From an uncultured delta proteobacterium (lineage in GTDB: Bacteria; Desulfobacterota; RBG-13-43-22): DNA of 64,000 bases. Numbering within the stretch: position 1 is the stretch's first letter; the number at the start of each line of letters is the position of its first letter. Both the position numbers and the translations under genes were made by a program. Location of the stretch: positions 32,001-96,000 of the forward strand of contig CAWBOS010000013.1 in assembly GCA_963790475.1 (NCBI GenBank), written 5' to 3'. The notes under the pieces are model-generated. The model was not told the DNA's origin. It was given only the letters and a program-made list of their open reading frames with translations, and did not search any database. Below are positions 1 to 64,000 of this stretch, piece after piece.

Positions 1-158
1 GAACCGTTCGATCGGCCGAAGAAGTCCTACCCGCCCTGGAGGAGTCCTTATCGGTTAAAGGCCCCTTCCTAATTGATTTTCGCATAGCGCCGGAAGAGAA
101 TGTCTTTCCCATGGTTCCGGCCGGTAAAGGTATTTGCGAAATCCTTGAGGAGTGTTGA
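1..158 (+). CDS. ilvB: acetolactate synthase large subunit, 3' end (partial, runs off window)
   Basis: Frame from nt 3 reads TVRSAEEVLPALEESLSVKGPFLIDFRIAPEENVFPMVPAGKG...*; the ENVFPMVP motif is typical and the gene lies directly upstream of ilvN. Confidence 0.85.
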   Translation, partial: TVRSAEEVLPALEESLSVKGPFLIDFRIAPEENVFPMVPAGKGICEILEEC

Positions 159-160
159 TC

Positions 161-667
161 ATGCGTCAAGTCATTTCAGTCCTGGTTCGAAACCACCCCG
201 GGGTTCTGTCCCACGTGGCCGGTCTTTTTGCCCGGCGGGCTTATAATATCGAAAGCATTGTGGCCGGAATCACGGATCGGGCCGATATCACCCGGATTAC
301 CCTGGTGGTGACCGGCGATGAATCGATACTGGAACAGGTGACCAAGCAGCTCCGGAAACTGATCGATGTCATCGGGGTCATTGATTTGAAATATTCCCAA
401 TCCATCACCCGGGAATTGATCCTGATGACCGTATACCTGCCGGTGGAAAAACGTGTTGAATTAATCCAGGTGGCCAATTCTTTCGGAGCCACTATTGTGG
501 ACATCTCCGATCAAACCGCCACCTTGGAATTTTCCGGCAATGAACGGCGAATCAACACCCTGCTCATGGCCCTGACCCCTTTTAAAGTCAAGGAAATTGC
601 CAGGACCGGACTGATCGCCCTGCCTTTGGAAAGCGTTGTGGGGGACAGCCGGGAATTTTTGGCCTGA
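161..667 (+). CDS. ilvN: acetolactate synthase small (regulatory) subunit
   Basis: ACT domain (ISVLVRNHPGVLSHVAGLFARRAYNIES) and C-terminal EIARTG; ATG at 161. Confidence 0.92.
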   Translation: MRQVISVLVRNHPGVLSHVAGLFARRAYNIESIVAGITDRADITRITLVVTGDESILEQVTKQLRKLIDVIGVIDLKYSQSITRELILMTVYLPVEKRVELIQVANSFGATIVDISDQTATLEFSGNERRINTLLMALTPFKVKEIARTGLIALPLESVVGDSREFLA

Positions 668-681
668 GGGGCAATTTATCC

Positions 682-713
682 TTGACAAATTTGATTTCAT
701 TATGATAATCAAA
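682..713 (+). promoter_or_regulatory. sigma70-type promoter of the por operon with overlapping imperfect palindrome
   Basis: TTGACA at 682-687; tttgatt...aatcaaa inverted repeat (690-713) covers the -10 region. Confidence 0.5.
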
Positions 714-757
714 CAAACTTTATTCATAATCCCGATTGGTTCTTAAGGAATAAGGCG

Positions 758-1306
758 ATGATTGAAGTTCGATTTCATGGTCGGGGCGGACAGGGGGCGG
801 TGACTTCAGCCGAATTGATCGCCCTGGCGGCTATTGATGAAGGGCAGTACGCCCAGGCCTTTCCCCTTTTTGGGCCGGAACGCCGCGGCGCACCGGTCGT
901 GGCCTTCCTGCGGGTCAGCCCTTCCCAGATCCGCATCCGTTCCAAAGTCTATCAGCCGGACATTGTAGTGGTTCTCGATCCGACCCTGCTGGATATTGTC
1001 GATGTTTCCTCCGGGTTGAAACCCAAAGGAACCTTAGTCATCAATTCGGCCAAGACCGCGGACCAGCTCCGAAAAGATTATGCTTTTAAAGGCCGGCTGG
1101 CCGTGGTGGATGCCGGAAAGATTGCCATGGAGGAGATGAATGTGCCCATCACCAACACCACCATGCTGGGGGCCTTGATCAAGGCCGCCGGGATCACTCC
1201 CCTGTCCTCCATGGATAAACCTTTGGACAAGAGGTTCGGAAAAATCGCCGAAAGAAACAAGAAGGCCATGCATAGGGCCTTTGGAGAAACCATCATCAAG
1301 GAGTAA
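758..1306 (+). CDS. porC: pyruvate/2-oxoacid:ferredoxin oxidoreductase gamma subunit
   Basis: MIEVRFHGRGGQGAVT and FGPERRGAPV motifs. Confidence 0.9.
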   Translation: MIEVRFHGRGGQGAVTSAELIALAAIDEGQYAQAFPLFGPERRGAPVVAFLRVSPSQIRIRSKVYQPDIVVVLDPTLLDIVDVSSGLKPKGTLVINSAKTADQLRKDYAFKGRLAVVDAGKIAMEEMNVPITNTTMLGALIKAAGITPLSSMDKPLDKRFGKIAERNKKAMHRAFGETIIKE

Positions 1307-1311
1307 TCAGC

Positions 1312-1608
1312 GTGGCCAAAGTAGAAGCCCTTCACCCCTGGAAAGAGGTCCCCATAGGCTGTGCCATCCTGGAGGCTGGAAACAGCCGGCAATTTAAGAC
1401 CGGAGACTGGCGCTCCACAACCCGGCCGGTGACCGACCGGGAAAAATGTATTAAATGCGGAAGGTGCTGGATCTTTTGCCCGGATATGGCTTACAGTCAT
1501 AGAGCGGACGGCCAGTTTGATTGGAACGGTGATTATTGCAAAGGATGCGGTATCTGTGCCCGGGAATGCCCCGTAGATGCTATTCAAATGATTGCGGAGG
1601 AGAAATAG
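1312..1608 (+). CDS. porD: pyruvate/2-oxoacid:ferredoxin oxidoreductase delta subunit (2x[4Fe-4S])
   Basis: KTGDWR, CIKCGRCWIFCP and CKGCGICARECP motifs. Confidence 0.9.
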   Translation: MAKVEALHPWKEVPIGCAILEAGNSRQFKTGDWRSTTRPVTDREKCIKCGRCWIFCPDMAYSHRADGQFDWNGDYCKGCGICARECPVDAIQMIAEEK

Positions 1609-1610
1609 CT

Positions 1611-2789
1611 ATGGCCGGACGAAAAGGCATGGAAGTTTCCATCGCCGTCAGTGAAGCTGTTAAACTGGCCAACGTGGATGTAATCTCGGCCTATCCTATC
1701 ACTCCCCAGACCCACATTGTGGAACATCTGTCGGAGTTGGTGGCCGATGGAGAGTTGCAGGCGGCCTTCGTCCCCGTTGAATCGGAACATTCGGCCCTAA
1801 GCGCCACCATCGGGGCGGCAGCCACGGGGGCCCGGGCCTATACAGCCACCAGTTCCCAGGGGTTGGCCCTGATGCACGAAATCATGTTCATCGCTTCCAG
1901 CATCCGAATGCCTTTAACCATGACCGTGGTCAACCGGGCTATTTCAGCCCCGATCAATATCTGGAACGACCTGAGCGACATCATGGCCGAACGGGATTGC
2001 GGCTGGGTCCAACTCTTTGCCATCAATGGGCAGGAGGCCGTGGACTTAACGCTCCAAGCCTTCAAGATCGCCGAAGACCCCAGGGTATTGCTGCCCGTGG
2101 CGGTCAATCTGGACGGCTTTATTTTGAGCCATGTTATTGAACCGGTGGAAATGCCCGATCAGGAAACGGTGGATCGCTTTTTGCCCGTATTTAAGCCGGT
2201 ACTGCGCCTGGATCCGGATCTGCCCGTCTCCATAGGGTCCTTCGGCAGTCCGGATGTCTTTATAGAAGTCAAAAAACAGGTAGAAGAAGCACTGATCGGT
2301 TCCCAGAAGGTGATGGCCGAGGTCTGGAAAGATTTCGGAGAAATCTTCGGCCGGACCTATAAACCGATTGAATCCTATAAAACCAAAGGGGCCGAGATCC
2401 TGCTGGTAACCATGGGCAGCATCACAGAAACCGCCATGACGGCTGTGGATGTAATGCGCGAAAAGGGACAGAAAGTGGGATTGATTCATATCCGGCTCTG
2501 GCGCCCCTTCCCTTTTAAGGAATTTTTTCAGGCCATCCGGGAGGCCAAAGCGTTGGCCGTGGTGGATCGGGCCTTGGTTCCGGGCGGTGCAGGCGGACCG
2601 GTGGGTCTGGAAATCAAAGCCGCCCTTTTTGAAAAAAAGGAGCCGCCCTATGTGGCCGAGTTTGTGGCCGGTCTGGGCGGCCGGGATCTGACGGTGGAGG
2701 TCTTTGCCGAAATGGCGTCCAAGGCCGAACGATATGCCAAAACGGGAAAAGAGATGCATTACGAAATGATCGGGGTGCGAGAGAAATGA
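1611..2789 (+). CDS. porA: pyruvate/2-oxoacid:ferredoxin oxidoreductase alpha subunit
   Basis: AYPITPQT, ESEHSA and TATSSQGL motifs; likely ATG at 1611. Confidence 0.9.
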   Translation: MAGRKGMEVSIAVSEAVKLANVDVISAYPITPQTHIVEHLSELVADGELQAAFVPVESEHSALSATIGAAATGARAYTATSSQGLALMHEIMFIASSIRMPLTMTVVNRAISAPINIWNDLSDIMAERDCGWVQLFAINGQEAVDLTLQAFKIAEDPRVLLPVAVNLDGFILSHVIEPVEMPDQETVDRFLPVFKPVLRLDPDLPVSIGSFGSPDVFIEVKKQVEEALIGSQKVMAEVWKDFGEIFGRTYKPIESYKTKGAEILLVTMGSITETAMTAVDVMREKGQKVGLIHIRLWRPFPFKEFFQAIREAKALAVVDRALVPGGAGGPVGLEIKAALFEKKEPPYVAEFVAGLGGRDLTVEVFAEMASKAERYAKTGKEMHYEMIGVREK

Positions 2790-3760
2790 TTGCCCAAGAC
2801 TTGCAAGATTTTAAGAGATTTACCCCCAAGACCCTGCCCAAAGAAGAACCTCTGGTTTCCGGACATCGGGCCTGTCAGGGTTGCGGAGAGGTCCTGGCTT
2901 TGCGCCTGGTGGCCAAGGCCATCGGCAGTCCCATGATTGTTATCAGCGCCACCGGGTGCATGGAGATCATCTCCTCACCCTATCCCCAAACCGCCTGGGC
3001 CGTGCCCTGGATTCATGTGGCCTTTGAAAATAGCGCCGCCGTGGCCTCCGGGGTGGAAGTGGGGCTCAAGACCTTGATGGCCAAGGGGCGGATCCCCGAG
3101 AAAAAAATTACCATAGTGGTTTTTGCCGGGGACGGGGGAACCGCCGATATCGGGCTCCAGTCTCTTTCCGGGGCCATGGAACGGGGTCATGATTTTGTCT
3201 ATGTCTGTCTGGATAACGAAGCCTACATGAATACCGGTATTCAACGTTCCAGTTCCACCCCTTTCGGAGCCATGACCACCACTTCACCGGCCGGGAAAAT
3301 TACTGCCGGTCAAACCACCTGGAAAAAAAATCTCCCGGCCATTATGGCTGCTCATAGTATTCCTTATGTGGCCACGGCCTCACCGGCCTATTATGTGGAC
3401 TTGATGAACAAGGCTAAGAAAGCGGCCTTGATCAAAGGCCCCGCTTATCTCCACGTCTACTCTCCTTGTCCGACCGGCTGGCGGCATGGAACGGATCTCG
3501 CCATTGAGGTCAGCCGCCTGGTGGTGGAAACTAATATTTTCCCTTTGTTTGAAGTCATCGAAGGGAAATACCTGGTCCGTAAAAACGCCAAGCCCAAACC
3601 GGTGGAAGACTATCTAAAAGGCCAAAGGCGTTTCAGCCACCTGACCCCGGATTTGATTCAGACCATCCAGAAGCGGGTAGATTTGGAGTTTGAAAAACTC
3701 CTCAAGCTGGAGGCCTGCACCCAGCCTGCGGAGATCAAAGAGGAAGCCAAGAAAGAATAA
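2786..3760 (+). CDS. porB: pyruvate/2-oxoacid:ferredoxin oxidoreductase beta subunit
   Basis: GHRACQGCG and TPP-binding GDGGTADIG...DNEAYMNTG. Confidence 0.9.
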   Translation: MIAQDLQDFKRFTPKTLPKEEPLVSGHRACQGCGEVLALRLVAKAIGSPMIVISATGCMEIISSPYPQTAWAVPWIHVAFENSAAVASGVEVGLKTLMAKGRIPEKKITIVVFAGDGGTADIGLQSLSGAMERGHDFVYVCLDNEAYMNTGIQRSSSTPFGAMTTTSPAGKITAGQTTWKKNLPAIMAAHSIPYVATASPAYYVDLMNKAKKAALIKGPAYLHVYSPCPTGWRHGTDLAIEVSRLVVETNIFPLFEVIEGKYLVRKNAKPKPVEDYLKGQRRFSHLTPDLIQTIQKRVDLEFEKLLKLEACTQPAEIKEEAKKE

Positions 3761-3829
3761 TTTGAAAACAGAGAAGTTTTGGATTATACTTTTTTCTTTC
3801 TGAAATCCAAAATCCAAACTTAAAACCAT

Positions 3830-3960
3830 TCCCCGGTAGCTCAGTCCCGCTTTTAGCGGGATTTCGCTTATGCTCAATCGGGGGAAGCGGGTAGTCGAAG
3901 CGGAGTGGAGATCCCGCAAACTGCGGGATTAATCCCGCTGCAAGCGGGATTCGAGTCCGT
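3830..3960 (+). pseudogene. decayed tRNA-Asn copy interrupted by three (A/G)TCCCGC-N5-GCGGGAT palindromes
   Basis: First 17 nt (tccccggtagctcagtc) and ttcgagtccgt are identical to the adjacent tRNA; ggtag, agcgg, gtgg and ttaa remnants occur in tRNA order between the palindromes. Confidence 0.7.
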
Positions 3961-3995
3961 GAGAAGAACATAGAGGATTAAAACAAGATAATCAT

Positions 3996-4071
3996 TCCCC
4001 GGTAGCTCAGTCGGTAGAGCGGGTGGCTGTTAACCACTTGGTCGGCGGTTCGAGTCCGTCCCGGGGAGCCA
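3996..4071 (+). tRNA. tRNA-Asn(GTT), CCA encoded
   Basis: 76-nt cloverleaf: acceptor tccccgg/ccgggga, D arm gctc/gagc, anticodon loop ctGTTaa, T loop ttcgagt, 3' gCCA. Confidence 0.97.
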
Positions 4072-4183
4072 TTTCGACGCGCAAAAGGGGCATTTTAAAA
4101 CAATGAATGCCCCTTTTGCTTGCTCAAGGCCTCCGGCCGAATAGAAAAAGGCGTCGAAATGGTCCTGAGTTTATCGAAGGGCC
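4069..4183 (+). repeat. structured leader copy 1 (outer stem, inner hairpin, REP-like cctgag..tcgaagg motif)
   Basis: ccatttcgacgc (4069-4080) pairs with gcgtcgaaatgg (4151-4162) and encloses aaaaggggcatt/aatgcccctttt; the leader recurs at 19501 and 21587. Confidence 0.8.
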
Positions 4184-4206
4184 AATTATTTTATACCCTA
4201 AACCTT

Positions 4207-4509
4207 ATGCCCGCTTGGCTTTATATCCTCCGGCTCAAATCTGGTGCCTTATACGTTGGCGCCACTACCAACCTGGATCAACGTTATAAAGATCATTGCG
4301 CAGGGAAAGCCTGCCGAACTACAAAGATAGATCCACCCTTAGCCCTCGTTCATTCCGAAGAATTCCAGACAAATAGTGATGCCCGAAAACGTGAGGCTCA
4401 AATAAAACGCTGGACAAGGGTAAAAAAGGAAGCGTTAATAGCAGGTGATCTTGATAAACTGAAACTCCTCTCAAGGTCAAAGAAAAGGATTCCCAGAGAA
4501 GAAGAGTAA
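4207..4509 (+). CDS. small GIY-YIG nuclease family protein (copy 1)
   Basis: WLYILRLKSGALYVGAT...QRYKDH...ARKREAQIKRWTR, a YhbQ/UPF0213-like GIY-YIG; ATG at 4207. Confidence 0.88.
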   Translation: MPAWLYILRLKSGALYVGATTNLDQRYKDHCAGKACRTTKIDPPLALVHSEEFQTNSDARKREAQIKRWTRVKKEALIAGDLDKLKLLSRSKKRIPREEE

Positions 4510-4531
4510 ACCGATTGGGGAAGGAATCCAC

Positions 4532-4552
4532 CGAGTCCGTCCCGGGGGGCCA
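4532..4552 (+). repeat. direct repeat of tRNA-Asn 3' end (att-like, 1 mismatch)
   Basis: cgagtccgtcccggggggcca versus tRNA 4051-4071 cgagtccgtcccggggagcca. Confidence 0.9.
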
Positions 4553-4674
4553 AAAATATAAGTGAGATGGCTGTAGCTTAAAAACATTATGACAACTTAA
4601 ATTTCGTTTAGGACACATGATTCAAATTGTCAAAGTTAAAGAATTGACCCCTTCCCCTGTTCCGTATTTCCTAG

Positions 4675-6657
4675 CCCATCTTCCGCAGTTAGAAAGCATG
4701 GAAGACGCGATATCAAATAGTTACGACAAGAATTAGGGCATTTTCTTCACTACATTTTCAATAATTTTTGGTTTGTTGGGGAGCAGAATTTTCAATCTCT
4801 GAAGCAGCACTTTGAGTTCCTTTGAGGGAGTAGCCACCATTCTGAGCCGGAGGGTTCTCTCCCGCGCCGGTAGTAGCACATCCAAAGATTTCAATTCCCG
4901 CAACTCCTCCAACAGCTTTCTTGGGGCGGTACCGAGTCCCGAGGCTTTCATCCATTGCTGGAGCGTTCGCCACATAGTCAGCGCCAAGAAGCAGACCAGG
5001 ATATGAGCCTGGGTCCGTTCCTGTTTTTGATGGAAGATCGGTCGCATTCCCAGATCATGTTTCTCGGTACGGAATGAATCTTCCACTTCCGTCAGTTGGA
5101 TGTAGGTATTCCATAGGACTTTCGGGTCACTTTCGGTCCAGTTGGTGCGCAAGATGTAGCTACCGCCGGTCTCCAAGGCCCACTGTTGCCGTTGTTCGTT
5201 CTTCTTGACTTCTAGGGAAAGCGGTGCGTCTTTTCCGGTACCGGTCTCTATGACTGTAATATTGAACAACGAGGCCGCACGTTTATTTTGTTCCAGCAGT
5301 CGCCCTATTCTCCGCTCGACTTTCTGCTTGTCTCGGAGCTTGCCGGTTTCGGCCTGGCGGGCCAGGTGATCCAGTTGGCTTTCCAGTCGGGTCAAAAAGT
5401 GGTTTAGAATGGCGTTTTCTTTCTCCTTCCGGCCTTGAGACCGGCACAGGACAAAGATTTCATCCGTTCCTTCCGGCGAGCAACAGAGCTTGACCTCAAC
5501 ATCAGGTTGGACCGCTTCCCAGTTCTGTTCGAAAAGCTGCTGCTCAAACTTCTTCAGCATCACTTTTGGGGTGCCGACCAAATAGCGGGCACCGACTTTG
5601 CGCATAAACTCCAGATTCTCCTCACTCACCATGCCGCGATCCATAACCCAGATCCGGTTGGCTTGGCCGTATTTGGCCTCCATCATCTGAACCATCTCTT
5701 GGGTCGTCGTAACATCCGGTCGATTGCCGTCAAAAACCTCAAAGGCTATGGGAAAGCCCTCTCGGGTGGCCACCAGGCCGATGCAGACCTGGGGACAATC
5801 TGGACGACTGTCCCGGCTGTAACCCCTCTTGGCCTGGGCATTGCCCTTGGCGGTCCCCTCAAAATAGGTGGAGGTTATGTCATAAAACAAAAAATCAAAG
5901 CTACTGCCGAACAGTTCCCCATAACGCTCCTGAAGGTGACGGCTTAAGGCATCCTTGTGGGGAAGCAAGGCATCCAGGGCACGATAAAGCCGATCCTCAT
6001 TGATCTTATAGTCGGCCACTCCCAGCAGATCGTCTAAGGCCGTCTGGCCATACCAAAACTCGGCCATCTGTAATTCCGACGATGGGGCGCAAAAGCGTCC
6101 AAGAACTAAAATAGACGCCATGATCGACCAAGGAATCTCTTCCCGGTTGGAAGGAATATGATCTCGGCAGAACCTGGCAAGCCCCAGTTTGTTCCACAAA
6201 AGCAACCCCAAATAGACATCGCCGAAGCCTCTGAGTCGCTCGACGCTTACGCCATGGATATTGACCGTGGCCCAAGATGGGGGGTCTTCCCCCTGCTCAA
6301 ACAGTTCAGGTCCAGGTAGAGGCTTTCCGGAAAGAATCCGTCCGATCTCCTCCCAACCTATCCGCTCTTCCCGATCAAGGCCAGGAAGTTTCCCTATCGT
6401 CGCCACTACTCGCTGACGGGGCCCTCGGGCAGTACGGACCGACTCAACTAAAAGCCAGCTCTCGTACTCCGCTCCACCTTTCTTTTTGGTCGCACGCCGG
6501 AGATACATAACCCCATTATCTCCGTTCCCACAGCACCTGGCAAGGGGGTGGTCTTCACTACATCCAATTTTCAAAGATCAGGACTTGAAATCATTTAACA
6601 ATTCCTGAAAATTCATCACGTTTTTCTTGATTTTTTCTCCAAACTGCGGAAGATGGG
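4675..6657 (-). mobile_element. IS1634-family insertion sequence, copy 1 (1983 bp)
   Basis: Terminal IRs cccatcttccgcagtt / aactgcggaagatggg; flanks CTAG and TTAA do not match. Confidence 0.9.
4733..6508 (-). CDS. IS1634-family DDE transposase
   Basis: MYLRR..KK.G..Y..W.LVES.RT..GPRQR start, YDITSTYFEG, GYSRDSRPD, VMDRGM, VEDSFR, LGMRPIFH. Confidence 0.9.
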   Translation of the reverse strand: MYLRRATKKKGGAEYESWLLVESVRTARGPRQRVVATIGKLPGLDREERIGWEEIGRILSGKPLPGPELFEQGEDPPSWATVNIHGVSVERLRGFGDVYLGLLLWNKLGLARFCRDHIPSNREEIPWSIMASILVLGRFCAPSSELQMAEFWYGQTALDDLLGVADYKINEDRLYRALDALLPHKDALSRHLQERYGELFGSSFDFLFYDITSTYFEGTAKGNAQAKRGYSRDSRPDCPQVCIGLVATREGFPIAFEVFDGNRPDVTTTQEMVQMMEAKYGQANRIWVMDRGMVSEENLEFMRKVGARYLVGTPKVMLKKFEQQLFEQNWEAVQPDVEVKLCCSPEGTDEIFVLCRSQGRKEKENAILNHFLTRLESQLDHLARQAETGKLRDKQKVERRIGRLLEQNKRAASLFNITVIETGTGKDAPLSLEVKKNEQRQQWALETGGSYILRTNWTESDPKVLWNTYIQLTEVEDSFRTEKHDLGMRPIFHQKQERTQAHILVCFLALTMWRTLQQWMKASGLGTAPRKLLEELRELKSLDVLLPARERTLRLRMVATPSKELKVLLQRLKILLPNKPKIIENVVKKMP

Positions 6658-6823
6658 TTAAAGTGACCGCTACAGGATTTTTACTTTTCGATTGACGAAT
6701 AAGCTCCTTTTGTTCACTCAGAAACCGATAGTCAATACTGCCTGGCCGAAACGGTCTACAATAATAGGCACACTGAAGTGTATCTATGCCATGAAGGAGT
6801 AAATTTATTGATTCTGCGGCCAT
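6658..6823 (-). pseudogene. N-terminal fragment of a putative rolling-circle replication initiation protein, truncated by IS1634
   Basis: LLLHGIDTLQCAYY...QKELIRQSKSKNPVAVTL resembles N-termini of Rep_trans-like initiators (recognised from memory); reading frame is cut at the IS end. Confidence 0.55.
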
Positions 6824-6825
6824 AG

Positions 6826-7308
6826 CTATTTAATCTTTACCTGCCGTTGCCATTTGCGGCGTGGTGGTGCCATTAGGGATTTACCTTTCCAGTCGTAATC
6901 CCCCATGGCCTCTTTCTCAATTTCTTCAATACTTTTTCCTTCAAGGTCTGCGGCCCACGCTTTACATTCGGAAATCGGAACGTATCCGCTTGAAGGTAAA
7001 CGACCATCAACTAAGGATTTTCTACCTTTCAATAACCTTGAATCTTTAATTTCATGAAAGATAAATACCGTTAAACGGCCTTCCTTTAACCGCTTATGAA
7101 GTCCCGCTCGGGATACCCTCGCGTATCCGGCAGCTCCACCGGGCGAAACAAGGCCGCCTGCTTTACATATTCTCGCAACGGCATGATACCAAACCCTGTA
7201 ATCATTCTCAGTTCCAAACCTCCTAAAGATTCGCGTCCCTTCATCCTGGTCCCCTATAAATCGGCGCAATTTATCCGGTATTTCCACATAAGGGAATTCT
7301 TTTTTCAT
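6826..7308 (-). CDS. putative HTH DNA-binding protein (excisionase/regulator-like)
   Basis: VSPGGAAGYARVSRAGLHKRLKEGRL HTH-like segment; RBS ggag upstream; ends 2 nt before the Rep fragment start. Confidence 0.55.
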   Translation of the reverse strand: MKKEFPYVEIPDKLRRFIGDQDEGTRIFRRFGTENDYRVWYHAVARICKAGGLVSPGGAAGYARVSRAGLHKRLKEGRLTVFIFHEIKDSRLLKGRKSLVDGRLPSSGYVPISECKAWAADLEGKSIEEIEKEAMGDYDWKGKSLMAPPRRKWQRQVKIK

Positions 7309-7324
7309 GTTAGTATCTCCAATT

Positions 7325-7401
7325 AATTAACACCAAGTTTATTTAATTATTAAAATAAAAATAATTCTCTGTCAAGAAAAAAATTAACACCAAGTTTATT
7401 T
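7325..7401 (-). promoter_or_regulatory. promoter flanked by two 20-bp direct repeats (operator-like)
   Basis: aattaacaccaagtttattt at 7325-7344 and 7382-7401; minus-strand TTGACA at 7370-7375 lies between them. Confidence 0.6.
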
Positions 7402-7422
7402 TTTTAGACGACGTGTATTTTC

Positions 7423-7524
7423 AACCCCCCGTGTTACTATAACGGGGGGTTCGATCGCCCTTCAGAGGTATGAGTTATCTACAGCCCTGCCCGGCTACCC
7501 CAGGGCCGCGGGCGTGGCTGTAGA
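7423..7524. other. two GC-rich hairpins; candidate rolling-circle origin
   Basis: aaccccccgt-gttactata-acggggggtt (7423-7451) and tctacagcc...ggctgtaga (7478-7524). Confidence 0.5.
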
Positions 7525-7666
7525 AAACCCGATATTGCATTTATTTGAATTAATCCGAGGTATCAACTACTTCCTGCTATACGTACCAAAGTGATGATTG
7601 ACAGATAAGGAGATTTTGATCATCATCTGTCTGATTTTCTTATTGATTTAAGAAAAGGAGACAGAG

Positions 7667-8686
7667 ATGACGAGCCTATATAGTGATATACAGAAGGCAG
7701 ATATAACTTCAGATCATTTTAAGAGTCCCACCCCAACCCCACCCCGTTACTATCAGACGCGGTTACGATTCACCTCCCATCTTGAAGGAAGTTTAGAAGC
7801 GCTCGGAAAGATTTTGAAACGGTTGGCCGGAATGGACCTCCCGGGGAGAGATCAGGTAGCCGCCTATCTTCGCCACTTAACTCACGGCAATCGCCGACCG
7901 AGAACCCTGTACAGTCGGTTTGGCACCCTCGTTCTTTTTCTGGGACTGATACGGGACACCGGCAAAGGCTTTGAAGCCATTACCCGAAGTGATGTAGAGG
8001 CCTTTATCGAGCGAGAGCAGGACCGGGGGATTAAGATAACGACGATCAGGACCAGGCTGGTGAGTGTGCAGGCCTTTCTCCGCTATCTGGTGGAGGAAGG
8101 GATCGTTTCCGGGGATATATTCCGCAGTCGGAGGATACGGTTGCAGTTACCGGAGCGGCTGCCGCGGGCCATGGATCCTGACGATCTGCAGAAGCTGCTT
8201 TCCGTTATTCATGATATCCGTGACCGAGCTTTGATCCTGGTCTTGTTGCGGACTGGCCTGCGGATCGGCGAGTTGCTTCAGACCAAGATGACCGACGTCC
8301 ATCTCCAGGAGCGGAAGATAGAGATTTACGAAGGGGAGAAGAACCGCCTGGGGAGGGTGGTCTATCTCAGCGACGATGCAGTTATAGCCCTGCGGAAGTG
8401 GTTGAAGAAGAGGAATCCCGGAGAGGAGTACCTGTTCTATGGGAAGAACGTCGAGACTTTGTGTTACAGCACCGCCCGGATCATCTTTCTGCGATATATA
8501 TCCAAGGCGGGATTAGAGGGCAAGGGATATTCCCTGCATACCCTGCGTCACACCTTTGCCACGGAGTTGCTCAACGCCGGCATGCGTCTGGAGTGCCTTC
8601 AGGTCTTGCTGGGACACCGGAGCATCGAGGAGACGCGACGTTATGCCCGGCTGACCGATAAGACCCGGGAGGCAGGAGTATTTTAA
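7667..8686 (+). CDS. tyrosine recombinase/integrase A (probable frameshift near the C-terminus)
   Basis: Catalytic motifs RTGLRIGE, HTLRHTFAT, LGH, RRYA; a shifted frame continues EQEYFKAMSKIE..., paralleling integrase B's QRDYFKAME. Confidence 0.88.
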   Translation: MTSLYSDIQKADITSDHFKSPTPTPPRYYQTRLRFTSHLEGSLEALGKILKRLAGMDLPGRDQVAAYLRHLTHGNRRPRTLYSRFGTLVLFLGLIRDTGKGFEAITRSDVEAFIEREQDRGIKITTIRTRLVSVQAFLRYLVEEGIVSGDIFRSRRIRLQLPERLPRAMDPDDLQKLLSVIHDIRDRALILVLLRTGLRIGELLQTKMTDVHLQERKIEIYEGEKNRLGRVVYLSDDAVIALRKWLKKRNPGEEYLFYGKNVETLCYSTARIIFLRYISKAGLEGKGYSLHTLRHTFATELLNAGMRLECLQVLLGHRSIEETRRYARLTDKTREAGVF

Positions 8687-8718
8687 GGCCATGTCGAAGA
8701 TCGAGAGGAGGAAGAGTC

Positions 8719-9606
8719 ATGATCGATGCGATCCTGAACTGGCGGCGATTTTTGAAGCGAAGGAACTGTTCGCCCCATTGCCTGAAGAACTATCTGAACC
8801 TCATTAAACACTTTGTCATCTGGTTGGATGTGCCGGTGGAGGAGGTTACCTCTGCGGTCGTCTCCCGCTACATTGAGCATCTGATGAGGAAGAGACTGGC
8901 GCCCAAGACGGTCAACTGTCACTTAAACGGCATCCGCCAGTTCTACCATTATCTGCGGGACGAAGAAGGTCTGACCATCACCAATCCCATCAGGAAGCAT
9001 CACTTCCAGAAGATGTCCAGGCCCCTTCCCCGGCACCTGAGAGATGAACAGGTGGAGACCTTCTTCCAGGCCATCAAGGGGGCCCGCGACCGGGCCATGT
9101 TCATGCTTATGCTTAGATGCGGGTTACGGGTGGAAGAAGTCGCCCATCTCACCATAGGCGTCATCGACGTCAAGCGCAGGACCATCCTGGTGGAAGACGG
9201 CAAGGGTGGAAAAGACCGGGTCGTCTATATGAGTCATGATGCCCTTCAGGCCCTGACCGCCTATCTGAGGGTGAGGCCTCTATCCAGAGCCAGTAGGATC
9301 TTTCTGGCGGAAAAGGCTCCCTGTAAGGGACAGCCCATTTCCATTCGTGGCATTCAGAGGCGCATGGAATATTATGCCCGCCAAGCGAAGCTCAAGGTGT
9401 CCTGTCATCATCTTCGACACACCATGGCCACCCAGCTGCTCAACGCTGATGCCGATCTCTGCACCATCCAGGATCTCTTGGGTCATAGCAATGTGAAAAC
9501 CACGCAACGGTACTGCCGGATATCAAACCTGAAAGTGCAGAGAGACTACTTCAAGGCCATGGAGGTGATCAGGCTACAAACGGCTGGCAACCCAAATAAT
9601 CCTTGA
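8719..9606 (+). CDS. tyrosine recombinase/integrase B (XerD-like)
   Basis: CGLRVEE, GKGGKDR, HHLRHTMAT, LGH, QRYC. Confidence 0.9.
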   Translation: MIDAILNWRRFLKRRNCSPHCLKNYLNLIKHFVIWLDVPVEEVTSAVVSRYIEHLMRKRLAPKTVNCHLNGIRQFYHYLRDEEGLTITNPIRKHHFQKMSRPLPRHLRDEQVETFFQAIKGARDRAMFMLMLRCGLRVEEVAHLTIGVIDVKRRTILVEDGKGGKDRVVYMSHDALQALTAYLRVRPLSRASRIFLAEKAPCKGQPISIRGIQRRMEYYARQAKLKVSCHHLRHTMATQLLNADADLCTIQDLLGHSNVKTTQRYCRISNLKVQRDYFKAMEVIRLQTAGNPNNP

Positions 9607-9825
9607 CAAAAGAACTAAACTATGAAATTTTAAACAGTACCTAACCCATTAACTTCAATAAGAAAATCAGATTTTAGTACGTATAGCTTCCTGTAGTCTT
9701 GTAAGTTCCATTTGTGAAAAATCCAAAGACTTCAAATACAAATCAATTTGCAAGGTCCATTCCTGCAAAGTCCCTTTTTCTTCAGAAGCCCCCTCTGTAC
9801 CCTTTCCTTGGCCCCTTTTTTCGCC

Positions 9826-9853
9826 TTGACCGCGTTCTTTTTCTTGTTATAAT
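9826..9853 (+). promoter_or_regulatory. promoter pointing toward the attI-like site (Pc-like)
   Basis: TTGACC-N16-TATAAT with extended -10 TGnTATAAT. Confidence 0.5.
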
Positions 9854-9975
9854 CAGACCATCAAAAAGAAACTTTTATCATACGCTTGAGGCATATCATC
9901 CCTCCCTTTGTTGGATCATATACCTTATATTGACATGATATTTTGGGGCTGTTAAACCATTTTTTTGAGGCATAG

Positions 9976-11634
9976 GAGTCTGTCGGACTTAAATGTTTTA
10001 TAGTCAAAATTTTATTTAAGAAGAGAAAAATCTCTTGGTTAAATCTAAGTTTTATGGTAGAATATAAAACTAATTCAATAAGTTAAATTAACATTTTTTA
10101 TAATTTTATGACCACACCAAGAGAGCCACATGAACCCTCCACGATTTAAGTGTTGTGACCGTGACACCCTATACCTTTTGCCTCCCTCTATCCACGATTG
10201 GCTTCCGGAAAATCATCTGGCCCGTTTTATTGTGGAGGTAGTAATCAAACTTGATTTAAGGCCTATTGAAAATGCGTACAATGGCCGGGGTTCCGATGCC
10301 TATTCTCCTGCTATGATGCTGGCCTTGCTTTTTTACGGTTATGCGACCGGGGTTTTCTCCAGCCGCAAACTGGAATTGGCCACCTATGAGTCGGTAGCTT
10401 TTCGTTATATTACCGCCAACCAGCATCCGGATCATGACACCATTGCTGGTTTCCGGAAACGTTTTTTGGAGGAATTAAAGCCGCTATTCACCCAAATCCT
10501 GATGATTGCCCAAACTATGGGTATAGTCAAGTTGGGCCAGGTGGCTTTAGACGGAACCAAAATCAAAGCCAATGCCTCCAAACATAAGGCCTTGAGTTGG
10601 GATCATGCCTGTAAACTGGAACAACAGATCCGGGCCGAGGTCGATGCGCTCTTACGTCAGGCCGAAGCAGCGGAACGAGAAGAGATTCCTGACGGGATGA
10701 ACATCCCGGAGGAATTGGGTCGAAGAGAAAAACGCCTTCAGACTATTGACCTGGCCAAGCAAGAGATCGAACGTCGCGCTGCGGAGCGTTATGCCAAAGA
10801 ACAAGAAATCTACGACCAGAAGAGGGCCGCCCGTAAAGCCAAAGAGCAAGAAAGTGGTAAAAAACCCAAGGGACGTAAACCTGAACCACCCGAGCCCGGT
10901 CCTAAAAAAAACGACCAAATGAATCTAACCGATGAAGACTCCCGGATTATGCCTGCTGCCGGAGGAACCTTTGAACAAGCTTACAACGCTCAAGCCGGCG
11001 TGGATCTGAATACCATGCTCATCGTAGAAAATCATGTCACTCAACAACCCAATGACAAGCAAGAAATTGAAAATACCTTGGGAAATCTGACTTCCTTACC
11101 AAACCAGTTAGGCACGGTTGACACATTAGTAGCCGACTCAGGCTATTTTAGCGAAACCAATCTGAATAAGTGTGAAGCCGAGCAGATCACCCCCTATATT
11201 GCTGTAAATCGTGAAGAACACAATATTCCCTTAGAAGAACGTTTTGCCCGGCCTGAACCTTTACCGGAAGATGCTGATGTGCTGACCCGAATGAAGCATC
11301 GGCTAAAAACACCCGAGGGCAAAAAGATATACGCCCAGCGGAAAAGCACGGTCGAACCGGTATTTGGCATCATCAAGGCCATCATGGGCTTTCGACAATT
11401 TTTCCTTCGAGGGTTAACAGCGGTCAGTGGTGAATGGAACTTAGTCTGCATGGCCTACAATTTAAAAAGAATGCATATCTTAGCCCATTAATAATAATGA
11501 CCGAGCAATTGCAAGGAAAAATTGTCGAAAAAAGCTTGATATCTTTATTGTTGAACTAAAAACCCCTTTGATCCTCTAAGAAAAAATCCGATCCCTTTTG
11601 TATAATAATTATGAGTTTCAAGACCGACAAACTC
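9976..11634 (+). mobile_element. IS1182-family insertion sequence with CATAG target duplication
   Basis: IRs gagtctgtcggactt / aagaccgacaaactc; catag at 9971-9975 and 11635-11639. Confidence 0.9.
10130..11491 (+). CDS. IS1182-family transposase
   Basis: LLPPS..DWLPENHLARF, ALDGTKIKANAS, ADSGY, RKSTVEPVFG.IK. Confidence 0.92.
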   Translation: MNPPRFKCCDRDTLYLLPPSIHDWLPENHLARFIVEVVIKLDLRPIENAYNGRGSDAYSPAMMLALLFYGYATGVFSSRKLELATYESVAFRYITANQHPDHDTIAGFRKRFLEELKPLFTQILMIAQTMGIVKLGQVALDGTKIKANASKHKALSWDHACKLEQQIRAEVDALLRQAEAAEREEIPDGMNIPEELGRREKRLQTIDLAKQEIERRAAERYAKEQEIYDQKRAARKAKEQESGKKPKGRKPEPPEPGPKKNDQMNLTDEDSRIMPAAGGTFEQAYNAQAGVDLNTMLIVENHVTQQPNDKQEIENTLGNLTSLPNQLGTVDTLVADSGYFSETNLNKCEAEQITPYIAVNREEHNIPLEERFARPEPLPEDADVLTRMKHRLKTPEGKKIYAQRKSTVEPVFGIIKAIMGFRQFFLRGLTAVSGEWNLVCMAYNLKRMHILAH

Positions 11635-11675
11635 CATAGCATCCAGGAATGAGTGAAAAAGGGATGCTATTTTTG

Positions 11676-13650
11676 GTAGAGTAGAGAGCTGGAACCTGAC
11701 TGGTGCCACTTTTGGTCTTTCCGATGCACGCATCTACTACGAGCTATAGTGGTCAGCCGGGGCCAGCCCTCCCTCATCAAACCGTGCATGCGGTTTTCCC
11801 GCACACGGCTTTCCGATGTCCTTCACCGCAGGGCATGCGCTTTGTCCAGCCCGCCGAAGTCGGCACCTTGTAGAGACCGTACTTCTCGTATAGCGCCCTT
11901 CGTTTGAACCTGAGATACCCCATCTTTCTATCTCTGACCTTGTGCCGCTTTCGCAGGTGTGTGATCAACCGCTCTTCCACATGCCCCCGTATCCGAGCCA
12001 GTGTGGTACTGCAATTGCGGTAATGAAAGTAGCCGACCCATCCCCGCACGGTGGCGTTAACTTCATTCACCACCCACTCGATAGGCATAATGGTTCGGGA
12101 TCGATCCGTAATTGCCGTCACTCGGTCTTTGATAGATTGTATGGCTTTCTTTGAAGGTTGGACGTGAGGGTAGTACTTCCCCGTTCTATTGCTCCGTCCC
12201 ATCCGGATCGTATATCCAAGGAAGTTGTAACTCCCTTTGTAGGCATTGACGGTCTTCGTCTTGGCCTCGTTCAGGGTAAGCCCCAGTTTCGCCAGTATCC
12301 GTCGCAGCATCTGCATCGGGCGTTCGGTTCCGCACCGGCAGAGGACAACAATATCGTCCGCATAGCGCACGATCCGTGCCCCGAGTTTCTTCTCCAACTG
12401 ATGCCGTTCCCATATCCTGTCCATTAGATGCAGGTACAGGTTCGCCAATATTGGTGAGATTACCCCCCCTTGCGGGGTGCCTTGACGGTTTTCCTTGCCA
12501 CCGCCGATGTTCTTTTTCTTTCCATCCTGGTCCACTTCCATGACCGGGGCTTTGAGCCACATCTTGATGATGCGCAATATCTCACCATCACTGATCCGCT
12601 CGGCAACTACAGCCAGGAGGTTGGCGTGGGGAATGGTATCGAAGTATTTGCTCAGATCGGCGTCGATGATCTCCGTGTACCCTCTATGCATGGCCGAGGC
12701 TACATCATCAACGGCGTCGTGGGCTGACTTCCTGGGCCTAAACCCGTATGAGCTGTCGCAAAAGTCTGCTTCAAAGATCGGTTCGATGACCAGCTTTACG
12801 GCCATCTGGGCTACCCGGTCCCGTATCGTCGGTATACCCAATGGCCTTTTGTCACCGTTGGCCTTGGGTATCATCACCCGCTTTACCGGGTCCGGTCGAT
12901 AAGTCTTGCTCTTCAGTGCTTCTTCCAACTCCGCCATAAAGGCGGTTATCCCTTCTTCCGTCTCGATAGCCTCAAAGGTAACTCCGTCTATTCCGGCGCT
13001 CCCTTTATTGGCCCGGACAAGACTGTAGGCATGACTGAGAATGTCCGCCCGGTACACCTTGTCATATAAGGCGTAGAAACGATAGGCTTTCTCCTGCTTG
13101 GCCTTCCGGTAGAGCTTCCTCTGTAGTGTCCTGATACTTTCCGGGGTTGTTAGCATCGCTGCAATCCCCTCTCCCTCCACTCTTCGGTTACTTGAACAAA
13201 GCAGGGTCCCTTCCCTCGGGCCGGGTTTTGTTGTCCCTTGCCCTCAAGCGGTACTATGAACCCCTCCGACTCCCGATACGGCCCAATACGATTTCGTCTC
13301 CTTATACGTATCGGTTGATGTTCCTCTTCCATCACCTCATCGGGTCTCCAGCACTGGACTGTTTATCTTCCACCGCATGCCGTCCTTGCTACCCCGGAAG
13401 ATCTCAAAGGCTGCTTCCGTTTTCCAAGCCCTTAACATCGGCCTTCCCCATATGTCCACTGGGTCGGCATCTTCACTTTATATTTACGAGGCTACCTATT
13501 GGTTCATTTCCATTACGGCCTGTGGCTTTGCCAATTGGGAACTTACGACCCCCGGTTACCCGAACGCCGCTCCCTTGATCTACCGGGGTGAACGGACAAC
13601 TCCCCGGACGGGACTTTAACCCGTAAGTGTAAACAGTTGTTACTGCGTAC
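11676..13650 (-). mobile_element. group II intron (5' GTACG..., 3' ...CTCTAC)
   Basis: Domain V AAGCCGTGTGCGGGAAAACCGCATGCACGGTTTGA at ~11777-11812; 3' end ...CTCTCTACTCTAC; 5' end GTACGCAGTAACAAC; encodes an RT. Confidence 0.88.
11777..13156 (-). CDS. ltrA: group II intron reverse transcriptase/maturase (no endonuclease domain)
   Basis: RPLGIPTIRDR, SYGFRP, GTPQGGVISPILAN, RYADD, domain X GWVGYF; likely start MLTTPES. Confidence 0.93.
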   Translation of the reverse strand: MLTTPESIRTLQRKLYRKAKQEKAYRFYALYDKVYRADILSHAYSLVRANKGSAGIDGVTFEAIETEEGITAFMAELEEALKSKTYRPDPVKRVMIPKANGDKRPLGIPTIRDRVAQMAVKLVIEPIFEADFCDSSYGFRPRKSAHDAVDDVASAMHRGYTEIIDADLSKYFDTIPHANLLAVVAERISDGEILRIIKMWLKAPVMEVDQDGKKKNIGGGKENRQGTPQGGVISPILANLYLHLMDRIWERHQLEKKLGARIVRYADDIVVLCRCGTERPMQMLRRILAKLGLTLNEAKTKTVNAYKGSYNFLGYTIRMGRSNRTGKYYPHVQPSKKAIQSIKDRVTAITDRSRTIMPIEWVVNEVNATVRGWVGYFHYRNCSTTLARIRGHVEERLITHLRKRHKVRDRKMGYLRFKRRALYEKYGLYKVPTSAGWTKRMPCGEGHRKAVCGKTACTV

Positions 13651-13671
13651 AGGCATAATATTATGTTGGGC
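13651..13671 (+). other. attI-like integron recombination site (L box GCATAAT, 5-bp spacer, G|TTGGGC)
   Basis: aggcataat-attat-GTTGGGC; TTGGGC is complementary to the R'' GCCCAA of the downstream attC. Confidence 0.65.
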
Positions 13672-13691
13672 TCAAGGAGAATGACTGAAAA

Positions 13692-14558
13692 ATGACGGAA
13701 CATATGCCAACTCGAAACGAAGTACTCGATGCAATTCGTAGAGCTGGACAAGCTCTTGGTCAACCATTGTCACGCTCCAAGTTTCGTTCACACTCAGGAA
13801 TGACTGAATATCAAGTGCTGACGCACTTCCAAAGTTGGAGAGCAGCACTTAAAGCAGCCGGAATGCAATCTGATGATACAAACATACGTATTGATGATGT
13901 TGAACTACTTCAAGATTGGGGGGAGTTAGTCCGGAAGAATCGAGAAATACCAACAAGACATCAATACAGACGCGAAGGCAATTTCGGTGTTAATACCTTC
14001 GCAAGTCACTTTGGTCCATGGTCCTCGATTCCTGACTCTTTCCGAAGGTTCGCTATGGGCAAACCTGAATGGGCTGATGTTATTGCCCTCATGCCTCAGC
14101 CCCCGTCTCAACTACCAACTCCATCACAGCAAAACGAAATAGCACCCGAAATTAACGTATTTCCATCACTCCCGTCTGGCGTTCATCCTACCAAGTTAGA
14201 CAGTAGCCCAACCTATGGGAATCCAATTGACTTTCGGGGCATGAGGCATGAACCAATAAATGAAAACGGTGTAATTTTTCTTTTTGGTATGGTGGCAATG
14301 GAACTTGGATATTATGTTGAGGCTGTTCAAGCAGGTTTCCCAGACTGCGAAGCCAAGAGGCAGATTTCCGCCGGAAAATGGCAACGCGTCCGTATTGAAT
14401 TTGAATACGAAAGCCGCAATTTCAGAGATCACGGACATTCGCCCCAAGGCTGTGACCTTATCGTCTGTTGGCGTCACAATTGGTCTGATTCTCCACAAAC
14501 AATTGAGATCCTGGAACTTATGCAAGTGATCAAACAATTATCAAAATCTGATGACTGA
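13692..14558 (+). CDS. cassette gene: two homing-endonuclease-associated repeats plus PD-(D/E)XK-like nuclease domain
   Basis: Repeats ..HFQSWRAAL.. and ..HFGPWS..; C-terminal GFPDC...RIEFEYES...CDLIVCWRHNW. Confidence 0.7.
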   Translation: MTEHMPTRNEVLDAIRRAGQALGQPLSRSKFRSHSGMTEYQVLTHFQSWRAALKAAGMQSDDTNIRIDDVELLQDWGELVRKNREIPTRHQYRREGNFGVNTFASHFGPWSSIPDSFRRFAMGKPEWADVIALMPQPPSQLPTPSQQNEIAPEINVFPSLPSGVHPTKLDSSPTYGNPIDFRGMRHEPINENGVIFLFGMVAMELGYYVEAVQAGFPDCEAKRQISAGKWQRVRIEFEYESRNFRDHGHSPQGCDLIVCWRHNWSDSPQTIEILELMQVIKQLSKSDD

Positions 14559-14563
14559 CATAA

Positions 14564-14620
14564 GCCCAACAAGCAAATCCACCGGACCCTCGTTCCTCGG
14601 GCCGGTGATTATTTCGTTAA
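14564..14620 (+). other. attC site (59 bp when reconstituted), R' box interrupted by IS1634
   Basis: R'' GCCCAAC, 5-bp spacer, L'' aatcCacc, ccggAccc/gggccgg, L' ggtgatt, atttc, then GTTAA[IS]TC; both extra bases are present. Confidence 0.88.
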
Positions 14621-16603
14621 CCCATCTTCCGCAGTTAGAAAGCATGGAAGACGCGATATCAAATAGTTACGACAAGAATTAGGGCATTTTCTTCACTACA
14701 TTTTCAATAATTTTTGGTTTGTTGGGGAGCAGAATTTTCAATCTCTGAAGCAGCACTTTGAGTTCCTTTGAGGGAGTAGCCACCATTCTGAGCCGGAGGG
14801 TTCTCTCCCGCGCCGGTAGTAGCACATCCAAAGATTTCAATTCCCGCAACTCCTCCAACAGCTTTCTTGGGGCGGTACCGAGTCCCGAGGCTTTCATCCA
14901 TTGCTGGAGCGTTCGCCACATAGTCAGCGCCAAGAAGCAGACCAGGATATGAGCCTGGGTCCGTTCCTGTTTTTGATGGAAGATCGGTCGCATTCCCAGA
15001 TCATGTTTCTCGGTACGGAATGAATCTTCCACTTCCGTCAGTTGGATGTAGGTATTCCATAGGACTTTCGGGTCACTTTCGGTCCAGTTGGTGCGCAGGA
15101 TGTAGCTACCGCCGGTCTCCAAGGCCCACTGTTGCCGTTGTTCGTTCTTCTTGACTTCTAGGGAAAGCGGTGCGTCTTTTCCGGTACCGGTCTCTATGAC
15201 TGTAATATTGAACAACGAGGCCGCACGTTTATTTTGTTCCAGCAGTCGCCCTATTCTCCGCTCGACTTTCTGCTTGTCTCGGAGCTTGCCGGTTTCGGCC
15301 TGGCGGGCCAGGTGATCCAGTTGGCTTTCCAGTCGGGTCAAAAAGTGGTTTAGAATGGCGTTTTCTTTCTCCTTCCGGCCTTGAGACCGGCACAGGACAA
15401 AGATTTCATCCGTTCCTTCCGGCGAGCAACAGAGCTTGACCTCAACATCAGGTTGGACCGCTTCCCAGTTCTGTTCGAAAAGCTGCTGCTCAAACTTCTT
15501 CAGCATCACTTTTGGGGTGCCGACCAAATAGCGGGCACCGACTTTGCGCATAAACTCCAGATTCTCCTCACTCACCATGCCGCGATCCATAACCCAGATC
15601 CGGTTGGCTTGGCCGTATTTGGCCTCCATCATCTGAACCATCTCTTGGGTCGTCGTAACATCCGGTCGATTGCCGTCAAAAACCTCAAAGGCTATGGGAA
15701 AGCCCTCTCGGGTGGCCACCAGGCCGATGCAGACCTGGGGACAATCTGGACGACTGTCCCGGCTGTAACCCCTCTTGGCCTGGGCATTGCCCTTGGCGGT
15801 CCCCTCAAAATAGGTGGAGGTTATGTCATAAAACAAAAAATCAAAGCTACTGCCGAACAGTTCCCCATAACGCTCCTGAAGGTGACGGCTTAAGGCATCC
15901 TTGTGGGGAAGCAAGGCATCCAGGGCACGATAAAGCCGATCCTCATTGATCTTATAGTCGGCCACTCCCAGCAGATCGTCTAAGGCCGTCTGGCCATACC
16001 AAAACTCGGCCATCTGTAATTCCGACGATGGGGCGCAAAAGCGTCCAAGAACTAAAATAGACGCCATGATCGACCAAGGAATCTCTTCCCGGTTGGAAGG
16101 AATATGATCTCGGCAGAACCTGGCAAGCCCCAGTTTGTTCCACAAAAGCAACCCCAAATAGACATCGCCGAAGCCTCTGAGTCGCTCGACGCTTACGCCA
16201 TGGATATTGACCGTGGCCCAAGATGGGGGGTCTTCCCCCTGCTCAAACAGTTCAGGTCCAGGTAGAGGCTTTCCGGAAAGAATCCGTCCGATCTCCTCCC
16301 AACCTATCCGCTCTTCCCGATCAAGGCCAGGAAGTTTCCCTATCGTCGCCACTACTCGCTGACGGGGCCCTCGGGCAGTACGGACCGACTCAACTAAAAG
16401 CCAGCTCTCGTACTCCGCTCCACCTTTCTTTTTGGTCGCACGCCGGAGATACATAACCCCATTATCTCCGTTCCCACAGCACCTGGCAAGGGGGTGGTCT
16501 TCACTACATCCAATTTTCAAAGATCAGGACTTGAAATCATTTAACAATTCCTAACAATTCATCACGTTTTTCTTGATTTTTTCTCCAAACTGCGGAAGAT
16601 GGG
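14621..16603 (-). mobile_element. IS1634-family insertion sequence, copy 2, with TTAA target duplication
   Basis: Near-identical to 4675-6657; ttaa at 14617-14620 and 16604-16607. Confidence 0.92.
14679..16454 (-). CDS. IS1634-family DDE transposase
   Basis: Protein identical to copy 1 in the ORF track. Confidence 0.9.
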   Translation of the reverse strand: MYLRRATKKKGGAEYESWLLVESVRTARGPRQRVVATIGKLPGLDREERIGWEEIGRILSGKPLPGPELFEQGEDPPSWATVNIHGVSVERLRGFGDVYLGLLLWNKLGLARFCRDHIPSNREEIPWSIMASILVLGRFCAPSSELQMAEFWYGQTALDDLLGVADYKINEDRLYRALDALLPHKDALSRHLQERYGELFGSSFDFLFYDITSTYFEGTAKGNAQAKRGYSRDSRPDCPQVCIGLVATREGFPIAFEVFDGNRPDVTTTQEMVQMMEAKYGQANRIWVMDRGMVSEENLEFMRKVGARYLVGTPKVMLKKFEQQLFEQNWEAVQPDVEVKLCCSPEGTDEIFVLCRSQGRKEKENAILNHFLTRLESQLDHLARQAETGKLRDKQKVERRIGRLLEQNKRAASLFNITVIETGTGKDAPLSLEVKKNEQRQQWALETGGSYILRTNWTESDPKVLWNTYIQLTEVEDSFRTEKHDLGMRPIFHQKQERTQAHILVCFLALTMWRTLQQWMKASGLGTAPRKLLEELRELKSLDVLLPARERTLRLRMVATPSKELKVLLQRLKILLPNKPKIIENVVKKMP

Positions 16604-16924
16604 TTAATCACTCTTTCAAACGGAAATCATCAAATTTTTGTGTTTGATGGCCTCCAAATTAGTAGGTGGAAGTTCTGATAGAATTACGACATCGATATAT
16701 TTTCTTCCCATTGCCCATTCTCATCTTTCCGGGCGAGCCAAAGCTTGAAAAAGGCCCGATATTCGGGCCTTTTTCTTCAATATCACTGCCCTTGACTTTG
16801 CCATTTTCTTCCTTGACCCTATTTCTTCATTACCTTATACTCGGTTTATCCTGATAACTTCTGATCAATAAAGAGTTTTTCACTATTAAGGGAATTTATC
16901 CGGGCTCGCGGAGGTAATGTTATT

Positions 16925-18094
16925 ATGTATATCACGAATTTAAAGTTGAAAAACTGGCGCAACTTTCATGAAGCGGAGGTCCTTTTAACTCAAACCTCTT
17001 ATATCATCGGGCCGAATGCCTCTGGGAAATCAAACCTTCTTGATGTCCTACGATTTCTCCGCGATGTCTGCAAGCCTGCTGGCGGCGGGCTTCAAAAGGC
17101 AGTGAAGGACCGAGGTGGAATAACTAAGCTCCGCTGTCTTCATGCCCGGCGCGACCCGGAAGTAAAAATTGAGGTCTCTATTTCTGAACGTGTCGATGAT
17201 CCATCCTTTGCCTGGCGGTATATACTAGGTTTGAAGTCGGAAGGTAAGGGTGCTCAACGCCTCATTGTTTCAATCGAGGAGGTCTGGCAAAGGGATAAGC
17301 AGATTCTTAAACGCCCTGATAGCGATGACCTCAAGGATGACCGATTGCTCACGGAAACCCATTTGGAACAGACCAGGGCTAACGCCAATTTCCGAGAAAT
17401 TGTGGATTTCTTTAGTGGTATCACCTACCTCCATCTGGTTCCCCAATTGTTAAAGTATGGTGATAAGATCGGAGGTAACCGGTTGGAAGATGATCCCTTT
17501 GGTCAGGGTTTCCTTGAGAGGGTGGCCAAAAGTCAGGTGAAGACCCGCGAGGCGCGGCTAAAGAAGATTAATGAAGTCCTGTCGATTGCCGTTCCTCAGT
17601 TCAAAGAACTACATTTTGCCCAGGACAAAGTAACTGGAATGCCCCACCTTGAAGCCCTTTATGAGCATTATCGGCCCAATGCGGGATGGCAGCGTGAAGA
17701 TCAGTTCTCAGATGGCACCTTAAGAATCCTGGGTATACTATGGTCTCTTCTCGAAGGAAATTCTTTGCTTCTCATAGAAGAGCCCGAACTTTCACTCCAT
17801 CAAGCTGTGGTAGAACAGTTGCCGGCCCTGATAGAACGTACCCAGCGCTCCAGTAAGCAGCAACGCCGTCAGATTATCATAAGCTCTCACAGCGAGGCAC
17901 TGCTTAGTAACAAAGGTATAGACGCCCGCAGTGTAGTTGTTTTGGAACCCAGTCATGAAGGTACGAAACCCCGCACAGTGAACGAAGCAGAAAAGAAAGG
18001 CCTTGATGCCGGTTTTTCTGTAGCGGAGGTGGTATTGCCCCAAACACGCCCGAAACGAATCGAGCATATGGGGCAGATGAGGCTTTGGGAATGA
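16925..18094 (+). CDS. ABC/AAA_21-type ATPase
   Basis: Walker A GPNASGKS, signature FSDGT, Walker B LLIEEPE, H-loop SSHS. Confidence 0.85.
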   Translation: MYITNLKLKNWRNFHEAEVLLTQTSYIIGPNASGKSNLLDVLRFLRDVCKPAGGGLQKAVKDRGGITKLRCLHARRDPEVKIEVSISERVDDPSFAWRYILGLKSEGKGAQRLIVSIEEVWQRDKQILKRPDSDDLKDDRLLTETHLEQTRANANFREIVDFFSGITYLHLVPQLLKYGDKIGGNRLEDDPFGQGFLERVAKSQVKTREARLKKINEVLSIAVPQFKELHFAQDKVTGMPHLEALYEHYRPNAGWQREDQFSDGTLRILGILWSLLEGNSLLLIEEPELSLHQAVVEQLPALIERTQRSSKQQRRQIIISSHSEALLSNKGIDARSVVVLEPSHEGTKPRTVNEAEKKGLDAGFSVAEVVLPQTRPKRIEHMGQMRLWE

Positions 18095-18696
18095 AAGGGG
18101 TTTATATTGCCACGGAAGATGCATTAAGTGAGGCCGTGGCGGAACGCCTTATTTTGGAGGAAAATTTCGGTCTAACCGTGGTAGGTCGATTGGGCCGAAG
18201 GGGGAACGAATATCTCCGACAGAGATTACCTTCGCTCACCAAGTTATCCCACTCGATTCCGGTTTTACTTCTTACGGATCTGGATCGTGCTGAATGTCCT
18301 GCCGCATTAATTCAGAAATGGTACAAAGCAAGAGAGTTACCAAAAATGATGCTCTTCCGTGTAGCAGTGCATGAAACCGAAGCCTGGCTTCTGGCCGATC
18401 GCCAGGGATTTGCCCAGTTCTCCGGTGTGCCGTTTCATCGAATTCCGGGAAAACCAGAATTGCTCATCGACCCCAAAACGACTCTGCTCAACCTTGTAAA
18501 AAGATATGGCAAAAAAACTATCAGGGCCGATATTCTTCCCGTAAAGGGCTCAACGGCCAGGGTCGGGCTAGTTTATAATCCGGCTTTGTGCGCGTTTGTT
18601 CAAGAATCATGGTCTCCGGATAGAGCTGCAAAGGTTTCCAGTAGCCTGAATCGGACACGGCGCCGCCTCCGAGAAATGCGTCTTCTTCTGGGATAG
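18091..18696 (+). CDS. TOPRIM-like partner protein (DUF4276-like)
   Basis: IATEDALSE, LTDLD (DxD) and ETEAWLLAD motifs; ATGA overlap with the ATPase stop. Confidence 0.65.
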   Translation: MKGVYIATEDALSEAVAERLILEENFGLTVVGRLGRRGNEYLRQRLPSLTKLSHSIPVLLLTDLDRAECPAALIQKWYKARELPKMMLFRVAVHETEAWLLADRQGFAQFSGVPFHRIPGKPELLIDPKTTLLNLVKRYGKKTIRADILPVKGSTARVGLVYNPALCAFVQESWSPDRAAKVSSSLNRTRRRLREMRLLLG

Positions 18697-18747
18697 ATAA
18701 ATTTTATGGTGATGGAGTAACGGCCGGTATCTCAGGATGGCATCTAA

Positions 18748-18972
18748 TCCGAAGGAATAATTTCCGATCCTGGGAATTACCAGGCTTACACCAGACTTAG
18801 AACCGAGTTAAAGGGTAGCCTTTTGGATAAGGACGGACAGAAGTTTATCCAGAGCGACGGTTCAAAAAATTATCGTATCTCCACCCATCCGGACTTTATT
18901 ACCTACGATAGGAATAAACTCCTAAATCACCCAGGCATCAGAGTCAGGGACCTTGCCAAAAAATTGCCCTAA
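18748..18972 (+). pseudogene. C-terminal gene fragment, possibly winged helix
   Basis: Start-less open frame SEGIISDPGNYQAYTRLRTELKGSLLDKDGQKFIQSDGSKNYRISTHPDF...KLP*. Confidence 0.3.
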
Positions 18973-19500
18973 CGGGCTTAGACACATTTACCAGGGTTGA
19001 AAGGAGGCAACAATTAAAGATCGCCTTAGCCGGTATCGACACCCTTGAAGAATTGGCTTTGGCGAGGAAAACTTTCTATCGCCGGTGGGCCCGAGACAAA
19101 GCGGTATTCGATCAGGCAATGGAAAAGGCAAAAAGGGACCAACGTGCTCTCGAAGATAAAAAGTACGACAAACCACCACAGAGAAAGAGGAAGGGAAATT
19201 AACGAAACATTGAAGCCAATCGCAGATAGTACGGGCACTATCTGATCCCCATGATTTTGCTATAGCTCGACAGGAAGAAACTATGAACCTTTGCTTGCAC
19301 TAGTAAATTACGGATTTGTACTTGATGTTCCGAGGCAATTTGACGGCTTTGCCAGATTGAATATCGTTCATTGAACGCAACAAATTGATTTTTCAATAAT
19401 AATATTTTTGGAAATGAGACGGATTCGTGTATGCCCCTTGATAGTCTTTTCCATCTCAAGCCCCAGCCCATCCCACAAAAGCACGCTTTGGGATACCAAT

Positions 19501-19700
19501 CCGGGAAGCCATTTCGACGCGCAAAAGGGGCATTTCAAAACAATGAATGCCCCTTTTGCTTGTCCTTCGATAAACTCAGGATTCCGAGCAGGTCGAGGAA
19601 CTCAAGGCCTCCGGCCGAATAGATAAAGGCGTCGAAATGATCCTGAGCCTATGGTCCTGAGCCTGTCGAAGGACCTGTCGAAGGACTTATCGAAGGGCCA
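19501..19700 (+). repeat. structured leader copy 2 with degenerate tRNA 3' end and expanded REP-like motifs
   Basis: ccgggaagccatttcgacgcgcaaaaggggcatt matches 4061 onward; extra ccttcgataaactcagg and tandem cctgtcgaagga units. Confidence 0.85.
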
Positions 19701-19722
19701 ATTATTTTATGCCTTAAACCTT

Positions 19723-20025
19723 ATGCCTGCCTGGCTCTATATCCTCCGACTCAAATCTGGTGCCTTATACGTTGGCGCTACTACCAACATAGAACAACGC
19801 TACAAAGACCATCTTTCAGGAAATGCCTGTCGAACTACTAATCTTGATCCCCCAGTTGCCTTAATCCATTCCGAAGAATTCCATTCATTCAGTGATGCCC
19901 GAAAACGTGAGGCTCAAATAAAACGCTGGACAAAGGTAAAAAAGCAAGCGTTAATCGCCGGTGATCTTGAGAAACTGAAACTTCTCTCAAGGTCAAAGAA
20001 AAGGATTCCCAGAGAAGAAGAGTAA
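19723..20025 (+). CDS. small GIY-YIG nuclease family protein (copy 2)
   Basis: Same length as 4207-4509 and highly similar, with many synonymous differences. Confidence 0.88.
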   Translation: MPAWLYILRLKSGALYVGATTNIEQRYKDHLSGNACRTTNLDPPVALIHSEEFHSFSDARKREAQIKRWTKVKKQALIAGDLEKLKLLSRSKKRIPREEE

Positions 20026-20160
20026 ACCGATTGGGGGTGGAGGGCACCTCTTGCCGAGCTTGCGACGAATAACGGCTATTTTCGACGCAATAAATGCGGA
20101 GAATGTTCTTGCTTTTGCGGTGAATAAGCAGCATAATATCCGCCAGGAGCGCGGAGAATT

Positions 20161-21264
20161 ATGGAATATATCCACGATAGGAAGAATTGGCCAAAACTGA
20201 CTTGGAGTCCGGAGAGAATTGCAGGGCAGCTTGCCGGTGTACGTCATCGTCAAGGACGGCTCATCGGACGCATGGAGGGGTTGGGTTTTTCGCTTCGCAA
20301 CGAAGCCGTTCTGCAAACCTTGACTGAGGATATTCTCAAATCCAGCGAAATCGAAGGTGAAAAGTTGGACAGGGACCAGGTACGATCTTCTATCGCACGT
20401 AGAATGGGACTTGATATCGGGGGACTTTTGCCAGTTGACAGGCACGTCGAGGGAGTTGTTGAAATGATGCTGGATGCCACCGGGCATTACGCCGATCCGT
20501 TGACCGAAGAACGTCTATTTGCCTGGCACTCCGCTCTGTTCCCAACTGGACGCAGTGGCATGAGGAAAATCGTGGTTGGCGGCTGGCGCGACAATAAGTC
20601 CGACCCCATGCAGGTGGTTTCCGGCCCAATCGGCAGGAAGAAGGTGCATTATCAAGCCCCAGAGGCTAATCATGTCCCCAGGGAAATGCGTGCTTTCCTG
20701 AAATGGTTTAATGGTTCGCAAATGATAGATCCGGTACTGACGGCAGGTCTAGCGCATCTCTGGTTTGTGACGATCCATCCTTTTGAGGATGGCAACGGCC
20801 GGATTGCCCGGGCGATTGCCGATATGGCGCTGGCGCGTTCGGAAAATAGCAGGCAGCGTTTTTATAGCCTGTCGGCGCAAATTCGCCTGGAGCGAAATGC
20901 CTATTACGACCAGCTGGAAAAAACCCAGAAAGACGGCCTGGAGGTAACTTTCTGGATAGAATGGTTCCTGGGCTGCCTGGATCGCGCCATTGAAGGCGCA
21001 GAACGTATTCTGGCCGGCCTCTTCCGCAAGGCTCGATTCTGGGAAGAGCATGTCCATGAACCTTTCAATGAACGCCAGCGGGCCATCATCAACCGGCTCT
21101 TTGACGGTTTTGAAGGAAAGCTGTCTTCTTCCAAATGGGCCAAGCTTGCCCAATGCTCCCAGGACACCGCCCTTAGGGATATTGACGATCTGGTGAAGCG
21201 CGGCGTCTTGTCGAAAGAGCCAGGTGGCGGTCGCAGCACCAGTTATGCTTTGGCAGATCCATAG
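20161..21264 (+). CDS. Fic family protein (DUF4172-like N-terminus, C-terminal HTH)
   Basis: HPFEDGNGRIAR Fic motif; inhibitory SSEIEG motif; C-terminal GGRSTSY. Confidence 0.92.
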   Translation: MEYIHDRKNWPKLTWSPERIAGQLAGVRHRQGRLIGRMEGLGFSLRNEAVLQTLTEDILKSSEIEGEKLDRDQVRSSIARRMGLDIGGLLPVDRHVEGVVEMMLDATGHYADPLTEERLFAWHSALFPTGRSGMRKIVVGGWRDNKSDPMQVVSGPIGRKKVHYQAPEANHVPREMRAFLKWFNGSQMIDPVLTAGLAHLWFVTIHPFEDGNGRIARAIADMALARSENSRQRFYSLSAQIRLERNAYYDQLEKTQKDGLEVTFWIEWFLGCLDRAIEGAERILAGLFRKARFWEEHVHEPFNERQRAIINRLFDGFEGKLSSSKWAKLAQCSQDTALRDIDDLVKRGVLSKEPGGGRSTSYALADP

Positions 21265-21507
21265 GAGAGGTGAGGCCACTCAATTCGGGCTCGGCCCTGT
21301 TCCCGGCGAATCCCAATCCTGATCTCAGCAAGACTGGCTAGCAGCGCCAAATCGTTTGGCTCGCGACATCGGTGTTCTGTTAGAGGAGCCTTTTTAGGGG
21401 TAAAAAGGTCCTTTTAAGGCCCTTTTTATCTATCAGTTTTGATAAAATATACTTAGAATTAAATTAGTTCGTCTGGTACGACCCCCATCTCAACCCCCAT
21501 CTCACTC

Positions 21508-21563
21508 GGAAACTGAAACTCTTATCAAAGTCAACGAGAAGGATTCCCGGAGAACAAGAGTAG
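21508..21563 (+). pseudogene. 3' remnant of a third GIY-YIG gene
   Basis: KLKLLSKSTRRIPGEQE* versus KLKLLSRSKKRIPREEE*. Confidence 0.75.
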
Positions 21564-21586
21564 ATCGATTGGGGGGTGGAATCCAC

Positions 21587-21778
21587 CGAGTCCGTCCCGG
21601 GGAGCCATTCGGCACGCGTAAGGGGCACACCATTTAAATGGGTGCCCCTTTTCGCTACTCATGGCAGGCCATTTCGAATTAAAGCTATTGCGAGCGTGTT
21701 GAATGGACCTGAGCCTATGGTTCTGAGCCTACGGTCCTGAGCTCGTCGAAGGATCTGTCAAAGGACCTGTCGAAGGAT
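21587..21778 (+). repeat. perfect tRNA-Asn 3' end repeat (attR-like, 21587-21609) plus structured leader copy 3
   Basis: cgagtccgtcccggggagccatt equals 4051-4073; followed by aaggggcac/gtgcccctt hairpin and cctgagc/gtcgaagga repeats. Confidence 0.88.
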
Positions 21779-21984
21779 ATCTTAAGTCCTTTTTTTGTGT
21801 CTGAAATATTGTTCCAACCCGCTTTCCAACCTGTTTCACCAAAAACAAAAAAAGCCGGTAAGGTTCCCCCAACCGGTCTTTTAAATATCAACGTTCGGCT
21901 TCCTGTTTGAAAATGCTAAGACTTTCTGATATTATCCAGAAAACTGTTCATTAGTTTGTTAGAAATTCATTAAGGAGGAGAATT

Positions 21985-22494
21985 GTGGAACTTATATTTG
22001 AATCGTCACCAAGGATAATTGTCGCAACGAACACCTTTATCAATGTTCCTATTATTTTGAAATATGAAGACACCCCGCTCATTGAGGTCATTAGAGAACA
22101 GGATATTGGTTTCACGACGCAAGTCCCAATTTACCACTCAGACGGAACATACCTGGCGAAGGTTAGGGGCAATCGGGTTTATCCTACCGAAGCAGGGAAG
22201 AAAGTGAACATCGAGATAAGAGACACGTTGGGCAAATTCATCTGCAGTCTTGAAAACAAAGTGATGTTCGAACTATCCCACGGTGCTGGAGGGGCATTCA
22301 AAGCACACGCAGAATTATATACACCTGATGGGTACTTTGTTAAATGTTCTGACGGCCCCAAACCAGAGTTATTCGACTTAACAGGTAATGCTATTAGAGT
22401 GGGTGGAATTACGATGATCGGAAACGTCTTCCAAAATCTGTCCGTAGGTATTTGGTTACATAAGGATGGTTCTTGTGCAATAGGTGTGGGGTAG
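21985..22494 (+). CDS. hypothetical protein
   Basis: 169-aa ORF with strong RBS aaggaggag. Confidence 0.7.
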   Translation: MELIFESSPRIIVATNTFINVPIILKYEDTPLIEVIREQDIGFTTQVPIYHSDGTYLAKVRGNRVYPTEAGKKVNIEIRDTLGKFICSLENKVMFELSHGAGGAFKAHAELYTPDGYFVKCSDGPKPELFDLTGNAIRVGGITMIGNVFQNLSVGIWLHKDGSCAIGVG

Positions 22495-22603
22495 ACCGTT
22501 TCGTTAGAGAAATCGGATGCGGGCCGTTTTGCTCAATTTCAACCAGTAATCGTTCGCTTTCAGGTCTATCTTTTTAAAATATTCGCAGGTTCAAACTTCT
22601 CTC

Positions 22604-22656
22604 TAAACACCCCCCCGCCTCCTATACGCCCCCAGGATCAACGATCTCCCAAGGCG
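22604..22656 (+). repeat. non-coding repeat family, short copy A
   Basis: cccccc(g)gcctcctatacgcccccaggatcaacgatct, shared with 24004 and 26173. Confidence 0.75.
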
Positions 22657-22845
22657 CCCGAGTCAAATTTATTGACTTTTTGTCTACTAAAGGATAGGTA
22701 ATTTTAGTTCATTAACCAAATTTTCTTGTTGGCAACCTTTAACCAAGGAGTGTCGATGGAGCGAAAAAAGACCCCATTTCTCGGATGAGCGGTGGGGTTT
22801 TGAGTTTAAGATGATTTAATAAAAACAAATATTATTAAAAATATC

Positions 22846-23502
22846 ATGAACGATCTTGAAACAAATCCCATAAGGGAGATTTACCCAAAAGAGGGACATA
22901 TTTTTGGTATAGAATACGATATGTTCATGTACGTCTATATTGGATTATCAAAGTATATTGATTCCCTTGAACGTGAATTGATTTCAGAAATTGAATGTCC
23001 AAAAGATTATCCGTCAGATTGGCCAAGTTTAAAATCCAAAGTTAGGTTTCTTGAATTTAAAGAATATGTGATAAACGAAATGTTTACAGATTTGTATATA
23101 TGCTATAAGAAGGGAGTGATTCCCCTAACAGGAAGAGATCACCTGGAGAGAAGAATTTTTCTCATTTTTAATGAATATAAAAGATTTTTTTGGACTAGGA
23201 TAACTGAATTTGAAAAAAATTTTAAAAAATTACAAGCAGCTTTTAGGCGTAAGAAAAACAAAGAAATAAAGGTCATGCTTATCCCCCAAATAACTTCACC
23301 GGTAACCATACCTTTGTATTTGAGATTTGCAATATTACACAGAGCAGAACATAAATGTGAAGGATGCGGTTCTTCCATTTTTGACAATCCCATAGACGCC
23401 TACATGGTCTGTGGAGAGGAAAAAGCAGACGATATAAGATTCGCTGCTTATTGTAAAAAATGTAAAGAACTTAATGAACAAAGAATAATTCCAGAGCCGT
23501 GA
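22846..23502 (+). CDS. hypothetical protein with degenerate HNH-like zinc-binding C-terminus
   Basis: LRFAILHRAEHKCEGCG...CKKC; AT-rich. Confidence 0.6.
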   Translation: MNDLETNPIREIYPKEGHIFGIEYDMFMYVYIGLSKYIDSLERELISEIECPKDYPSDWPSLKSKVRFLEFKEYVINEMFTDLYICYKKGVIPLTGRDHLERRIFLIFNEYKRFFWTRITEFEKNFKKLQAAFRRKKNKEIKVMLIPQITSPVTIPLYLRFAILHRAEHKCEGCGSSIFDNPIDAYMVCGEEKADDIRFAAYCKKCKELNEQRIIPEP

Positions 23503-23990
23503 CAGACGAAATTAAAACCAAAATAATAAAAGATTCCTTGATCTTTTATTTGATATTAGAATATTTTAGTAATAGGCCTGAAGATTTTGAAAAATATAAG
23601 GAAATAATAATCCAACAGATAAAAGAAAAGTTAGATTCTTTCGATCTCCCTATAGATGAATTGATTTTAAAAACAAAGGCTAAAAATCATGCCATACTTG
23701 ACATTGTTTTAACTTTTGCTTTTGATCAAATTATTAAGAAGGAATATAGTCTCCATTCGCGCCAGGGGATGAGTAATAAATTAAGAAAAGAAGTTCTTGA
23801 TCGCGATCGTTATACATGCCAATATTGTGGGGTCAACCTAAAAGAAAGTATTGAAAATCCCTTTCCTCCCACTGTGGACCATGTAATATCTATGCGAGCA
23901 GGCGGAAAGAATGTGCCAGAAAATCTGGTTGCATGTTGCTGGAAATGCAACCTCGGCAAAAAAGATTATGATGAATTTAGGGAAGAATGA
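23499..23990 (+). CDS. HNH endonuclease
   Basis: RDRYTCQYCG...TVDHVISMRAGGKNVPENLVACCWKCNLGK. Confidence 0.88.
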   Translation: MTDEIKTKIIKDSLIFYLILEYFSNRPEDFEKYKEIIIQQIKEKLDSFDLPIDELILKTKAKNHAILDIVLTFAFDQIIKKEYSLHSRQGMSNKLRKEVLDRDRYTCQYCGVNLKESIENPFPPTVDHVISMRAGGKNVPENLVACCWKCNLGKKDYDEFREE

Positions 23991-24003
23991 ATTGCGTCCA
24001 CTT

Positions 24004-24386
24004 CCCCCCCGGCCCCCTATACGGCCCCAGGATCAATGATCTTTTCAAGGTCCCAAAGGAAAACACAGCTTTTTTTTGCAAACATGACCAAATAAAGAAA
24101 GCCGAAAGGTATATTCCCCCCCCCGGCCTCCTAAAATCCATTCTAAGCCACGATCTAAATTCACCCTAATATTTTCCCTAATACCATGAACCAGCTTCCG
24201 CTCAGGTCCAGGAGCTTCCTTGCCTTACCTGTTTGGAGGCCTTCTGTGTGCCCAGGATCAACGATGTCCCAGGTTCCCTGGTCAATACTCGGGATTATGT
24301 CTTGCCTTAACCAAGGTATGGTCTTCATTTGTTTCTTCCTGAAATCGTTTAAATTGCTATTTCAGGAAAATGGAATAGTACAAACG
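24004..24386 (+). repeat. non-coding repeat family, long copy B
   Basis: Collinear with 26173-26418: aacacagcttttt, caaacatgaccaaa, ttctaagccacgatctaaattcacccta, gaaccagc, tttgtttcttcctg. Confidence 0.85.
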
Positions 24387-24421
24387 ATATTTGTTAACCA
24401 TCCTTTCTTTTTTTATGAGCC

Positions 24422-24487
24422 CTACCCAGAATGACCTAAAATAACATTCAACATTTCCTGGTCTTCGATAATACTGATAATTCGCAT
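24422..24487 (-). pseudogene. C-terminal remnant resembling an IS91-family transposase
   Basis: Translates MRIISIIEDQEMLNVILGHSG*, like the ...MRIISFIED..VI..IL.HLG tail of IS91-type transposases. Confidence 0.45.
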
Positions 24488-24755
24488 CCCCGTTAACTTT
24501 TAGGATGGGTTAGGGGATCGATCTAAAATATTTTCCGAATTAATCTGGCCCGGTTCTGATTGGGTCTGTATTTTCATCTCGTTCTAAGACCAGGGAATAA
24601 AGTCATCTTCATTTTTTTTTTGACGATACTCCCGGAAAACGTTAATATAGTCTTTACCATAGCGAATTATTAGCTTTCCCTGGTAGGGGAGATGAGAGCA
24701 ATTGAACGCTAAACAATCTAAGCCCACCTAACTTAATGAAAACTGATAAACTTCG

Positions 24756-25742
24756 ATGGGTGGCGAACCCGTTGAGGTTTATCATAGAAAATTGTCATCG
24801 ACGAGAAGGAATCCAAGTTTGCCCAAAATTCACATTCTGCCAGATGGTAAAGAAATTGAGACAAGAGATGGCGAAACCATACTCCAGGCAGCTTTGCGCG
24901 CAGAGATTCCCCTGGCGCATATTTGTGGCGGGAATGCCCGATGCTCTACATGTCGAGTGATTCTCCTGGAAGGGGAGCCAAATACCCTGCCACCCAACGC
25001 TGCGGAAAAAAAGATTGCCGATCTATCGACTTTTGACCCTTCAGTTCGTCTAGCCTGTCAAACTATAGCCACCGGCAATATCAAAATTCGCCGCTTAGTA
25101 ATGGATGACGAGGATTTGGAATTAAGCAGCCTTTTCATTCAAGGGGTGAAACCCGGGTCAACTGGGATTGAAAAGAACGTGCACATACTTTTTCTAGATA
25201 TTCAGGGATTCACGGCGTTTTCCGAGGCCCTCCTTCCCTATGACGTCATCCATATTTTAAACAGATTTTTCAATCAAATGGGGGAGGTGATTAACAAATA
25301 TAAGGGGGAGATAAACAATTACATGGGCGACGGGTTCATGGCACTTTTTGAAACCCATGATCCAAGGGAGGGCGCTTTACGGGCAATTGGGGCAGGCCTT
25401 GAAATGCTGGCAAGAGTCAGGGGTCTTCAACCTTATTTAGAGAAGCTTTATTATAAGAGCTTTCAAATTCGCATCGGTCTTCACTATGGCCATGTGGTGG
25501 CAGGCACAGTTGGCGCTTCCGGTAGTAGAAAGATGACTGTTATAGGCGATTCGGTAAATTTTGCCAGTCGCATAGAAGCTGCCAATAAAAAAGCAGGGAC
25601 TCGGTTTCTCATCTCAGAGGAGACCTTTGCTTTGGTGAAAGATCGGGTAGAGGTAGGCAAGCAGGTTTATATTGCTCTCCCCGGTAAAACTGGGAAATAC
25701 CGTCTCTATGAAGTCAAAAAAATGAAGCCGGAGGCAAGTTAA
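24756..25742 (+). CDS. [2Fe-2S] ferredoxin fused to class III adenylate/guanylate cyclase
   Basis: CGGNARCSTC...RLAC; LFLDIQGFT, YMGDG, IGDSVNFASR; true start may be TTG near 24818. Confidence 0.9.
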   Translation: MGGEPVEVYHRKLSSTRRNPSLPKIHILPDGKEIETRDGETILQAALRAEIPLAHICGGNARCSTCRVILLEGEPNTLPPNAAEKKIADLSTFDPSVRLACQTIATGNIKIRRLVMDDEDLELSSLFIQGVKPGSTGIEKNVHILFLDIQGFTAFSEALLPYDVIHILNRFFNQMGEVINKYKGEINNYMGDGFMALFETHDPREGALRAIGAGLEMLARVRGLQPYLEKLYYKSFQIRIGLHYGHVVAGTVGASGSRKMTVIGDSVNFASRIEAANKKAGTRFLISEETFALVKDRVEVGKQVYIALPGKTGKYRLYEVKKMKPEAS

Positions 25743-25994
25743 TTGACGTAATCCCACCACAATATAGCCATTTATAAGAGAAAGTTCCTATATGGAGATA
25801 TATCCAATTTTTACCGGTCCGAAGGTAACTGAAGGAGCTGAAAAATAAATTGCCTGCCTATGAAAAAAAGGGATGGTCATTTGGCGAGCCGATAGCTTAA
25901 CGTGTTGATAATACCGTTATGATATAACATTAAAGCCTATAATTATAAATAGTTAAATCATTGCCATTTGTAAGAAGATAATTTCTCAGAAAGA

Positions 25995-26028
25995 AAAAGC
26001 CTCTAACTCAAAAGAATTAGAGGCTTTT
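25995..26028. terminator. bidirectional intrinsic terminator
   Basis: aaaagcctctaa / ttagaggctttt. Confidence 0.6.
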
Positions 26029-26164
26029 CGAATCATTGCAAAGCCGTTTTCAACACGTTACGCTATCGGGTCGGGTCATTTGGCTCTGCCTTTTTTGTAT
26101 ATTTCCGTAATCGATAAATTTTTAGGACACCCAGTTTGCGTGTTAGTAGGTGTAGCCTTCTTTC

Positions 26165-26418
26165 TTAAACAACCCCCCCCGGCCTCCTATACGCTCCCAG
26201 GATCGACGATCTTTTTAAGGCGACTACGAGAACACAGCTTTTTACAAACATGACCAAACAAAAAAGGCCGGAAGGTATTTTCCCCCCGCCCCCTAAAATC
26301 GATTCTAAGCCACGATCTAAATTCACCCTATATCTCTCCCCTTGAACCAGCCTTCCGCTTTTGTTTCTTCCTGTAATCGTTCAACAGAGGTTTTTGAAAA
26401 ACTGAAATAGTGCAAACG
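26165..26418 (+). repeat. non-coding repeat family, long copy C
   Basis: Collinear with 24004-24386, with an internal deletion. Confidence 0.85.
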
Positions 26419-26659
26419 CAAATCCTTGAAGGCTCCCCCCAATTGAGAGCCCCTTCCTAGCGAAAAATCTCCTATTTACTATTCCAGAAACCGTGTATAA
26501 TGTTGTTCACATAAAGGCCAGATCAGTAAAGTAACCCGTCTTCCAGCAACGCCACTTTACCCTAAAAGAGAGGCAAGAATATGGAGGAAATACTTTCAAT
26601 AGAGCCGCCAACTCACTGAAGAGGCAAAAAAATCATCCGCGGTGTCAAGGAGAAAAGCC

Positions 26660-28396
26660 ATGAGCATAGAGGATCTTCGGAAACCGAGTCATTCAACCAT
26701 AGCCTTAGAAAATCCGGCAGGGAAGGCGACGCAGGAGTGGGTCCTTCTGAACCCAGCTGGTACCGTGGCCATCAGGAAAGCGAAACCGGCTCGGCGTCCA
26801 GATACCCTGAGAGGCAAAAGGGTGGTACTTCGCTGGAATCTCAAGCACAACGGGAATCACTATCTTGATCGGATCGCCGAACTGTTGCCGGAGAAAGTGG
26901 CCGGCGCAACCATCATCAAGCTTTATGAAATCGACGAGTCGACAAACAAAGTGAGCGGATCCCACCAGGAATCGGAGAGGATTGCCCGGATTATCGCCGA
27001 AACAAAGGCCGATCTCGTCATCGGTGCCCAGGGGGATTGAGGCTCCTGCACCTCCTGGCTGGTAGTTGACCAGTCCGAAGTAGAGAAGTTAGGCATACCG
27101 ACCGTAACGATTGTCACCAGTGCCTTTATGCCGCTGGCCAGGGCCACAATGGAGAGCATCGGCCTTGCCGATATGGCTTTTGTCGAGGTGTCCCATCCCA
27201 TGGGTATGGTCCCGCTGCCGGAAATTCAGACCAAGGCCGAGCAATCCATTGACCCTATCGTCAGGATGGCCACAGAGTGGGAACCGTCGCCAGCCGCTGG
27301 CAGGGATAAAGGCGACGGGGCTTATCCGGCAGAAAGGATCACCGTCAGAGGGGATTATAAAAATGTCAACGCCCTTTTCTACGAAAGGGGTTGGTCCCTG
27401 GGGCTACCCATCATTCCGCCGACGGCCAGGGCTGTTGAGACGATGCTGAAAGGCACCTCCTGCCAACCTAAAGAAGTGGTCTGGATCGTTCCACCACGCA
27501 TGGGGCAATTGACCATAGAGCTCGTAGCCGCTTTGGGGGTAATGGCCGGATGCCAGCCGGAACACATGCCTCTGTTGCTGGCCATCGTGAAAACCCTGAG
27601 CCACCCCGATTACGACTGGCTGGGAAGCACAACCACGACCGGCGCGAGCGCTCCGGTGATCATCGTCAACGGCCCGATCCTCGAAGAATTGGGCATCGCC
27701 TATGCAACAGGAGTCCTCGGCGGCCAGCAGGCGGTAAACATCGCCCTCGGGTACTTCGTCAACCTCGTCGGTGATATCGTAGGAGGTTCCGTCCCACCGG
27801 ATGTGGACAAGAGCACCCACGGCAGCCGCGGGGATCTCGTCGCCCTCGTCTTCGGTGAAAACGAAAAGACGAATCCCTGGAAGCAGTCGTACGCTGTGGA
27901 GCAGGGTTTCAAGCCCTCGGATAACGTGGTTACCGCCTTTTCCGCTTATCCGGGAACGAACAATACGGATCATTCCAGTACGAGCGGTCAGGAATTGCTG
28001 AACACCATTTCCATAGGAGCGGCCGCTGTGGCCTGCGGCATAACGAGTTGTCTCACCCGTTACGACCAGCCCTTTTCCGCTGACAATCTGGTGAAATACG
28101 TCTTTCTCTTCCTCGGTCCCGAACACGCCGAGACGGTCGCCCGTGACTTCTCCACCAAACAGGCTGTAAAGGAATACGTGATCAAAAAAGCGGCTCTGCC
28201 GCTCTGGGCCTACGCTCCTCATCTCTGCAATCCACCGGAGGAGTTCGGCCCTTACACGGTGGACACCCCAATTCCCCGGTTCAGGCAACCTGAATCGATT
28301 CATATCGTGGTCACCGGAGGGCCTGGAAAGCAATCTCAGATATGGGCGCCATTTCCCACATGCCTGCACCCCGTATCTGTTCTGATCGAGAAATAG
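26660..28396 (+). CDS. UGSC-family selenoprotein (in-frame UGA at 27038-27040 read as Sec)
   Basis: ...IGAQGD-U-GSCTSW... continues in frame into ORF 27128-28396; hairpin ggctggt-agttg-accagtc follows at 27057-27075. Confidence 0.85.
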
Positions 28397-28509
28397 CATT
28401 ATGCGGCGTATACTCGCTCCTGCCAAAAAAGTATGGCAAAAAGATTATTCTCGCCGGAGGAGTGTAAAATGAAAAGTAGCGACGGTATTTACCCTGTAGA
28501 GGATTCTGA

Positions 28510-28683
28510 CCGACCAGATCGTCACATCTTTAACCCATGAGCCGATAGAGGCCGAACTGCCCAAGTAGTAAACAGCTTTCCCCGAACTCACTCTGAAGAT
28601 CGTAAGCCCTCAATTTTGACCTCATCCATTCATTTCGACACCTCAGAGGTAGTTCGTTTGCGTTCGCCTCTCTGATCCTTATC
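28510..28683 (-). pseudogene. possible decayed group II intron RNA fragment
   Basis: agtaaacagctttcccc...ttttgac...tttcgacac...gttcgtttgcgttcgcctctctgatccttat resembles antisense domain I of bacterial IIB introns (from memory). Confidence 0.35.
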
Positions 28684-28701
28684 CATAGATTCGAAAATCA
28701 T

Positions 28702-29922
28702 CTATCTCACCGGGGCCTCAAGTATTTTGCCGAACAGGATCCAGCGCTGACCGTTAAATTTACCAAACTGTTCCTGCTCAATGGGGAAAAAGTTAGTCGG
28801 GCTGGTGTTGATTTTTATCCCCGGTAATAACATGGGCAGCGACAGGTTCTTAAGGTTGGCCGCCTGTCTCATGACATTTTCCCTGGTCAGGTTGTCGCCG
28901 CATTGTTTGAGGACCTGAACCATAGTCTGGGCCGCGGAATACCCATAGACATTAAAAATATCGTGAATGTTTCCCTCGGGATAGTATTTCTTCATCCAGG
29001 CCAGCCATTCGAGAGTCGCCGGGTCATTTTTCCATTCGGGGTCATCGGGATCTTTCAGATAGAAAAGGGATAGGAGGTCTTTGGAGGCCTCCAGCCCGGC
29101 CGGTTTTAGTACGGCACCTACGGAGTTGGAAATCTGGTTGACGAACTGGACCGGCTTCCAGCCGATTTCATAGGCCTGGCGGATAGCCTGGGCAGCAAAC
29201 TTGGGGCCGGCAATATTGACAAAGACATTGGCCCCGCTGTTTTTTAAATTGACGATTTGTGAATTCACTGTTGGATCGGAGACTTCATAAGTCTGTTCGG
29301 CGACAATTAAACTTTTTGCCTTGCTGCCCAGGCCGTCCAACAAGCCTTTCCGCACATCCTTCCCGTAATCGTCGTTCTGGTATAAAACTCCTATCTTGGC
29401 CTGGGGCAGATGTTCGAGGATATACTTGGCGTAGATGCGCCCTTCACTCTGGTAGTTGGGCTGCCAGCCCATGGTCCAGGGGTGTCCCTTGGGGTCCCCC
29501 CAATTGGTGGCCCCACCGGCTGCGAACAGTTGGGGCACCTTTTTATTATTGCAATAAGCCCAGATGGCCATGTTGGTGGGTGTACCTAAGGTATTAAATA
29601 ACAGCAGGACCTGGTCTTGCTCCACCAACCGGCGCACCTGCTCCACCGTTTTGGGAGGGTTGAGGGAGTCATCATGGCTGAGAAAAACGATTTTCCGCCC
29701 GTTTATTCCGCCCTGGTCATTGATCATTTTGAAGTATGCGGCTTCCACCTTTCCGATGGTCCCATAGGCCGAGGCCGGGCCGCTGTATGGCATGGTATTG
29801 CCGATTTTAATTTCGGTGTCGCCTGCCCCGGGGCCGTATTGGCCTTTCCCGAAGGCTTGGCCGTTAATCAAGAAAAGACCGCAAACAAGACAAAAAAAAC
29901 TAATAATCCGTTTACTTGGCAT
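28702..29922 (-). CDS. branched-chain amino acid-type ABC transporter substrate-binding protein (orphan)
   Basis: Signal peptide; IKIGNTMPYSGPASAYG, GGINGRKI, YQNDDYGKD. Confidence 0.9.
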   Translation of the reverse strand: MPSKRIISFFCLVCGLFLINGQAFGKGQYGPGAGDTEIKIGNTMPYSGPASAYGTIGKVEAAYFKMINDQGGINGRKIVFLSHDDSLNPPKTVEQVRRLVEQDQVLLLFNTLGTPTNMAIWAYCNNKKVPQLFAAGGATNWGDPKGHPWTMGWQPNYQSEGRIYAKYILEHLPQAKIGVLYQNDDYGKDVRKGLLDGLGSKAKSLIVAEQTYEVSDPTVNSQIVNLKNSGANVFVNIAGPKFAAQAIRQAYEIGWKPVQFVNQISNSVGAVLKPAGLEASKDLLSLFYLKDPDDPEWKNDPATLEWLAWMKKYYPEGNIHDIFNVYGYSAAQTMVQVLKQCGDNLTRENVMRQAANLKNLSLPMLLPGIKINTSPTNFFPIEQEQFGKFNGQRWILFGKILEAPVR

Positions 29923-30085
29923 GGTTTTCCTCCTCCTTTTTGGATATGGTTTAATAACTCTCTACCTGTTACGCATCAGGGATAGAACCCAAAAAATGTG
30001 TGAACGGTTTAAAAAGCACAAGAGACTTATAATGGTGTTCCAAATTAAGGAACGACCATTATCCGGATATCTTTCCAGATGGGTA

Positions 30086-31465
30086 TTATTTAAGCATGGC
30101 AGTGACGGTCCTCATGTCCTGTACTGTTTCCAACCCTTTTATGGATTGGATGATCTTCTTGATTTGTCCCGCTGATCGCGAATGCGCGGCGCAATCCCTG
30201 AACTTGCCGGCAACATCTTCAAAACTCATCGGGTTGCTTGGATGGCCTCGGGCCAAGTCGATTTGTTTGGTAAAGACCCCACCGGATCTCAATCGAATAC
30301 TGACTTTGCCTGGAGGGAAAAATAATTTCGGGTCACCATAAGTGATGTCTTCCGTGACCACTTTTTCAACTGTTTGTAAAGAGAGGGGATCAGATAGCCC
30401 GGCCGGTGTAAAGTTGCGGAGGTTCAGCTCTCCCGTCGCCACAGCCGCGGCCAGGCAAAAAGGCAGGCTGATGCGGGCTTCTGTCCCCGAAACCGGCTTC
30501 TGGCCGCCTTGGCCAATAAATCTCTTTTGTGTTTCCGTAAGGAAGAGGGTGATCTGATCAACGTCTTCCGGAACGATATGATTTTTATGGACAAGATCGA
30601 GGGCCGCTTGCAAATGAGCATGTATCGCTCTGTTCGCTGACCATGGTTTCAGGCTTACATTGATACCTTCAAACCTCTTACCCAGATCCGCGATCAGATA
30701 TTCCCGGTCGTATTTTCCTTGAAAATACAGATTGAAAAGGCCCGCTGGACCTTCAAAACAGGTTTTTATTCCGGTAACACCCCGCTCGGCCATTAAGGCC
30801 GAAACGACGCCGTTCCAGCCAATAAACCCACCATAGTATTCTCTAATCTTGGTGTCTCCCGGGCTTAGAAATACTTCAAAAGTGCCGGCCGCGCCCTGAT
30901 GAAACGCTATTCCGAGGCAATCCACAACCTGGTCCGTACTGAGTTGCAGTATTCTTCCGGCCGACGCCGCAGCGCCAAAAATCCCCAGTACGGGCGCCGG
31001 GCGAAATCCCAATACCAATCCCTCCTGCTTCTTTTTTATGGCTGCGCCCAACCGGCCTATGAGATCATTGCCCAAGGCTACGGCCGTTATAAATTCCACC
31101 CCGGAAACGCCTCCAACTTTCTCAGCCAGAGCCAGTGCCGTTGGAACAGAGCACAAACTTGGATGTACTGCAGTCTCATCGACCACATCATCGAAGTCCA
31201 GGGCATGGGCCAGCAGGGCATTGGCAAAGGCAGCCGACCATGCGGGAAGCTTCTTGTTCCGCCCTATAACCGTGGCCTCTTTTGCGCCCCCCGCATCAAT
31301 GAACAGGTCAATAGTGCTTTTGCCATCGGCCGATAATTCATCGGCGGCAAAAATACACCCGAATATATCCAGGACGCATTTTTTCGTGACCTCGACCACA
31401 TCCGGCGGGATATCCCCGGCCTTTAAATTTACAACATTTTCAGCAAAGGCATAACTGGCATCCAT
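30086..31465 (-). CDS. MmgE/PrpD family protein
   Basis: AFANALLAHALDFDD..HPS, FEGPAG, ARGHPSNPMS; likely start MDASYAFAE. Confidence 0.9.
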   Translation of the reverse strand: MDASYAFAENVVNLKAGDIPPDVVEVTKKCVLDIFGCIFAADELSADGKSTIDLFIDAGGAKEATVIGRNKKLPAWSAAFANALLAHALDFDDVVDETAVHPSLCSVPTALALAEKVGGVSGVEFITAVALGNDLIGRLGAAIKKKQEGLVLGFRPAPVLGIFGAAASAGRILQLSTDQVVDCLGIAFHQGAAGTFEVFLSPGDTKIREYYGGFIGWNGVVSALMAERGVTGIKTCFEGPAGLFNLYFQGKYDREYLIADLGKRFEGINVSLKPWSANRAIHAHLQAALDLVHKNHIVPEDVDQITLFLTETQKRFIGQGGQKPVSGTEARISLPFCLAAAVATGELNLRNFTPAGLSDPLSLQTVEKVVTEDITYGDPKLFFPPGKVSIRLRSGGVFTKQIDLARGHPSNPMSFEDVAGKFRDCAAHSRSAGQIKKIIQSIKGLETVQDMRTVTAMLK

Positions 31466-31511
31466 CTCATCCCTCGTCAAGCCGCCTATTCGAGGTGCTT
31501 TTTCCTTGGAC

Positions 31512-32717
31512 TTAGGCTCCTTCATCGATGAGCAATTGGACCAATTCATCGCTCGAAAGATCCAGAATCTCAGTAGACACGAATTCCGTGTGCTCACCCA
31601 GGCAGGGTGCGGGCATACGGCCTTGGGCCGGCGTCTCCGACAGGATAGCCGGCTCACCTAAATGCAGGCACTCACCTATCTCTGGATGATCCATGATCCA
31701 GAACTGATTGCGCTCTTTCAAATGCGGGTCTTCACATACATCCTTGGCGCTCTGGACCACACCAGCCTGAATTCCCGCTGCCTGCAGCAAATTCATAATA
31801 CGTTCAGGCGTCTGCTTTTTCGTCCACTGCCCGACCACAGCATTAAGTTCCTCTTCATTTCTTTTACGGTTTAGAAACGTATCAAACTTGGGGTTGTCAG
31901 CCAGAACAGGATTTCCCATAAGGGCGCAGAGAGACTTCCATTCGGCATCGGAGAAGACCGCTATGGCGCACCATCGATTACTCAGACAAGGATAAACGCC
32001 GTGCGGCGCTGCATAGGGTGAAGTGTTGCCGACATTTTCCGGCAGCCTTCCATTAGCGGTGTAATCCAGGATGCCCGGCTCAACGAACTGTAAGCCGGCT
32101 TCCAATTGGGAGATATCGATAAATTGGCCTTCACCGGTCTTGTTCCGATATCTCAGCGCAGCCATGATAGCGCAGAGGCAGAAATAGGGAGCAATAAAAT
32201 CATTGACCGGACCAAAGGGTTGAACGCAATCCCTGCCCGGCCACCCGCTGAATACGTTAAAGCCCGTGATGGCCACCAGAGTGTTGCCCGACATGGGAGT
32301 CGCCCCCATCGGCCCGGTTTCCCCGAAGCCCGACGTGCTGCACATGATTAGGTCCGGATTAGTCTGTCTTAATGTCTCGTAGTCCAATCCCAATCGCTTC
32401 ATGACGCCGGGTACGTAGTTGACAACGACGATGTCCGCCCAGTCCGAAAGCTTTTTGGCCACCCTCAATCCTAAAGGGCTTTTGAGATTTAAGGCCATAC
32501 TGAGTTTGTTAGGGTTAAAATAGGCAAAATAGGCAGAATGGTCGACACTTTGACCGTTTTTAAAAGGAGCCGATGTTCTCAGAAAACACGGATGCTCAAT
32601 GGTTTCTATTCTTATTACCTTTGCTCCGTAGTCGGCCAGGCACTTGGTCACCAGAGGGCCGGCTATAGCCCAGGTAAAATCAAGAACTTTTAGTCCTTCT
32701 AATGCTTGCTTTGGCAT
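31512..32717 (-). CDS. family III CoA-transferase (CaiB/BaiF), BbsF-like subunit
   Basis: LEGLKVLDFTWAIAGP...LADYGAKVI, NPNKLS, APCLGEHT. Confidence 0.9.
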   Translation of the reverse strand: MPKQALEGLKVLDFTWAIAGPLVTKCLADYGAKVIRIETIEHPCFLRTSAPFKNGQSVDHSAYFAYFNPNKLSMALNLKSPLGLRVAKKLSDWADIVVVNYVPGVMKRLGLDYETLRQTNPDLIMCSTSGFGETGPMGATPMSGNTLVAITGFNVFSGWPGRDCVQPFGPVNDFIAPYFCLCAIMAALRYRNKTGEGQFIDISQLEAGLQFVEPGILDYTANGRLPENVGNTSPYAAPHGVYPCLSNRWCAIAVFSDAEWKSLCALMGNPVLADNPKFDTFLNRKRNEEELNAVVGQWTKKQTPERIMNLLQAAGIQAGVVQSAKDVCEDPHLKERNQFWIMDHPEIGECLHLGEPAILSETPAQGRMPAPCLGEHTEFVSTEILDLSSDELVQLLIDEGA

Positions 32718-32729
32718 ATCATTTTCCGT

Positions 32730-33974
32730 TTAAATTATTTCACTTTGTTTTAACCGGTTGATTTCCTTTAACGATAAGCCCAGTTCACCGTGGAAAACTT
32801 CCCGATTGTGCTCACCAATGAGAGGCGCCCTTCGGAATTTTAGCGGAGGCCTGGCGGCAAACCTCATACCACTGGCCGGATACTTGATTACGCAACCCAG
32901 CTCCGGGTGCTCGACATCTATCCAGGCATTTCTGGCCGACAGCTGCGGAAATTCAATCAACTCCGCAGGAGTAAATACCGGGCATATACCTATACGTCTT
33001 TTTATGCCTTCAATGAACAAGTCCTCCTTGGTATATTTCTCAAAAAGCCGGCCAATGGGTTCTTCGAGTTGGTCCCACTCGTCCTGGGTAAATTTGATTA
33101 CATCAAAGTTGTCCCAATCCATGTGGTCAATCTGTTCCGTAGACAAACCTTCCTCTCTTAGCCACTGCCCCATCTGTTTATTCGATGCCGCCCCCGGCAT
33201 GCCCCCGAATATCACGAAGTTGATCTGTCCATTTTTGCACCTCCACGTTTGACGCGCCCTTGTGCCGAACCCGAGACCAACCCTGTACGGGCCGGACCGT
33301 TCCAGTACGATTCCAGAAGTTGACCACTGCGCGTTCGCATTTACCGTATTCCTGACCATGCTCTGCTGGGCTGATACGTCGACGTATTGTCCGTCACCTG
33401 TAGTCTCTTTGTGATATAGAGCAATTAAAACAGCGACGGCTGCCTCGCCGCCAGCATGTAATGGAGATTGTGGCAAACTGACCCGTACTGGCGGAAGGTC
33501 AGGATCACCACAAAGATAAAGGTACCCGCTCATCGCCTGGGCAATAAGGTCCGAGCCGGCGAATTGACTGTATGGGCCGCTCTGACCGAAGGGAGTGATG
33601 GACACCATGATGATGCTTTGGTTTACCTCCCTCAGCCTGGTATAATCCAACCCCAATTCTCTCATGGTCCCCACGGGATAGGATTCGATCACTAAGTCAG
33701 ACTTCTTGACCAGCTGTTTGAACAGCTCCTGCCCATCTCGTCTTCGGATATCGAGCGTTATGCCTTTCTTATTAAAGTTGTAGGCGAACCAGGTTAGGCT
33801 TTTCTCGGGATCGGGTTCGTCGTGATAAAAGGGTCCGATGTTCCGGGAGGCGTCGCCCCCCGGCCTTTCCACTTTGATGACATCGGCGCCCAACTCGGCC
33901 AGGAGCCTGCCGCAGAGAAAACCATTCTCGTCGGCCAGATCCAGGACGCGAATGTCCTCAAGCAATGCATTCAA
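32730..33974 (-). CDS. family III CoA-transferase (CaiB/BaiF), BbsE-like subunit
   Basis: RVLDLA...CGRLLAELGADVIKVE.PGGD, NFNKKGITLD, APLIGEHN. Confidence 0.9.
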   Translation of the reverse strand: MNALLEDIRVLDLADENGFLCGRLLAELGADVIKVERPGGDASRNIGPFYHDEPDPEKSLTWFAYNFNKKGITLDIRRRDGQELFKQLVKKSDLVIESYPVGTMRELGLDYTRLREVNQSIIMVSITPFGQSGPYSQFAGSDLIAQAMSGYLYLCGDPDLPPVRVSLPQSPLHAGGEAAVAVLIALYHKETTGDGQYVDVSAQQSMVRNTVNANAQWSTSGIVLERSGPYRVGLGFGTRARQTWRCKNGQINFVIFGGMPGAASNKQMGQWLREEGLSTEQIDHMDWDNFDVIKFTQDEWDQLEEPIGRLFEKYTKEDLFIEGIKRRIGICPVFTPAELIEFPQLSARNAWIDVEHPELGCVIKYPASGMRFAARPPLKFRRAPLIGEHNREVFHGELGLSLKEINRLKQSEII

Positions 33975-34128
33975 TGGATTTCTCCTTCCCCCAAACTGCC
34001 GTCATGGAACCGGTTTGTGCCTCCTTTGTTTTCTCCGATCATCCTTATTTTAAAAAAATTTCATTCCATGGTGCGAGCAAACTCGAAGGCCTCAAGCGGT
34101 TCTTTGGCGAAAGAAAAAGGAAATTAGG

Positions 34129-34836
34129 TTACTCCAGGGTTTTCTTTACTTTGATCTTCAAAGATGTTTGATTGAGGGCAAACTGGTTAAAGCCCCTGGA
34201 GATATTGGCGATAACCCTACGTTTGACCGCCTCGGCATTACCGGACCGGATGGCCTCTATGATCCTTCGATGATCGTTATGATATTTACCGGCATTTTTG
34301 TCCCTAATCCAAGATGTATTCAGGCTACGAAAAATCAGGGTTTGATCGAACAATTGATTGATGATCCGGCAGGCAGGCTTCCAGCCTGAAACCCCGTAGA
34401 TGGTCAGGTGAAACTCCCTGTTTAGCAGGACTATATTGAAAAGGGAGTCTATTTCCATCTCCATCTGGGCTAATAACCCTTCCAACCGTTCAATCGTTTC
34501 AGGAGTTATTTTTGGGGTTGCCTGATAGGCGGCCTCTCCCTCAAGGGCATAACGAGCCTGGTATAAAGCTGTTATCTCCACGGAGTCCGGCGGATCGGCC
34601 ACGATAACCCCTTTGTTTGGTAAAGAAACCACCAGGCCCGAGCCAGCCAGTTCTCGTAAAGCCTCTCGAATAGCCACCCGTCCCAAACCCAATTCCGCTT
34701 CCAGTTTTTCCGGGATTAACCGGATGCCGGATTTATACTGGCCTGTGAGGACTCTCTCCCTTATCAACCGGGTAGCCATGTCGGTCATGGTCTGATACAG
34801 GGGAAACGCTATTGGGACTTTTGCAGAAATGGTCAC
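34129..34836 (-). CDS. GntR/FadR-family transcriptional regulator
   Basis: HTH LEAELGLGRVAIREAL..L...GLV plus FCD-type C-terminus (NREFH). Confidence 0.88.
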   Translation of the reverse strand: MTISAKVPIAFPLYQTMTDMATRLIRERVLTGQYKSGIRLIPEKLEAELGLGRVAIREALRELAGSGLVVSLPNKGVIVADPPDSVEITALYQARYALEGEAAYQATPKITPETIERLEGLLAQMEMEIDSLFNIVLLNREFHLTIYGVSGWKPACRIINQLFDQTLIFRSLNTSWIRDKNAGKYHNDHRRIIEAIRSGNAEAVKRRVIANISRGFNQFALNQTSLKIKVKKTLE

Positions 34837-35065
34837 CGGCTTAATCCTTTATTTTAGATTTTATATAATATAAAATATAAAATTATGTCAAGGATTCTTT
34901 TTAAAAATGATGACAATTAAAAATCTAAGTTTTCTTATATATCAAATATTTATATTGCACTGAAACATAATTTGTGGCATTTCTAATAATAAAAACCCAA
35001 GAAAAACGAAGTTCGTATATTGATTGTTAGCTGGATGGGCAGCGAAACATTATTATTCATAGTAG

Positions 35066-37300
<2,235 letters not shown>

Positions 37301-37472
37301 TCGTAGCATAAACGTCTTCGAGGGCTTCTGACAGGGCGGCGAAAAAATGGCCAGCTAACCCCTTCCTTCACATACACGAATGAAACCCGACGCCGGCTCA
37401 CTTGCAGCCGGTTCCGGGACACTCCGCATTAGAATTATTATGATCTTCAGGCGAACAATTTATGCCAAGGAT

Positions 37473-38140
37473 TAGTCCCCAACCGTTACCGTCAATCCAA
37501 AGTTTTCGATAATTTTTTGAGCTTCTTGAACAGCCTCTTTACTGGAAAGTGTCATCCTCTCTAAGACATATTTCTTACCGATTTGCTGAGTTTTCCCCTC
37601 ACCAAATTATGGAAAGGCAGAATAGAGACCTTTTCCGCGTTTATTTCTTTCCCTAACCTTCCTATACCCTGCAAATTTTTGAGAATCAGCACATTGCTTT
37701 TGCCTGTGGCCATCTTATGAGGTTCTGAATCGAGGTGCTTTACATCGTATAGAACAAGCTTTACCTACCTTAGCACTTTTTCAAAAACTGGCCAGGGGGC
37801 GAATCCACAGGTATCCAGGGCCGTGTGGAAACCTCTTTCCTGACAGGTTTTTAATATTTCATAGGTAAATGAAGCCTGCAATAAAGGCTCGCCGCCGGAG
37901 ATGGTGATCCCTCCTCCAGACCGATAATAGAATACCTCGTCCGTTGCGGCCTCTGCCAACACTTCTCCGACCGCCATGTAATCTCCCACCCTGGTCAATG
38001 CTTTAACTGGACAAGCCCCAACGCAAGAAAAGCAACGGGTGCATTTTTTTCTGTCAATCTTTCTTCCTATCAATGAATCAATCATAATTGCCTCTTCAGG
38101 ACAGGCTTCAGCACACTTAAACAAATCTGTTCAGCAATGC
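37473..38140 (-). pseudogene. glycyl-radical enzyme activating enzyme pseudogene
   Basis: CTRCFSCVGACP, GGITISGGEP, HTALDTCG; TAG at 37765-37767 then LYDVKHLD..H...TG.SN..IL.NL continues; N-terminal radical SAM CxxxCxxC is missing. Confidence 0.8.
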
Positions 38141-38308
38141 CGTTTTTGTAGATTTTGTTTTCCAAAGACTTATTCATATAATTACCTCTATTCCCCTCAT
38201 CCAACCCTTTCTATAGGGATCGGTAAAAATCCCCCGCAATCTCATCGTTTGTAATAAAAACCCCCTGGATGAAATGTGCAAAAAAAAGAGGAGGCAAAAA
38301 ATCTGAGC

Positions 38309-39484
38309 CTATCTACCCTTTTTTTGCTTATCCTCATACATCAATTTGTCTGCCTGTGCAAGCAGGGTATCGATGGAACATGGATTTTGGGGATAATAAC
38401 AGGCAATGCCAAAGGTCATAGAGAGTTTATGGGAGCGCTTTGTCTGGAGATGATGGTTATTTAAAACCTGCTCGAAGCGGTTAATCAGTTTCTCTGCGGA
38501 GGTCTCAGAGCTTTTCATGGCCAGAATGGCAAATTCATCCCCCCCATTGCGGGCGATGATATCCGACTCCCGAAAGGATTCCCTAAGTATCTGTGAAACA
38601 TCCACCAAGGCTTGGTCCCCTTCTTTATGGCCGAAGGTATCATTAATTCCTTTCAAATTATCCAAGTCTCCAAAAATGAGCAACATTTCTGTTCCCATCC
38701 TTTGAGCCGATTTCAAGCCCTGTTCAGCCAGAGCAAAAAAACCCCGGCGGTTATAGAGGCCGGTTAGGTCATCTTTAAGGGACAAGGTCTTGAGGGCTTC
38801 CTCGGCCCGCTTGCGTTCGGTGATCTCCACCCGCAGCTCCCGATTGGCTTCGGTCAATGCCGAGGCTCCTTCCTGGACTTTGGCCAGTGCATCCTGAAGC
38901 TCCAGGTTTGATGTTTCCATCTGGCCACGGACCTGGGAATGAACCTTTTCCATCGCAAAAGAGAAGAAAAACATGATGATATAGACCGCCAGGTAACGAA
39001 CGATAAGATCCGTCGAGTAAACCGCCAGCCAGGAGACCTCTTTCCCGAGGATAAAAATCGCGATTGCCAACCCCAGAAGCAACAAGGACATCAGACCCCC
39101 TCGCCTAAGGCCCAGCAAAAAGAGGGCAAACAAGGGATAGATCAAAGACCAGATTAAGACGGTCTGGCCAATGCCGCCGTCGGCGATTTGGTAGGTAAAC
39201 AAAAGGGCGGCCGCCGTTGTTCCGAGCGCTCCGGTCCTCTTATAGTTGCCGGTCTTCCGCAGGTCAACGAACAAGGCGATCAAAAATGCCACGGCCGTCG
39301 AGTCGATTGTCACCAGCAGAATATCCCCTTTCGCATAGCCGACAAAAATAAAGATGATGAGGCAAGGGGCTGCCAACAGAAACATGAGGTTCTGCAGGAC
39401 CACCTTCCGAAGCACCTCGATATCTCCGCTGCTCGGCAGTCCACTGGAGATCACCTTCCAAAGCATTTGTCTGACTTTGTCCAT
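38309..39484 (-). CDS. membrane-bound diguanylate cyclase (GGDEF)
   Basis: Several TM helices; DDLTGLYNRR, RESD...GGDEF. Confidence 0.9.
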   Translation of the reverse strand: MDKVRQMLWKVISSGLPSSGDIEVLRKVVLQNLMFLLAAPCLIIFIFVGYAKGDILLVTIDSTAVAFLIALFVDLRKTGNYKRTGALGTTAAALLFTYQIADGGIGQTVLIWSLIYPLFALFLLGLRRGGLMSLLLLGLAIAIFILGKEVSWLAVYSTDLIVRYLAVYIIMFFFSFAMEKVHSQVRGQMETSNLELQDALAKVQEGASALTEANRELRVEITERKRAEEALKTLSLKDDLTGLYNRRGFFALAEQGLKSAQRMGTEMLLIFGDLDNLKGINDTFGHKEGDQALVDVSQILRESFRESDIIARNGGDEFAILAMKSSETSAEKLINRFEQVLNNHHLQTKRSHKLSMTFGIACYYPQNPCSIDTLLAQADKLMYEDKQKKGR

Positions 39485-39754
39485 CCGGTCCCTTCGACCT
39501 TGGGTTACAGGTTTGAGGTTTTCCCGGCCACAGTCCATAAGGAAGCCGACCATTTGAGATCAGCGGCCTTCCGGCGCCGTTTATTAGTGCGGTCGTCCTC
39601 CTTTTTCATGGTACTCCTCAAATATTTCCTGGTGACGCCTCTGAATCCTATCGCCAGATCTATCGGAAAATTGCTTTTATTCAGGATTGGGGAAAAAGTG
39701 TAAAAAATGAATCCTAAACGAAGGAGAGCATAGAAAGGTGCCTTCTTTTATTTT

Positions 39755-42112
39755 TTACTCCCAACTGAACCTCTTCTCCTTAAAAAGCCTCAAGCAGGCC
39801 TCCACCACCTCCGGATCATAAAGGTTCCCTTTGTTCTGCGAGATTTCTTCCAGGGCTTTATCAATCCCCAGGGCCGGGCGGTAAGGTCGATAGGAGGCCA
39901 TAGCCTCGACCACATCGGCCACCATAAGGATCCGGGCTTCCAGGCAGATTTCTTTTCCTTTGAGTCCCTGGGGGTACCCGGAACCGTTCATCCGTTCATG
40001 ATGCTGGTAAATAATTTCCGCCAGGGGCCAGGGGGATTCTACCTTCTTGAGGATCTCGTACCCCTTCCGGGCGTGTTCTTTAATCAGGGAAAATTCTATT
40101 TCAGAAAGTTTTTTCGGCTTGGACAATATCTCGGCCGGTATGGATAGTTTTCCAATGTCATGGATGGAACCGGCCATGCGGAGGCCATCGATTTTATCCT
40201 GGGAAAGTCCCATCTCGGTGGCCATGGCCCGGGCCAGGTCCGCGGTCCGGGTCTGGTGGCCGGCGGTGTAGGGATCTCTTGTTTCCACGACGGACACCAT
40301 GACCTGGATGATCGTGCTAAACGCCTTCCTGAGACTCTCCAGGGTATGTTGAAGTTGTTCCTCGGCCCGCTTACGCTCGGTGATGTCCCTGGCGACCGCC
40401 TGGATCCCTACAGGTATTCCGTTGGACATGACGGTGGATCCCTGTGTTTCCACGTACACCTCGCTGCCATTTTTATGCCGCAACCTGAATTCCATCAAGC
40501 CCTTTTGAATACCGGATTCCCGAACCTCCTTTACTGTTTCTAATGCAAACGACAACTGATCCTCGCTCAAAAGCGAGGCAAAATTGAGGGAACGGAGCTC
40601 TTCCCTCGTATAACCAAGACGGTTCAAGGCGGCGGCGTTGGCATCGATGAAGCGACCTTCGAAATCAGTGATGTAAACTAAGTCGAGCGAACCATCGAAA
40701 AGAGCCTTGTACCGCTCATCGCTTTCCTGCAACGACTTTTCCGCCTGCTTACGCTCAGTAATATCAACGATAACTCCTCTGAGCCCCACAGGTGTGTCAT
40801 TCCTGTAAACCACACTCGAGATGACTATGGCCGGAAAGACAGACCCATCCAACCTCATCAAAGTATATTCAGCACCTTTTAATTGCTCCCCCCTTATGAG
40901 CCTTTGAATGTTCTTGCCGGATCTTTCAATCTCTCCAGGTGAAAGAAACCGCCAGGCTTTAGAACCCTTCTTAAAATCCTCTTCCGTACCCCCAAAAGTT
41001 TCATAAACAGCGCGGTTAACAGAAGTAATATTGGCTTCAAAATCCATCTCATAGACCGGGGTTGGCAAAAAATCATACAGGTCACGATACTTTTTCTCGC
41101 TCTCCCTCAGTTCTTCCTCCGCCCGCTTGCGTTCGGTGATATCGCGTGAGATTCCCCGGAACCCGATAATCCGACCCTCCTTGTTCCGCCGGCAGGATGT
41201 GGAGTCTTCTGCAAATATGGATGTTCCATCTTTACGAATATTGGTGACTGGATACCACTTTATTATCTCCCCTGTCCGGTAGGCCCGGTTAAAGGCCTTA
41301 TAGACCCCTTCCACCTCCTCCCGGGGTATATAGGCCCGATAGTTCATCCCAATCAACTCTTCTCGGGAATACTGAAGTTGCCGGATCATGGAATCGTTGA
41401 CAAAGGTGAAATTGCCGGACAGGTCCACCTCGTAGTAGCCTTCATCTATTTCTTCGATGACAGTCCGATATCTCTCCTCCGATTGCCGAATAACCTCTTC
41501 CATCCCTTTGCGCTCGGTGACATCGGTTACCGTAGTATGGACCTCCGGTGCTTCCCGGCTTACCTCTATCCGGATACTTTCCAAACCGGCTTGAAAGGTA
41601 GAACCATCCTGCCGCTTGAGCACAAGGTCGCAAGTCTGCTTCTCTCCCTGCCTTAACACCCTCAAGAAATGCTGATCCCATTGGTCAAAATCTGAGGGGG
41701 CGACAAACCGCCTGAACCTGCTATTAATCAGTCTTTGACGGTCCATCTCCAGGAGCGTTGCGCCGGTGAGGTTTACTTCTTTGATCAGGGCTTCCGAGGT
41801 AAAGGTAAAGTACCCCACCGGGGCAAAATCATAGAGGTCTGCGAACCTTTTCTTGGATTCTTCCAGGGCGATCTGGGCCTTTCGGAGTTCCTCGTTCTGC
41901 ACCTCCAGTTCGATCTGGTGCGCCTGTAGTTGGTGGAGAAGCCCCTCAGGGGTCCTTTCTTTCATCTCCCATGATGTGCCGGAAGATCCCCGGAGTTTAT
42001 TCTCTGCGGCATCCCTCAGCAGTCTTTCGCAAATCCCTTTTTCTTCCGGCTTTCTTTGTTTTCTCACCGTCTTTTCCACTGCAATCTGCATTATCCCTTC
42101 AGCTTTCGACAT
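39755..42112 (-). CDS. multi-PAS HD-GYP c-di-GMP phosphodiesterase
   Basis: Four PAS repeats ending D(V/I)TERK; RDPYTAGH, HDIGK, HHERMNGSGYP. Confidence 0.9.
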   Translation of the reverse strand: MSKAEGIMQIAVEKTVRKQRKPEEKGICERLLRDAAENKLRGSSGTSWEMKERTPEGLLHQLQAHQIELEVQNEELRKAQIALEESKKRFADLYDFAPVGYFTFTSEALIKEVNLTGATLLEMDRQRLINSRFRRFVAPSDFDQWDQHFLRVLRQGEKQTCDLVLKRQDGSTFQAGLESIRIEVSREAPEVHTTVTDVTERKGMEEVIRQSEERYRTVIEEIDEGYYEVDLSGNFTFVNDSMIRQLQYSREELIGMNYRAYIPREEVEGVYKAFNRAYRTGEIIKWYPVTNIRKDGTSIFAEDSTSCRRNKEGRIIGFRGISRDITERKRAEEELRESEKKYRDLYDFLPTPVYEMDFEANITSVNRAVYETFGGTEEDFKKGSKAWRFLSPGEIERSGKNIQRLIRGEQLKGAEYTLMRLDGSVFPAIVISSVVYRNDTPVGLRGVIVDITERKQAEKSLQESDERYKALFDGSLDLVYITDFEGRFIDANAAALNRLGYTREELRSLNFASLLSEDQLSFALETVKEVRESGIQKGLMEFRLRHKNGSEVYVETQGSTVMSNGIPVGIQAVARDITERKRAEEQLQHTLESLRKAFSTIIQVMVSVVETRDPYTAGHQTRTADLARAMATEMGLSQDKIDGLRMAGSIHDIGKLSIPAEILSKPKKLSEIEFSLIKEHARKGYEILKKVESPWPLAEIIYQHHERMNGSGYPQGLKGKEICLEARILMVADVVEAMASYRPYRPALGIDKALEEISQNKGNLYDPEVVEACLRLFKEKRFSWE

Positions 42113-42178
42113 GCCTTGCTCCCCTTCAACTTCCCAGTCTTTTCTTTCCTTCCGCAATCTGAGTTTTTCCCCTTCACA

Positions 42179-42209
42179 TTCCGCAATCCACAATCCGCAA
42201 TCGGCAATT
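42179..42209 (+). repeat. heptameric AATCCGC-type tandem repeat (also near 48907 and 62005)
   Basis: ttccgcaatccacaatccgcaatcggcaat. Confidence 0.55.
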
Positions 42210-42231
42210 TCTCAAACCCAAACCCCATTTC

Positions 42232-44310
42232 TTAGGCCTGTTGATAAAGCCTATATTGGTTCCGTCCCGCCTGCTTGGCCTGATACATGGCCATATCGGC
42301 ATTTTTTAGGAGCGCAACTTCATCTGTTCCATCCTCGGGATAGACGGTGATGCCGATACTCATGGTCACAACCAGTTGATGAGTGTCGATGAGGAAAGAC
42401 TTACAAAAACCGTCAACAATCTTCCGGGCAACCCCGATCGCATCTTCTATTCTCATCAGATCAGGAAAGATCAGCACAAACTCGTCTCCTCCCAGGCGGG
42501 CAACGGTATCACCCTTTCTCAGCGCCGTGCTTAGCCGCTCTGCCGTTTCCTTCAGAAAGAAATCCCCTATCTCATGGCCGAGGGTGTCATTCACCCCCTT
42601 GAAATGGTCGAGGTCGAGCATCATGACTCCTACCTTTTTTTGATTCCTCCGGGCCTGGACCAGGGCAATACCCAAGCGATCGGAGAAGAGCTTCCGGTTG
42701 GGAAGGCCCGTCAGAGAATCATGATAGGCCATCTGCCGGATCTTTTCCTCTGCCTGCCTGCGCTCGGTGATGTCGCGCGAGATACCCCTGAATCCGATGG
42801 GTTTGTCTTCTGCATCCTTGGTAAGAGATACCGATATTTCATTGTAAGCTTTAGCCCCATCTTTTTTGAAAAGTTCCACGGCATAGGCTTTAATAGGTAT
42901 TCCGGTTTTATAGACTTCCATAAAGAGATTATTCAATTTTTTACGGTTTTCTTCATCTACATACTCTCGGCTACTCATGCCGATCAATTCGCCTCTCGTA
43001 TATCCGAGATTTCTGCATTCCGCATTATTAACGAAGGTAAAATTTCCTGAAAGGTCGGTTTCAAAATAGCCATCCTCCATTTGCTCTATGATGATCCGGT
43101 ATCTCTCCTCGCTCCAGTAAAGGGCCTCTTCGGCCTGCTTGCGTTCAGTGATGTCCTTAAAGACGACCACCGCGCCTATGACCCTGCTGTCTCTGATGAT
43201 CGGCGTGCTGAAATACTCCACGGGGAAACTGCTGCCGTCCTTGCGGCATAGCACCTCCTCCGCCACCCGGTTTTCGGTGGCCTTGGTGTAGGAAGCATAC
43301 ATGGGGCAGTCTTCCACCGGGTAATGGGAGCCGTCCTTATGGGAATGGTGGATAAGGGTATGCACGCTTTGACCTAATATCTCCTCTTCGGCAAACCCGA
43401 GCAGGCGAAGGGCGGCGGGGTTGACGAAGGTCGTCTGTCCTATGGTATTAACCCCGAAAATGCCGTCTCCGACTGCCTGAAGTAACAGGCGTTTGCTCTC
43501 TTCACTTTGCCGAATGGCCTCTTCCGCCCGCTTGTGCTCCGAAATCTCGTTCCCGAGTTCTTCATTCGCCTTTAGTAGATTTGCCGTGCGTTCTTTAACC
43601 CGAACCTCCAACTCATCGCGGGCCTCTCGCAACACATTCTCCGATTCCAGACGCTCCGCCGTCCAATGGCGGACAGAACGTACGGCATAAAACCAGGTCG
43701 CAAGTAATACTAGAACACCGGCGGTACTTGGGGCCGCCGATACGAGAGACAGCCAGTGAAGGCGCTGGATATCTCTCTCCAGAAGGTTATTTTTAGCACT
43801 GATGGTTTTTTGCATGCCACCGGCGTAGACTTTCTTAAATCGTGCATATTCATCGCCGGTCAGCAGAGTCATCGCCTCCTGCCGTCTGCCCTGATGCGTC
43901 AAATCGAAAGCTTGCCGTTCCATTTTCACCAAAGCGAGATTCGCTTCATCCGTCTCCTTCACAAACCTTTCTATTTCCTGTTGCGGGAGCATGCCTCTCA
44001 GATCATTAAGCGCCGCAGTCAGTTGCGGATCGAATTGGTCGTATCTTTTCTCATAGCTAATATCACCTGTTGCTGCAAATAGACGCGCCAACATGGTCAG
44101 CGACTCATCCAGCAGCATGATGCGGCCAACACCCTCGCTAAGGGCGATATGCTTCCTCGACCTCTCTTCAATGCGATTGTGCTCCTGCCACAACAACCCT
44201 CCGGTGAAAGCAGTGATCAATAGGCTGATCACAAATGCGGCTGCAAACAGCCGTAGCGGAAAATCCTGCTTGCCGGGGTGACTTTGGTAAAACGGCATTA
44301 TGCCTTTCAT
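42232..44310 (-). CDS. membrane sensor PAS-PAS-GGDEF diguanylate cyclase
   Basis: Two TM helices, two PAS domains, HDSLTGLPNR, RKGD...GGDEF. Confidence 0.9.
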   Translation of the reverse strand: MKGIMPFYQSHPGKQDFPLRLFAAAFVISLLITAFTGGLLWQEHNRIEERSRKHIALSEGVGRIMLLDESLTMLARLFAATGDISYEKRYDQFDPQLTAALNDLRGMLPQQEIERFVKETDEANLALVKMERQAFDLTHQGRRQEAMTLLTGDEYARFKKVYAGGMQKTISAKNNLLERDIQRLHWLSLVSAAPSTAGVLVLLATWFYAVRSVRHWTAERLESENVLREARDELEVRVKERTANLLKANEELGNEISEHKRAEEAIRQSEESKRLLLQAVGDGIFGVNTIGQTTFVNPAALRLLGFAEEEILGQSVHTLIHHSHKDGSHYPVEDCPMYASYTKATENRVAEEVLCRKDGSSFPVEYFSTPIIRDSRVIGAVVVFKDITERKQAEEALYWSEERYRIIIEQMEDGYFETDLSGNFTFVNNAECRNLGYTRGELIGMSSREYVDEENRKKLNNLFMEVYKTGIPIKAYAVELFKKDGAKAYNEISVSLTKDAEDKPIGFRGISRDITERRQAEEKIRQMAYHDSLTGLPNRKLFSDRLGIALVQARRNQKKVGVMMLDLDHFKGVNDTLGHEIGDFFLKETAERLSTALRKGDTVARLGGDEFVLIFPDLMRIEDAIGVARKIVDGFCKSFLIDTHQLVVTMSIGITVYPEDGTDEVALLKNADMAMYQAKQAGRNQYRLYQQA

Positions 44311-45803
44311 TGCCTACCCATGACTTTTAGATTAGTATTGAGGAAAGGAATTCCAGTTAAAGAGTCTTTTCCCCTGGAATTGACATCAACGCCTAATTGA
44401 ATCTGAAAACCTCTTTCCCTGAATAACCTCAGACACGAATCCACTGCATCACCGTCGTAAAGTGTCCCCTTGTTTTTCGAAATCTCCTCCAGAGCAGCAT
44501 CAATCCCCAAGGCCGGACGGTAGGGCCGGTAGGAAGCCATGGCCTCGACCACATCGGCCACAGCCAGGATGCTGGCCTCGATGAGGATATCATCTCCCTT
44601 CAAACCCCGGGGATATCCTGAGCCGTCCATGCGCTCATGGTGCTGATAGACCATTTCTGCCAGTGGCCAGGGGGATTCCACATTCTTGAGAATATCGTAC
44701 CCCTTTTGAGGGTGTTCTTTAATCAGGGAAAACTCGATTTCAGACAGTTTGGTCGGCTTGGACAATATCTCGGCCGGTATGGATAGTTTTCCTATGTCAT
44801 GAATGGAACCGGCCATGAGGATACCGTCGATCTTTTCCTTCGAAAGCCCTATCTCGGCGGCAATGGCCCGGGCCAGGTCCGCGGACCGGGTCTGGTGACC
44901 GGCGGTATAGGGATCTCTGGTTTCCACGGCGGAGGCCAAGACCTGGATGATCGTGCGAAAAGACTTCCTGAGACTCACCAGGGAATGCTGAACTTCTTCT
45001 TCAGCCTTCTTTCGCTCGGTGATATCACGGGTTACTCCAAGAATACCCACCGGTCGCTGATCTTCATCTCTGATAAAGGAAAACTTCACCTCCGTCCACA
45101 CGGTGGTCCCATCTTTTCGCCTCATTTCCAACTGAAGCGTCCGGGATATGGGAATCTCTCTATGTTCGGATTTTTCCAGCTCCATGACCTCGGATATGGT
45201 CCTCATGGCCAGATCCCGGGAGGAGGGCGTCAAGGTCTCAAAAGCTGGTTGTTTCATCACCTCTTCCGGTTCATATCCCCTCAGGATTTTTACGGAAGGG
45301 CTGACATAGGTGTAATTCAGATTCATATCCAAAACGAAAATGACGTCATTGACATTATCGGCCAGCAGGCGATATTTGTTTTCACTTTCCTTCAAACTCT
45401 TTTCCGCCTGCCTGCGCTCTCGCCGGTCCTCCGCATCCTGCAGGGCATGTTCAACGGCAGAGGCGAGGCGGGACAGCCGGTCCTTTATGATGTAGTCATG
45501 CGCCCCGGCCTTGACTAAGGCCACCGCCGCTTCTTCGCCAATAGTGCCGGAAACGATGATAAAAGGAATATCCAGGCCGCTTTGTTTAAGAATGGCCAGG
45601 GCGCCGGGCGCATCAAATTGCGGCAGGTCATGATCCGAGATGACTATATCAAAGGTCTGCCCAGCCAGGGCTGCTTTCATCTCAGCGGCGCTGGCGGCCA
45701 CCGCATAGGTGACCCGGTAGCCCGCCGCTTCCAGCGCCCGCACCTCCAGTGCCACGTCCCTATCCGAATCCTCTATTATCAGTACCCTGAGTGGTATTTC
45801 CAT
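44307..45803 (-). CDS. REC-PAS-HD-GYP response regulator phosphodiesterase
   Basis: LIIEDS, DIVISD, GAHDYI.K; HDIGK, HHERMDGSGYP. Confidence 0.9.
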   Translation of the reverse strand: MEIPLRVLIIEDSDRDVALEVRALEAAGYRVTYAVAASAAEMKAALAGQTFDIVISDHDLPQFDAPGALAILKQSGLDIPFIIVSGTIGEEAAVALVKAGAHDYIIKDRLSRLASAVEHALQDAEDRRERRQAEKSLKESENKYRLLADNVNDVIFVLDMNLNYTYVSPSVKILRGYEPEEVMKQPAFETLTPSSRDLAMRTISEVMELEKSEHREIPISRTLQLEMRRKDGTTVWTEVKFSFIRDEDQRPVGILGVTRDITERKKAEEEVQHSLVSLRKSFRTIIQVLASAVETRDPYTAGHQTRSADLARAIAAEIGLSKEKIDGILMAGSIHDIGKLSIPAEILSKPTKLSEIEFSLIKEHPQKGYDILKNVESPWPLAEMVYQHHERMDGSGYPRGLKGDDILIEASILAVADVVEAMASYRPYRPALGIDAALEEISKNKGTLYDGDAVDSCLRLFRERGFQIQLGVDVNSRGKDSLTGIPFLNTNLKVMGRQ

Positions 45804-45810
45804 GAAGACC

Positions 45811-46250
45811 TCACTTCCCTGGCGGCAGCTCATTCAGCAATAGCCAGTACATGCCCAGAGTGCGCACCGCCTCGGCAAACTGGTGAAAATCGACCGGCTT
45901 GCGTATGTAGCTGTTGGCTCCCAGCTTGTAGCTGGAGATCATATCCGCTTCCTGATCAGACGAAGTTAAGATCACCACCGGAAGGAGCCGGTGATCTCAT
46001 TGGCGCGTATCTTCTGCAAGACCTCCAGTCCGTCTACCTTGGGGAGTTTCAGGTCCAGCAGCACCACGGCCGGGATATCCCGGACATCCCGGCCTGCATA
46101 CCGGCCGGTGGCGAAAAGGTAGTCCAGCGCCTCCCCGCCGTCCTCGGCGACAATCAGTTCATTGGCAATTTGATTCTGCTCCAGTGCCCGTTTGGTCAGC
46201 TTGACGTCACTGGGATTGTCTTCGATCAGAAGAATGTTTTTGCCTTTCAT
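45811..46250 (-). CDS. single-domain response regulator, frameshifted at ~45990
   Basis: ILLIEDN, LLDLKLP; restoring one C gives [12 protein letters not shown]...[12 protein letters not shown]...LGMYWL. Confidence 0.85.
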
Positions 46251-48133
46251 GTTGCCTCCTTCAATGTGAAGTAAAAGGTTGCCCCCTGATTTACCTTGGC
46301 CTCGGCCCAGATGCGACCACCGTGCCGGTTGATGATACGCTGCACGCTCGCCAGGCCGATGCCCGTGCCGGGGAACTCCGATGATTTGTGCAGACGCCGA
46401 AACACCCCGAACAGTTTGTGTGAATAGGCCATGTCAAAACCCACTCCGTTGTCACGCACGAAAAAGGCTTTTCCGTCCTCCTTTTCAACCTGGCCGAACT
46501 CGATGCGGCCATGAGCGTTTTTACTGCTGAACTTCGCTGCATTATCGAGCAGGTTTTTCAAAGCGATCTCTATCAGACCGGCATCTCCCAGTGCCTTCAA
46601 TCCCGGCTGAACGATAAAGTCGGCCTGGAGGGTGGGGTTTTGCTGCTGAAGGCGGGAAATGATGGCTTGAGCCATGGCCGTCATATCCAACGGCTGCTGG
46701 TCCATCTCGGCGCGGCTTTGCCGTGAAAACATCAGCAGGTCATCAATCAACCGGCCCATTATCTGCGTTTCTGAACGCACCAGGTCGATGTACTGGCGTC
46801 CCTTCTCGTCGAGTTTATCTTTGTAGTCTTCCAGCAGCGCCAGGCTCCACCCGTCAATGCCGCGCAAAGGCGCGCGCAGGTCATGGGAGACGGAGTAGGC
46901 AAAGGCTTCCAGTTCTTCATGGGCCTTTTTCAGACTATTTTCTCTCCCCCTGCGCGTGGTGATGTCCTCTATGGACAACAGAATGACTTGTTCTTTGCCC
47001 AAGATTCTTTTAATTTGCCGGGCATTCAAAAGCATTATACGTTTGCCAATGGTAGTAAAATCGTGTTCAACTTCATAGTTACCAAAGTCTGCTTTTTGGG
47101 GAAGGATGGTTTCCAGCAGTTCCCGTAGTTTAGGGATATCCCACTGTTTATTGCCCAGGTCATAAATAAGCTGTCCTAAAGTCTCTTCAGGTTTTACCCT
47201 AAAGAATTCATAAAAGGATCTGCTGACTTTGACTACTCTTAAATCTTGGTCCAGAGCGATTAAGGGTTCACGCACGGTGTTGATGATACTCTCAGCGAAT
47301 TCACTGGCTTCATCTGCGATCCGGGCAGCGGACTCTTTGCTCTGTATTTCTTTCTGAATTGTTTCGGCCATGGCGTTGAAGGAGGCGGCCAGCGTCCCGA
47401 ATTCATTGGCGGAGGAATAGCTGCTGCGGACGTCCATTTTGCCCCGGCGAAATTGTTGAGCTAACGAGGTCAGGTCTTTGAGGGGAACCCTGATCCTTTT
47501 CAGCAGTAACCAGGAGGTGATCAAAGACAGCAGCAGAATGACGGCGACCATGACGCCCAACTGGCGATTGAGAGTGTTCTTATGTTCTGTGGCCACGTAA
47601 AATAACTGGCTGCTTTTGTTGCGGGCGAAGTTGTCCACCTTCTTGACATGACCTATCAATGCCTCCGCCAGAGCGTTTTCCAGGCCGTCCAAATTGCTAC
47701 GGGCCTCGGCTTCAAAGGCCTTTCTCGCCCTGAGGAGCCGGAGGGTCTCCTCGCAGATGGCGTCCCACTTTACCAGTTCGTCATCCAGGGTGGCGATATC
47801 GCCGCGAGGGCCGAGGTAGCGGTCATAGAGGACATTGATCTGCCTCGAGGCATCGGCCTTGTGGGTTTTGATCCTGAACAGGAAAGCCGAGATTTCCTTC
47901 TCGTTCATGGCCAGCAGAAGGCCTCTGATACTACGGTGCATGACCAGGAAGTCGGCCTTGAGCTCACCCACCGCCTGGGTGACCTGAAGCGGATGGTCAT
48001 AGAGTTCCTTGGTCTGAAGCCAGAGTGCGTCCGTCTGGACCCAAGCCAGGGCGGCGAGAATAACCCCCATGGCCAGGATGACGCCTATGCCGATGCACAG
48101 TTGCCTGCCGATTTTCAGATCTTTCATTTTCAT
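46247..48133 (-). CDS. sensor histidine kinase (periplasmic four-helix bundle, HAMP, PAS, HisKA, HATPase)
   Basis: [32 protein letters not shown]. Confidence 0.92.
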
Positions 48134-48158
48134 TGTTTACTCATCCCGAAATCGGAAG

Positions 48159-48893
48159 TTATTCAAACCCAAACCCTTTCTCTTTGAACAAACCCAGACA
48201 CTTCTTCACCACATCCGGATGGTACAATATCCCCTTATTCTTCTTTATCTCGTCCAGGGCGGCATCGATCCCCAGAGCGGGACGATAAGGCCGGTAGGAG
48301 GCTATGGCCTCCACCACGTCGGCCACCATAAGGATCTGGGCTTCCGGGGAGATGTCTTCTCCCTTAAGCCCCTGGGGATACCCGGTACCGTTTAGACGCT
48401 CATGATGCTGTAAAACCGTTTCGGCCAAGGGCCAGGGAAAATCAATGTCCTTAAGGATATCATGTCCTGTTTGAGAATGGGTCTGGATCAGTTCGTATTC
48501 GATCTTTGTTAACTTTTTTGTTTTGCTTAAAATCCCGGCTGGGATGGATACCTTGCCCAGATCATGAATAATCCCGGCCATAAGTAACCCATTCTGCTGA
48601 TCCTCGGCCAACCCCATTTCCCAGCCTATGGCACGGGCCAGATCGGCCGTACGCCGCCGATGACCGGCGGTATAGGGGTCCCTGGACTCCAACGTATCCG
48701 AAAGGCCCTGAATGATACCGGCAATAACCTTTCGAACTTTCTCCATATTAGGACTGAGCTTTTCATGGGCTTGATCGATGAAGGATACCTGGGCTACCCT
48801 TGTATGGACATCAAATGTACGCCCGTTTACCGCTTCATCTCTCACTTTACGGTCGAGATTCCGGGTTTCGGTTTGAATTTCTTGCCTTCCCAT
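48159..48893 (-). CDS. HD-GYP domain protein
   Basis: RDPYTAGH, HDLGK, HHERLNGTGYP. Confidence 0.9.
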   Translation of the reverse strand: MGRQEIQTETRNLDRKVRDEAVNGRTFDVHTRVAQVSFIDQAHEKLSPNMEKVRKVIAGIIQGLSDTLESRDPYTAGHRRRTADLARAIGWEMGLAEDQQNGLLMAGIIHDLGKVSIPAGILSKTKKLTKIEYELIQTHSQTGHDILKDIDFPWPLAETVLQHHERLNGTGYPQGLKGEDISPEAQILMVADVVEAIASYRPYRPALGIDAALDEIKKNKGILYHPDVVKKCLGLFKEKGFGFE

Positions 48894-48993
48894 AAAACAC
48901 TTCCATTTCCGATTGCGGATTGCGGAATATTTTGAATCCCGCTCTATTTCGGAATGCCGATTTCGAAAATATTTATTATCATTTCGACTTGAG

Positions 48994-49596
48994 TTAACCT
49001 TTCTTTTGTTGACTGTAATACAGGAAACCGAATAAAACCCTTTGTATATAGTTGCGGGTTTCCGGGAAAGGAGGAACCCCGTCGTAGATCAAGACCCGCT
49101 TTAACCCGGCATTATAAGCGGCTAAGGCTAAAAGCGGATCCCCTTCGAAAAAATCCAGAAGGGATCTAAGATGGCCGACCCCGGCATAGATATTTTCCTT
49201 CGGGTCAAAGGGATCATGGTAACCCCGGGAAGAAGCCAACCTCGGCCGTATCTGCATCAGACCGACTGCTCCCCGGGGAGAAACAGCCAAGTTTTCGAAC
49301 CGTGACTCAACCTGGATGATTGCCTTTATAAGAAAAGGATCTATGTCATACCTTAAGGCTGCCGCCTTGATGATAGGATCGTACTTTTTTTCTTTTTGAC
49401 TTAAATCTTCCCGAGTGATGGGAAGCGCTGGTGAAACGGGAAGGTTATCGGATCGGTTTAGGGTGACGAATGTTTGATGAACAAGGGGGAAACGCAGGTC
49501 CACAGCTGCTAACCCCGCAACCAGAAAGAAAAATAAGATGAAGCCTGATTTCATGCCCAGCCTCACTATAATTCGCCTGTAAATCTTGATATACAT
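48994..49596 (-). CDS. lytic transglycosylase (SLT domain)
   Basis: AIIQVES, AVSPRGAVGLMQ, ALAAYNAG, PPFPETRNY. Confidence 0.9.
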   Translation of the reverse strand: MYIKIYRRIIVRLGMKSGFILFFFLVAGLAAVDLRFPLVHQTFVTLNRSDNLPVSPALPITREDLSQKEKKYDPIIKAAALRYDIDPFLIKAIIQVESRFENLAVSPRGAVGLMQIRPRLASSRGYHDPFDPKENIYAGVGHLRSLLDFFEGDPLLALAAYNAGLKRVLIYDGVPPFPETRNYIQRVLFGFLYYSQQKKG

Positions 49597-49686
49597 TTCC
49601 CAATTTTTTCTCTTTACCTGCTTTACTCAATTTGGATAAACTTTAAGCTAAGTTTTTTTGTCGCTAAAATTGTCTTTAGTCTGAAC

Positions 49687-49797
49687 TTTTGCAAAAATCC
49701 CGTGAGGTCATTCCGGTGAAAGCCGGAATCCAGTCTTTTCAATGCATTTTGGACACCGGCTTTCGTCGCTGTGACGAAATTTGAGAGATTTGCAAGA
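49687..49797. repeat. REP-like palindromic element
   Basis: gtcattccggtgaaagccggaatccag ... tggacaccggctttcgtcgctgtgac; relatives at ~55573-55625 and ~59078-59158. Confidence 0.65.
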
Positions 49798-49823
49798 ACC
49801 TCATCTGTTATGAAATTTCCCCC

Positions 49824-50861
49824 TCATATTTTAGATTTCTCCAGATTATTTATGGCCGTACCCGTGATATGGGATAAACGGGACAGAAAAAATTCCTCCC
49901 GACGGATCAGCCGGCGATGAGGGGTGTTGACTCTTAAATAAAGAGTTCCCAGGCTTTTTTCCTGATAGAAGATAGGCATTTTTTTTAGAATATACCCGGA
50001 AACCTTTTTTCTACCCGGCAACCTATCTTCCGGGACCTCTCCTGAATTATTAAACAAAGATTGCTTGAGTGCCGGATATCTTTTCAAGTCAATAAGAATA
50101 GCTTTCTTTTCAGCACGATCGTTGGAAGAAACCATTCTGGCCGTCTCTTCCCGGCTATCCACCAATATGGCCATGCAACTCTGGAGGACTAATTTTTCAT
50201 TTAAGGTCTGTGTCACTTTAATCAGGAAATCCGATAGATTTTTATTCCGGCCGATGGATTGCGCCAAATCCGTCAGAACCTCCAGTTCCCGAACATCTTC
50301 TTTAAGCAGTTCCTGTCCCTGCCTGACCCGATCATACGCTTCGATCATGGTGATAAAGAAGGAACTGATCACAAAAATAAAGGGGAACCGGAGTAAAAAA
50401 ACGGGTTCCTTGAAGAATTGGGGATACTTTAAATAGGAGAATAATCCATAACCGATAATCAGCAGCCCGGAAGAGAACAGGATAAATTTGGCCTGTCGGG
50501 TAAAAGCGGCTATAAATAGGATCAGGAAATAGATCAAAAAAAACTCCGAATCGATCCAGGCCGATGTAAAAATGACCAAAGAGGTCATCCCGATATCGAT
50601 CAGCAGGATGAGAAAAATAAAGACATCTTTTTCAAACCATCTTGCCGGTGTCACCATTAAAAAAGGATTGGAAAGGACATAGGCGACAAAGAGAAAATAA
50701 GGCAGGGATAGAAGGGATTGGCCGGGGGAGCTGAAAGCAATCAGGTATCCGACAACGATAATAAGAATCCAACGAATTAATATTATAGTCCTTCTTCCGA
50801 AATCTTCACGGATCAGAAATTGCTCCTTAGCCGCAGTTTTATCTTTCATCCCTTTTGTCAT
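49824..50861 (-). CDS. membrane protein with about six TM helices and GAF-like C-terminus
   Basis: Hydrophobic N-terminus; ...MPIFYQEKSLGTLYL...EEFFLSRLS..TGTAINN. Confidence 0.65.
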   Translation of the reverse strand: MTKGMKDKTAAKEQFLIREDFGRRTIILIRWILIIVVGYLIAFSSPGQSLLSLPYFLFVAYVLSNPFLMVTPARWFEKDVFIFLILLIDIGMTSLVIFTSAWIDSEFFLIYFLILFIAAFTRQAKFILFSSGLLIIGYGLFSYLKYPQFFKEPVFLLRFPFIFVISSFFITMIEAYDRVRQGQELLKEDVRELEVLTDLAQSIGRNKNLSDFLIKVTQTLNEKLVLQSCMAILVDSREETARMVSSNDRAEKKAILIDLKRYPALKQSLFNNSGEVPEDRLPGRKKVSGYILKKMPIFYQEKSLGTLYLRVNTPHRRLIRREEFFLSRLSHITGTAINNLEKSKI

Positions 50862-50903
50862 TTCTTTTTAAGAAAATTATCCATGAATATTTTTTTTGCG
50901 GTT

Positions 50904-51215
50904 TTAACCAGCCGCCTTCAGCGAGGCCTCCAAATTGGCTATTCTTTCCTCCATTTTACCTAAAGAATCTCTTTCCTGTGCTAATTGGGCCTTAGAGCTG
51001 AAGGCCGGGTTGTTAACCCACCAGTCCATGCCCATCTCCTTGGCCTTATCAACGGAGCAGATTACCAGTCGGATCTGAATCGTCAGCAACTCGACGTCAA
51101 CCAGGTTAATCCTGATATCGCCCGCAATAACAATACCCTTGTCCAGGATCCTTTCCAGAAGATCCGCCAGATTCGTACTTTCCAGAGAATGTCGAGCACT
51201 CTGTTGGATTGCCAT
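50904..51215 (-). CDS. gvpJ: gas vesicle protein GvpJ (GvpA family)
   Basis: [19 protein letters not shown]...IRLVICSVDKAKEMGMDWW. Confidence 0.9.
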   Translation of the reverse strand: MAIQQSARHSLESTNLADLLERILDKGIVIAGDIRINLVDVELLTIQIRLVICSVDKAKEMGMDWWVNNPAFSSKAQLAQERDSLGKMEERIANLEASLKAAG

Positions 51216-51244
51216 TTTTCTTTCCCCCTTTTTTCAAGCACCTG

Positions 51245-51619
51245 CTATAAAAGTTTGCCCAAAGGTCCCAAATCCAGATTCAAATCCTCTTCTTCGAGAC
51301 CGAATTCGCGGGAGATCCTTCTGATCTCTTCGGATTGCCGCATCAGAGTGAAGCCGAGGCGTTCGATCTCTTCATCCGTAAGGCCGCCCCCGTCAATCCT
51401 GCGGATGGCCTGCTTCTCCAGTAGTTCGTGCAGTAATTTGACAACGGTCAGAACAAGCTGCGCCAGGCCGTTCTTCTTTTTTTCCTGATCGAGGTTCAGT
51501 CTTCGTGAGGATGCCCCATTGCCACGGAGCGCCATGGTTCGTGCAAAATCGCTTATGGCCGGCGACTCCACCTGTGCCTCTTCCTGAAGCTGGTTGGGCG
51601 AAGCGGTGTCAATCATCAT
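51245..51619 (-). CDS. gvpK: gas vesicle protein GvpK
   Basis: GLAQLVLTVVKLLHELLEKQAIRR...ERLG..L...DLNLDLGPLGKLL. Confidence 0.93.
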   Translation of the reverse strand: MMIDTASPNQLQEEAQVESPAISDFARTMALRGNGASSRRLNLDQEKKKNGLAQLVLTVVKLLHELLEKQAIRRIDGGGLTDEEIERLGFTLMRQSEEIRRISREFGLEEEDLNLDLGPLGKLL

Positions 51620-51810
51620 AATACTATCCCTTCCTCCCGCCGGGCCGTTTCTACGGAGGTCAGGATGACCCGCAGGCCCAGGTAAACGAGATCAATGTCG
51701 GCTACGGAGATCATGACATCACCGACAATCACAGCACCTTTGTTGAGTACCCGATCGAGGGCCTCGCAAAGACTGACGTGTTCCTTTTCTTCCAGGGCAT
51801 AATCAGGCAG
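51616..51810 (-). CDS. GvpA-family minor protein (GvpS/GvpM-like), missing from the ORF track; probable CTG start
   Basis: LPDYALEEKEHVSLCEALDRVLNKGAVIVGDVMISVADIDLVYLGLRVILTSVETARREEGIVL*; stop overlaps the gvpK ATG. Confidence 0.85.
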   Translation of the reverse strand: MPDYALEEKEHVSLCEALDRVLNKGAVIVGDVMISVADIDLVYLGLRVILTSVETARREEGIVL

Positions 51811-53890
51811 AATGCACCTTACTTTCTGTCATTTCGGGTTTGAGCATGAATCCCCTATTTTCAATGAGGTGTACACTTCTCGGCTTCCCGCCGGAGCCTG
51901 CCATCGAATACCTTTGTCGAGGGCGGGTATGGCTACTTTTTGCCAATCCATCCTTATCGGGGGGTTGATAGAGAAGCTGCCCGAGGGCCTCAAGATTTTC
52001 ATTTCCGCGGGTATCGCTCTGCCAATAAACGACTGTCTGGCAGACGCCGGGAAAAGCCAGGGCAAATCGTTCCCGGACAGCAAATTCACGGTGGGAAATG
52101 GCCCGGCAGAGGGGATCGGGACTTTCCAGTGTCGCCATGTTCAAAAATATTCCGGGAACTGAAAGTTCCAGACGCCTGCAGGCGGAGACAAGATCCGTCG
52201 TCTCCGCAAAGGACATCTCGGTGAGAATACTGACCGCGTAGAGGGCCGCCCGGGATGGGTCACGCAGTATCGCCCGCAGACGTTTCAGATCCTTGGATAG
52301 CCTGACCAGTCGCCCGGAGATCCCCGGGAATCGAAAGATATTCCGGTACTTCAGGATGAGGTTGAAAAAGGCCTTCAACCATCCCTCGATGATCTCCGGC
52401 AATTCCAACAGCCTGATCAGGTGACCTGTCGGCGCCGCATCGAGAACCAGGAGGTCGTAGCCCCCCGGGGTCAGGAAATCCATCACTGCGGCCAGGGCCA
52501 TCAGTTCGTCGATCCCCGGGGGTGAAAGGTCCATAATCCGTTCCATGACCTCACGATCAAAGGTCAGATCGAGGTTCGGCATCAACTGGGAAAGAAATTG
52601 CGCCAGTTCATTCCGGTATTGATTTTTCAGGGATTCAAAATCAGCTTTGGAATCCATTTCCATGGCCCAGAGCCCCGGTGCCGCCTGCTTCGGCTGGGGA
52701 CCGAGGGGGATGTTCAGACAATCGGCCAGGGAATGAGCCGGATCGGCCGAAAAAAGCAGAATCCTTTTTCCCGAATAGGTCTTCGCCAGACGCTGGGCCG
52801 TGGCGCAGGCCAGGGTGGTCTTACCAACCCCTCCTTTACCCGCGAAGACGAGCATTGCCGTATCCGGCGATGGCAGGGGGATCGGGCCGGTCACGCGAGG
52901 GGTTACCGGAGGCAGGAATGGCCGGCCCTCCACGGGGGATGGCGCGACTTCCATCAAACTTTCCCAGAAAGACCGAAGCGATTCCCGGCCTCTGATTTCC
53001 TCGGGATACATGGGAATTCCCCAGAGATGGAGATTGGAAAAAACAGGCTCGTTGGACAGGCGGGACAATTCCTGCAACTGGCGGGATCGGATATGACGGC
53101 AGAGCAAACAAGTATTTTCCGGATAAAGACGGTTGATGACTACATCCGCGACGCCAATACTGAGATGCTGTAATTCCCGGATCAGATCCAGGGTTTCCTC
53201 GATACACAAGGCCTCAGCCAGCATGACCGGGACAAACCGGCAACGTTGATGATCTTTGAGGAGTTTTTCCACCTCCTTGACGGAGGCGGCCAGTCCTTCG
53301 ATGAAGTGATCGAGGTCGTCTCGCTGATAGGACCCCAGGAAGAGCATCTTCATATAACGGTGTTTGGCTAAGAGGGCATCAAGGGCCTCCAGCCAGTTCC
53401 GGATCAGGGAGGGCATCTCCATGAGGCGCAGGGTGTGTCCTGTCGGCGCCGTATCCATAATGATTCGGTCATAAGTCCCTTGCTTGACCCAGCGGCCGAT
53501 CTCCAGGAAGGCAATGAGTTCATCCATTCCGGGAAGGGAAAGTTCCAGAAAACGGTTGATGTCTTCCTTATCCAGGAAGGTCCCCCGGGAGGCGATTTCC
53601 ATGAGCCGGTGTTTATTTTTCTCTTGAAAGGCTTTGAGATAGGCCTGGGCGTCCAATTCCAGAACTGCCATATTGGGAGGAGGAGTAGCCCCGGCGAAGC
53701 TGTCTTGAAGGGAATGGGCCGGATCGGTGGAGACCAGGAGCAAGGATCTTTGAGGATTTCGGAGGGCGAATTCAAAAGCCGTCGCCGCCGAGGCCGTTGT
53801 TTTTCCCACGCCGCCCTTGCCCCCGAACATTAGGAACTGCCTGTTTACCTCGGTCAAAAAACCCGGTTTCCCTGCAGCAGCGCTCATCAA
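51803..53890 (-). CDS. ArsA/Get3-family ATPase with two ATPase domains
   Basis: Two GKGGVGKTT, S(T/A)DPAHSL and D(T/A)APTGH motifs. Confidence 0.9.
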   Translation of the reverse strand: MMSAAAGKPGFLTEVNRQFLMFGGKGGVGKTTASAATAFEFALRNPQRSLLLVSTDPAHSLQDSFAGATPPPNMAVLELDAQAYLKAFQEKNKHRLMEIASRGTFLDKEDINRFLELSLPGMDELIAFLEIGRWVKQGTYDRIIMDTAPTGHTLRLMEMPSLIRNWLEALDALLAKHRYMKMLFLGSYQRDDLDHFIEGLAASVKEVEKLLKDHQRCRFVPVMLAEALCIEETLDLIRELQHLSIGVADVVINRLYPENTCLLCRHIRSRQLQELSRLSNEPVFSNLHLWGIPMYPEEIRGRESLRSFWESLMEVAPSPVEGRPFLPPVTPRVTGPIPLPSPDTAMLVFAGKGGVGKTTLACATAQRLAKTYSGKRILLFSADPAHSLADCLNIPLGPQPKQAAPGLWAMEMDSKADFESLKNQYRNELAQFLSQLMPNLDLTFDREVMERIMDLSPPGIDELMALAAVMDFLTPGGYDLLVLDAAPTGHLIRLLELPEIIEGWLKAFFNLILKYRNIFRFPGISGRLVRLSKDLKRLRAILRDPSRAALYAVSILTEMSFAETTDLVSACRRLELSVPGIFLNMATLESPDPLCRAISHREFAVRERFALAFPGVCQTVVYWQSDTRGNENLEALGQLLYQPPDKDGLAKSSHTRPRQRYSMAGSGGKPRSVHLIENRGFMLKPEMTESKVHSA

Positions 53891-53952
53891 TCATTAACCC
53901 CCCGGTGAGAATCATTCAATATCCTAAAAGGTCATTCATTAAAATTTAACTT

Positions 53953-54231
53953 TTAATGGGTCACCACACTCTCATCTTCGTTGTCCTCTTCTTCCTCATT
54001 GCCCTCCCGCTCCTTGATGGCGTCGAGACGGTCGAGAAGCACTTTTTCCGCGGCGTCAAATTCCTTTTCGGTCATCTTTCCCGTTTCCAGCATCATGTAG
54101 AGTTCGCTGAGCCTGGTTGTGATGTCCTCTGCCTCGTTAGCCTGTTCTTCCTCGGCGGCGTCACGGATTTCCTTAAAGATCCAGAAAAGTCCCTTGACGG
54201 GAGAGATCAAGATGTCGTCTATGATGAACAT
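53953..54231 (-). CDS. gvpG: gas vesicle protein GvpG
   Basis: IDDILISPVKGLFWIF..I...L..LYMMLETG..TE.EF...E..LLDRL. Confidence 0.9.
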   Translation of the reverse strand: MFIIDDILISPVKGLFWIFKEIRDAAEEEQANEAEDITTRLSELYMMLETGKMTEKEFDAAEKVLLDRLDAIKEREGNEEEEDNEDESVVTH

Positions 54232-54262
54232 AAGGTCCTCTCTTCGACGGCCGGGCCAAGGC

Positions 54263-55024
54263 TCACAACATCAGGTCCACGTCCACGAAGTGGTGAGGGG
54301 CCCAGGGGCCGTTGAAATCGAAGGAAAAATTATTGTCAAAGCCACCTGCCGCCTTGAATATGGCCGTCTCGAAGGCCTTATCTACCACTTCGCGCGGCAC
54401 CAGACAGGCCAGGTTCATGACCTCTTGTTCGTTCCGGGAGATGTTCCTCTTGATTTCCGCACAGCAAGAAGACAGGATCGACTCGACCCTTTCCGTGTGT
54501 TCTTCACGGTCTTCCTTCAGGGATCTGTCGAACAGACGCCCGACTTCGATCTTGTCTTCCTGGGTCGGGACACGATTGCTGCCTAAGAACTGGTCCCTGG
54601 CCGCCCTGATCTCAGAATGGGTGTTAACGAAATACTCAAAAATATTCGGCACGTCCCAGGTCACCCTCAACCCCATCTCCACCTTGCCATGCACACGGTG
54701 AAGCTGTTCGGCGAATGGTTTCCGGTTCAGGGACAAGATCCGTTTGATCTCCTTGGCCCCCTCGGCAATGACGCCGAAAGCGATGGGCAAGGGGGTTTCA
54801 TCGGCCATGAGGCGTTTCAAAACGGCCTGGTGGGCCGCGATATGGCGGCGTTCCGGTCGGATTTTCCCGTTACAGAAATTACTGACTACCGCGCCGACCT
54901 GGTTATCGGCCAGGAGATAAACCCGTTCCCCGTCGATGCCGATATCGCCGTACTCCCGGTCTCCTGCCGCCGGAATGACGGCATAAAGATATTTTCCCTC
55001 TTTTCCTCCTGCTTTACTGACCAT
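54263..55024 (-). CDS. gvpF: gas vesicle protein GvpF/GvpL
   Basis: YLYAVI, AHQAVL, LPIAFG, GKVEMGL, GPWAPHHFV. Confidence 0.88.
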   Translation of the reverse strand: MVSKAGGKEGKYLYAVIPAAGDREYGDIGIDGERVYLLADNQVGAVVSNFCNGKIRPERRHIAAHQAVLKRLMADETPLPIAFGVIAEGAKEIKRILSLNRKPFAEQLHRVHGKVEMGLRVTWDVPNIFEYFVNTHSEIRAARDQFLGSNRVPTQEDKIEVGRLFDRSLKEDREEHTERVESILSSCCAEIKRNISRNEQEVMNLACLVPREVVDKAFETAIFKAAGGFDNNFSFDFNGPWAPHHFVDVDLML

Positions 55025-55140
55025 AGGACTGTCTCCCCTTATGCTTCATTCTTTGCTGTCATTTCTGCGAAAGCTCATTCCGGGCTTGCACCAAGCCTGA
55101 CCTCCAATGCCCTTGTCGGCGGCCTGAATGACAATCAGGG

Positions 55141-55323
55141 TTATAGTTCGGCGGTGGCTCGACCCGTCACCATCAAAAATTGTAAAGACTTAATATGGCC
55201 TTCTTTCACATTGATCGCCAACAGGGCGCCGCAGGTATAGCACTTGACCTGCCCCTCATAATCGCTGTAGGCCTCATCATCAAGGTCAACACTGAAACCG
55301 CAGGATGTACAGTTAATCTTCAT
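55141..55323 (-). CDS. small zinc-ribbon protein
   Basis: CTSCG...CYTCG in 60 aa; RBS aggag. Confidence 0.65.
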   Translation of the reverse strand: MKINCTSCGFSVDLDDEAYSDYEGQVKCYTCGALLAINVKEGHIKSLQFLMVTGRATAEL

Positions 55324-55635
55324 GGCTTCTTATCTCCTAATTCAATTGGCATTACTTCTCATGCCTGGCCCGTTGTCGATTAAGCCAGGCCAAACGGAAT
55401 TGTCGATTGCCCAGGGCAATGATTTCGTGCCCGACCCGCCGCGCCTCCCCGGTGCCAAGGAAAAATCCGGTATGAGTCCGGCAGGCCCGGTGACCCGGCA
55501 GGCAGCGGTTGGTCTTAATGTGGGATGAATCAAAAATGGTAAGCATACGGTCCCTTTCCTTACTACGAACATGTCATTCCGGATTCGACTAAGCATGCCC
55601 CGTACTTGATACGGGGGAATTCAGTCCTTTTTAGT

Positions 55636-55959
55636 TCAATATCTGATCTTGAACGGCCCTGTGGTTGTCCGGGGTGCCGCCGTGGTCAGAGGCTTCTCAT
55701 GGCCCGGCATTCGCTGGCGCCGAATCCCCTTGGCTTCCAGTAAGGTAATGATTTTTTGCCTTTCCGTTTCGATGTCCCGGAAGCGCTGATCAATATGATC
55801 AACCTTTTCCAGGGCGCTCTGTTTCTCCTTCCCCCGACGGAACTTTTCCATCTCGAGGATACTGAGCTTCATATAGGCCTTGTAAGGGATCGTACCTTCA
55901 TCCGCACGGCCGGAGAGCGTCCTGATATCCTGCACACCTTTCATAATCCTTTTGGGCAT
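55636..55959 (-). CDS. gas vesicle cluster protein (GvpV-like by position)
   Basis: Basic coiled-coil protein overlapping the gvpN end. Confidence 0.6.
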   Translation of the reverse strand: MPKRIMKGVQDIRTLSGRADEGTIPYKAYMKLSILEMEKFRRGKEKQSALEKVDHIDQRFRDIETERQKIITLLEAKGIRRQRMPGHEKPLTTAAPRTTTGPFKIRY

Positions 55960-56984
55960 CGGCGTTCCTCTTTACCTTTCTCCTTGGCGGGCTTTGCGGG
56001 CCCACAGAACTTGTGGATCACCTCTTCCACCTTCTCCATCATGACCGGCTGACCGCCACGGGTGACCTTGGCGGTATCCGTGGCCAGGACATCCCGGCAG
56101 ATCATCTGAAAAAATGTATCATCCCCCCGGGCACGCCGGTTCTGAGAAGCAAGGATCCGGCCGATGGCGATCCCGGCCCGGATGGTGGGTCGGTTATTAT
56201 TGACCCCGAAATTCCTCAATTCCCTGACGATATCCACGATCCGTTCGACATCTTCCCGGGGGAGTCCTGATTTCTTCATAACGATCATGAGCTCCGTATC
56301 CCGGTCATAGTGCTCTAACTGGATGGTAATCAGGCGGTCCATCAGGGCATCCTGGGTCTTGTGGACCCCGGCGTATTCTTCGGGGTTGGAGGTAAAGATC
56401 GCCCGGAACTCGGGATGCACGGCCATGTACCCCTCTCCGGAGCGGCGCAGTTTCGGCAGGTTCAGGATCCCCTCGGAAAGGACACTCAACAGGGGGTTGT
56501 TCGCTTCCGGGCGGGAACGGTTGAATTCATCATAGATGAGGATCTCCCCGATCTGGCAAGCTGTGGTCAACCGGTTGTCCACCCAAAGGCTTTTCATTTC
56601 TTCCTCCGTCTTCAGGACCGAGTGGATATAATTGTCGACCAGTTTGTTTTTTCTATATCCGGCGTCCTTTCCGACGAGGTCGGAACTGCCGAATTCATCA
56701 TCCCCATGGATCAGGGTGACGGGACGTCCCAGTTGGGAGGCCACATGAAAGGCCAGGGTCGTCTTCCCCGTTCCCGCCACACCGGAAAAATGGACGGGAT
56801 ACCCGGCGACCAGATAGGCTAAGGCCCGCTGGGTGACTTGGTCCACATAGGCGGAAGAAACAAAGGAGTCACCGGCCTCGGGCTGAATGCTGTCTTCCCC
56901 GACCGATACACGCACCGTGGACGTGCTGACTGCTCTTAAAGCATTTTTACTCATGAACTTCATTCTCCTTCCTGATTTGATCAA
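55941..56984 (-). CDS. gvpN: gas vesicle AAA+ ATPase GvpN
   Basis: GVAGTGKTTLA, YDEFNRSRPEANN, FTSNPEEYAGVHKTQDALMDR. Confidence 0.95.
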   Translation of the reverse strand: MIKSGRRMKFMSKNALRAVSTSTVRVSVGEDSIQPEAGDSFVSSAYVDQVTQRALAYLVAGYPVHFSGVAGTGKTTLAFHVASQLGRPVTLIHGDDEFGSSDLVGKDAGYRKNKLVDNYIHSVLKTEEEMKSLWVDNRLTTACQIGEILIYDEFNRSRPEANNPLLSVLSEGILNLPKLRRSGEGYMAVHPEFRAIFTSNPEEYAGVHKTQDALMDRLITIQLEHYDRDTELMIVMKKSGLPREDVERIVDIVRELRNFGVNNNRPTIRAGIAIGRILASQNRRARGDDTFFQMICRDVLATDTAKVTRGGQPVMMEKVEEVIHKFCGPAKPAKEKGKEERRCPKGL

Positions 56985-57339
56985 TAATCCATCCGGTTCC
57001 CCGGCACTTCAGACAAGCCATGGCCGGGGCCGAGGCATCATCGCCCGTTCCCTGGCACAAGGGGCACGGGAGGGTAGGCACTGAGGGCCGGGAGACAACA
57101 CCCTTCCCGCCGCAGGTGGTGCAGGTAAGGGTCTTTATAGCCCCCGAGCCTTGGCAATGGGCGCAAAGGGCTACCGGCTCATGGACCCGGATCTTGCCGC
57201 TTCCCCCACAGACGCAACAGGCGGAAAGGGAAGACATGATATCAAAAGGATCTCGCCCCCGGCCTCGGCAAAAGGCGCAGATCAGTTCCTCGTATTCTAC
57301 TCGATCTTTTCCAGAAGTAATGTCTTTCATCGAAATCAT
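56947..57339 (-). CDS. DnaJ-type zinc finger (CxxCxGxG repeat) protein
   Basis: Six CxxCxGxG motifs, no J domain. Confidence 0.8.
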   Translation of the reverse strand: MISMKDITSGKDRVEYEELICAFCRGRGRDPFDIMSSLSACCVCGGSGKIRVHEPVALCAHCQGSGAIKTLTCTTCGGKGVVSRPSVPTLPCPLCQGTGDDASAPAMACLKCRGTGWIIDQIRKENEVHE

Positions 57340-57427
57340 TTATTTCTTTCTTTGGCGGATTTTGGATCCGGTTTTTTCGGTTTTCGCCTGCATCCAATCC
57401 TTATTTTGGTTTACCCTGACCATAAGC

Positions 57428-57991
57428 TCAGGAAAGGTCTACATCACGGGTCTTCTGAATATGGGAATTCTTGCTTTCCTTGAATTTTAAAGTGCTTTCC
57501 TGGAAAATTTTCCGAGTTTTTTCCCCTTCTTTCTTCCTTTCCTTCGGCGGCATGGTTGCTAGGCCTTCCGTTACCTTTTTCGATCGGGTTTCGCCGGATT
57601 TCTTGAAAGAAGAGCTCCTCCAGGCCAGATGAGCCCCGGTCAGGTCATCAGCCGTACCTTTCCTCAAATCGTCTACCTGTGTTCTCAGGTCCAAAAGAAA
57701 CCTTCCCCGGTTCTCCCTGCCCATCCGGGCCCCGTCTTCCCGGATCTTGCAAAAATCCTCCAGCATGGTATCTACTTCTCGGCTCATACTGAAAACAAAA
57801 GTTTTACGTTCCCCCTTGGCCTTTGTCGCTCTCTTAATGTGGTCGGCTGCAAAATTGGATATCATCGTCGCGACCGTGTCGGTCAGATGATTAGCCCCCT
57901 GGGCCAAGTCTTGCACCAGCACCGCTCGCGAACTCCGCAGGATTTCGATTTCTCCACGCAAACGCCTCAGGTCATCGGTCAGTTTGCCCAT
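57428..57991 (-). CDS. GvpC-like helical protein (long paralog)
   Basis: MGKLTDD..RLRGE N-terminus shared with 58349-58630; directly downstream of gvpA. Confidence 0.55.
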   Translation of the reverse strand: MGKLTDDLRRLRGEIEILRSSRAVLVQDLAQGANHLTDTVATMISNFAADHIKRATKAKGERKTFVFSMSREVDTMLEDFCKIREDGARMGRENRGRFLLDLRTQVDDLRKGTADDLTGAHLAWRSSSFKKSGETRSKKVTEGLATMPPKERKKEGEKTRKIFQESTLKFKESKNSHIQKTRDVDLS

Positions 57992-58089
57992 ATTGATTCT
58001 CCTTCCTTGATCTTTTTCTGCAACCAGGGACCCCTACAAGGCGGGAGCCCCAAAAAAGCCCCCGCCCTATGGGAATCCTTCTTTCAGTC

Positions 58090-58308
58090 TTAAGCCGGAG
58101 TGGCGGCACTGGCCGTCAACCCAATAGCCTCGGCATATTTAAGATAAGTCTCGACCGAAGCAATCACTACCCTCGCCTCGATGGAAAGCAGCTCAATACC
58201 AACCAGAGATACCTTCACCCAGGCATCGATCACGATACCCTTGTCCAGTATACGGTCAACAACTTCGGCCAAACTGGATGAGTCCGTTGATTTCTGAACC
58301 TTAGCCAT
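58090..58308 (-). CDS. gvpA: major gas vesicle structural protein GvpA (copy 2)
   Basis: [54 protein letters not shown]. Confidence 0.98.
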
Positions 58309-58348
58309 AATTTCCTCCTTTTGATCTGTTTATCTTTTTATTTTTATT

Positions 58349-58630
58349 TTAAATGAACCAGGCACGACGAGCGCCCTCAAGATCTTTGGCAGTCTCTTTT
58401 CTTATCCTGCCGACCTTCTTCTCGATACCCGAAACAAACGAAGTCAGCTCTCTCCTGGTTTTTTTGGCCATTGCGGTGTGGGCTTTGGCGAAAGAAGCCT
58501 GCATAGCCGAAACCTCAGTGGCCAGTTCCTTGGCCCCGCTCGCCAGTCCCTGCATCAACATACCCCGATCAGCCCGCAGGGCGTCGACCTCCCCGCGTAA
58601 ACGGGTCATGTCATCGGTCAGTTTTCCCAT
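58349..58630 (-). CDS. GvpC-like helical protein (short paralog)
   Basis: Ala/Lys-rich 93-aa protein, paralog of 57428-57991. Confidence 0.55.
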   Translation of the reverse strand: MGKLTDDMTRLRGEVDALRADRGMLMQGLASGAKELATEVSAMQASFAKAHTAMAKKTRRELTSFVSGIEKKVGRIRKETAKDLEGARRAWFI

Positions 58631-58676
58631 AATGATTTTCCTTCCTTTGATCTTTTCCTGAAACCAGGGACCCCTA

Positions 58677-58708
58677 AAAAGCGGGGGTCTAAAAAAACCC
58701 CCGCCTTA
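58677..58708 (-). terminator. stem-loop after gvpA (partial terminator or mRNA stabiliser); second copy at 58038-58068
   Basis: Minus strand aaggcggggg-tttttttaga-cccccgcttttt. Confidence 0.6.
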
Positions 58709-58728
58709 CGGGAATCCTTCTTTCAGTC

Positions 58729-58947
58729 TTAGGCCGGGGTGGCGGCACTGGCCGTCAACCCAATTGCCTCGGCATACTTGAGATAGGTCTCGACCGAAGC
58801 AATCACTACCCTTGCCTCGATGGAAAGCAGCTCAATACCAACCAGAGATACCTTCACCCAAGCATCGATCACAATACCCTTGTCCAGTATACGGTCAACA
58901 ACTTCGGCCAAACTGGATGAGTCCGTCGATTTCTGAACCTTAGCCAT
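58729..58947 (-). CDS. gvpA: major gas vesicle structural protein GvpA (copy 1)
   Basis: Protein identical to 58090-58308. Confidence 0.98.
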
Positions 58948-59015
58948 AATTTCCTCCTTTTGATGTGGTTATGATTTTACTGAAAAACAAGTGCAGGCCT
59001 GCTGACCTCCATTAG

Positions 59016-59032
59016 AGCAAGACACATGCCAA
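59016..59032 (-). promoter_or_regulatory. sigma54 (-24/-12) promoter of gvpA
   Basis: Minus strand TTGGCATGTGTCTTGCT matches TGGCAC-N5-TTGC(A/T), about 70 bp upstream of gvpA. Confidence 0.8.
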
Positions 59033-59372
59033 CCCTTTGGGAACCAGATCTGTCATGACCGGTCTGGTTCACCTTTAGTCGTTATTCCAGTGCAGGCAGG
59101 AACGTAGAGCCTGTGAAACTACATGAAAAACTGGATTCCCTTTTTTACTGGAATGACAGAAAATTATTTTTAAAATCTTTTAAAAATGGACCGATAGGAT
59201 AAAAAGGGGCTGTATCTGTGCTCCTTCGCCGCTGGTTATGGAGGTGTGGCCATGGAATTGATTCCAGTCTTGATAGGCGGGCAATACCGAATCAAACCCA
59301 TATGGCAATAACCTGTAAACCGCAACAGGTTTCATGTTAGAGATCAATTATCAGATAATCCAGGTTAAGATT

Positions 59373-59753
59373 CTAATACGAAGCGTGGAGATCAATGACC
59401 CGTTTGATTTCCTCGTGAGCGAAAGGCTTGCTGATAAAGGCGGCTACCAGTCCTGATTGGATGGCCTCTTCGATGGTTATGTCATCCCGGTAAAAGTAGG
59501 CCGAAACAATGATAATGGGCAGGCAGGGATGGGTTCTCCGGATCTGCCGGGCCAGTTCGATCCCATCCAGGTCCGGCAGTTTGGCGTCAAAAAAGGCCAT
59601 GCAAAATTTATATCGATCCGCCAAGGTCATGGCTTCCCCGGCGCAGAGGGCCTTCCGGCAGGCAAAACCGTTTTTCTTTAAAATATTTTCGAAGACCCAG
59701 CAGATTTCAGGTTCGTCATCGACAATCAGAACCAGACGGTTTTCATGGCTCAT
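59373..59753 (-). CDS. single-domain response regulator (GvrC-like)
   Basis: VLIVDDE, FFDAKLPD, FISKPF. Confidence 0.88.
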   Translation of the reverse strand: MSHENRLVLIVDDEPEICWVFENILKKNGFACRKALCAGEAMTLADRYKFCMAFFDAKLPDLDGIELARQIRRTHPCLPIIIVSAYFYRDDITIEEAIQSGLVAAFISKPFAHEEIKRVIDLHASY

Positions 59754-61251
59754 GATGCACCTCCGTCATAAAACGGATAGGCATTTTGACGGTAAAGACA
59801 CTGCCCCTGCCTTCCAGGCTCTCTACCTCGATGGTCCCTTTGTGCTCACGCATAATGGAATAACAAAGAGACAAGCCCAAGCCCGTCCCCTTGCCCACCG
59901 GTGAAGTGGTGAAGAAGGGGTCGAAGACCTTGTCGAGGTTCCTCTCGGAGATGCCGCAACCCGTGTCGGTGATCTTTATCCAGACTTCGGTATCGACCGT
60001 ATAGACGTCAATTCCCAACATTCCTCCGTTGGGCATAGCGTTTATGGCATTTAAGAAAAGATTCATAAATACCTGCTGCAGGAGCGTGACCACGCCATCA
60101 ACCATGAGGGTCTCTTTGGAAAATAAGGCCTTGGTCTCGATCTTGTGAATCTTGGCATGGTGAGTTATTAAAGTCAGAGTTTCTTTGATCAGGGGAACAA
60201 TATTCACCAGAGTAATCCGGGGCGTCGTTGAAGGATAAGAGTATTTCAGGAGATTTTCGACGATGGCCGAGGTCCGCTGGATGCCTTTATAAATCTTTTC
60301 CGCGCATTCCCTGGAAAATTCGGGTAGAATATCTTCTTCCATCAGAAACTGGGCCGAGGAAAAACAAATGGCCAGGGGATTCCTGATTTCATGAGCGATG
60401 CCCCCGGCCATAACTCCCAGGGCCGCCAGTTTTTGGGATTGGAGGAGTTCCATTTCAAATTTCCGCTTTTCCGTCAAATCCCGGCCCACGGCCACGATAC
60501 CCACCGTTTGATTGGTACTGTCCTTCAGTGGAGAGAAGACCCAGGATAGGGGGATAAAAGTCGATTGACTGGTTCTTAAAAAACATTCCATCATCTGGGC
60601 ACCCTTCCAGGTATCGATACGGGGAAAAATCTCCTGGATATCCTTTCGATCCTCATCGGTACAGAAATCGGTAAAATAGCGTTCCCGGGTCTCCGCGGCG
60701 GAATAACCGGAAATTCTTTCGGCGGCACCGTTCCAGGTCTGGATCCTGCCCTTTCTGTCCATGGACAGAATGAAATCATTGGCGCTCTCCACGATGCTTG
60801 CCAGATGACGTTCCACCCGCCTCATCTCTTCGCTGAGACGCACTTCCTCCGTCACATCATCCATGAGAAGGATAACCCCCTCCACCTTTCCCCGGGAGAA
60901 GAAGGGAAGGAGACTGTAATAATAAATTCGGATGGGCACCCCTGGGGCACGGTAGGTCATTCGTTCTCCCTTGGCCGGTTGATTTTTTTCAATGACTTGC
61001 CGCATCCGCTTGGCAATATCCATCTGTTCGAGGATCACGGGGGGAAAAACTTTTTCCAGTTTATATCCGAGGGTGTTATTTAATGTTCTTTGACTTTTTT
61101 CGAGAAAATTGCGGTTGGCCGAGACAATACACATGTCTTGATCAATCAGGAGTACTGATGAGGGTATGGCATCCAGGAGCATGGTGTAGAGCTGCTCGAA
61201 CCGGTCCGGAAATTCCTGGAATACCTGATCAAGAGATTTAGCGTTCGTCAT
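59743..61251 (-). CDS. PAS-PAS histidine kinase (GvrB-like)
   Basis: GIAHEIRNPL, NLFLNA, DTGCG, FDPFFTT, GTGLGL. Confidence 0.92.
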   Translation of the reverse strand: MTNAKSLDQVFQEFPDRFEQLYTMLLDAIPSSVLLIDQDMCIVSANRNFLEKSQRTLNNTLGYKLEKVFPPVILEQMDIAKRMRQVIEKNQPAKGERMTYRAPGVPIRIYYYSLLPFFSRGKVEGVILLMDDVTEEVRLSEEMRRVERHLASIVESANDFILSMDRKGRIQTWNGAAERISGYSAAETRERYFTDFCTDEDRKDIQEIFPRIDTWKGAQMMECFLRTSQSTFIPLSWVFSPLKDSTNQTVGIVAVGRDLTEKRKFEMELLQSQKLAALGVMAGGIAHEIRNPLAICFSSAQFLMEEDILPEFSRECAEKIYKGIQRTSAIVENLLKYSYPSTTPRITLVNIVPLIKETLTLITHHAKIHKIETKALFSKETLMVDGVVTLLQQVFMNLFLNAINAMPNGGMLGIDVYTVDTEVWIKITDTGCGISERNLDKVFDPFFTTSPVGKGTGLGLSLCYSIMREHKGTIEVESLEGRGSVFTVKMPIRFMTEVHHEP

Positions 61252-61264
61252 TGATTCCCCTCCT

Positions 61265-61987
61265 TCATCGGTCCGACTTCAGGCCGGATTTTCCGGCCGG
61301 TGCGAGATCGGTAGCGACAAAATTATAAGGTGGCCAGGGACCGCTTATCAGGGCCTTGGCCTCTTCAACCTCCGCCACCCGCCGGAAGGTTTCCCGGAAG
61401 AGGCTTACTTTATTTTCTGGCATAAGGAAATAAAGGGACAAGATGACCGACCCGTTTTTCGCAGCCGTCTCGGTCCGCTGCCTTCCGTACAGACCTGAAA
61501 AGGCCTGAATGGTGCGCTCCAGAATCATCTGGTGATGGCCGGAGGTCTCATCCCTCATCCGGTAATGGGCCTTCCGCAGGGTGAGGTAATCCTGTCCGGT
61601 GGCCGGCTGTTTTTCCTGCCGTGATTCCCCCACCTCCTCGGACAACAGGATTCGGATTCCCATCTCGACCTGACCTTCCAGCTTCTCAAGCAGGGCATGG
61701 TATTGACGCTGCCTCTCTTTCAGGGCGGCCCGGATCAACGGAATTCCGTTCAGAAAACAGCCGTATCTCAGGGGAACAACCGCTTGCCGGCGATGGAGAG
61801 CCTCCACGACCCTGCTATAGACCAGGAGCTCGGCAATAGGAGGCGCCCCATCCTCGGCTGACTTCTCAGACACGGCGGCGCACAAACCATCCCCGGTCAC
61901 AAAAGATACGTCCCGGCCCTTCACCCCGGTCAAAGTCCCACCTTTAACGACCGGATCTTTGGTAATACCGTATAGCAGGTAGGCCAT
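61265..61987 (-). CDS. GvpF/GvpL family gas vesicle protein
   Basis: LLYGI, VVPLRYG, GQVEMGI, SGPWPPYNF. Confidence 0.88.
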   Translation of the reverse strand: MAYLLYGITKDPVVKGGTLTGVKGRDVSFVTGDGLCAAVSEKSAEDGAPPIAELLVYSRVVEALHRRQAVVPLRYGCFLNGIPLIRAALKERQRQYHALLEKLEGQVEMGIRILLSEEVGESRQEKQPATGQDYLTLRKAHYRMRDETSGHHQMILERTIQAFSGLYGRQRTETAAKNGSVILSLYFLMPENKVSLFRETFRRVAEVEEAKALISGPWPPYNFVATDLAPAGKSGLKSDR

Positions 61988-62080
61988 GCTCCCCCTTGAA
62001 ATTTCGAATTGCGGATTGCGGGTTACAGGTTTCAGGTAAAAGATAAATTCTTAGAGTTATGAATATAAGGATCTAAACCA

Positions 62081-62881
62081 TTATCCCTTCATATCGAGAA
62101 CCGGGGCAAAGTGATATGGCGGCCAGGGACCGGAAAGCTCAAGGCGGAGCCTCTGGGCTTCATGGTGCCTGTTCCAATCGCCCGTCAGTCCTTGCAGGAC
62201 ATCCACGGACCGGTCGGGAACAAGAAAGGCGCCATGGAAAAACATCTCCTCGTCTAATCCAGTAACTTCCCTCGACAAGAGGCGACGTTCACTGAAGGAC
62301 GAAGACACCTCTTGAACGATCCTCAAAATGTACTCCCCTTTCCCCTTGAGCCAGGAGGTCACCTCCCGCTCGACTGCCCCTTTGATTTTTTGTTCCAGAA
62401 AATAGCGCTTCCCCGGAGAAAGGCTGTCTAATTGTTCTTTTTCCCCCGCTAAACGCTCGGCCCTGATCTGCGACCGGGCCTGAGCCCTGTCCACATAGGC
62501 CCTGATACTCCATTCCTTTTTCCCGGCCGTATCACGGAAAAACATTAGCAAAGTATTCCGATGCTCCCTCAGCGGTTCCTTCATGGCCGCGAAGGAGGAG
62601 AAAACTGTGCCGAAGCGAACGGGCAGCACGGGGACTTGCTCCATGACGGCTATGATGACCTCTTCATGACGCAGGGCCCGGGGTCCGATCCAGGCCAGAT
62701 CTTCCATGCGGGCCTTGGCTTCCGGTCCGGTGAATTCCTCAAGATTAACCTCGGAAAAGACGGCGGTGACATTTCCTATGTCTTCAACAAGAAGAAGATG
62801 CTCCCCGTCAATCCCCGCACCTATGACCTCCGGAAGGGGATCTTCCGGCGTCAGACAGAATAGATAAATTCCTGTACTCAT
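62081..62881 (-). CDS. GvpF/GvpL family gas vesicle protein
   Basis: RHEEVI, VLPVRFGTVF, SGPWPPYHF. Confidence 0.88.
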   Translation of the reverse strand: MSTGIYLFCLTPEDPLPEVIGAGIDGEHLLLVEDIGNVTAVFSEVNLEEFTGPEAKARMEDLAWIGPRALRHEEVIIAVMEQVPVLPVRFGTVFSSFAAMKEPLREHRNTLLMFFRDTAGKKEWSIRAYVDRAQARSQIRAERLAGEKEQLDSLSPGKRYFLEQKIKGAVEREVTSWLKGKGEYILRIVQEVSSSFSERRLLSREVTGLDEEMFFHGAFLVPDRSVDVLQGLTGDWNRHHEAQRLRLELSGPWPPYHFAPVLDMKG

Positions 62882-63999
62882 CCCATCTCCTTACGTACCT
62901 CCTCCAGGGCCTCCTCGATATCCTCACGCCGGATGAGGATTTCCGGTTCCCCGGCCCCGGGCTTCTCCATGGTCTTGACGGCACGGCGAACCGCTGTCAT
63001 GGCTGCTTTACGCGTGACCCCGGCAATGCCGGCCCCGCTGAAGCCCTCTGTCCGTTCGGCCAGGTCTACACTGTTTATATTCTCCGATAGAGGTTTCTGA
63101 CGAAAATGCACAGCAAATATCTCTTCCCGGTCTTTTTGGCCGGGCATCATCATCTCCACAATATCGTCAAAGCGGCCCGGCCTGAGGACCGCGGCATCCA
63201 GAATATCCAGACGGTTGGTCGCCCCCAGGACGAGAACTCCCCGGAGCTCGTCGATGCCGTCAAACTCGGCTAAAAACTGGCTGAGGATCCGTTCGGAGAC
63301 ATGGGAATCCGAGGCCCCGGCGCTCCGGGTCGGGACGAGGGCGTCGATTTCGTCAAAGAAGATGATGCAGGGCGCGGCCTGTCTTGCTTTGTGAAAGATC
63401 TCCCGGAGCCCCTTTTCCGATTCCCCGACCCATTTCGACATCAGGGCGGGCCCTTTGACGGATATGAAATTCACCTGGCTCTCCGTGGCAATCGCCTTGG
63501 CCATCAATGTCTTGCCGCATCCCGGAGGGCCGGCAAGAAGAATCCCCTTGGGCGGGGTCACGCCCCCCCTTTCAAAAAGGTGGGGGTATTTCAGGGGCCA
63601 CTCCACGGCCTCGATGAGGCGCTGTTTCAAAGAAGCGAGCCCACCCACATCTCCCCAGTGAACATTGGGAGATTCCACAAAGACCTCCCGGATGGCGGAT
63701 GGTTCGATCTCCCGCAAGGCAGACAGGAAGTCTTCCATACGCACCTCGAGTTTGGAGAGGGTTTCGTAAGGAATTCCGGCCTGTCCGAAATCGATCTCCC
63801 CCATGATCTGGCGCAGACAGCCCATGGCCGCCTCCCGGCAGAGGGCTTCTAAATCCGCGCCGACGAAGCCGTGGGTGATTTCCGCCAGGTGGTCCATGTG
63901 GACGTCTCCGGCCAGGGGCATCCCCCGGCTGTGAATCTCCAGGATCTCCAGACGCCCGCGCCGGTCCGGGATAGGAATGACGATCTCGCGGTCAAATCG
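62878..63999 (-). CDS. CDC48/p97-family AAA+ ATPase (partial; GvpZ-like)
   Basis: GFVGADL, GPPGCGKT, KWVGESE, FFDEID, LRPGRFD; frame stays open to the window edge. Confidence 0.9.
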   Translation of the reverse strand, partial: RFDREIVIPIPDRRGRLEILEIHSRGMPLAGDVHMDHLAEITHGFVGADLEALCREAAMGCLRQIMGEIDFGQAGIPYETLSKLEVRMEDFLSALREIEPSAIREVFVESPNVHWGDVGGLASLKQRLIEAVEWPLKYPHLFERGGVTPPKGILLAGPPGCGKTLMAKAIATESQVNFISVKGPALMSKWVGESEKGLREIFHKARQAAPCIIFFDEIDALVPTRSAGASDSHVSERILSQFLAEFDGIDELRGVLVLGATNRLDILDAAVLRPGRFDDIVEMMMPGQKDREEIFAVHFRQKPLSENINSVDLAERTEGFSGAGIAGVTRKAAMTAVRRAVKTMEKPGAGEPEILIRREDIEEALEEVRKEMG

Positions 64000-64000
64000 G

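What the first reader, a model, noticed from the sequence alone, without database searches (positions are those of the whole stretch)
4051..21778. Repeated 'tRNA 3' end - structured leader - small GIY-YIG' module: candidate integrase-free mini-element targeting tRNA-Asn
Seen: a 481-bp unit (4051-4531) carries only a 100-aa GIY-YIG gene and is bounded by direct repeats of the tRNA-Asn 3' 21 nt (4051-4071 and 4532-4552). A second intact, diverged unit starts at 19501. A third set of parts lies at 21508-21778: GIY-YIG tail, (cc/tc)gattggggg..ggaatccac linker, perfect tRNA end, and leader. The two full genes keep the same length and show many silent changes. Inference: the module multiplied at tRNA 3' ends with the GIY-YIG as its only enzyme, like a minimal homing element or a REP mobiliser analogous to RAYT/REP. 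I do not know of this architecture as a named system.
Basis: partly seen in the sequence, partly recalled or inferred. Interest (0 to 1): 0.85.

Follow-up and report, generated by a model that had tools for sequence, protein, structure and literature searches.

The report
tRNA-linked mini GIY-YIG nuclease cassettes
Directly after the only asparagine tRNA gene lie repeated 0.5-kb units, each a folded leader plus a tiny nuclease gene ending in a copy of the tRNA's tail, and the same units recur in many other bacteria without any integrase, which suggests an undescribed kind of selfish DNA cassette.

Summary
tRNA-Asn (3996-4071) is followed by a 481-bp unit: leader, 100-codon GIY-YIG gene, and a repeat of the tRNA's last 21 nt. 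A diverged second unit and a third remnant lie 15-17 kb downstream, separated by IS, intron and recombinase DNA.

The pattern is widespread. Of 94 non-redundant relatives, 42 abut a complete tRNA exactly at CCA (37 Asn, 5 Gln), 12 lie within 700 nt of a tRNA-Asn, and 19 follow a partial tRNA-Asn end. 16 of 70 repeat the tRNA end after the gene.

The leader has three covarying helices, one pairing with the tRNA's CCA. A second GIY-YIG type shows the same layout at tRNA-Asn, Asp and Ala.

Two congeners give a clean empty/filled pair, a 396-bp insertion. None of 19 downstream neighbour ORFs is a recombinase. Integrase islands at the same tRNA leave 41-49-nt repeats, not 20-23 nt.

My reading: discrete, integrase-free nuclease cassettes at t(m)RNA gene 3' ends, probably spread by homing-like recombination. 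That the nuclease drives this is inferred, not shown. The REP/RAYT analogy fails. Eight literature searches found no description.

The parts
3762..3790 (+). Sigma-70-like promoter match (TTGAAA-17-TATACT) upstream of the tRNA locus. It is the only promoter-like site that could feed the tRNA and unit 1.
   Evidence: 1 site found, 1.1 expected in shuffles, so this is weak evidence.
3829..3995 (+). Pseudo-tRNA-Asn remnant: the tRNA's first 17 nt, three CCCGC..GCGGG hairpins, a T-arm piece and a spacer. Relative to some congeners it is a 5'-end duplication or insertion.
   Evidence: sequence. In one search, loci of G005, G009, G004 and G007 match the window up to 3846 and resume at about 3990, while G010, G008 and G013 match through. 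The same hairpin linker ends type B cassettes.
3996..4071 (+). tRNA-Asn (GTT), the only tRNA-Asn gene of the genome. Its last 21 nt (4051-4071) are repeat copy 1.
4069..4184 (+). Leader of unit 1. P1 pairs 4069-4080 (which includes the tRNA's CCA) with 4151-4162. P2 is a hairpin, 4083-4094 with 4106-4117, followed by TTTT. P3 pairs 4128-4131 with 4135-4138. The motif hairpin TGGTCC-TGAG..TCGAA-GGGCCA spans 4160-4184.
   Evidence: sequence. (covariation in 20 relatives: 95.4% of cells paired against 28-49% when slid; 7 pairs with compensatory changes).
4207..4509 (+). GIY-YIG nuclease gene of unit 1 (100 aa, UPF0213 / bacterial Slx1-like type).
   Evidence: PF01541 6.3e-16. (PDB 1zg2 1.7e-11, 1ywl 7.7e-11). 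(Y6, R26, H30, E63 invariant in 21 relatives).
4510..4552 (+). Linker (4510-4531) and repeat copy 2 of the tRNA end (4532-4552, 20 of 21 bases). This is the right boundary of unit 1.
19501..19722 (+). Unit 2: partial tRNA end (19501-19511) and a leader with P1 (19509-19520 pairing with 19629-19640), the hairpin and 3-4 motif copies.
   Evidence: (families D8, D12, D15, D16).
19723..20025 (+). GIY-YIG gene of unit 2 (100 aa, 85% identical to unit 1, dN/dS 0.21). About 12 nt of the linker follow, then the similarity ends.
   Evidence: families D3, D6.
21509..21778 (+). Remnant of a third and fourth unit: gene tail (to stop codon 21561-21563), linker, perfect tRNA end (21587-21607), and a gene-less leader with P1, hairpin and four motif copies.

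Best explanation
These are small (about 0.4-0.5 kb), integrase-free cassettes that live at the 3' end of t(m)RNA genes. Their only gene is a minimal Slx1-like GIY-YIG nuclease.

A 'type A' cassette, the kind in this window, has four parts in order:
1. A leader that starts exactly after the tRNA's CCA. It folds into a three-helix junction whose closing helix includes that CCA.
2. One or more T-loop-like hairpins (GGNCC-TGAGC..GTCGAA-GGNCC).
3. The nuclease ORF.
4. In about a quarter of cases, another hairpin joined directly to a copy of the tRNA's last 20-21 nt. That copy starts at T-loop position 56 or 57.

Cassettes are gained and lost as whole units. They stack in tandem, and different nuclease types can share one array, so the tRNA gene acts as a primary site and the tRNA-end-plus-leader as an inter-cassette spacer.

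Shown: the anatomy, the covariation, the tRNA linkage, the presence/absence between relatives, the absence of recombinases, and purifying selection on the gene.

Inferred: the nuclease promotes the cassette's own spread in a homing-like way. It would cut or nick at the T-loop-like or structured DNA of an unoccupied or partly occupied site. Host recombination would then copy the cassette in, using the conserved tRNA gene on the left and the tRNA end or leader on the right as homology.

In this window at least three such units accreted at the sole tRNA-Asn. They were later split by a 15-kb block of IS, group II intron and Xer-like recombinase DNA, and by a Fic gene.
For: (1) Linkage. Among 94 non-redundant type A relatives outside the window:
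- 42 abut a complete tRNA exactly at CCA (37 Asn, 5 Gln).
- 12 lie within 700 nt of a tRNA-Asn with another unit or remnant between.
- 19 follow a partial tRNA-Asn end.
- 6 have a leader-like start without a recognisable tRNA end, 4 have no leader, and 11 have too little upstream sequence.
A 51%-identical relative follows a tmRNA gene.

(2) Right boundary.
- 16 of 70 loci repeat the local 12-nt tRNA end (at most 1 mismatch) within 300 nt after the gene.
- In 11 of the 16 type A right ends aligned the tRNA-derived stretch runs 20-21 nt from T-loop position 56/57 to CCA. This includes one tRNA-Gln site (L120, 18 nt aligned; about 20 nt with 1 mismatch). The other 5 ran shorter (17-19 nt) or further into the tRNA.

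(3) Motif. The hairpin motif is within 160 nt upstream of the ORF in 78 of 88 loci and downstream in 24 of 85. It occurs in 0 of 156 control windows.

(4) Leader structure. 95.4% of cells are paired, against 28-49% with slid partners. 27 cells show compensatory change; 0 of 500 shuffles reach this. Indels on the two strands of P1 match each other.

(5) Presence/absence.
- In 18 relatives of the same family the upstream gene and the tRNA-Asn are syntenic, but the downstream side varies.
- 11 relatives carry a GIY-YIG gene there (4 type A, 6 type B, 1 type C), 1 a solo leader, 2 integrase-type remnants and 4 plain trailers.
- G005 and G008 differ by a 396-bp type B cassette inserted exactly after CCA. 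Their flanks are 91% identical over 1403 nt.

(6) Same architecture in a different GIY-YIG type. Of 25 type B and related loci, 17 follow tRNA-Asn, Asp or Ala. In 11 of those 17 the matching tRNA's end is repeated after the gene.

(7) No recombinase. 0 of 19 first large downstream ORFs are recombinases. Integrase-type remnants at the same tRNA carry 41-49-nt repeats.

(8) Imported units. In L157 the right-end tRNA copy is a foreign tRNA-Asn variant. Cassettes 90-93% identical sit in unrelated downstream contexts.

(9) Patchy spread. Strong type A hits occur in 5 of 301 sampled genomes of the phylum, in 5 different families.

(10) Selection and decay. The catalytic residues are invariant and dN/dS is 0.21. 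Decayed copies also exist: a frameshift in L009, truncations in L048 and G004, and solo leaders.
Against: - No cleavage, excision or circle has been seen. No sequencing run holds this stretch.
- The protein is only 100 aa and Pfam finds nothing beyond the catalytic domain. It has no obvious sequence-specific DNA-binding part, unlike known homing endonucleases.
- The intact tRNA next to each cassette still carries any site that lies wholly inside the tRNA. Self-cutting therefore needs an extra explanation.
- About three quarters of loci (54 of 70) show no tRNA-end repeat after the gene. The duplication is therefore not a constant hallmark.
- Repeats running from the T-loop to the 3' end, about 20 nt long, are also what some tyrosine integrases leave (recalled, not tested here).
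- The protein tree is unresolved, so horizontal spread rests on patchiness and context alone.
- The strongly conserved leader could serve RNA processing or regulation rather than DNA mobility.
Confidence: 0.48

Rival explanations
1. Hitch-hiker or CIME-like element. The units are att-flanked leftovers or satellites, moved in trans by integrases that target the same tRNA or by plain RecA recombination between the repeats. The nuclease is cargo with a cellular role such as repair or defence. It is not the mobilising enzyme.
For: - Tandem accretion at tRNA 3' ends and integrase-less att-flanked elements are a known outcome of island traffic (PMC5704250, passages).
- The window's array is interleaved with recombinase- and IS-bearing DNA.
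- Differences between the repeat copies place the crossovers within the last 5-12 nt of the tRNA in L157 and L040, as at an att core.
- Half of the right-end repeats (10 of 20 inspected) are followed by another leader. Homologous recombination between leaders could therefore build the arrays.
Against: - Decay products should hold random remnants. Here the content is always an intact GIY-YIG under purifying selection.
- The same layout occurs at Asn, Gln, Asp and Ala tRNAs.
- In type A units at tRNA-Asn and at one tRNA-Gln site, the repeat starts at the same T-loop position (56/57). One integrase specificity cannot explain that.
- Integrase-type remnants at this tRNA in the same family use 41-49-nt repeats.
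- 0 of 19 downstream neighbour ORFs are recombinases.
- The window's two recombinases are Xer-like and score below every curated cutoff.
Confidence: 0.25
2. Resident partner gene. The GIY-YIG is a host gene co-transcribed with the tRNA. The leader is a cis-acting RNA for processing, attenuation or stability. The repeats and arrays are side effects of sitting at an integration hot spot.
For: - The leader is strongly structured, includes the tRNA's CCA, and holds a hairpin followed by a T run ahead of the ORF.
- A few G-U pairs favour the sense strand.
- An earlier survey noted a prokaryotic Slx1-like GIY-YIG fused to a TrmH-type tRNA methyltransferase, which hints at RNA work (PMC1564403, passages).
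- Most loci (54 of 70) have no second tRNA end.
Against: - Within one genus, type A was found in 2 of the 13 other genomes searched (G002; a second G002 hit in L030 is a distant GIY-YIG), besides G000 itself. Other congeners carry type B, type C or nothing at the same site.
- There is a clean 396-bp empty/filled pair.
- Strong hits lie in 5 of 301 genomes, spread over 5 families.
- In that sample the leader junction occurs essentially only with the gene: 4 of 5 true junctions, the fifth being a remnant.
- Heterologous tandem arrays exist: L040, L157, L161, L182.
Confidence: 0.15
3. REP/RAYT-like system. The nuclease spreads its hairpin motif around the genome as a mobiliser of short palindromes.
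For: A small nuclease gene is flanked by copies of a short hairpin motif.
Against: The motif has 3 matches in the 6.3-Mb genome, 2 of them inside these units. There is no HUH/Y1 domain.
Confidence: 0.02

Closest known systems
Free-standing GIY-YIG homing endonucleases of T4-like phages (SegB, in the T4 tRNA gene cluster)
   Same: A GIY-YIG nuclease gene sits among or next to tRNA genes and biases inheritance of its own region. It shows presence/absence between relatives (PMC2330249, abstract start seen in the listing).
   Different: Seg proteins are larger and carry DNA-binding modules (recalled). They are phage-borne, whereas a scan of viral contigs here found no relative. No duplication of a tRNA 3' end and no structured leader is described for them.
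tRNA-integrating genomic islands and their integrase-less derivatives (CIMEs, tandem accretion)
   Same: Direct repeats are made from the tRNA 3' end, the tRNA is kept intact, and elements stack in tandem at one tRNA (PMC5704250, passages).
   Different: The units are 0.4-0.5 kb and always hold a GIY-YIG gene. There is no integrase in or beside the unit. The repeats are 20-23 nt, against 41-49 nt for integrase-type remnants at the same tRNA.
Integron gene cassettes with attC sites
   Same: Arrays of single-ORF cassettes are separated by structured, imperfectly palindromic spacers of about 100-200 nt, next to one primary site (resemblance recalled, not tested).
   Different: There is no IntI; integron-integrase models score far below cutoff for the window's recombinases. 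The primary site is a tRNA gene. The cargo is always the nuclease itself.
RAYT/REP and IS200/IS605 (small nuclease plus hairpin ends)
   Same: A minimal enzyme gene is bracketed by short hairpins.
   Different: The fold is GIY-YIG, not HUH. The hairpins are not dispersed in the genome. The insertions are tied to tRNA ends.
UPF0213 / bacterial Slx1-like stand-alone GIY-YIG proteins (BH0048, PDB 1zg2; EF2693, PDB 1ywl)
   Same: Same family by sequence. It is the minimal GIY-YIG domain without accessory domains.
   Different: The family has been treated as a mostly vertically inherited stand-alone nuclease of unknown role (PMC1564403, passages). tRNA linkage, leader and cassette behaviour are not mentioned in the passages I read.

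Membership tests
GIY-YIG superfamily, UPF0213/Slx1-like branch | GIY-YIG catalytic domain with the conserved Tyr, Tyr, Arg, His and Glu residues | tested here: met
   PF01541 at 6.3e-16 and 1.4e-15. PDB 1zg2 at 1.7e-11 and 1ywl at 7.7e-11. Y6, R26, H30 and E63 invariant and Y16 at least 90% conserved in 21 sequences.
Homing endonuclease gene (free-standing, GIY-YIG type) | Separate sequence-specific DNA-binding domain besides the catalytic domain | tested here: not met
   The protein is 100 aa and Pfam finds only the catalytic domain. NCBIfam's group I intron endonuclease model scores 16.9 bits against a cutoff of 56.
Homing endonuclease gene (free-standing, GIY-YIG type) | Occupied and unoccupied versions of the same conserved site in related genomes | tested here: met
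   G005 (empty) against G008 (396-bp type B cassette). The family survey of tRNA-Asn loci shows varied occupancy. A clean pair was not obtained for type A itself.
Homing endonuclease gene (free-standing, GIY-YIG type) | The enzyme cleaves the unoccupied site | not testable with these tools
   Needs a nuclease assay.
tRNA-integrating island / integrative element | Element-encoded tyrosine or serine recombinase | tested here: not met
   The unit holds one ORF only. 0 of 19 first large downstream ORFs in relatives are recombinases.
tRNA-integrating island / integrative element | Direct repeats derived from the tRNA 3' end, with the tRNA gene kept intact | tested here: met
CIME (integrase-less element bounded by att sites) | Derives by decay from an integrase element and shares that element's att sites | tested here: inconclusive
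   Integrase-type remnants at the same tRNA have different repeat lengths (41-49 nt against 20-23 nt). Mobilisation by an unseen integrase cannot be excluded.
REP/RAYT | HUH Y1 transposase and genome-wide dispersed palindromes | tested here: not met
Integron | IntI integrase next to attI, and cassettes carrying attC sites | tested here: not met
   The window's recombinases score 72-112 bits against TIGR02249, whose cutoff is 265. They lie 3-5 kb from the tRNA, inside IS-rich DNA.
Known RNA families (Rfam 15) | The leader matches a curated covariance model | tested here: not met
   Only the tRNA and two group II intron models pass threshold in the window. A permissive scan of 3700-4700 gave only chance-level miRNA-type hits.

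The most novel reading that the evidence does not exclude
A new class of mobile element: nuclease-only cassettes that use the T-loop-to-CCA segment of t(m)RNA genes as their attachment sequence and build integron-like arrays there. A minimal, structure-recognising Slx1-like GIY-YIG nuclease acts on the cassette's own folded DNA (the CCA-closing helix and the T-loop-like hairpins) and is the sole element-encoded enzyme. This would also give the first biological role to part of the UPF0213 family.
Probability: 0.3. Interest if true: 0.9.

Novelty: new variant of a known kind. Interest (0 to 1): 0.76.

Why it matters
tRNA gene 3' ends are the classic landing sites for integrase-driven islands. 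A second, integrase-free occupant that is common there would change how these hot spots are annotated. The metagenome scan found 567 confirmed relatives of type A alone, and 11 of 18 family relatives carry some GIY-YIG cassette at tRNA-Asn.

It would also explain three things:
- the many small 'GIY-YIG nuclease family' ORFs whose ends read into tRNA-like sequence;
- a concrete, testable substrate (T-loop-like and CCA-pairing structures) for a widespread nuclease family of unknown function;
- a possible minimal system for site-directed insertion next to a universally conserved gene.

Tried and rejected
REP/RAYT reading: the motif is not dispersed in the genome.

Known RNA family for the leader: none.

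Simple terminator scan: it called no terminator in 3700-4700. The leader hairpin has a 12-nt loop and only four Ts, so 'terminator-like' is my description only.

Phage carriage: no relative in viral contigs.

Reads:
- No run holds half or more of the stretch's words, and the best share is 0.12.
- No RNA holder is listed.
- I did not run read laying, because only contigs of small-share runs were on offer. There is therefore no evidence on circles, empty sites or expression.

Protein tree: 89 rows over 94 columns, quick method only, because the careful search did not finish. Five rows were dropped for internal stops or short length, and 10 were skipped as duplicates or truncated. The tree is unresolved. 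The Gln-linked copies are scattered, but a single origin is not excluded.

Leader-junction pattern in 301 genomes: my pattern covered only the ATTTCGA or ATTCCGA forms. 9 of the 14 matches were chance hits in coding DNA. Only 5 were true junctions.

Model with the cassette inserted inside the T-loop and carrying a replacement tRNA end on its left: it fits the constant motif|G57 junction. It is contradicted by L157, where the foreign tRNA variant is on the right.

Idea that the window's linker is a decayed copy of the tRNA from the anticodon loop: the alignment score is within shuffles.

Native downstream flank: in G000 the homologue of the G005/G008 flank lies on another contig, C15. The pre-insertion state of this window could not be rebuilt.

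Literature: searches found no description of bacterial tRNA-linked GIY-YIG cassettes. Supplements are closed, and subscription papers are not in the library.


Full report
WHAT IS IN THE WINDOW

One tRNA gene is present, tRNA-Asn(GTT) at 3996-4071. It is the only tRNA-Asn of the 6.34-Mb, 20-contig genome.

Its last 21 nt recur at 4532-4552 (1 mismatch) and at 21587-21607 (perfect). They occur nowhere else in the genome at up to 3 mismatches.

Between the first two copies lie a 135-nt leader and a 100-codon ORF, 4207-4509. The ORF is a GIY-YIG domain (PF01541, 6.3e-16). It belongs to the UPF0213 / bacterial Slx1-like branch (PDB 1zg2 at 1.7e-11, 1ywl at 7.7e-11).

A second unit starts at 19501 with 11 nt of the tRNA end, a longer leader and an ORF at 19723-20025. 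Its right end is cut off about 12 nt after the stop codon.

A third set at 21509-21778 holds a gene tail, a linker, the tRNA end and a gene-less leader.

The two intact genes differ at 41 of 303 bases, 28 of them at third codon positions. dS is 0.42 and dN/dS is 0.21. They are old copies, and both are under purifying selection.

The DNA between the units is mobile-element-rich:
- two identical IS copies (613-aa DDE transposase);
- a pair of Xer-like tyrosine recombinases (7667-9606, below every curated cutoff);
- another IS;
- a group II intron;
- an AAA_21/DUF4276 gene pair;
- a Fic gene.

THE LEADER IS STRUCTURED

The leader begins directly after the tRNA. Its first bases, together with the tRNA's CCA (CCATTTCGACGC, 4069-4080), pair with GCGTCGAAATGG at 4151-4162.

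Inside this closing helix lie a hairpin followed by TTTT and a short GGCC..GGCC helix. After it comes a hairpin of the form TGGNCC-TGAGC..GTCGAA-GGNCCA.

I aligned 20 relatives (A3) and counted three helices on that alignment: the closing helix, the short GGCC helix and the motif stem.
- 95.4% of cells are paired, against 28-49% when partners are slid by 1-3 columns.
- 7 pairs carry compensatory changes in 27 cells, and 0 of 500 shuffles reach this.
- The one-base deletion in CCATT(T)CGA is matched by a deletion on the other strand in the same 5 sequences.

The hairpin that follows the start of the closing helix differs in sequence between loci, yet a hairpin is evident in every leader I read. 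I did not count this formally.

No Rfam family matches.

Because the helices are palindromic at the DNA level, the data do not say whether RNA or single-stranded or cruciform DNA is the functional form. A handful of G-U pairs lean towards the sense strand.

THE SAME MODULE ELSEWHERE

Only these two close copies exist in the window's genome.

Relatives came from genome and metagenome collections. The genome scan gave 50 loci. The metagenome scan gave 567 confirmed relatives, of which the best 80 were kept. With four loci from related genomes I compiled 99 type A loci, 94 after removing near-duplicates.

Upstream context of the 94:
- 42 abut a complete tRNA with the leader starting exactly after CCA (37 Asn, 5 Gln).
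- 12 have a complete tRNA-Asn within 700 nt, with another unit or remnant in between.
- 19 have a partial tRNA-Asn end followed by the leader.
- 6 have a leader-like start without a recognisable end.
- 4 have no leader.
- 11 have too little upstream sequence.

The tRNA-Asn genes involved differ in their T-arm and acceptor sequences. Several host lineages are therefore represented.

More distant relatives follow a tmRNA gene (L049, 51% identity, with two tandem leader-like repeats), a tRNA-Gln in a candidate-phylum genome (L059) and a tRNA-SeC (L076, a gene fragment only).

After the gene, 16 of 70 loci with enough sequence repeat the local 12-nt tRNA end (at most 1 mismatch) within 300 nt.

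In 11 of the 16 type A right ends aligned the tRNA-derived stretch is 20-21 nt, starting at T-loop position 56 or 57. It usually follows the hairpin motif directly (..CGAAGG|GAGTCC..). The one tRNA-Gln case behaves the same way (18 nt aligned; about 20 nt with 1 mismatch). The other 5 were shorter (17-19 nt) or extended further into the tRNA.

The motif lies within 160 nt upstream of the ORF in 78 of 88 loci and downstream in 24 of 85. It occurs in 0 of 156 control windows.

In 10 of 20 right ends inspected, another leader, complete or truncated, follows the repeated tRNA end. The spacer between successive ORFs is therefore motif, tRNA end, leader, motif.

A SECOND NUCLEASE TYPE WITH THE SAME LAYOUT

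I surveyed the tRNA-Asn locus in the window's own taxonomic family. All 18 relatives examined keep the upstream gene and the tRNA, but what follows the tRNA differs:
- type A cassette in 4;
- a different small GIY-YIG, 'type B' (about 35% identical, PF01541 1.5e-17), in 6, one of them truncated;
- a third short GIY-YIG in 1;
- a solo leader in 1;
- integrase-type remnants in 2;
- plain trailers in 4.

Type B cassettes have a hairpin, the ORF, and then a scrambled partial copy of the tRNA. In that copy, arms are replaced by CCCGC..GCGGG hairpins, and it ends in the tRNA's last 17-23 nt. The same hairpins fill the pseudo-tRNA at 3829-3995 of the window.

A search of 301 genomes of the phylum with type B found 25 loci in 22 genomes. 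17 follow a tRNA-Asn, Asp or Ala. In 11 of those 17 the end of that same tRNA is repeated after the gene.

Mixed tandem arrays (B then A, or A then a truncated B) occur in L040, L157, L161 and L182.

EVIDENCE THAT THE UNITS ARE DISCRETE AND INTEGRASE-FREE

- G005 and G008, two congeners, have flanks 91% identical over 1403 nt. They differ by a 396-bp type B cassette placed exactly after CCA and bounded by the tRNA-end repeat.
- Type A cassettes 90-93% identical sit in unrelated downstream contexts. Homology ends 14-81 nt after the stop codon.
- In L157 the right-end tRNA copy is a foreign tRNA-Asn variant, so the unit arrived with its own tRNA piece.
- Of the first large ORFs downstream of 19 type A loci, none is a recombinase. 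They are transporters, peptidases and the like, or accessory genes such as AbiE components.
- Integrase-type remnants at the same tRNA in the same family leave repeats of 41-49 nt that start at the anticodon loop. They have a different left end. One carries a frameshifted integrase whose C-terminal piece matches PF00589 at 7.8e-4.
- Strong type A hits occur in 5 of 301 sampled genomes of the phylum, in 5 different families.
- In that sample the leader junction is found with the gene in 4 of 5 true cases.
- No relative was found in viral contigs.

HOW IT MOST LIKELY WORKS

Shown: discrete cassettes, their precise register to CCA, a fixed T-loop boundary, a covarying structure, conserved catalytic residues, decayed copies beside intact ones, and no recombinase.

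Inferred: the cassette behaves like a selfish, homing-type element. The nuclease is too small to carry a separate DNA-binding domain, and it belongs to a branch whose eukaryotic members cut branched DNA (recalled). I therefore think it recognises structure. Candidates are the CCA-closing junction and the T-loop-like GTCGAA hairpins, rather than a long sequence. Host recombination would do the joining, using the conserved tRNA gene and the tRNA end or leader as homology.

I put this at about 0.48. That the units are discrete mobile or indel cassettes by some mechanism I put near 0.8.

Rivals:
- hitch-hiking on integrases or on RecA (0.25);
- a resident tRNA-linked gene with a regulatory leader (0.15);
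- a REP/RAYT-like system (0.02; contradicted).

What weighs against my reading:
- No biochemical or read evidence exists.
- Three quarters of loci lack the second tRNA end.
- The intact tRNA should remain a target unless recognition needs the trailer or a folded form.
- Repeats of about 20 nt from T-loop to end are also produced by some integrases (recalled).

COMPARISON WITH WHAT IS KNOWN

By family, the protein is a member of the UPF0213/Slx1-like GIY-YIG branch.

The element works most like a free-standing homing endonuclease gene beside a conserved gene, as SegB does in the T4 tRNA cluster (PMC2330249, abstract start only). It looks like a miniature tRNA-integrating island or CIME (PMC5704250, passages). 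Its arrays resemble integron cassettes.

It fails a defining feature of each:
- no DNA-binding module;
- no integrase;
- no IntI or attC;
- no HUH enzyme or dispersed repeats.

The 2006 survey of the superfamily treats the prokaryotic Slx1-like proteins as mostly vertically inherited stand-alone domains. It mentions tRNA only through a TrmH fusion (PMC1564403, passages).

Eight full-text searches found no description of tRNA-linked bacterial GIY-YIG cassettes. Subscription papers and supplements were not searchable.

VERDICT

I rate this a new variant of known kinds of selfish or integrative elements. There is a fair chance (about 0.3) that it is a new class. Interest 0.76.

Noticed in passing
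window 3829-3995: A remnant tRNA-Asn lies just upstream of the real gene. It holds the first 17 nt of the tRNA, three CCCGC..GCGGG hairpins and a T-arm piece. Four congeners lack it and three have it. It duplicates the 5' end, a mirror image of the 3'-end repeats.
   Followed up: partly
related loci L208, L193, L195, L212, L213 (after the type B genes): The right ends of type B cassettes are partial tRNA copies in which the anticodon arm or T arm is replaced by a GC-rich hairpin of similar size. The annotated ORFs read through into this tRNA-like DNA, which gives odd C-terminal tails.
   Followed up: partly
window 4672-6620 and 14618-16566: Two identical copies of an IS with a 613-aa DDE_Tnp_1/DUF4277 transposase. 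They bracket about 8 kb that holds the recombinase pair, another IS and a group II intron, so this may be a composite transposon.
   Followed up: no
window 7667-9606: Two adjacent Xer-like tyrosine recombinase genes (339 and 295 aa). Both score below the curated cutoffs for XerC, XerD and integron integrase.
   Followed up: partly
window 11676-13617 and 13692-14558: A group II intron (domains D1-D4 and D5/6 by Rfam) with an RT/maturase ORF on the minus strand. Next to it is a 288-aa protein with homing-endonuclease-associated HNH_repeat domains.
   Followed up: no
window 16925-18696: An AAA_21 ATPase (389 aa) overlapping a weak DUF4276 protein (203 aa). This looks like a two-gene defence-type pair.
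   Followed up: no
window 20161-21264: A Fic/DUF4172 gene sits between unit 2 and the third-unit remnant. It replaces what should be the right end of unit 2.
   Followed up: no
window 22606-26330: Four copies of a C-rich element of about 42-52 nt (CCCCCCCGGCC..CCTATACG..CCCAGGATCAACGATCT), plus two longer paired repeats, lie between small ORFs. Unexplained.
   Followed up: no
window 38533-48480: Three 300-nt repeats (73-74% identical) and nine copies of a 31-nt motif spaced about 380 nt or multiples of that. Probably internal repeats of large genes.
   Followed up: no
related loci L127, L147, L181: AbiEii or AbiEi (type IV toxin-antitoxin) genes recur immediately downstream of type A cassettes in unrelated contigs. 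SIR2-like and Schlafen/AlbA_2 genes appear in others.
   Followed up: no
G000 contig C15, about 201476-202845: The DNA that follows tRNA-Asn in congeners G005 and G008 lies on a different contig in this genome. The locus has been rearranged, or the assembly is split here.
   Followed up: partly
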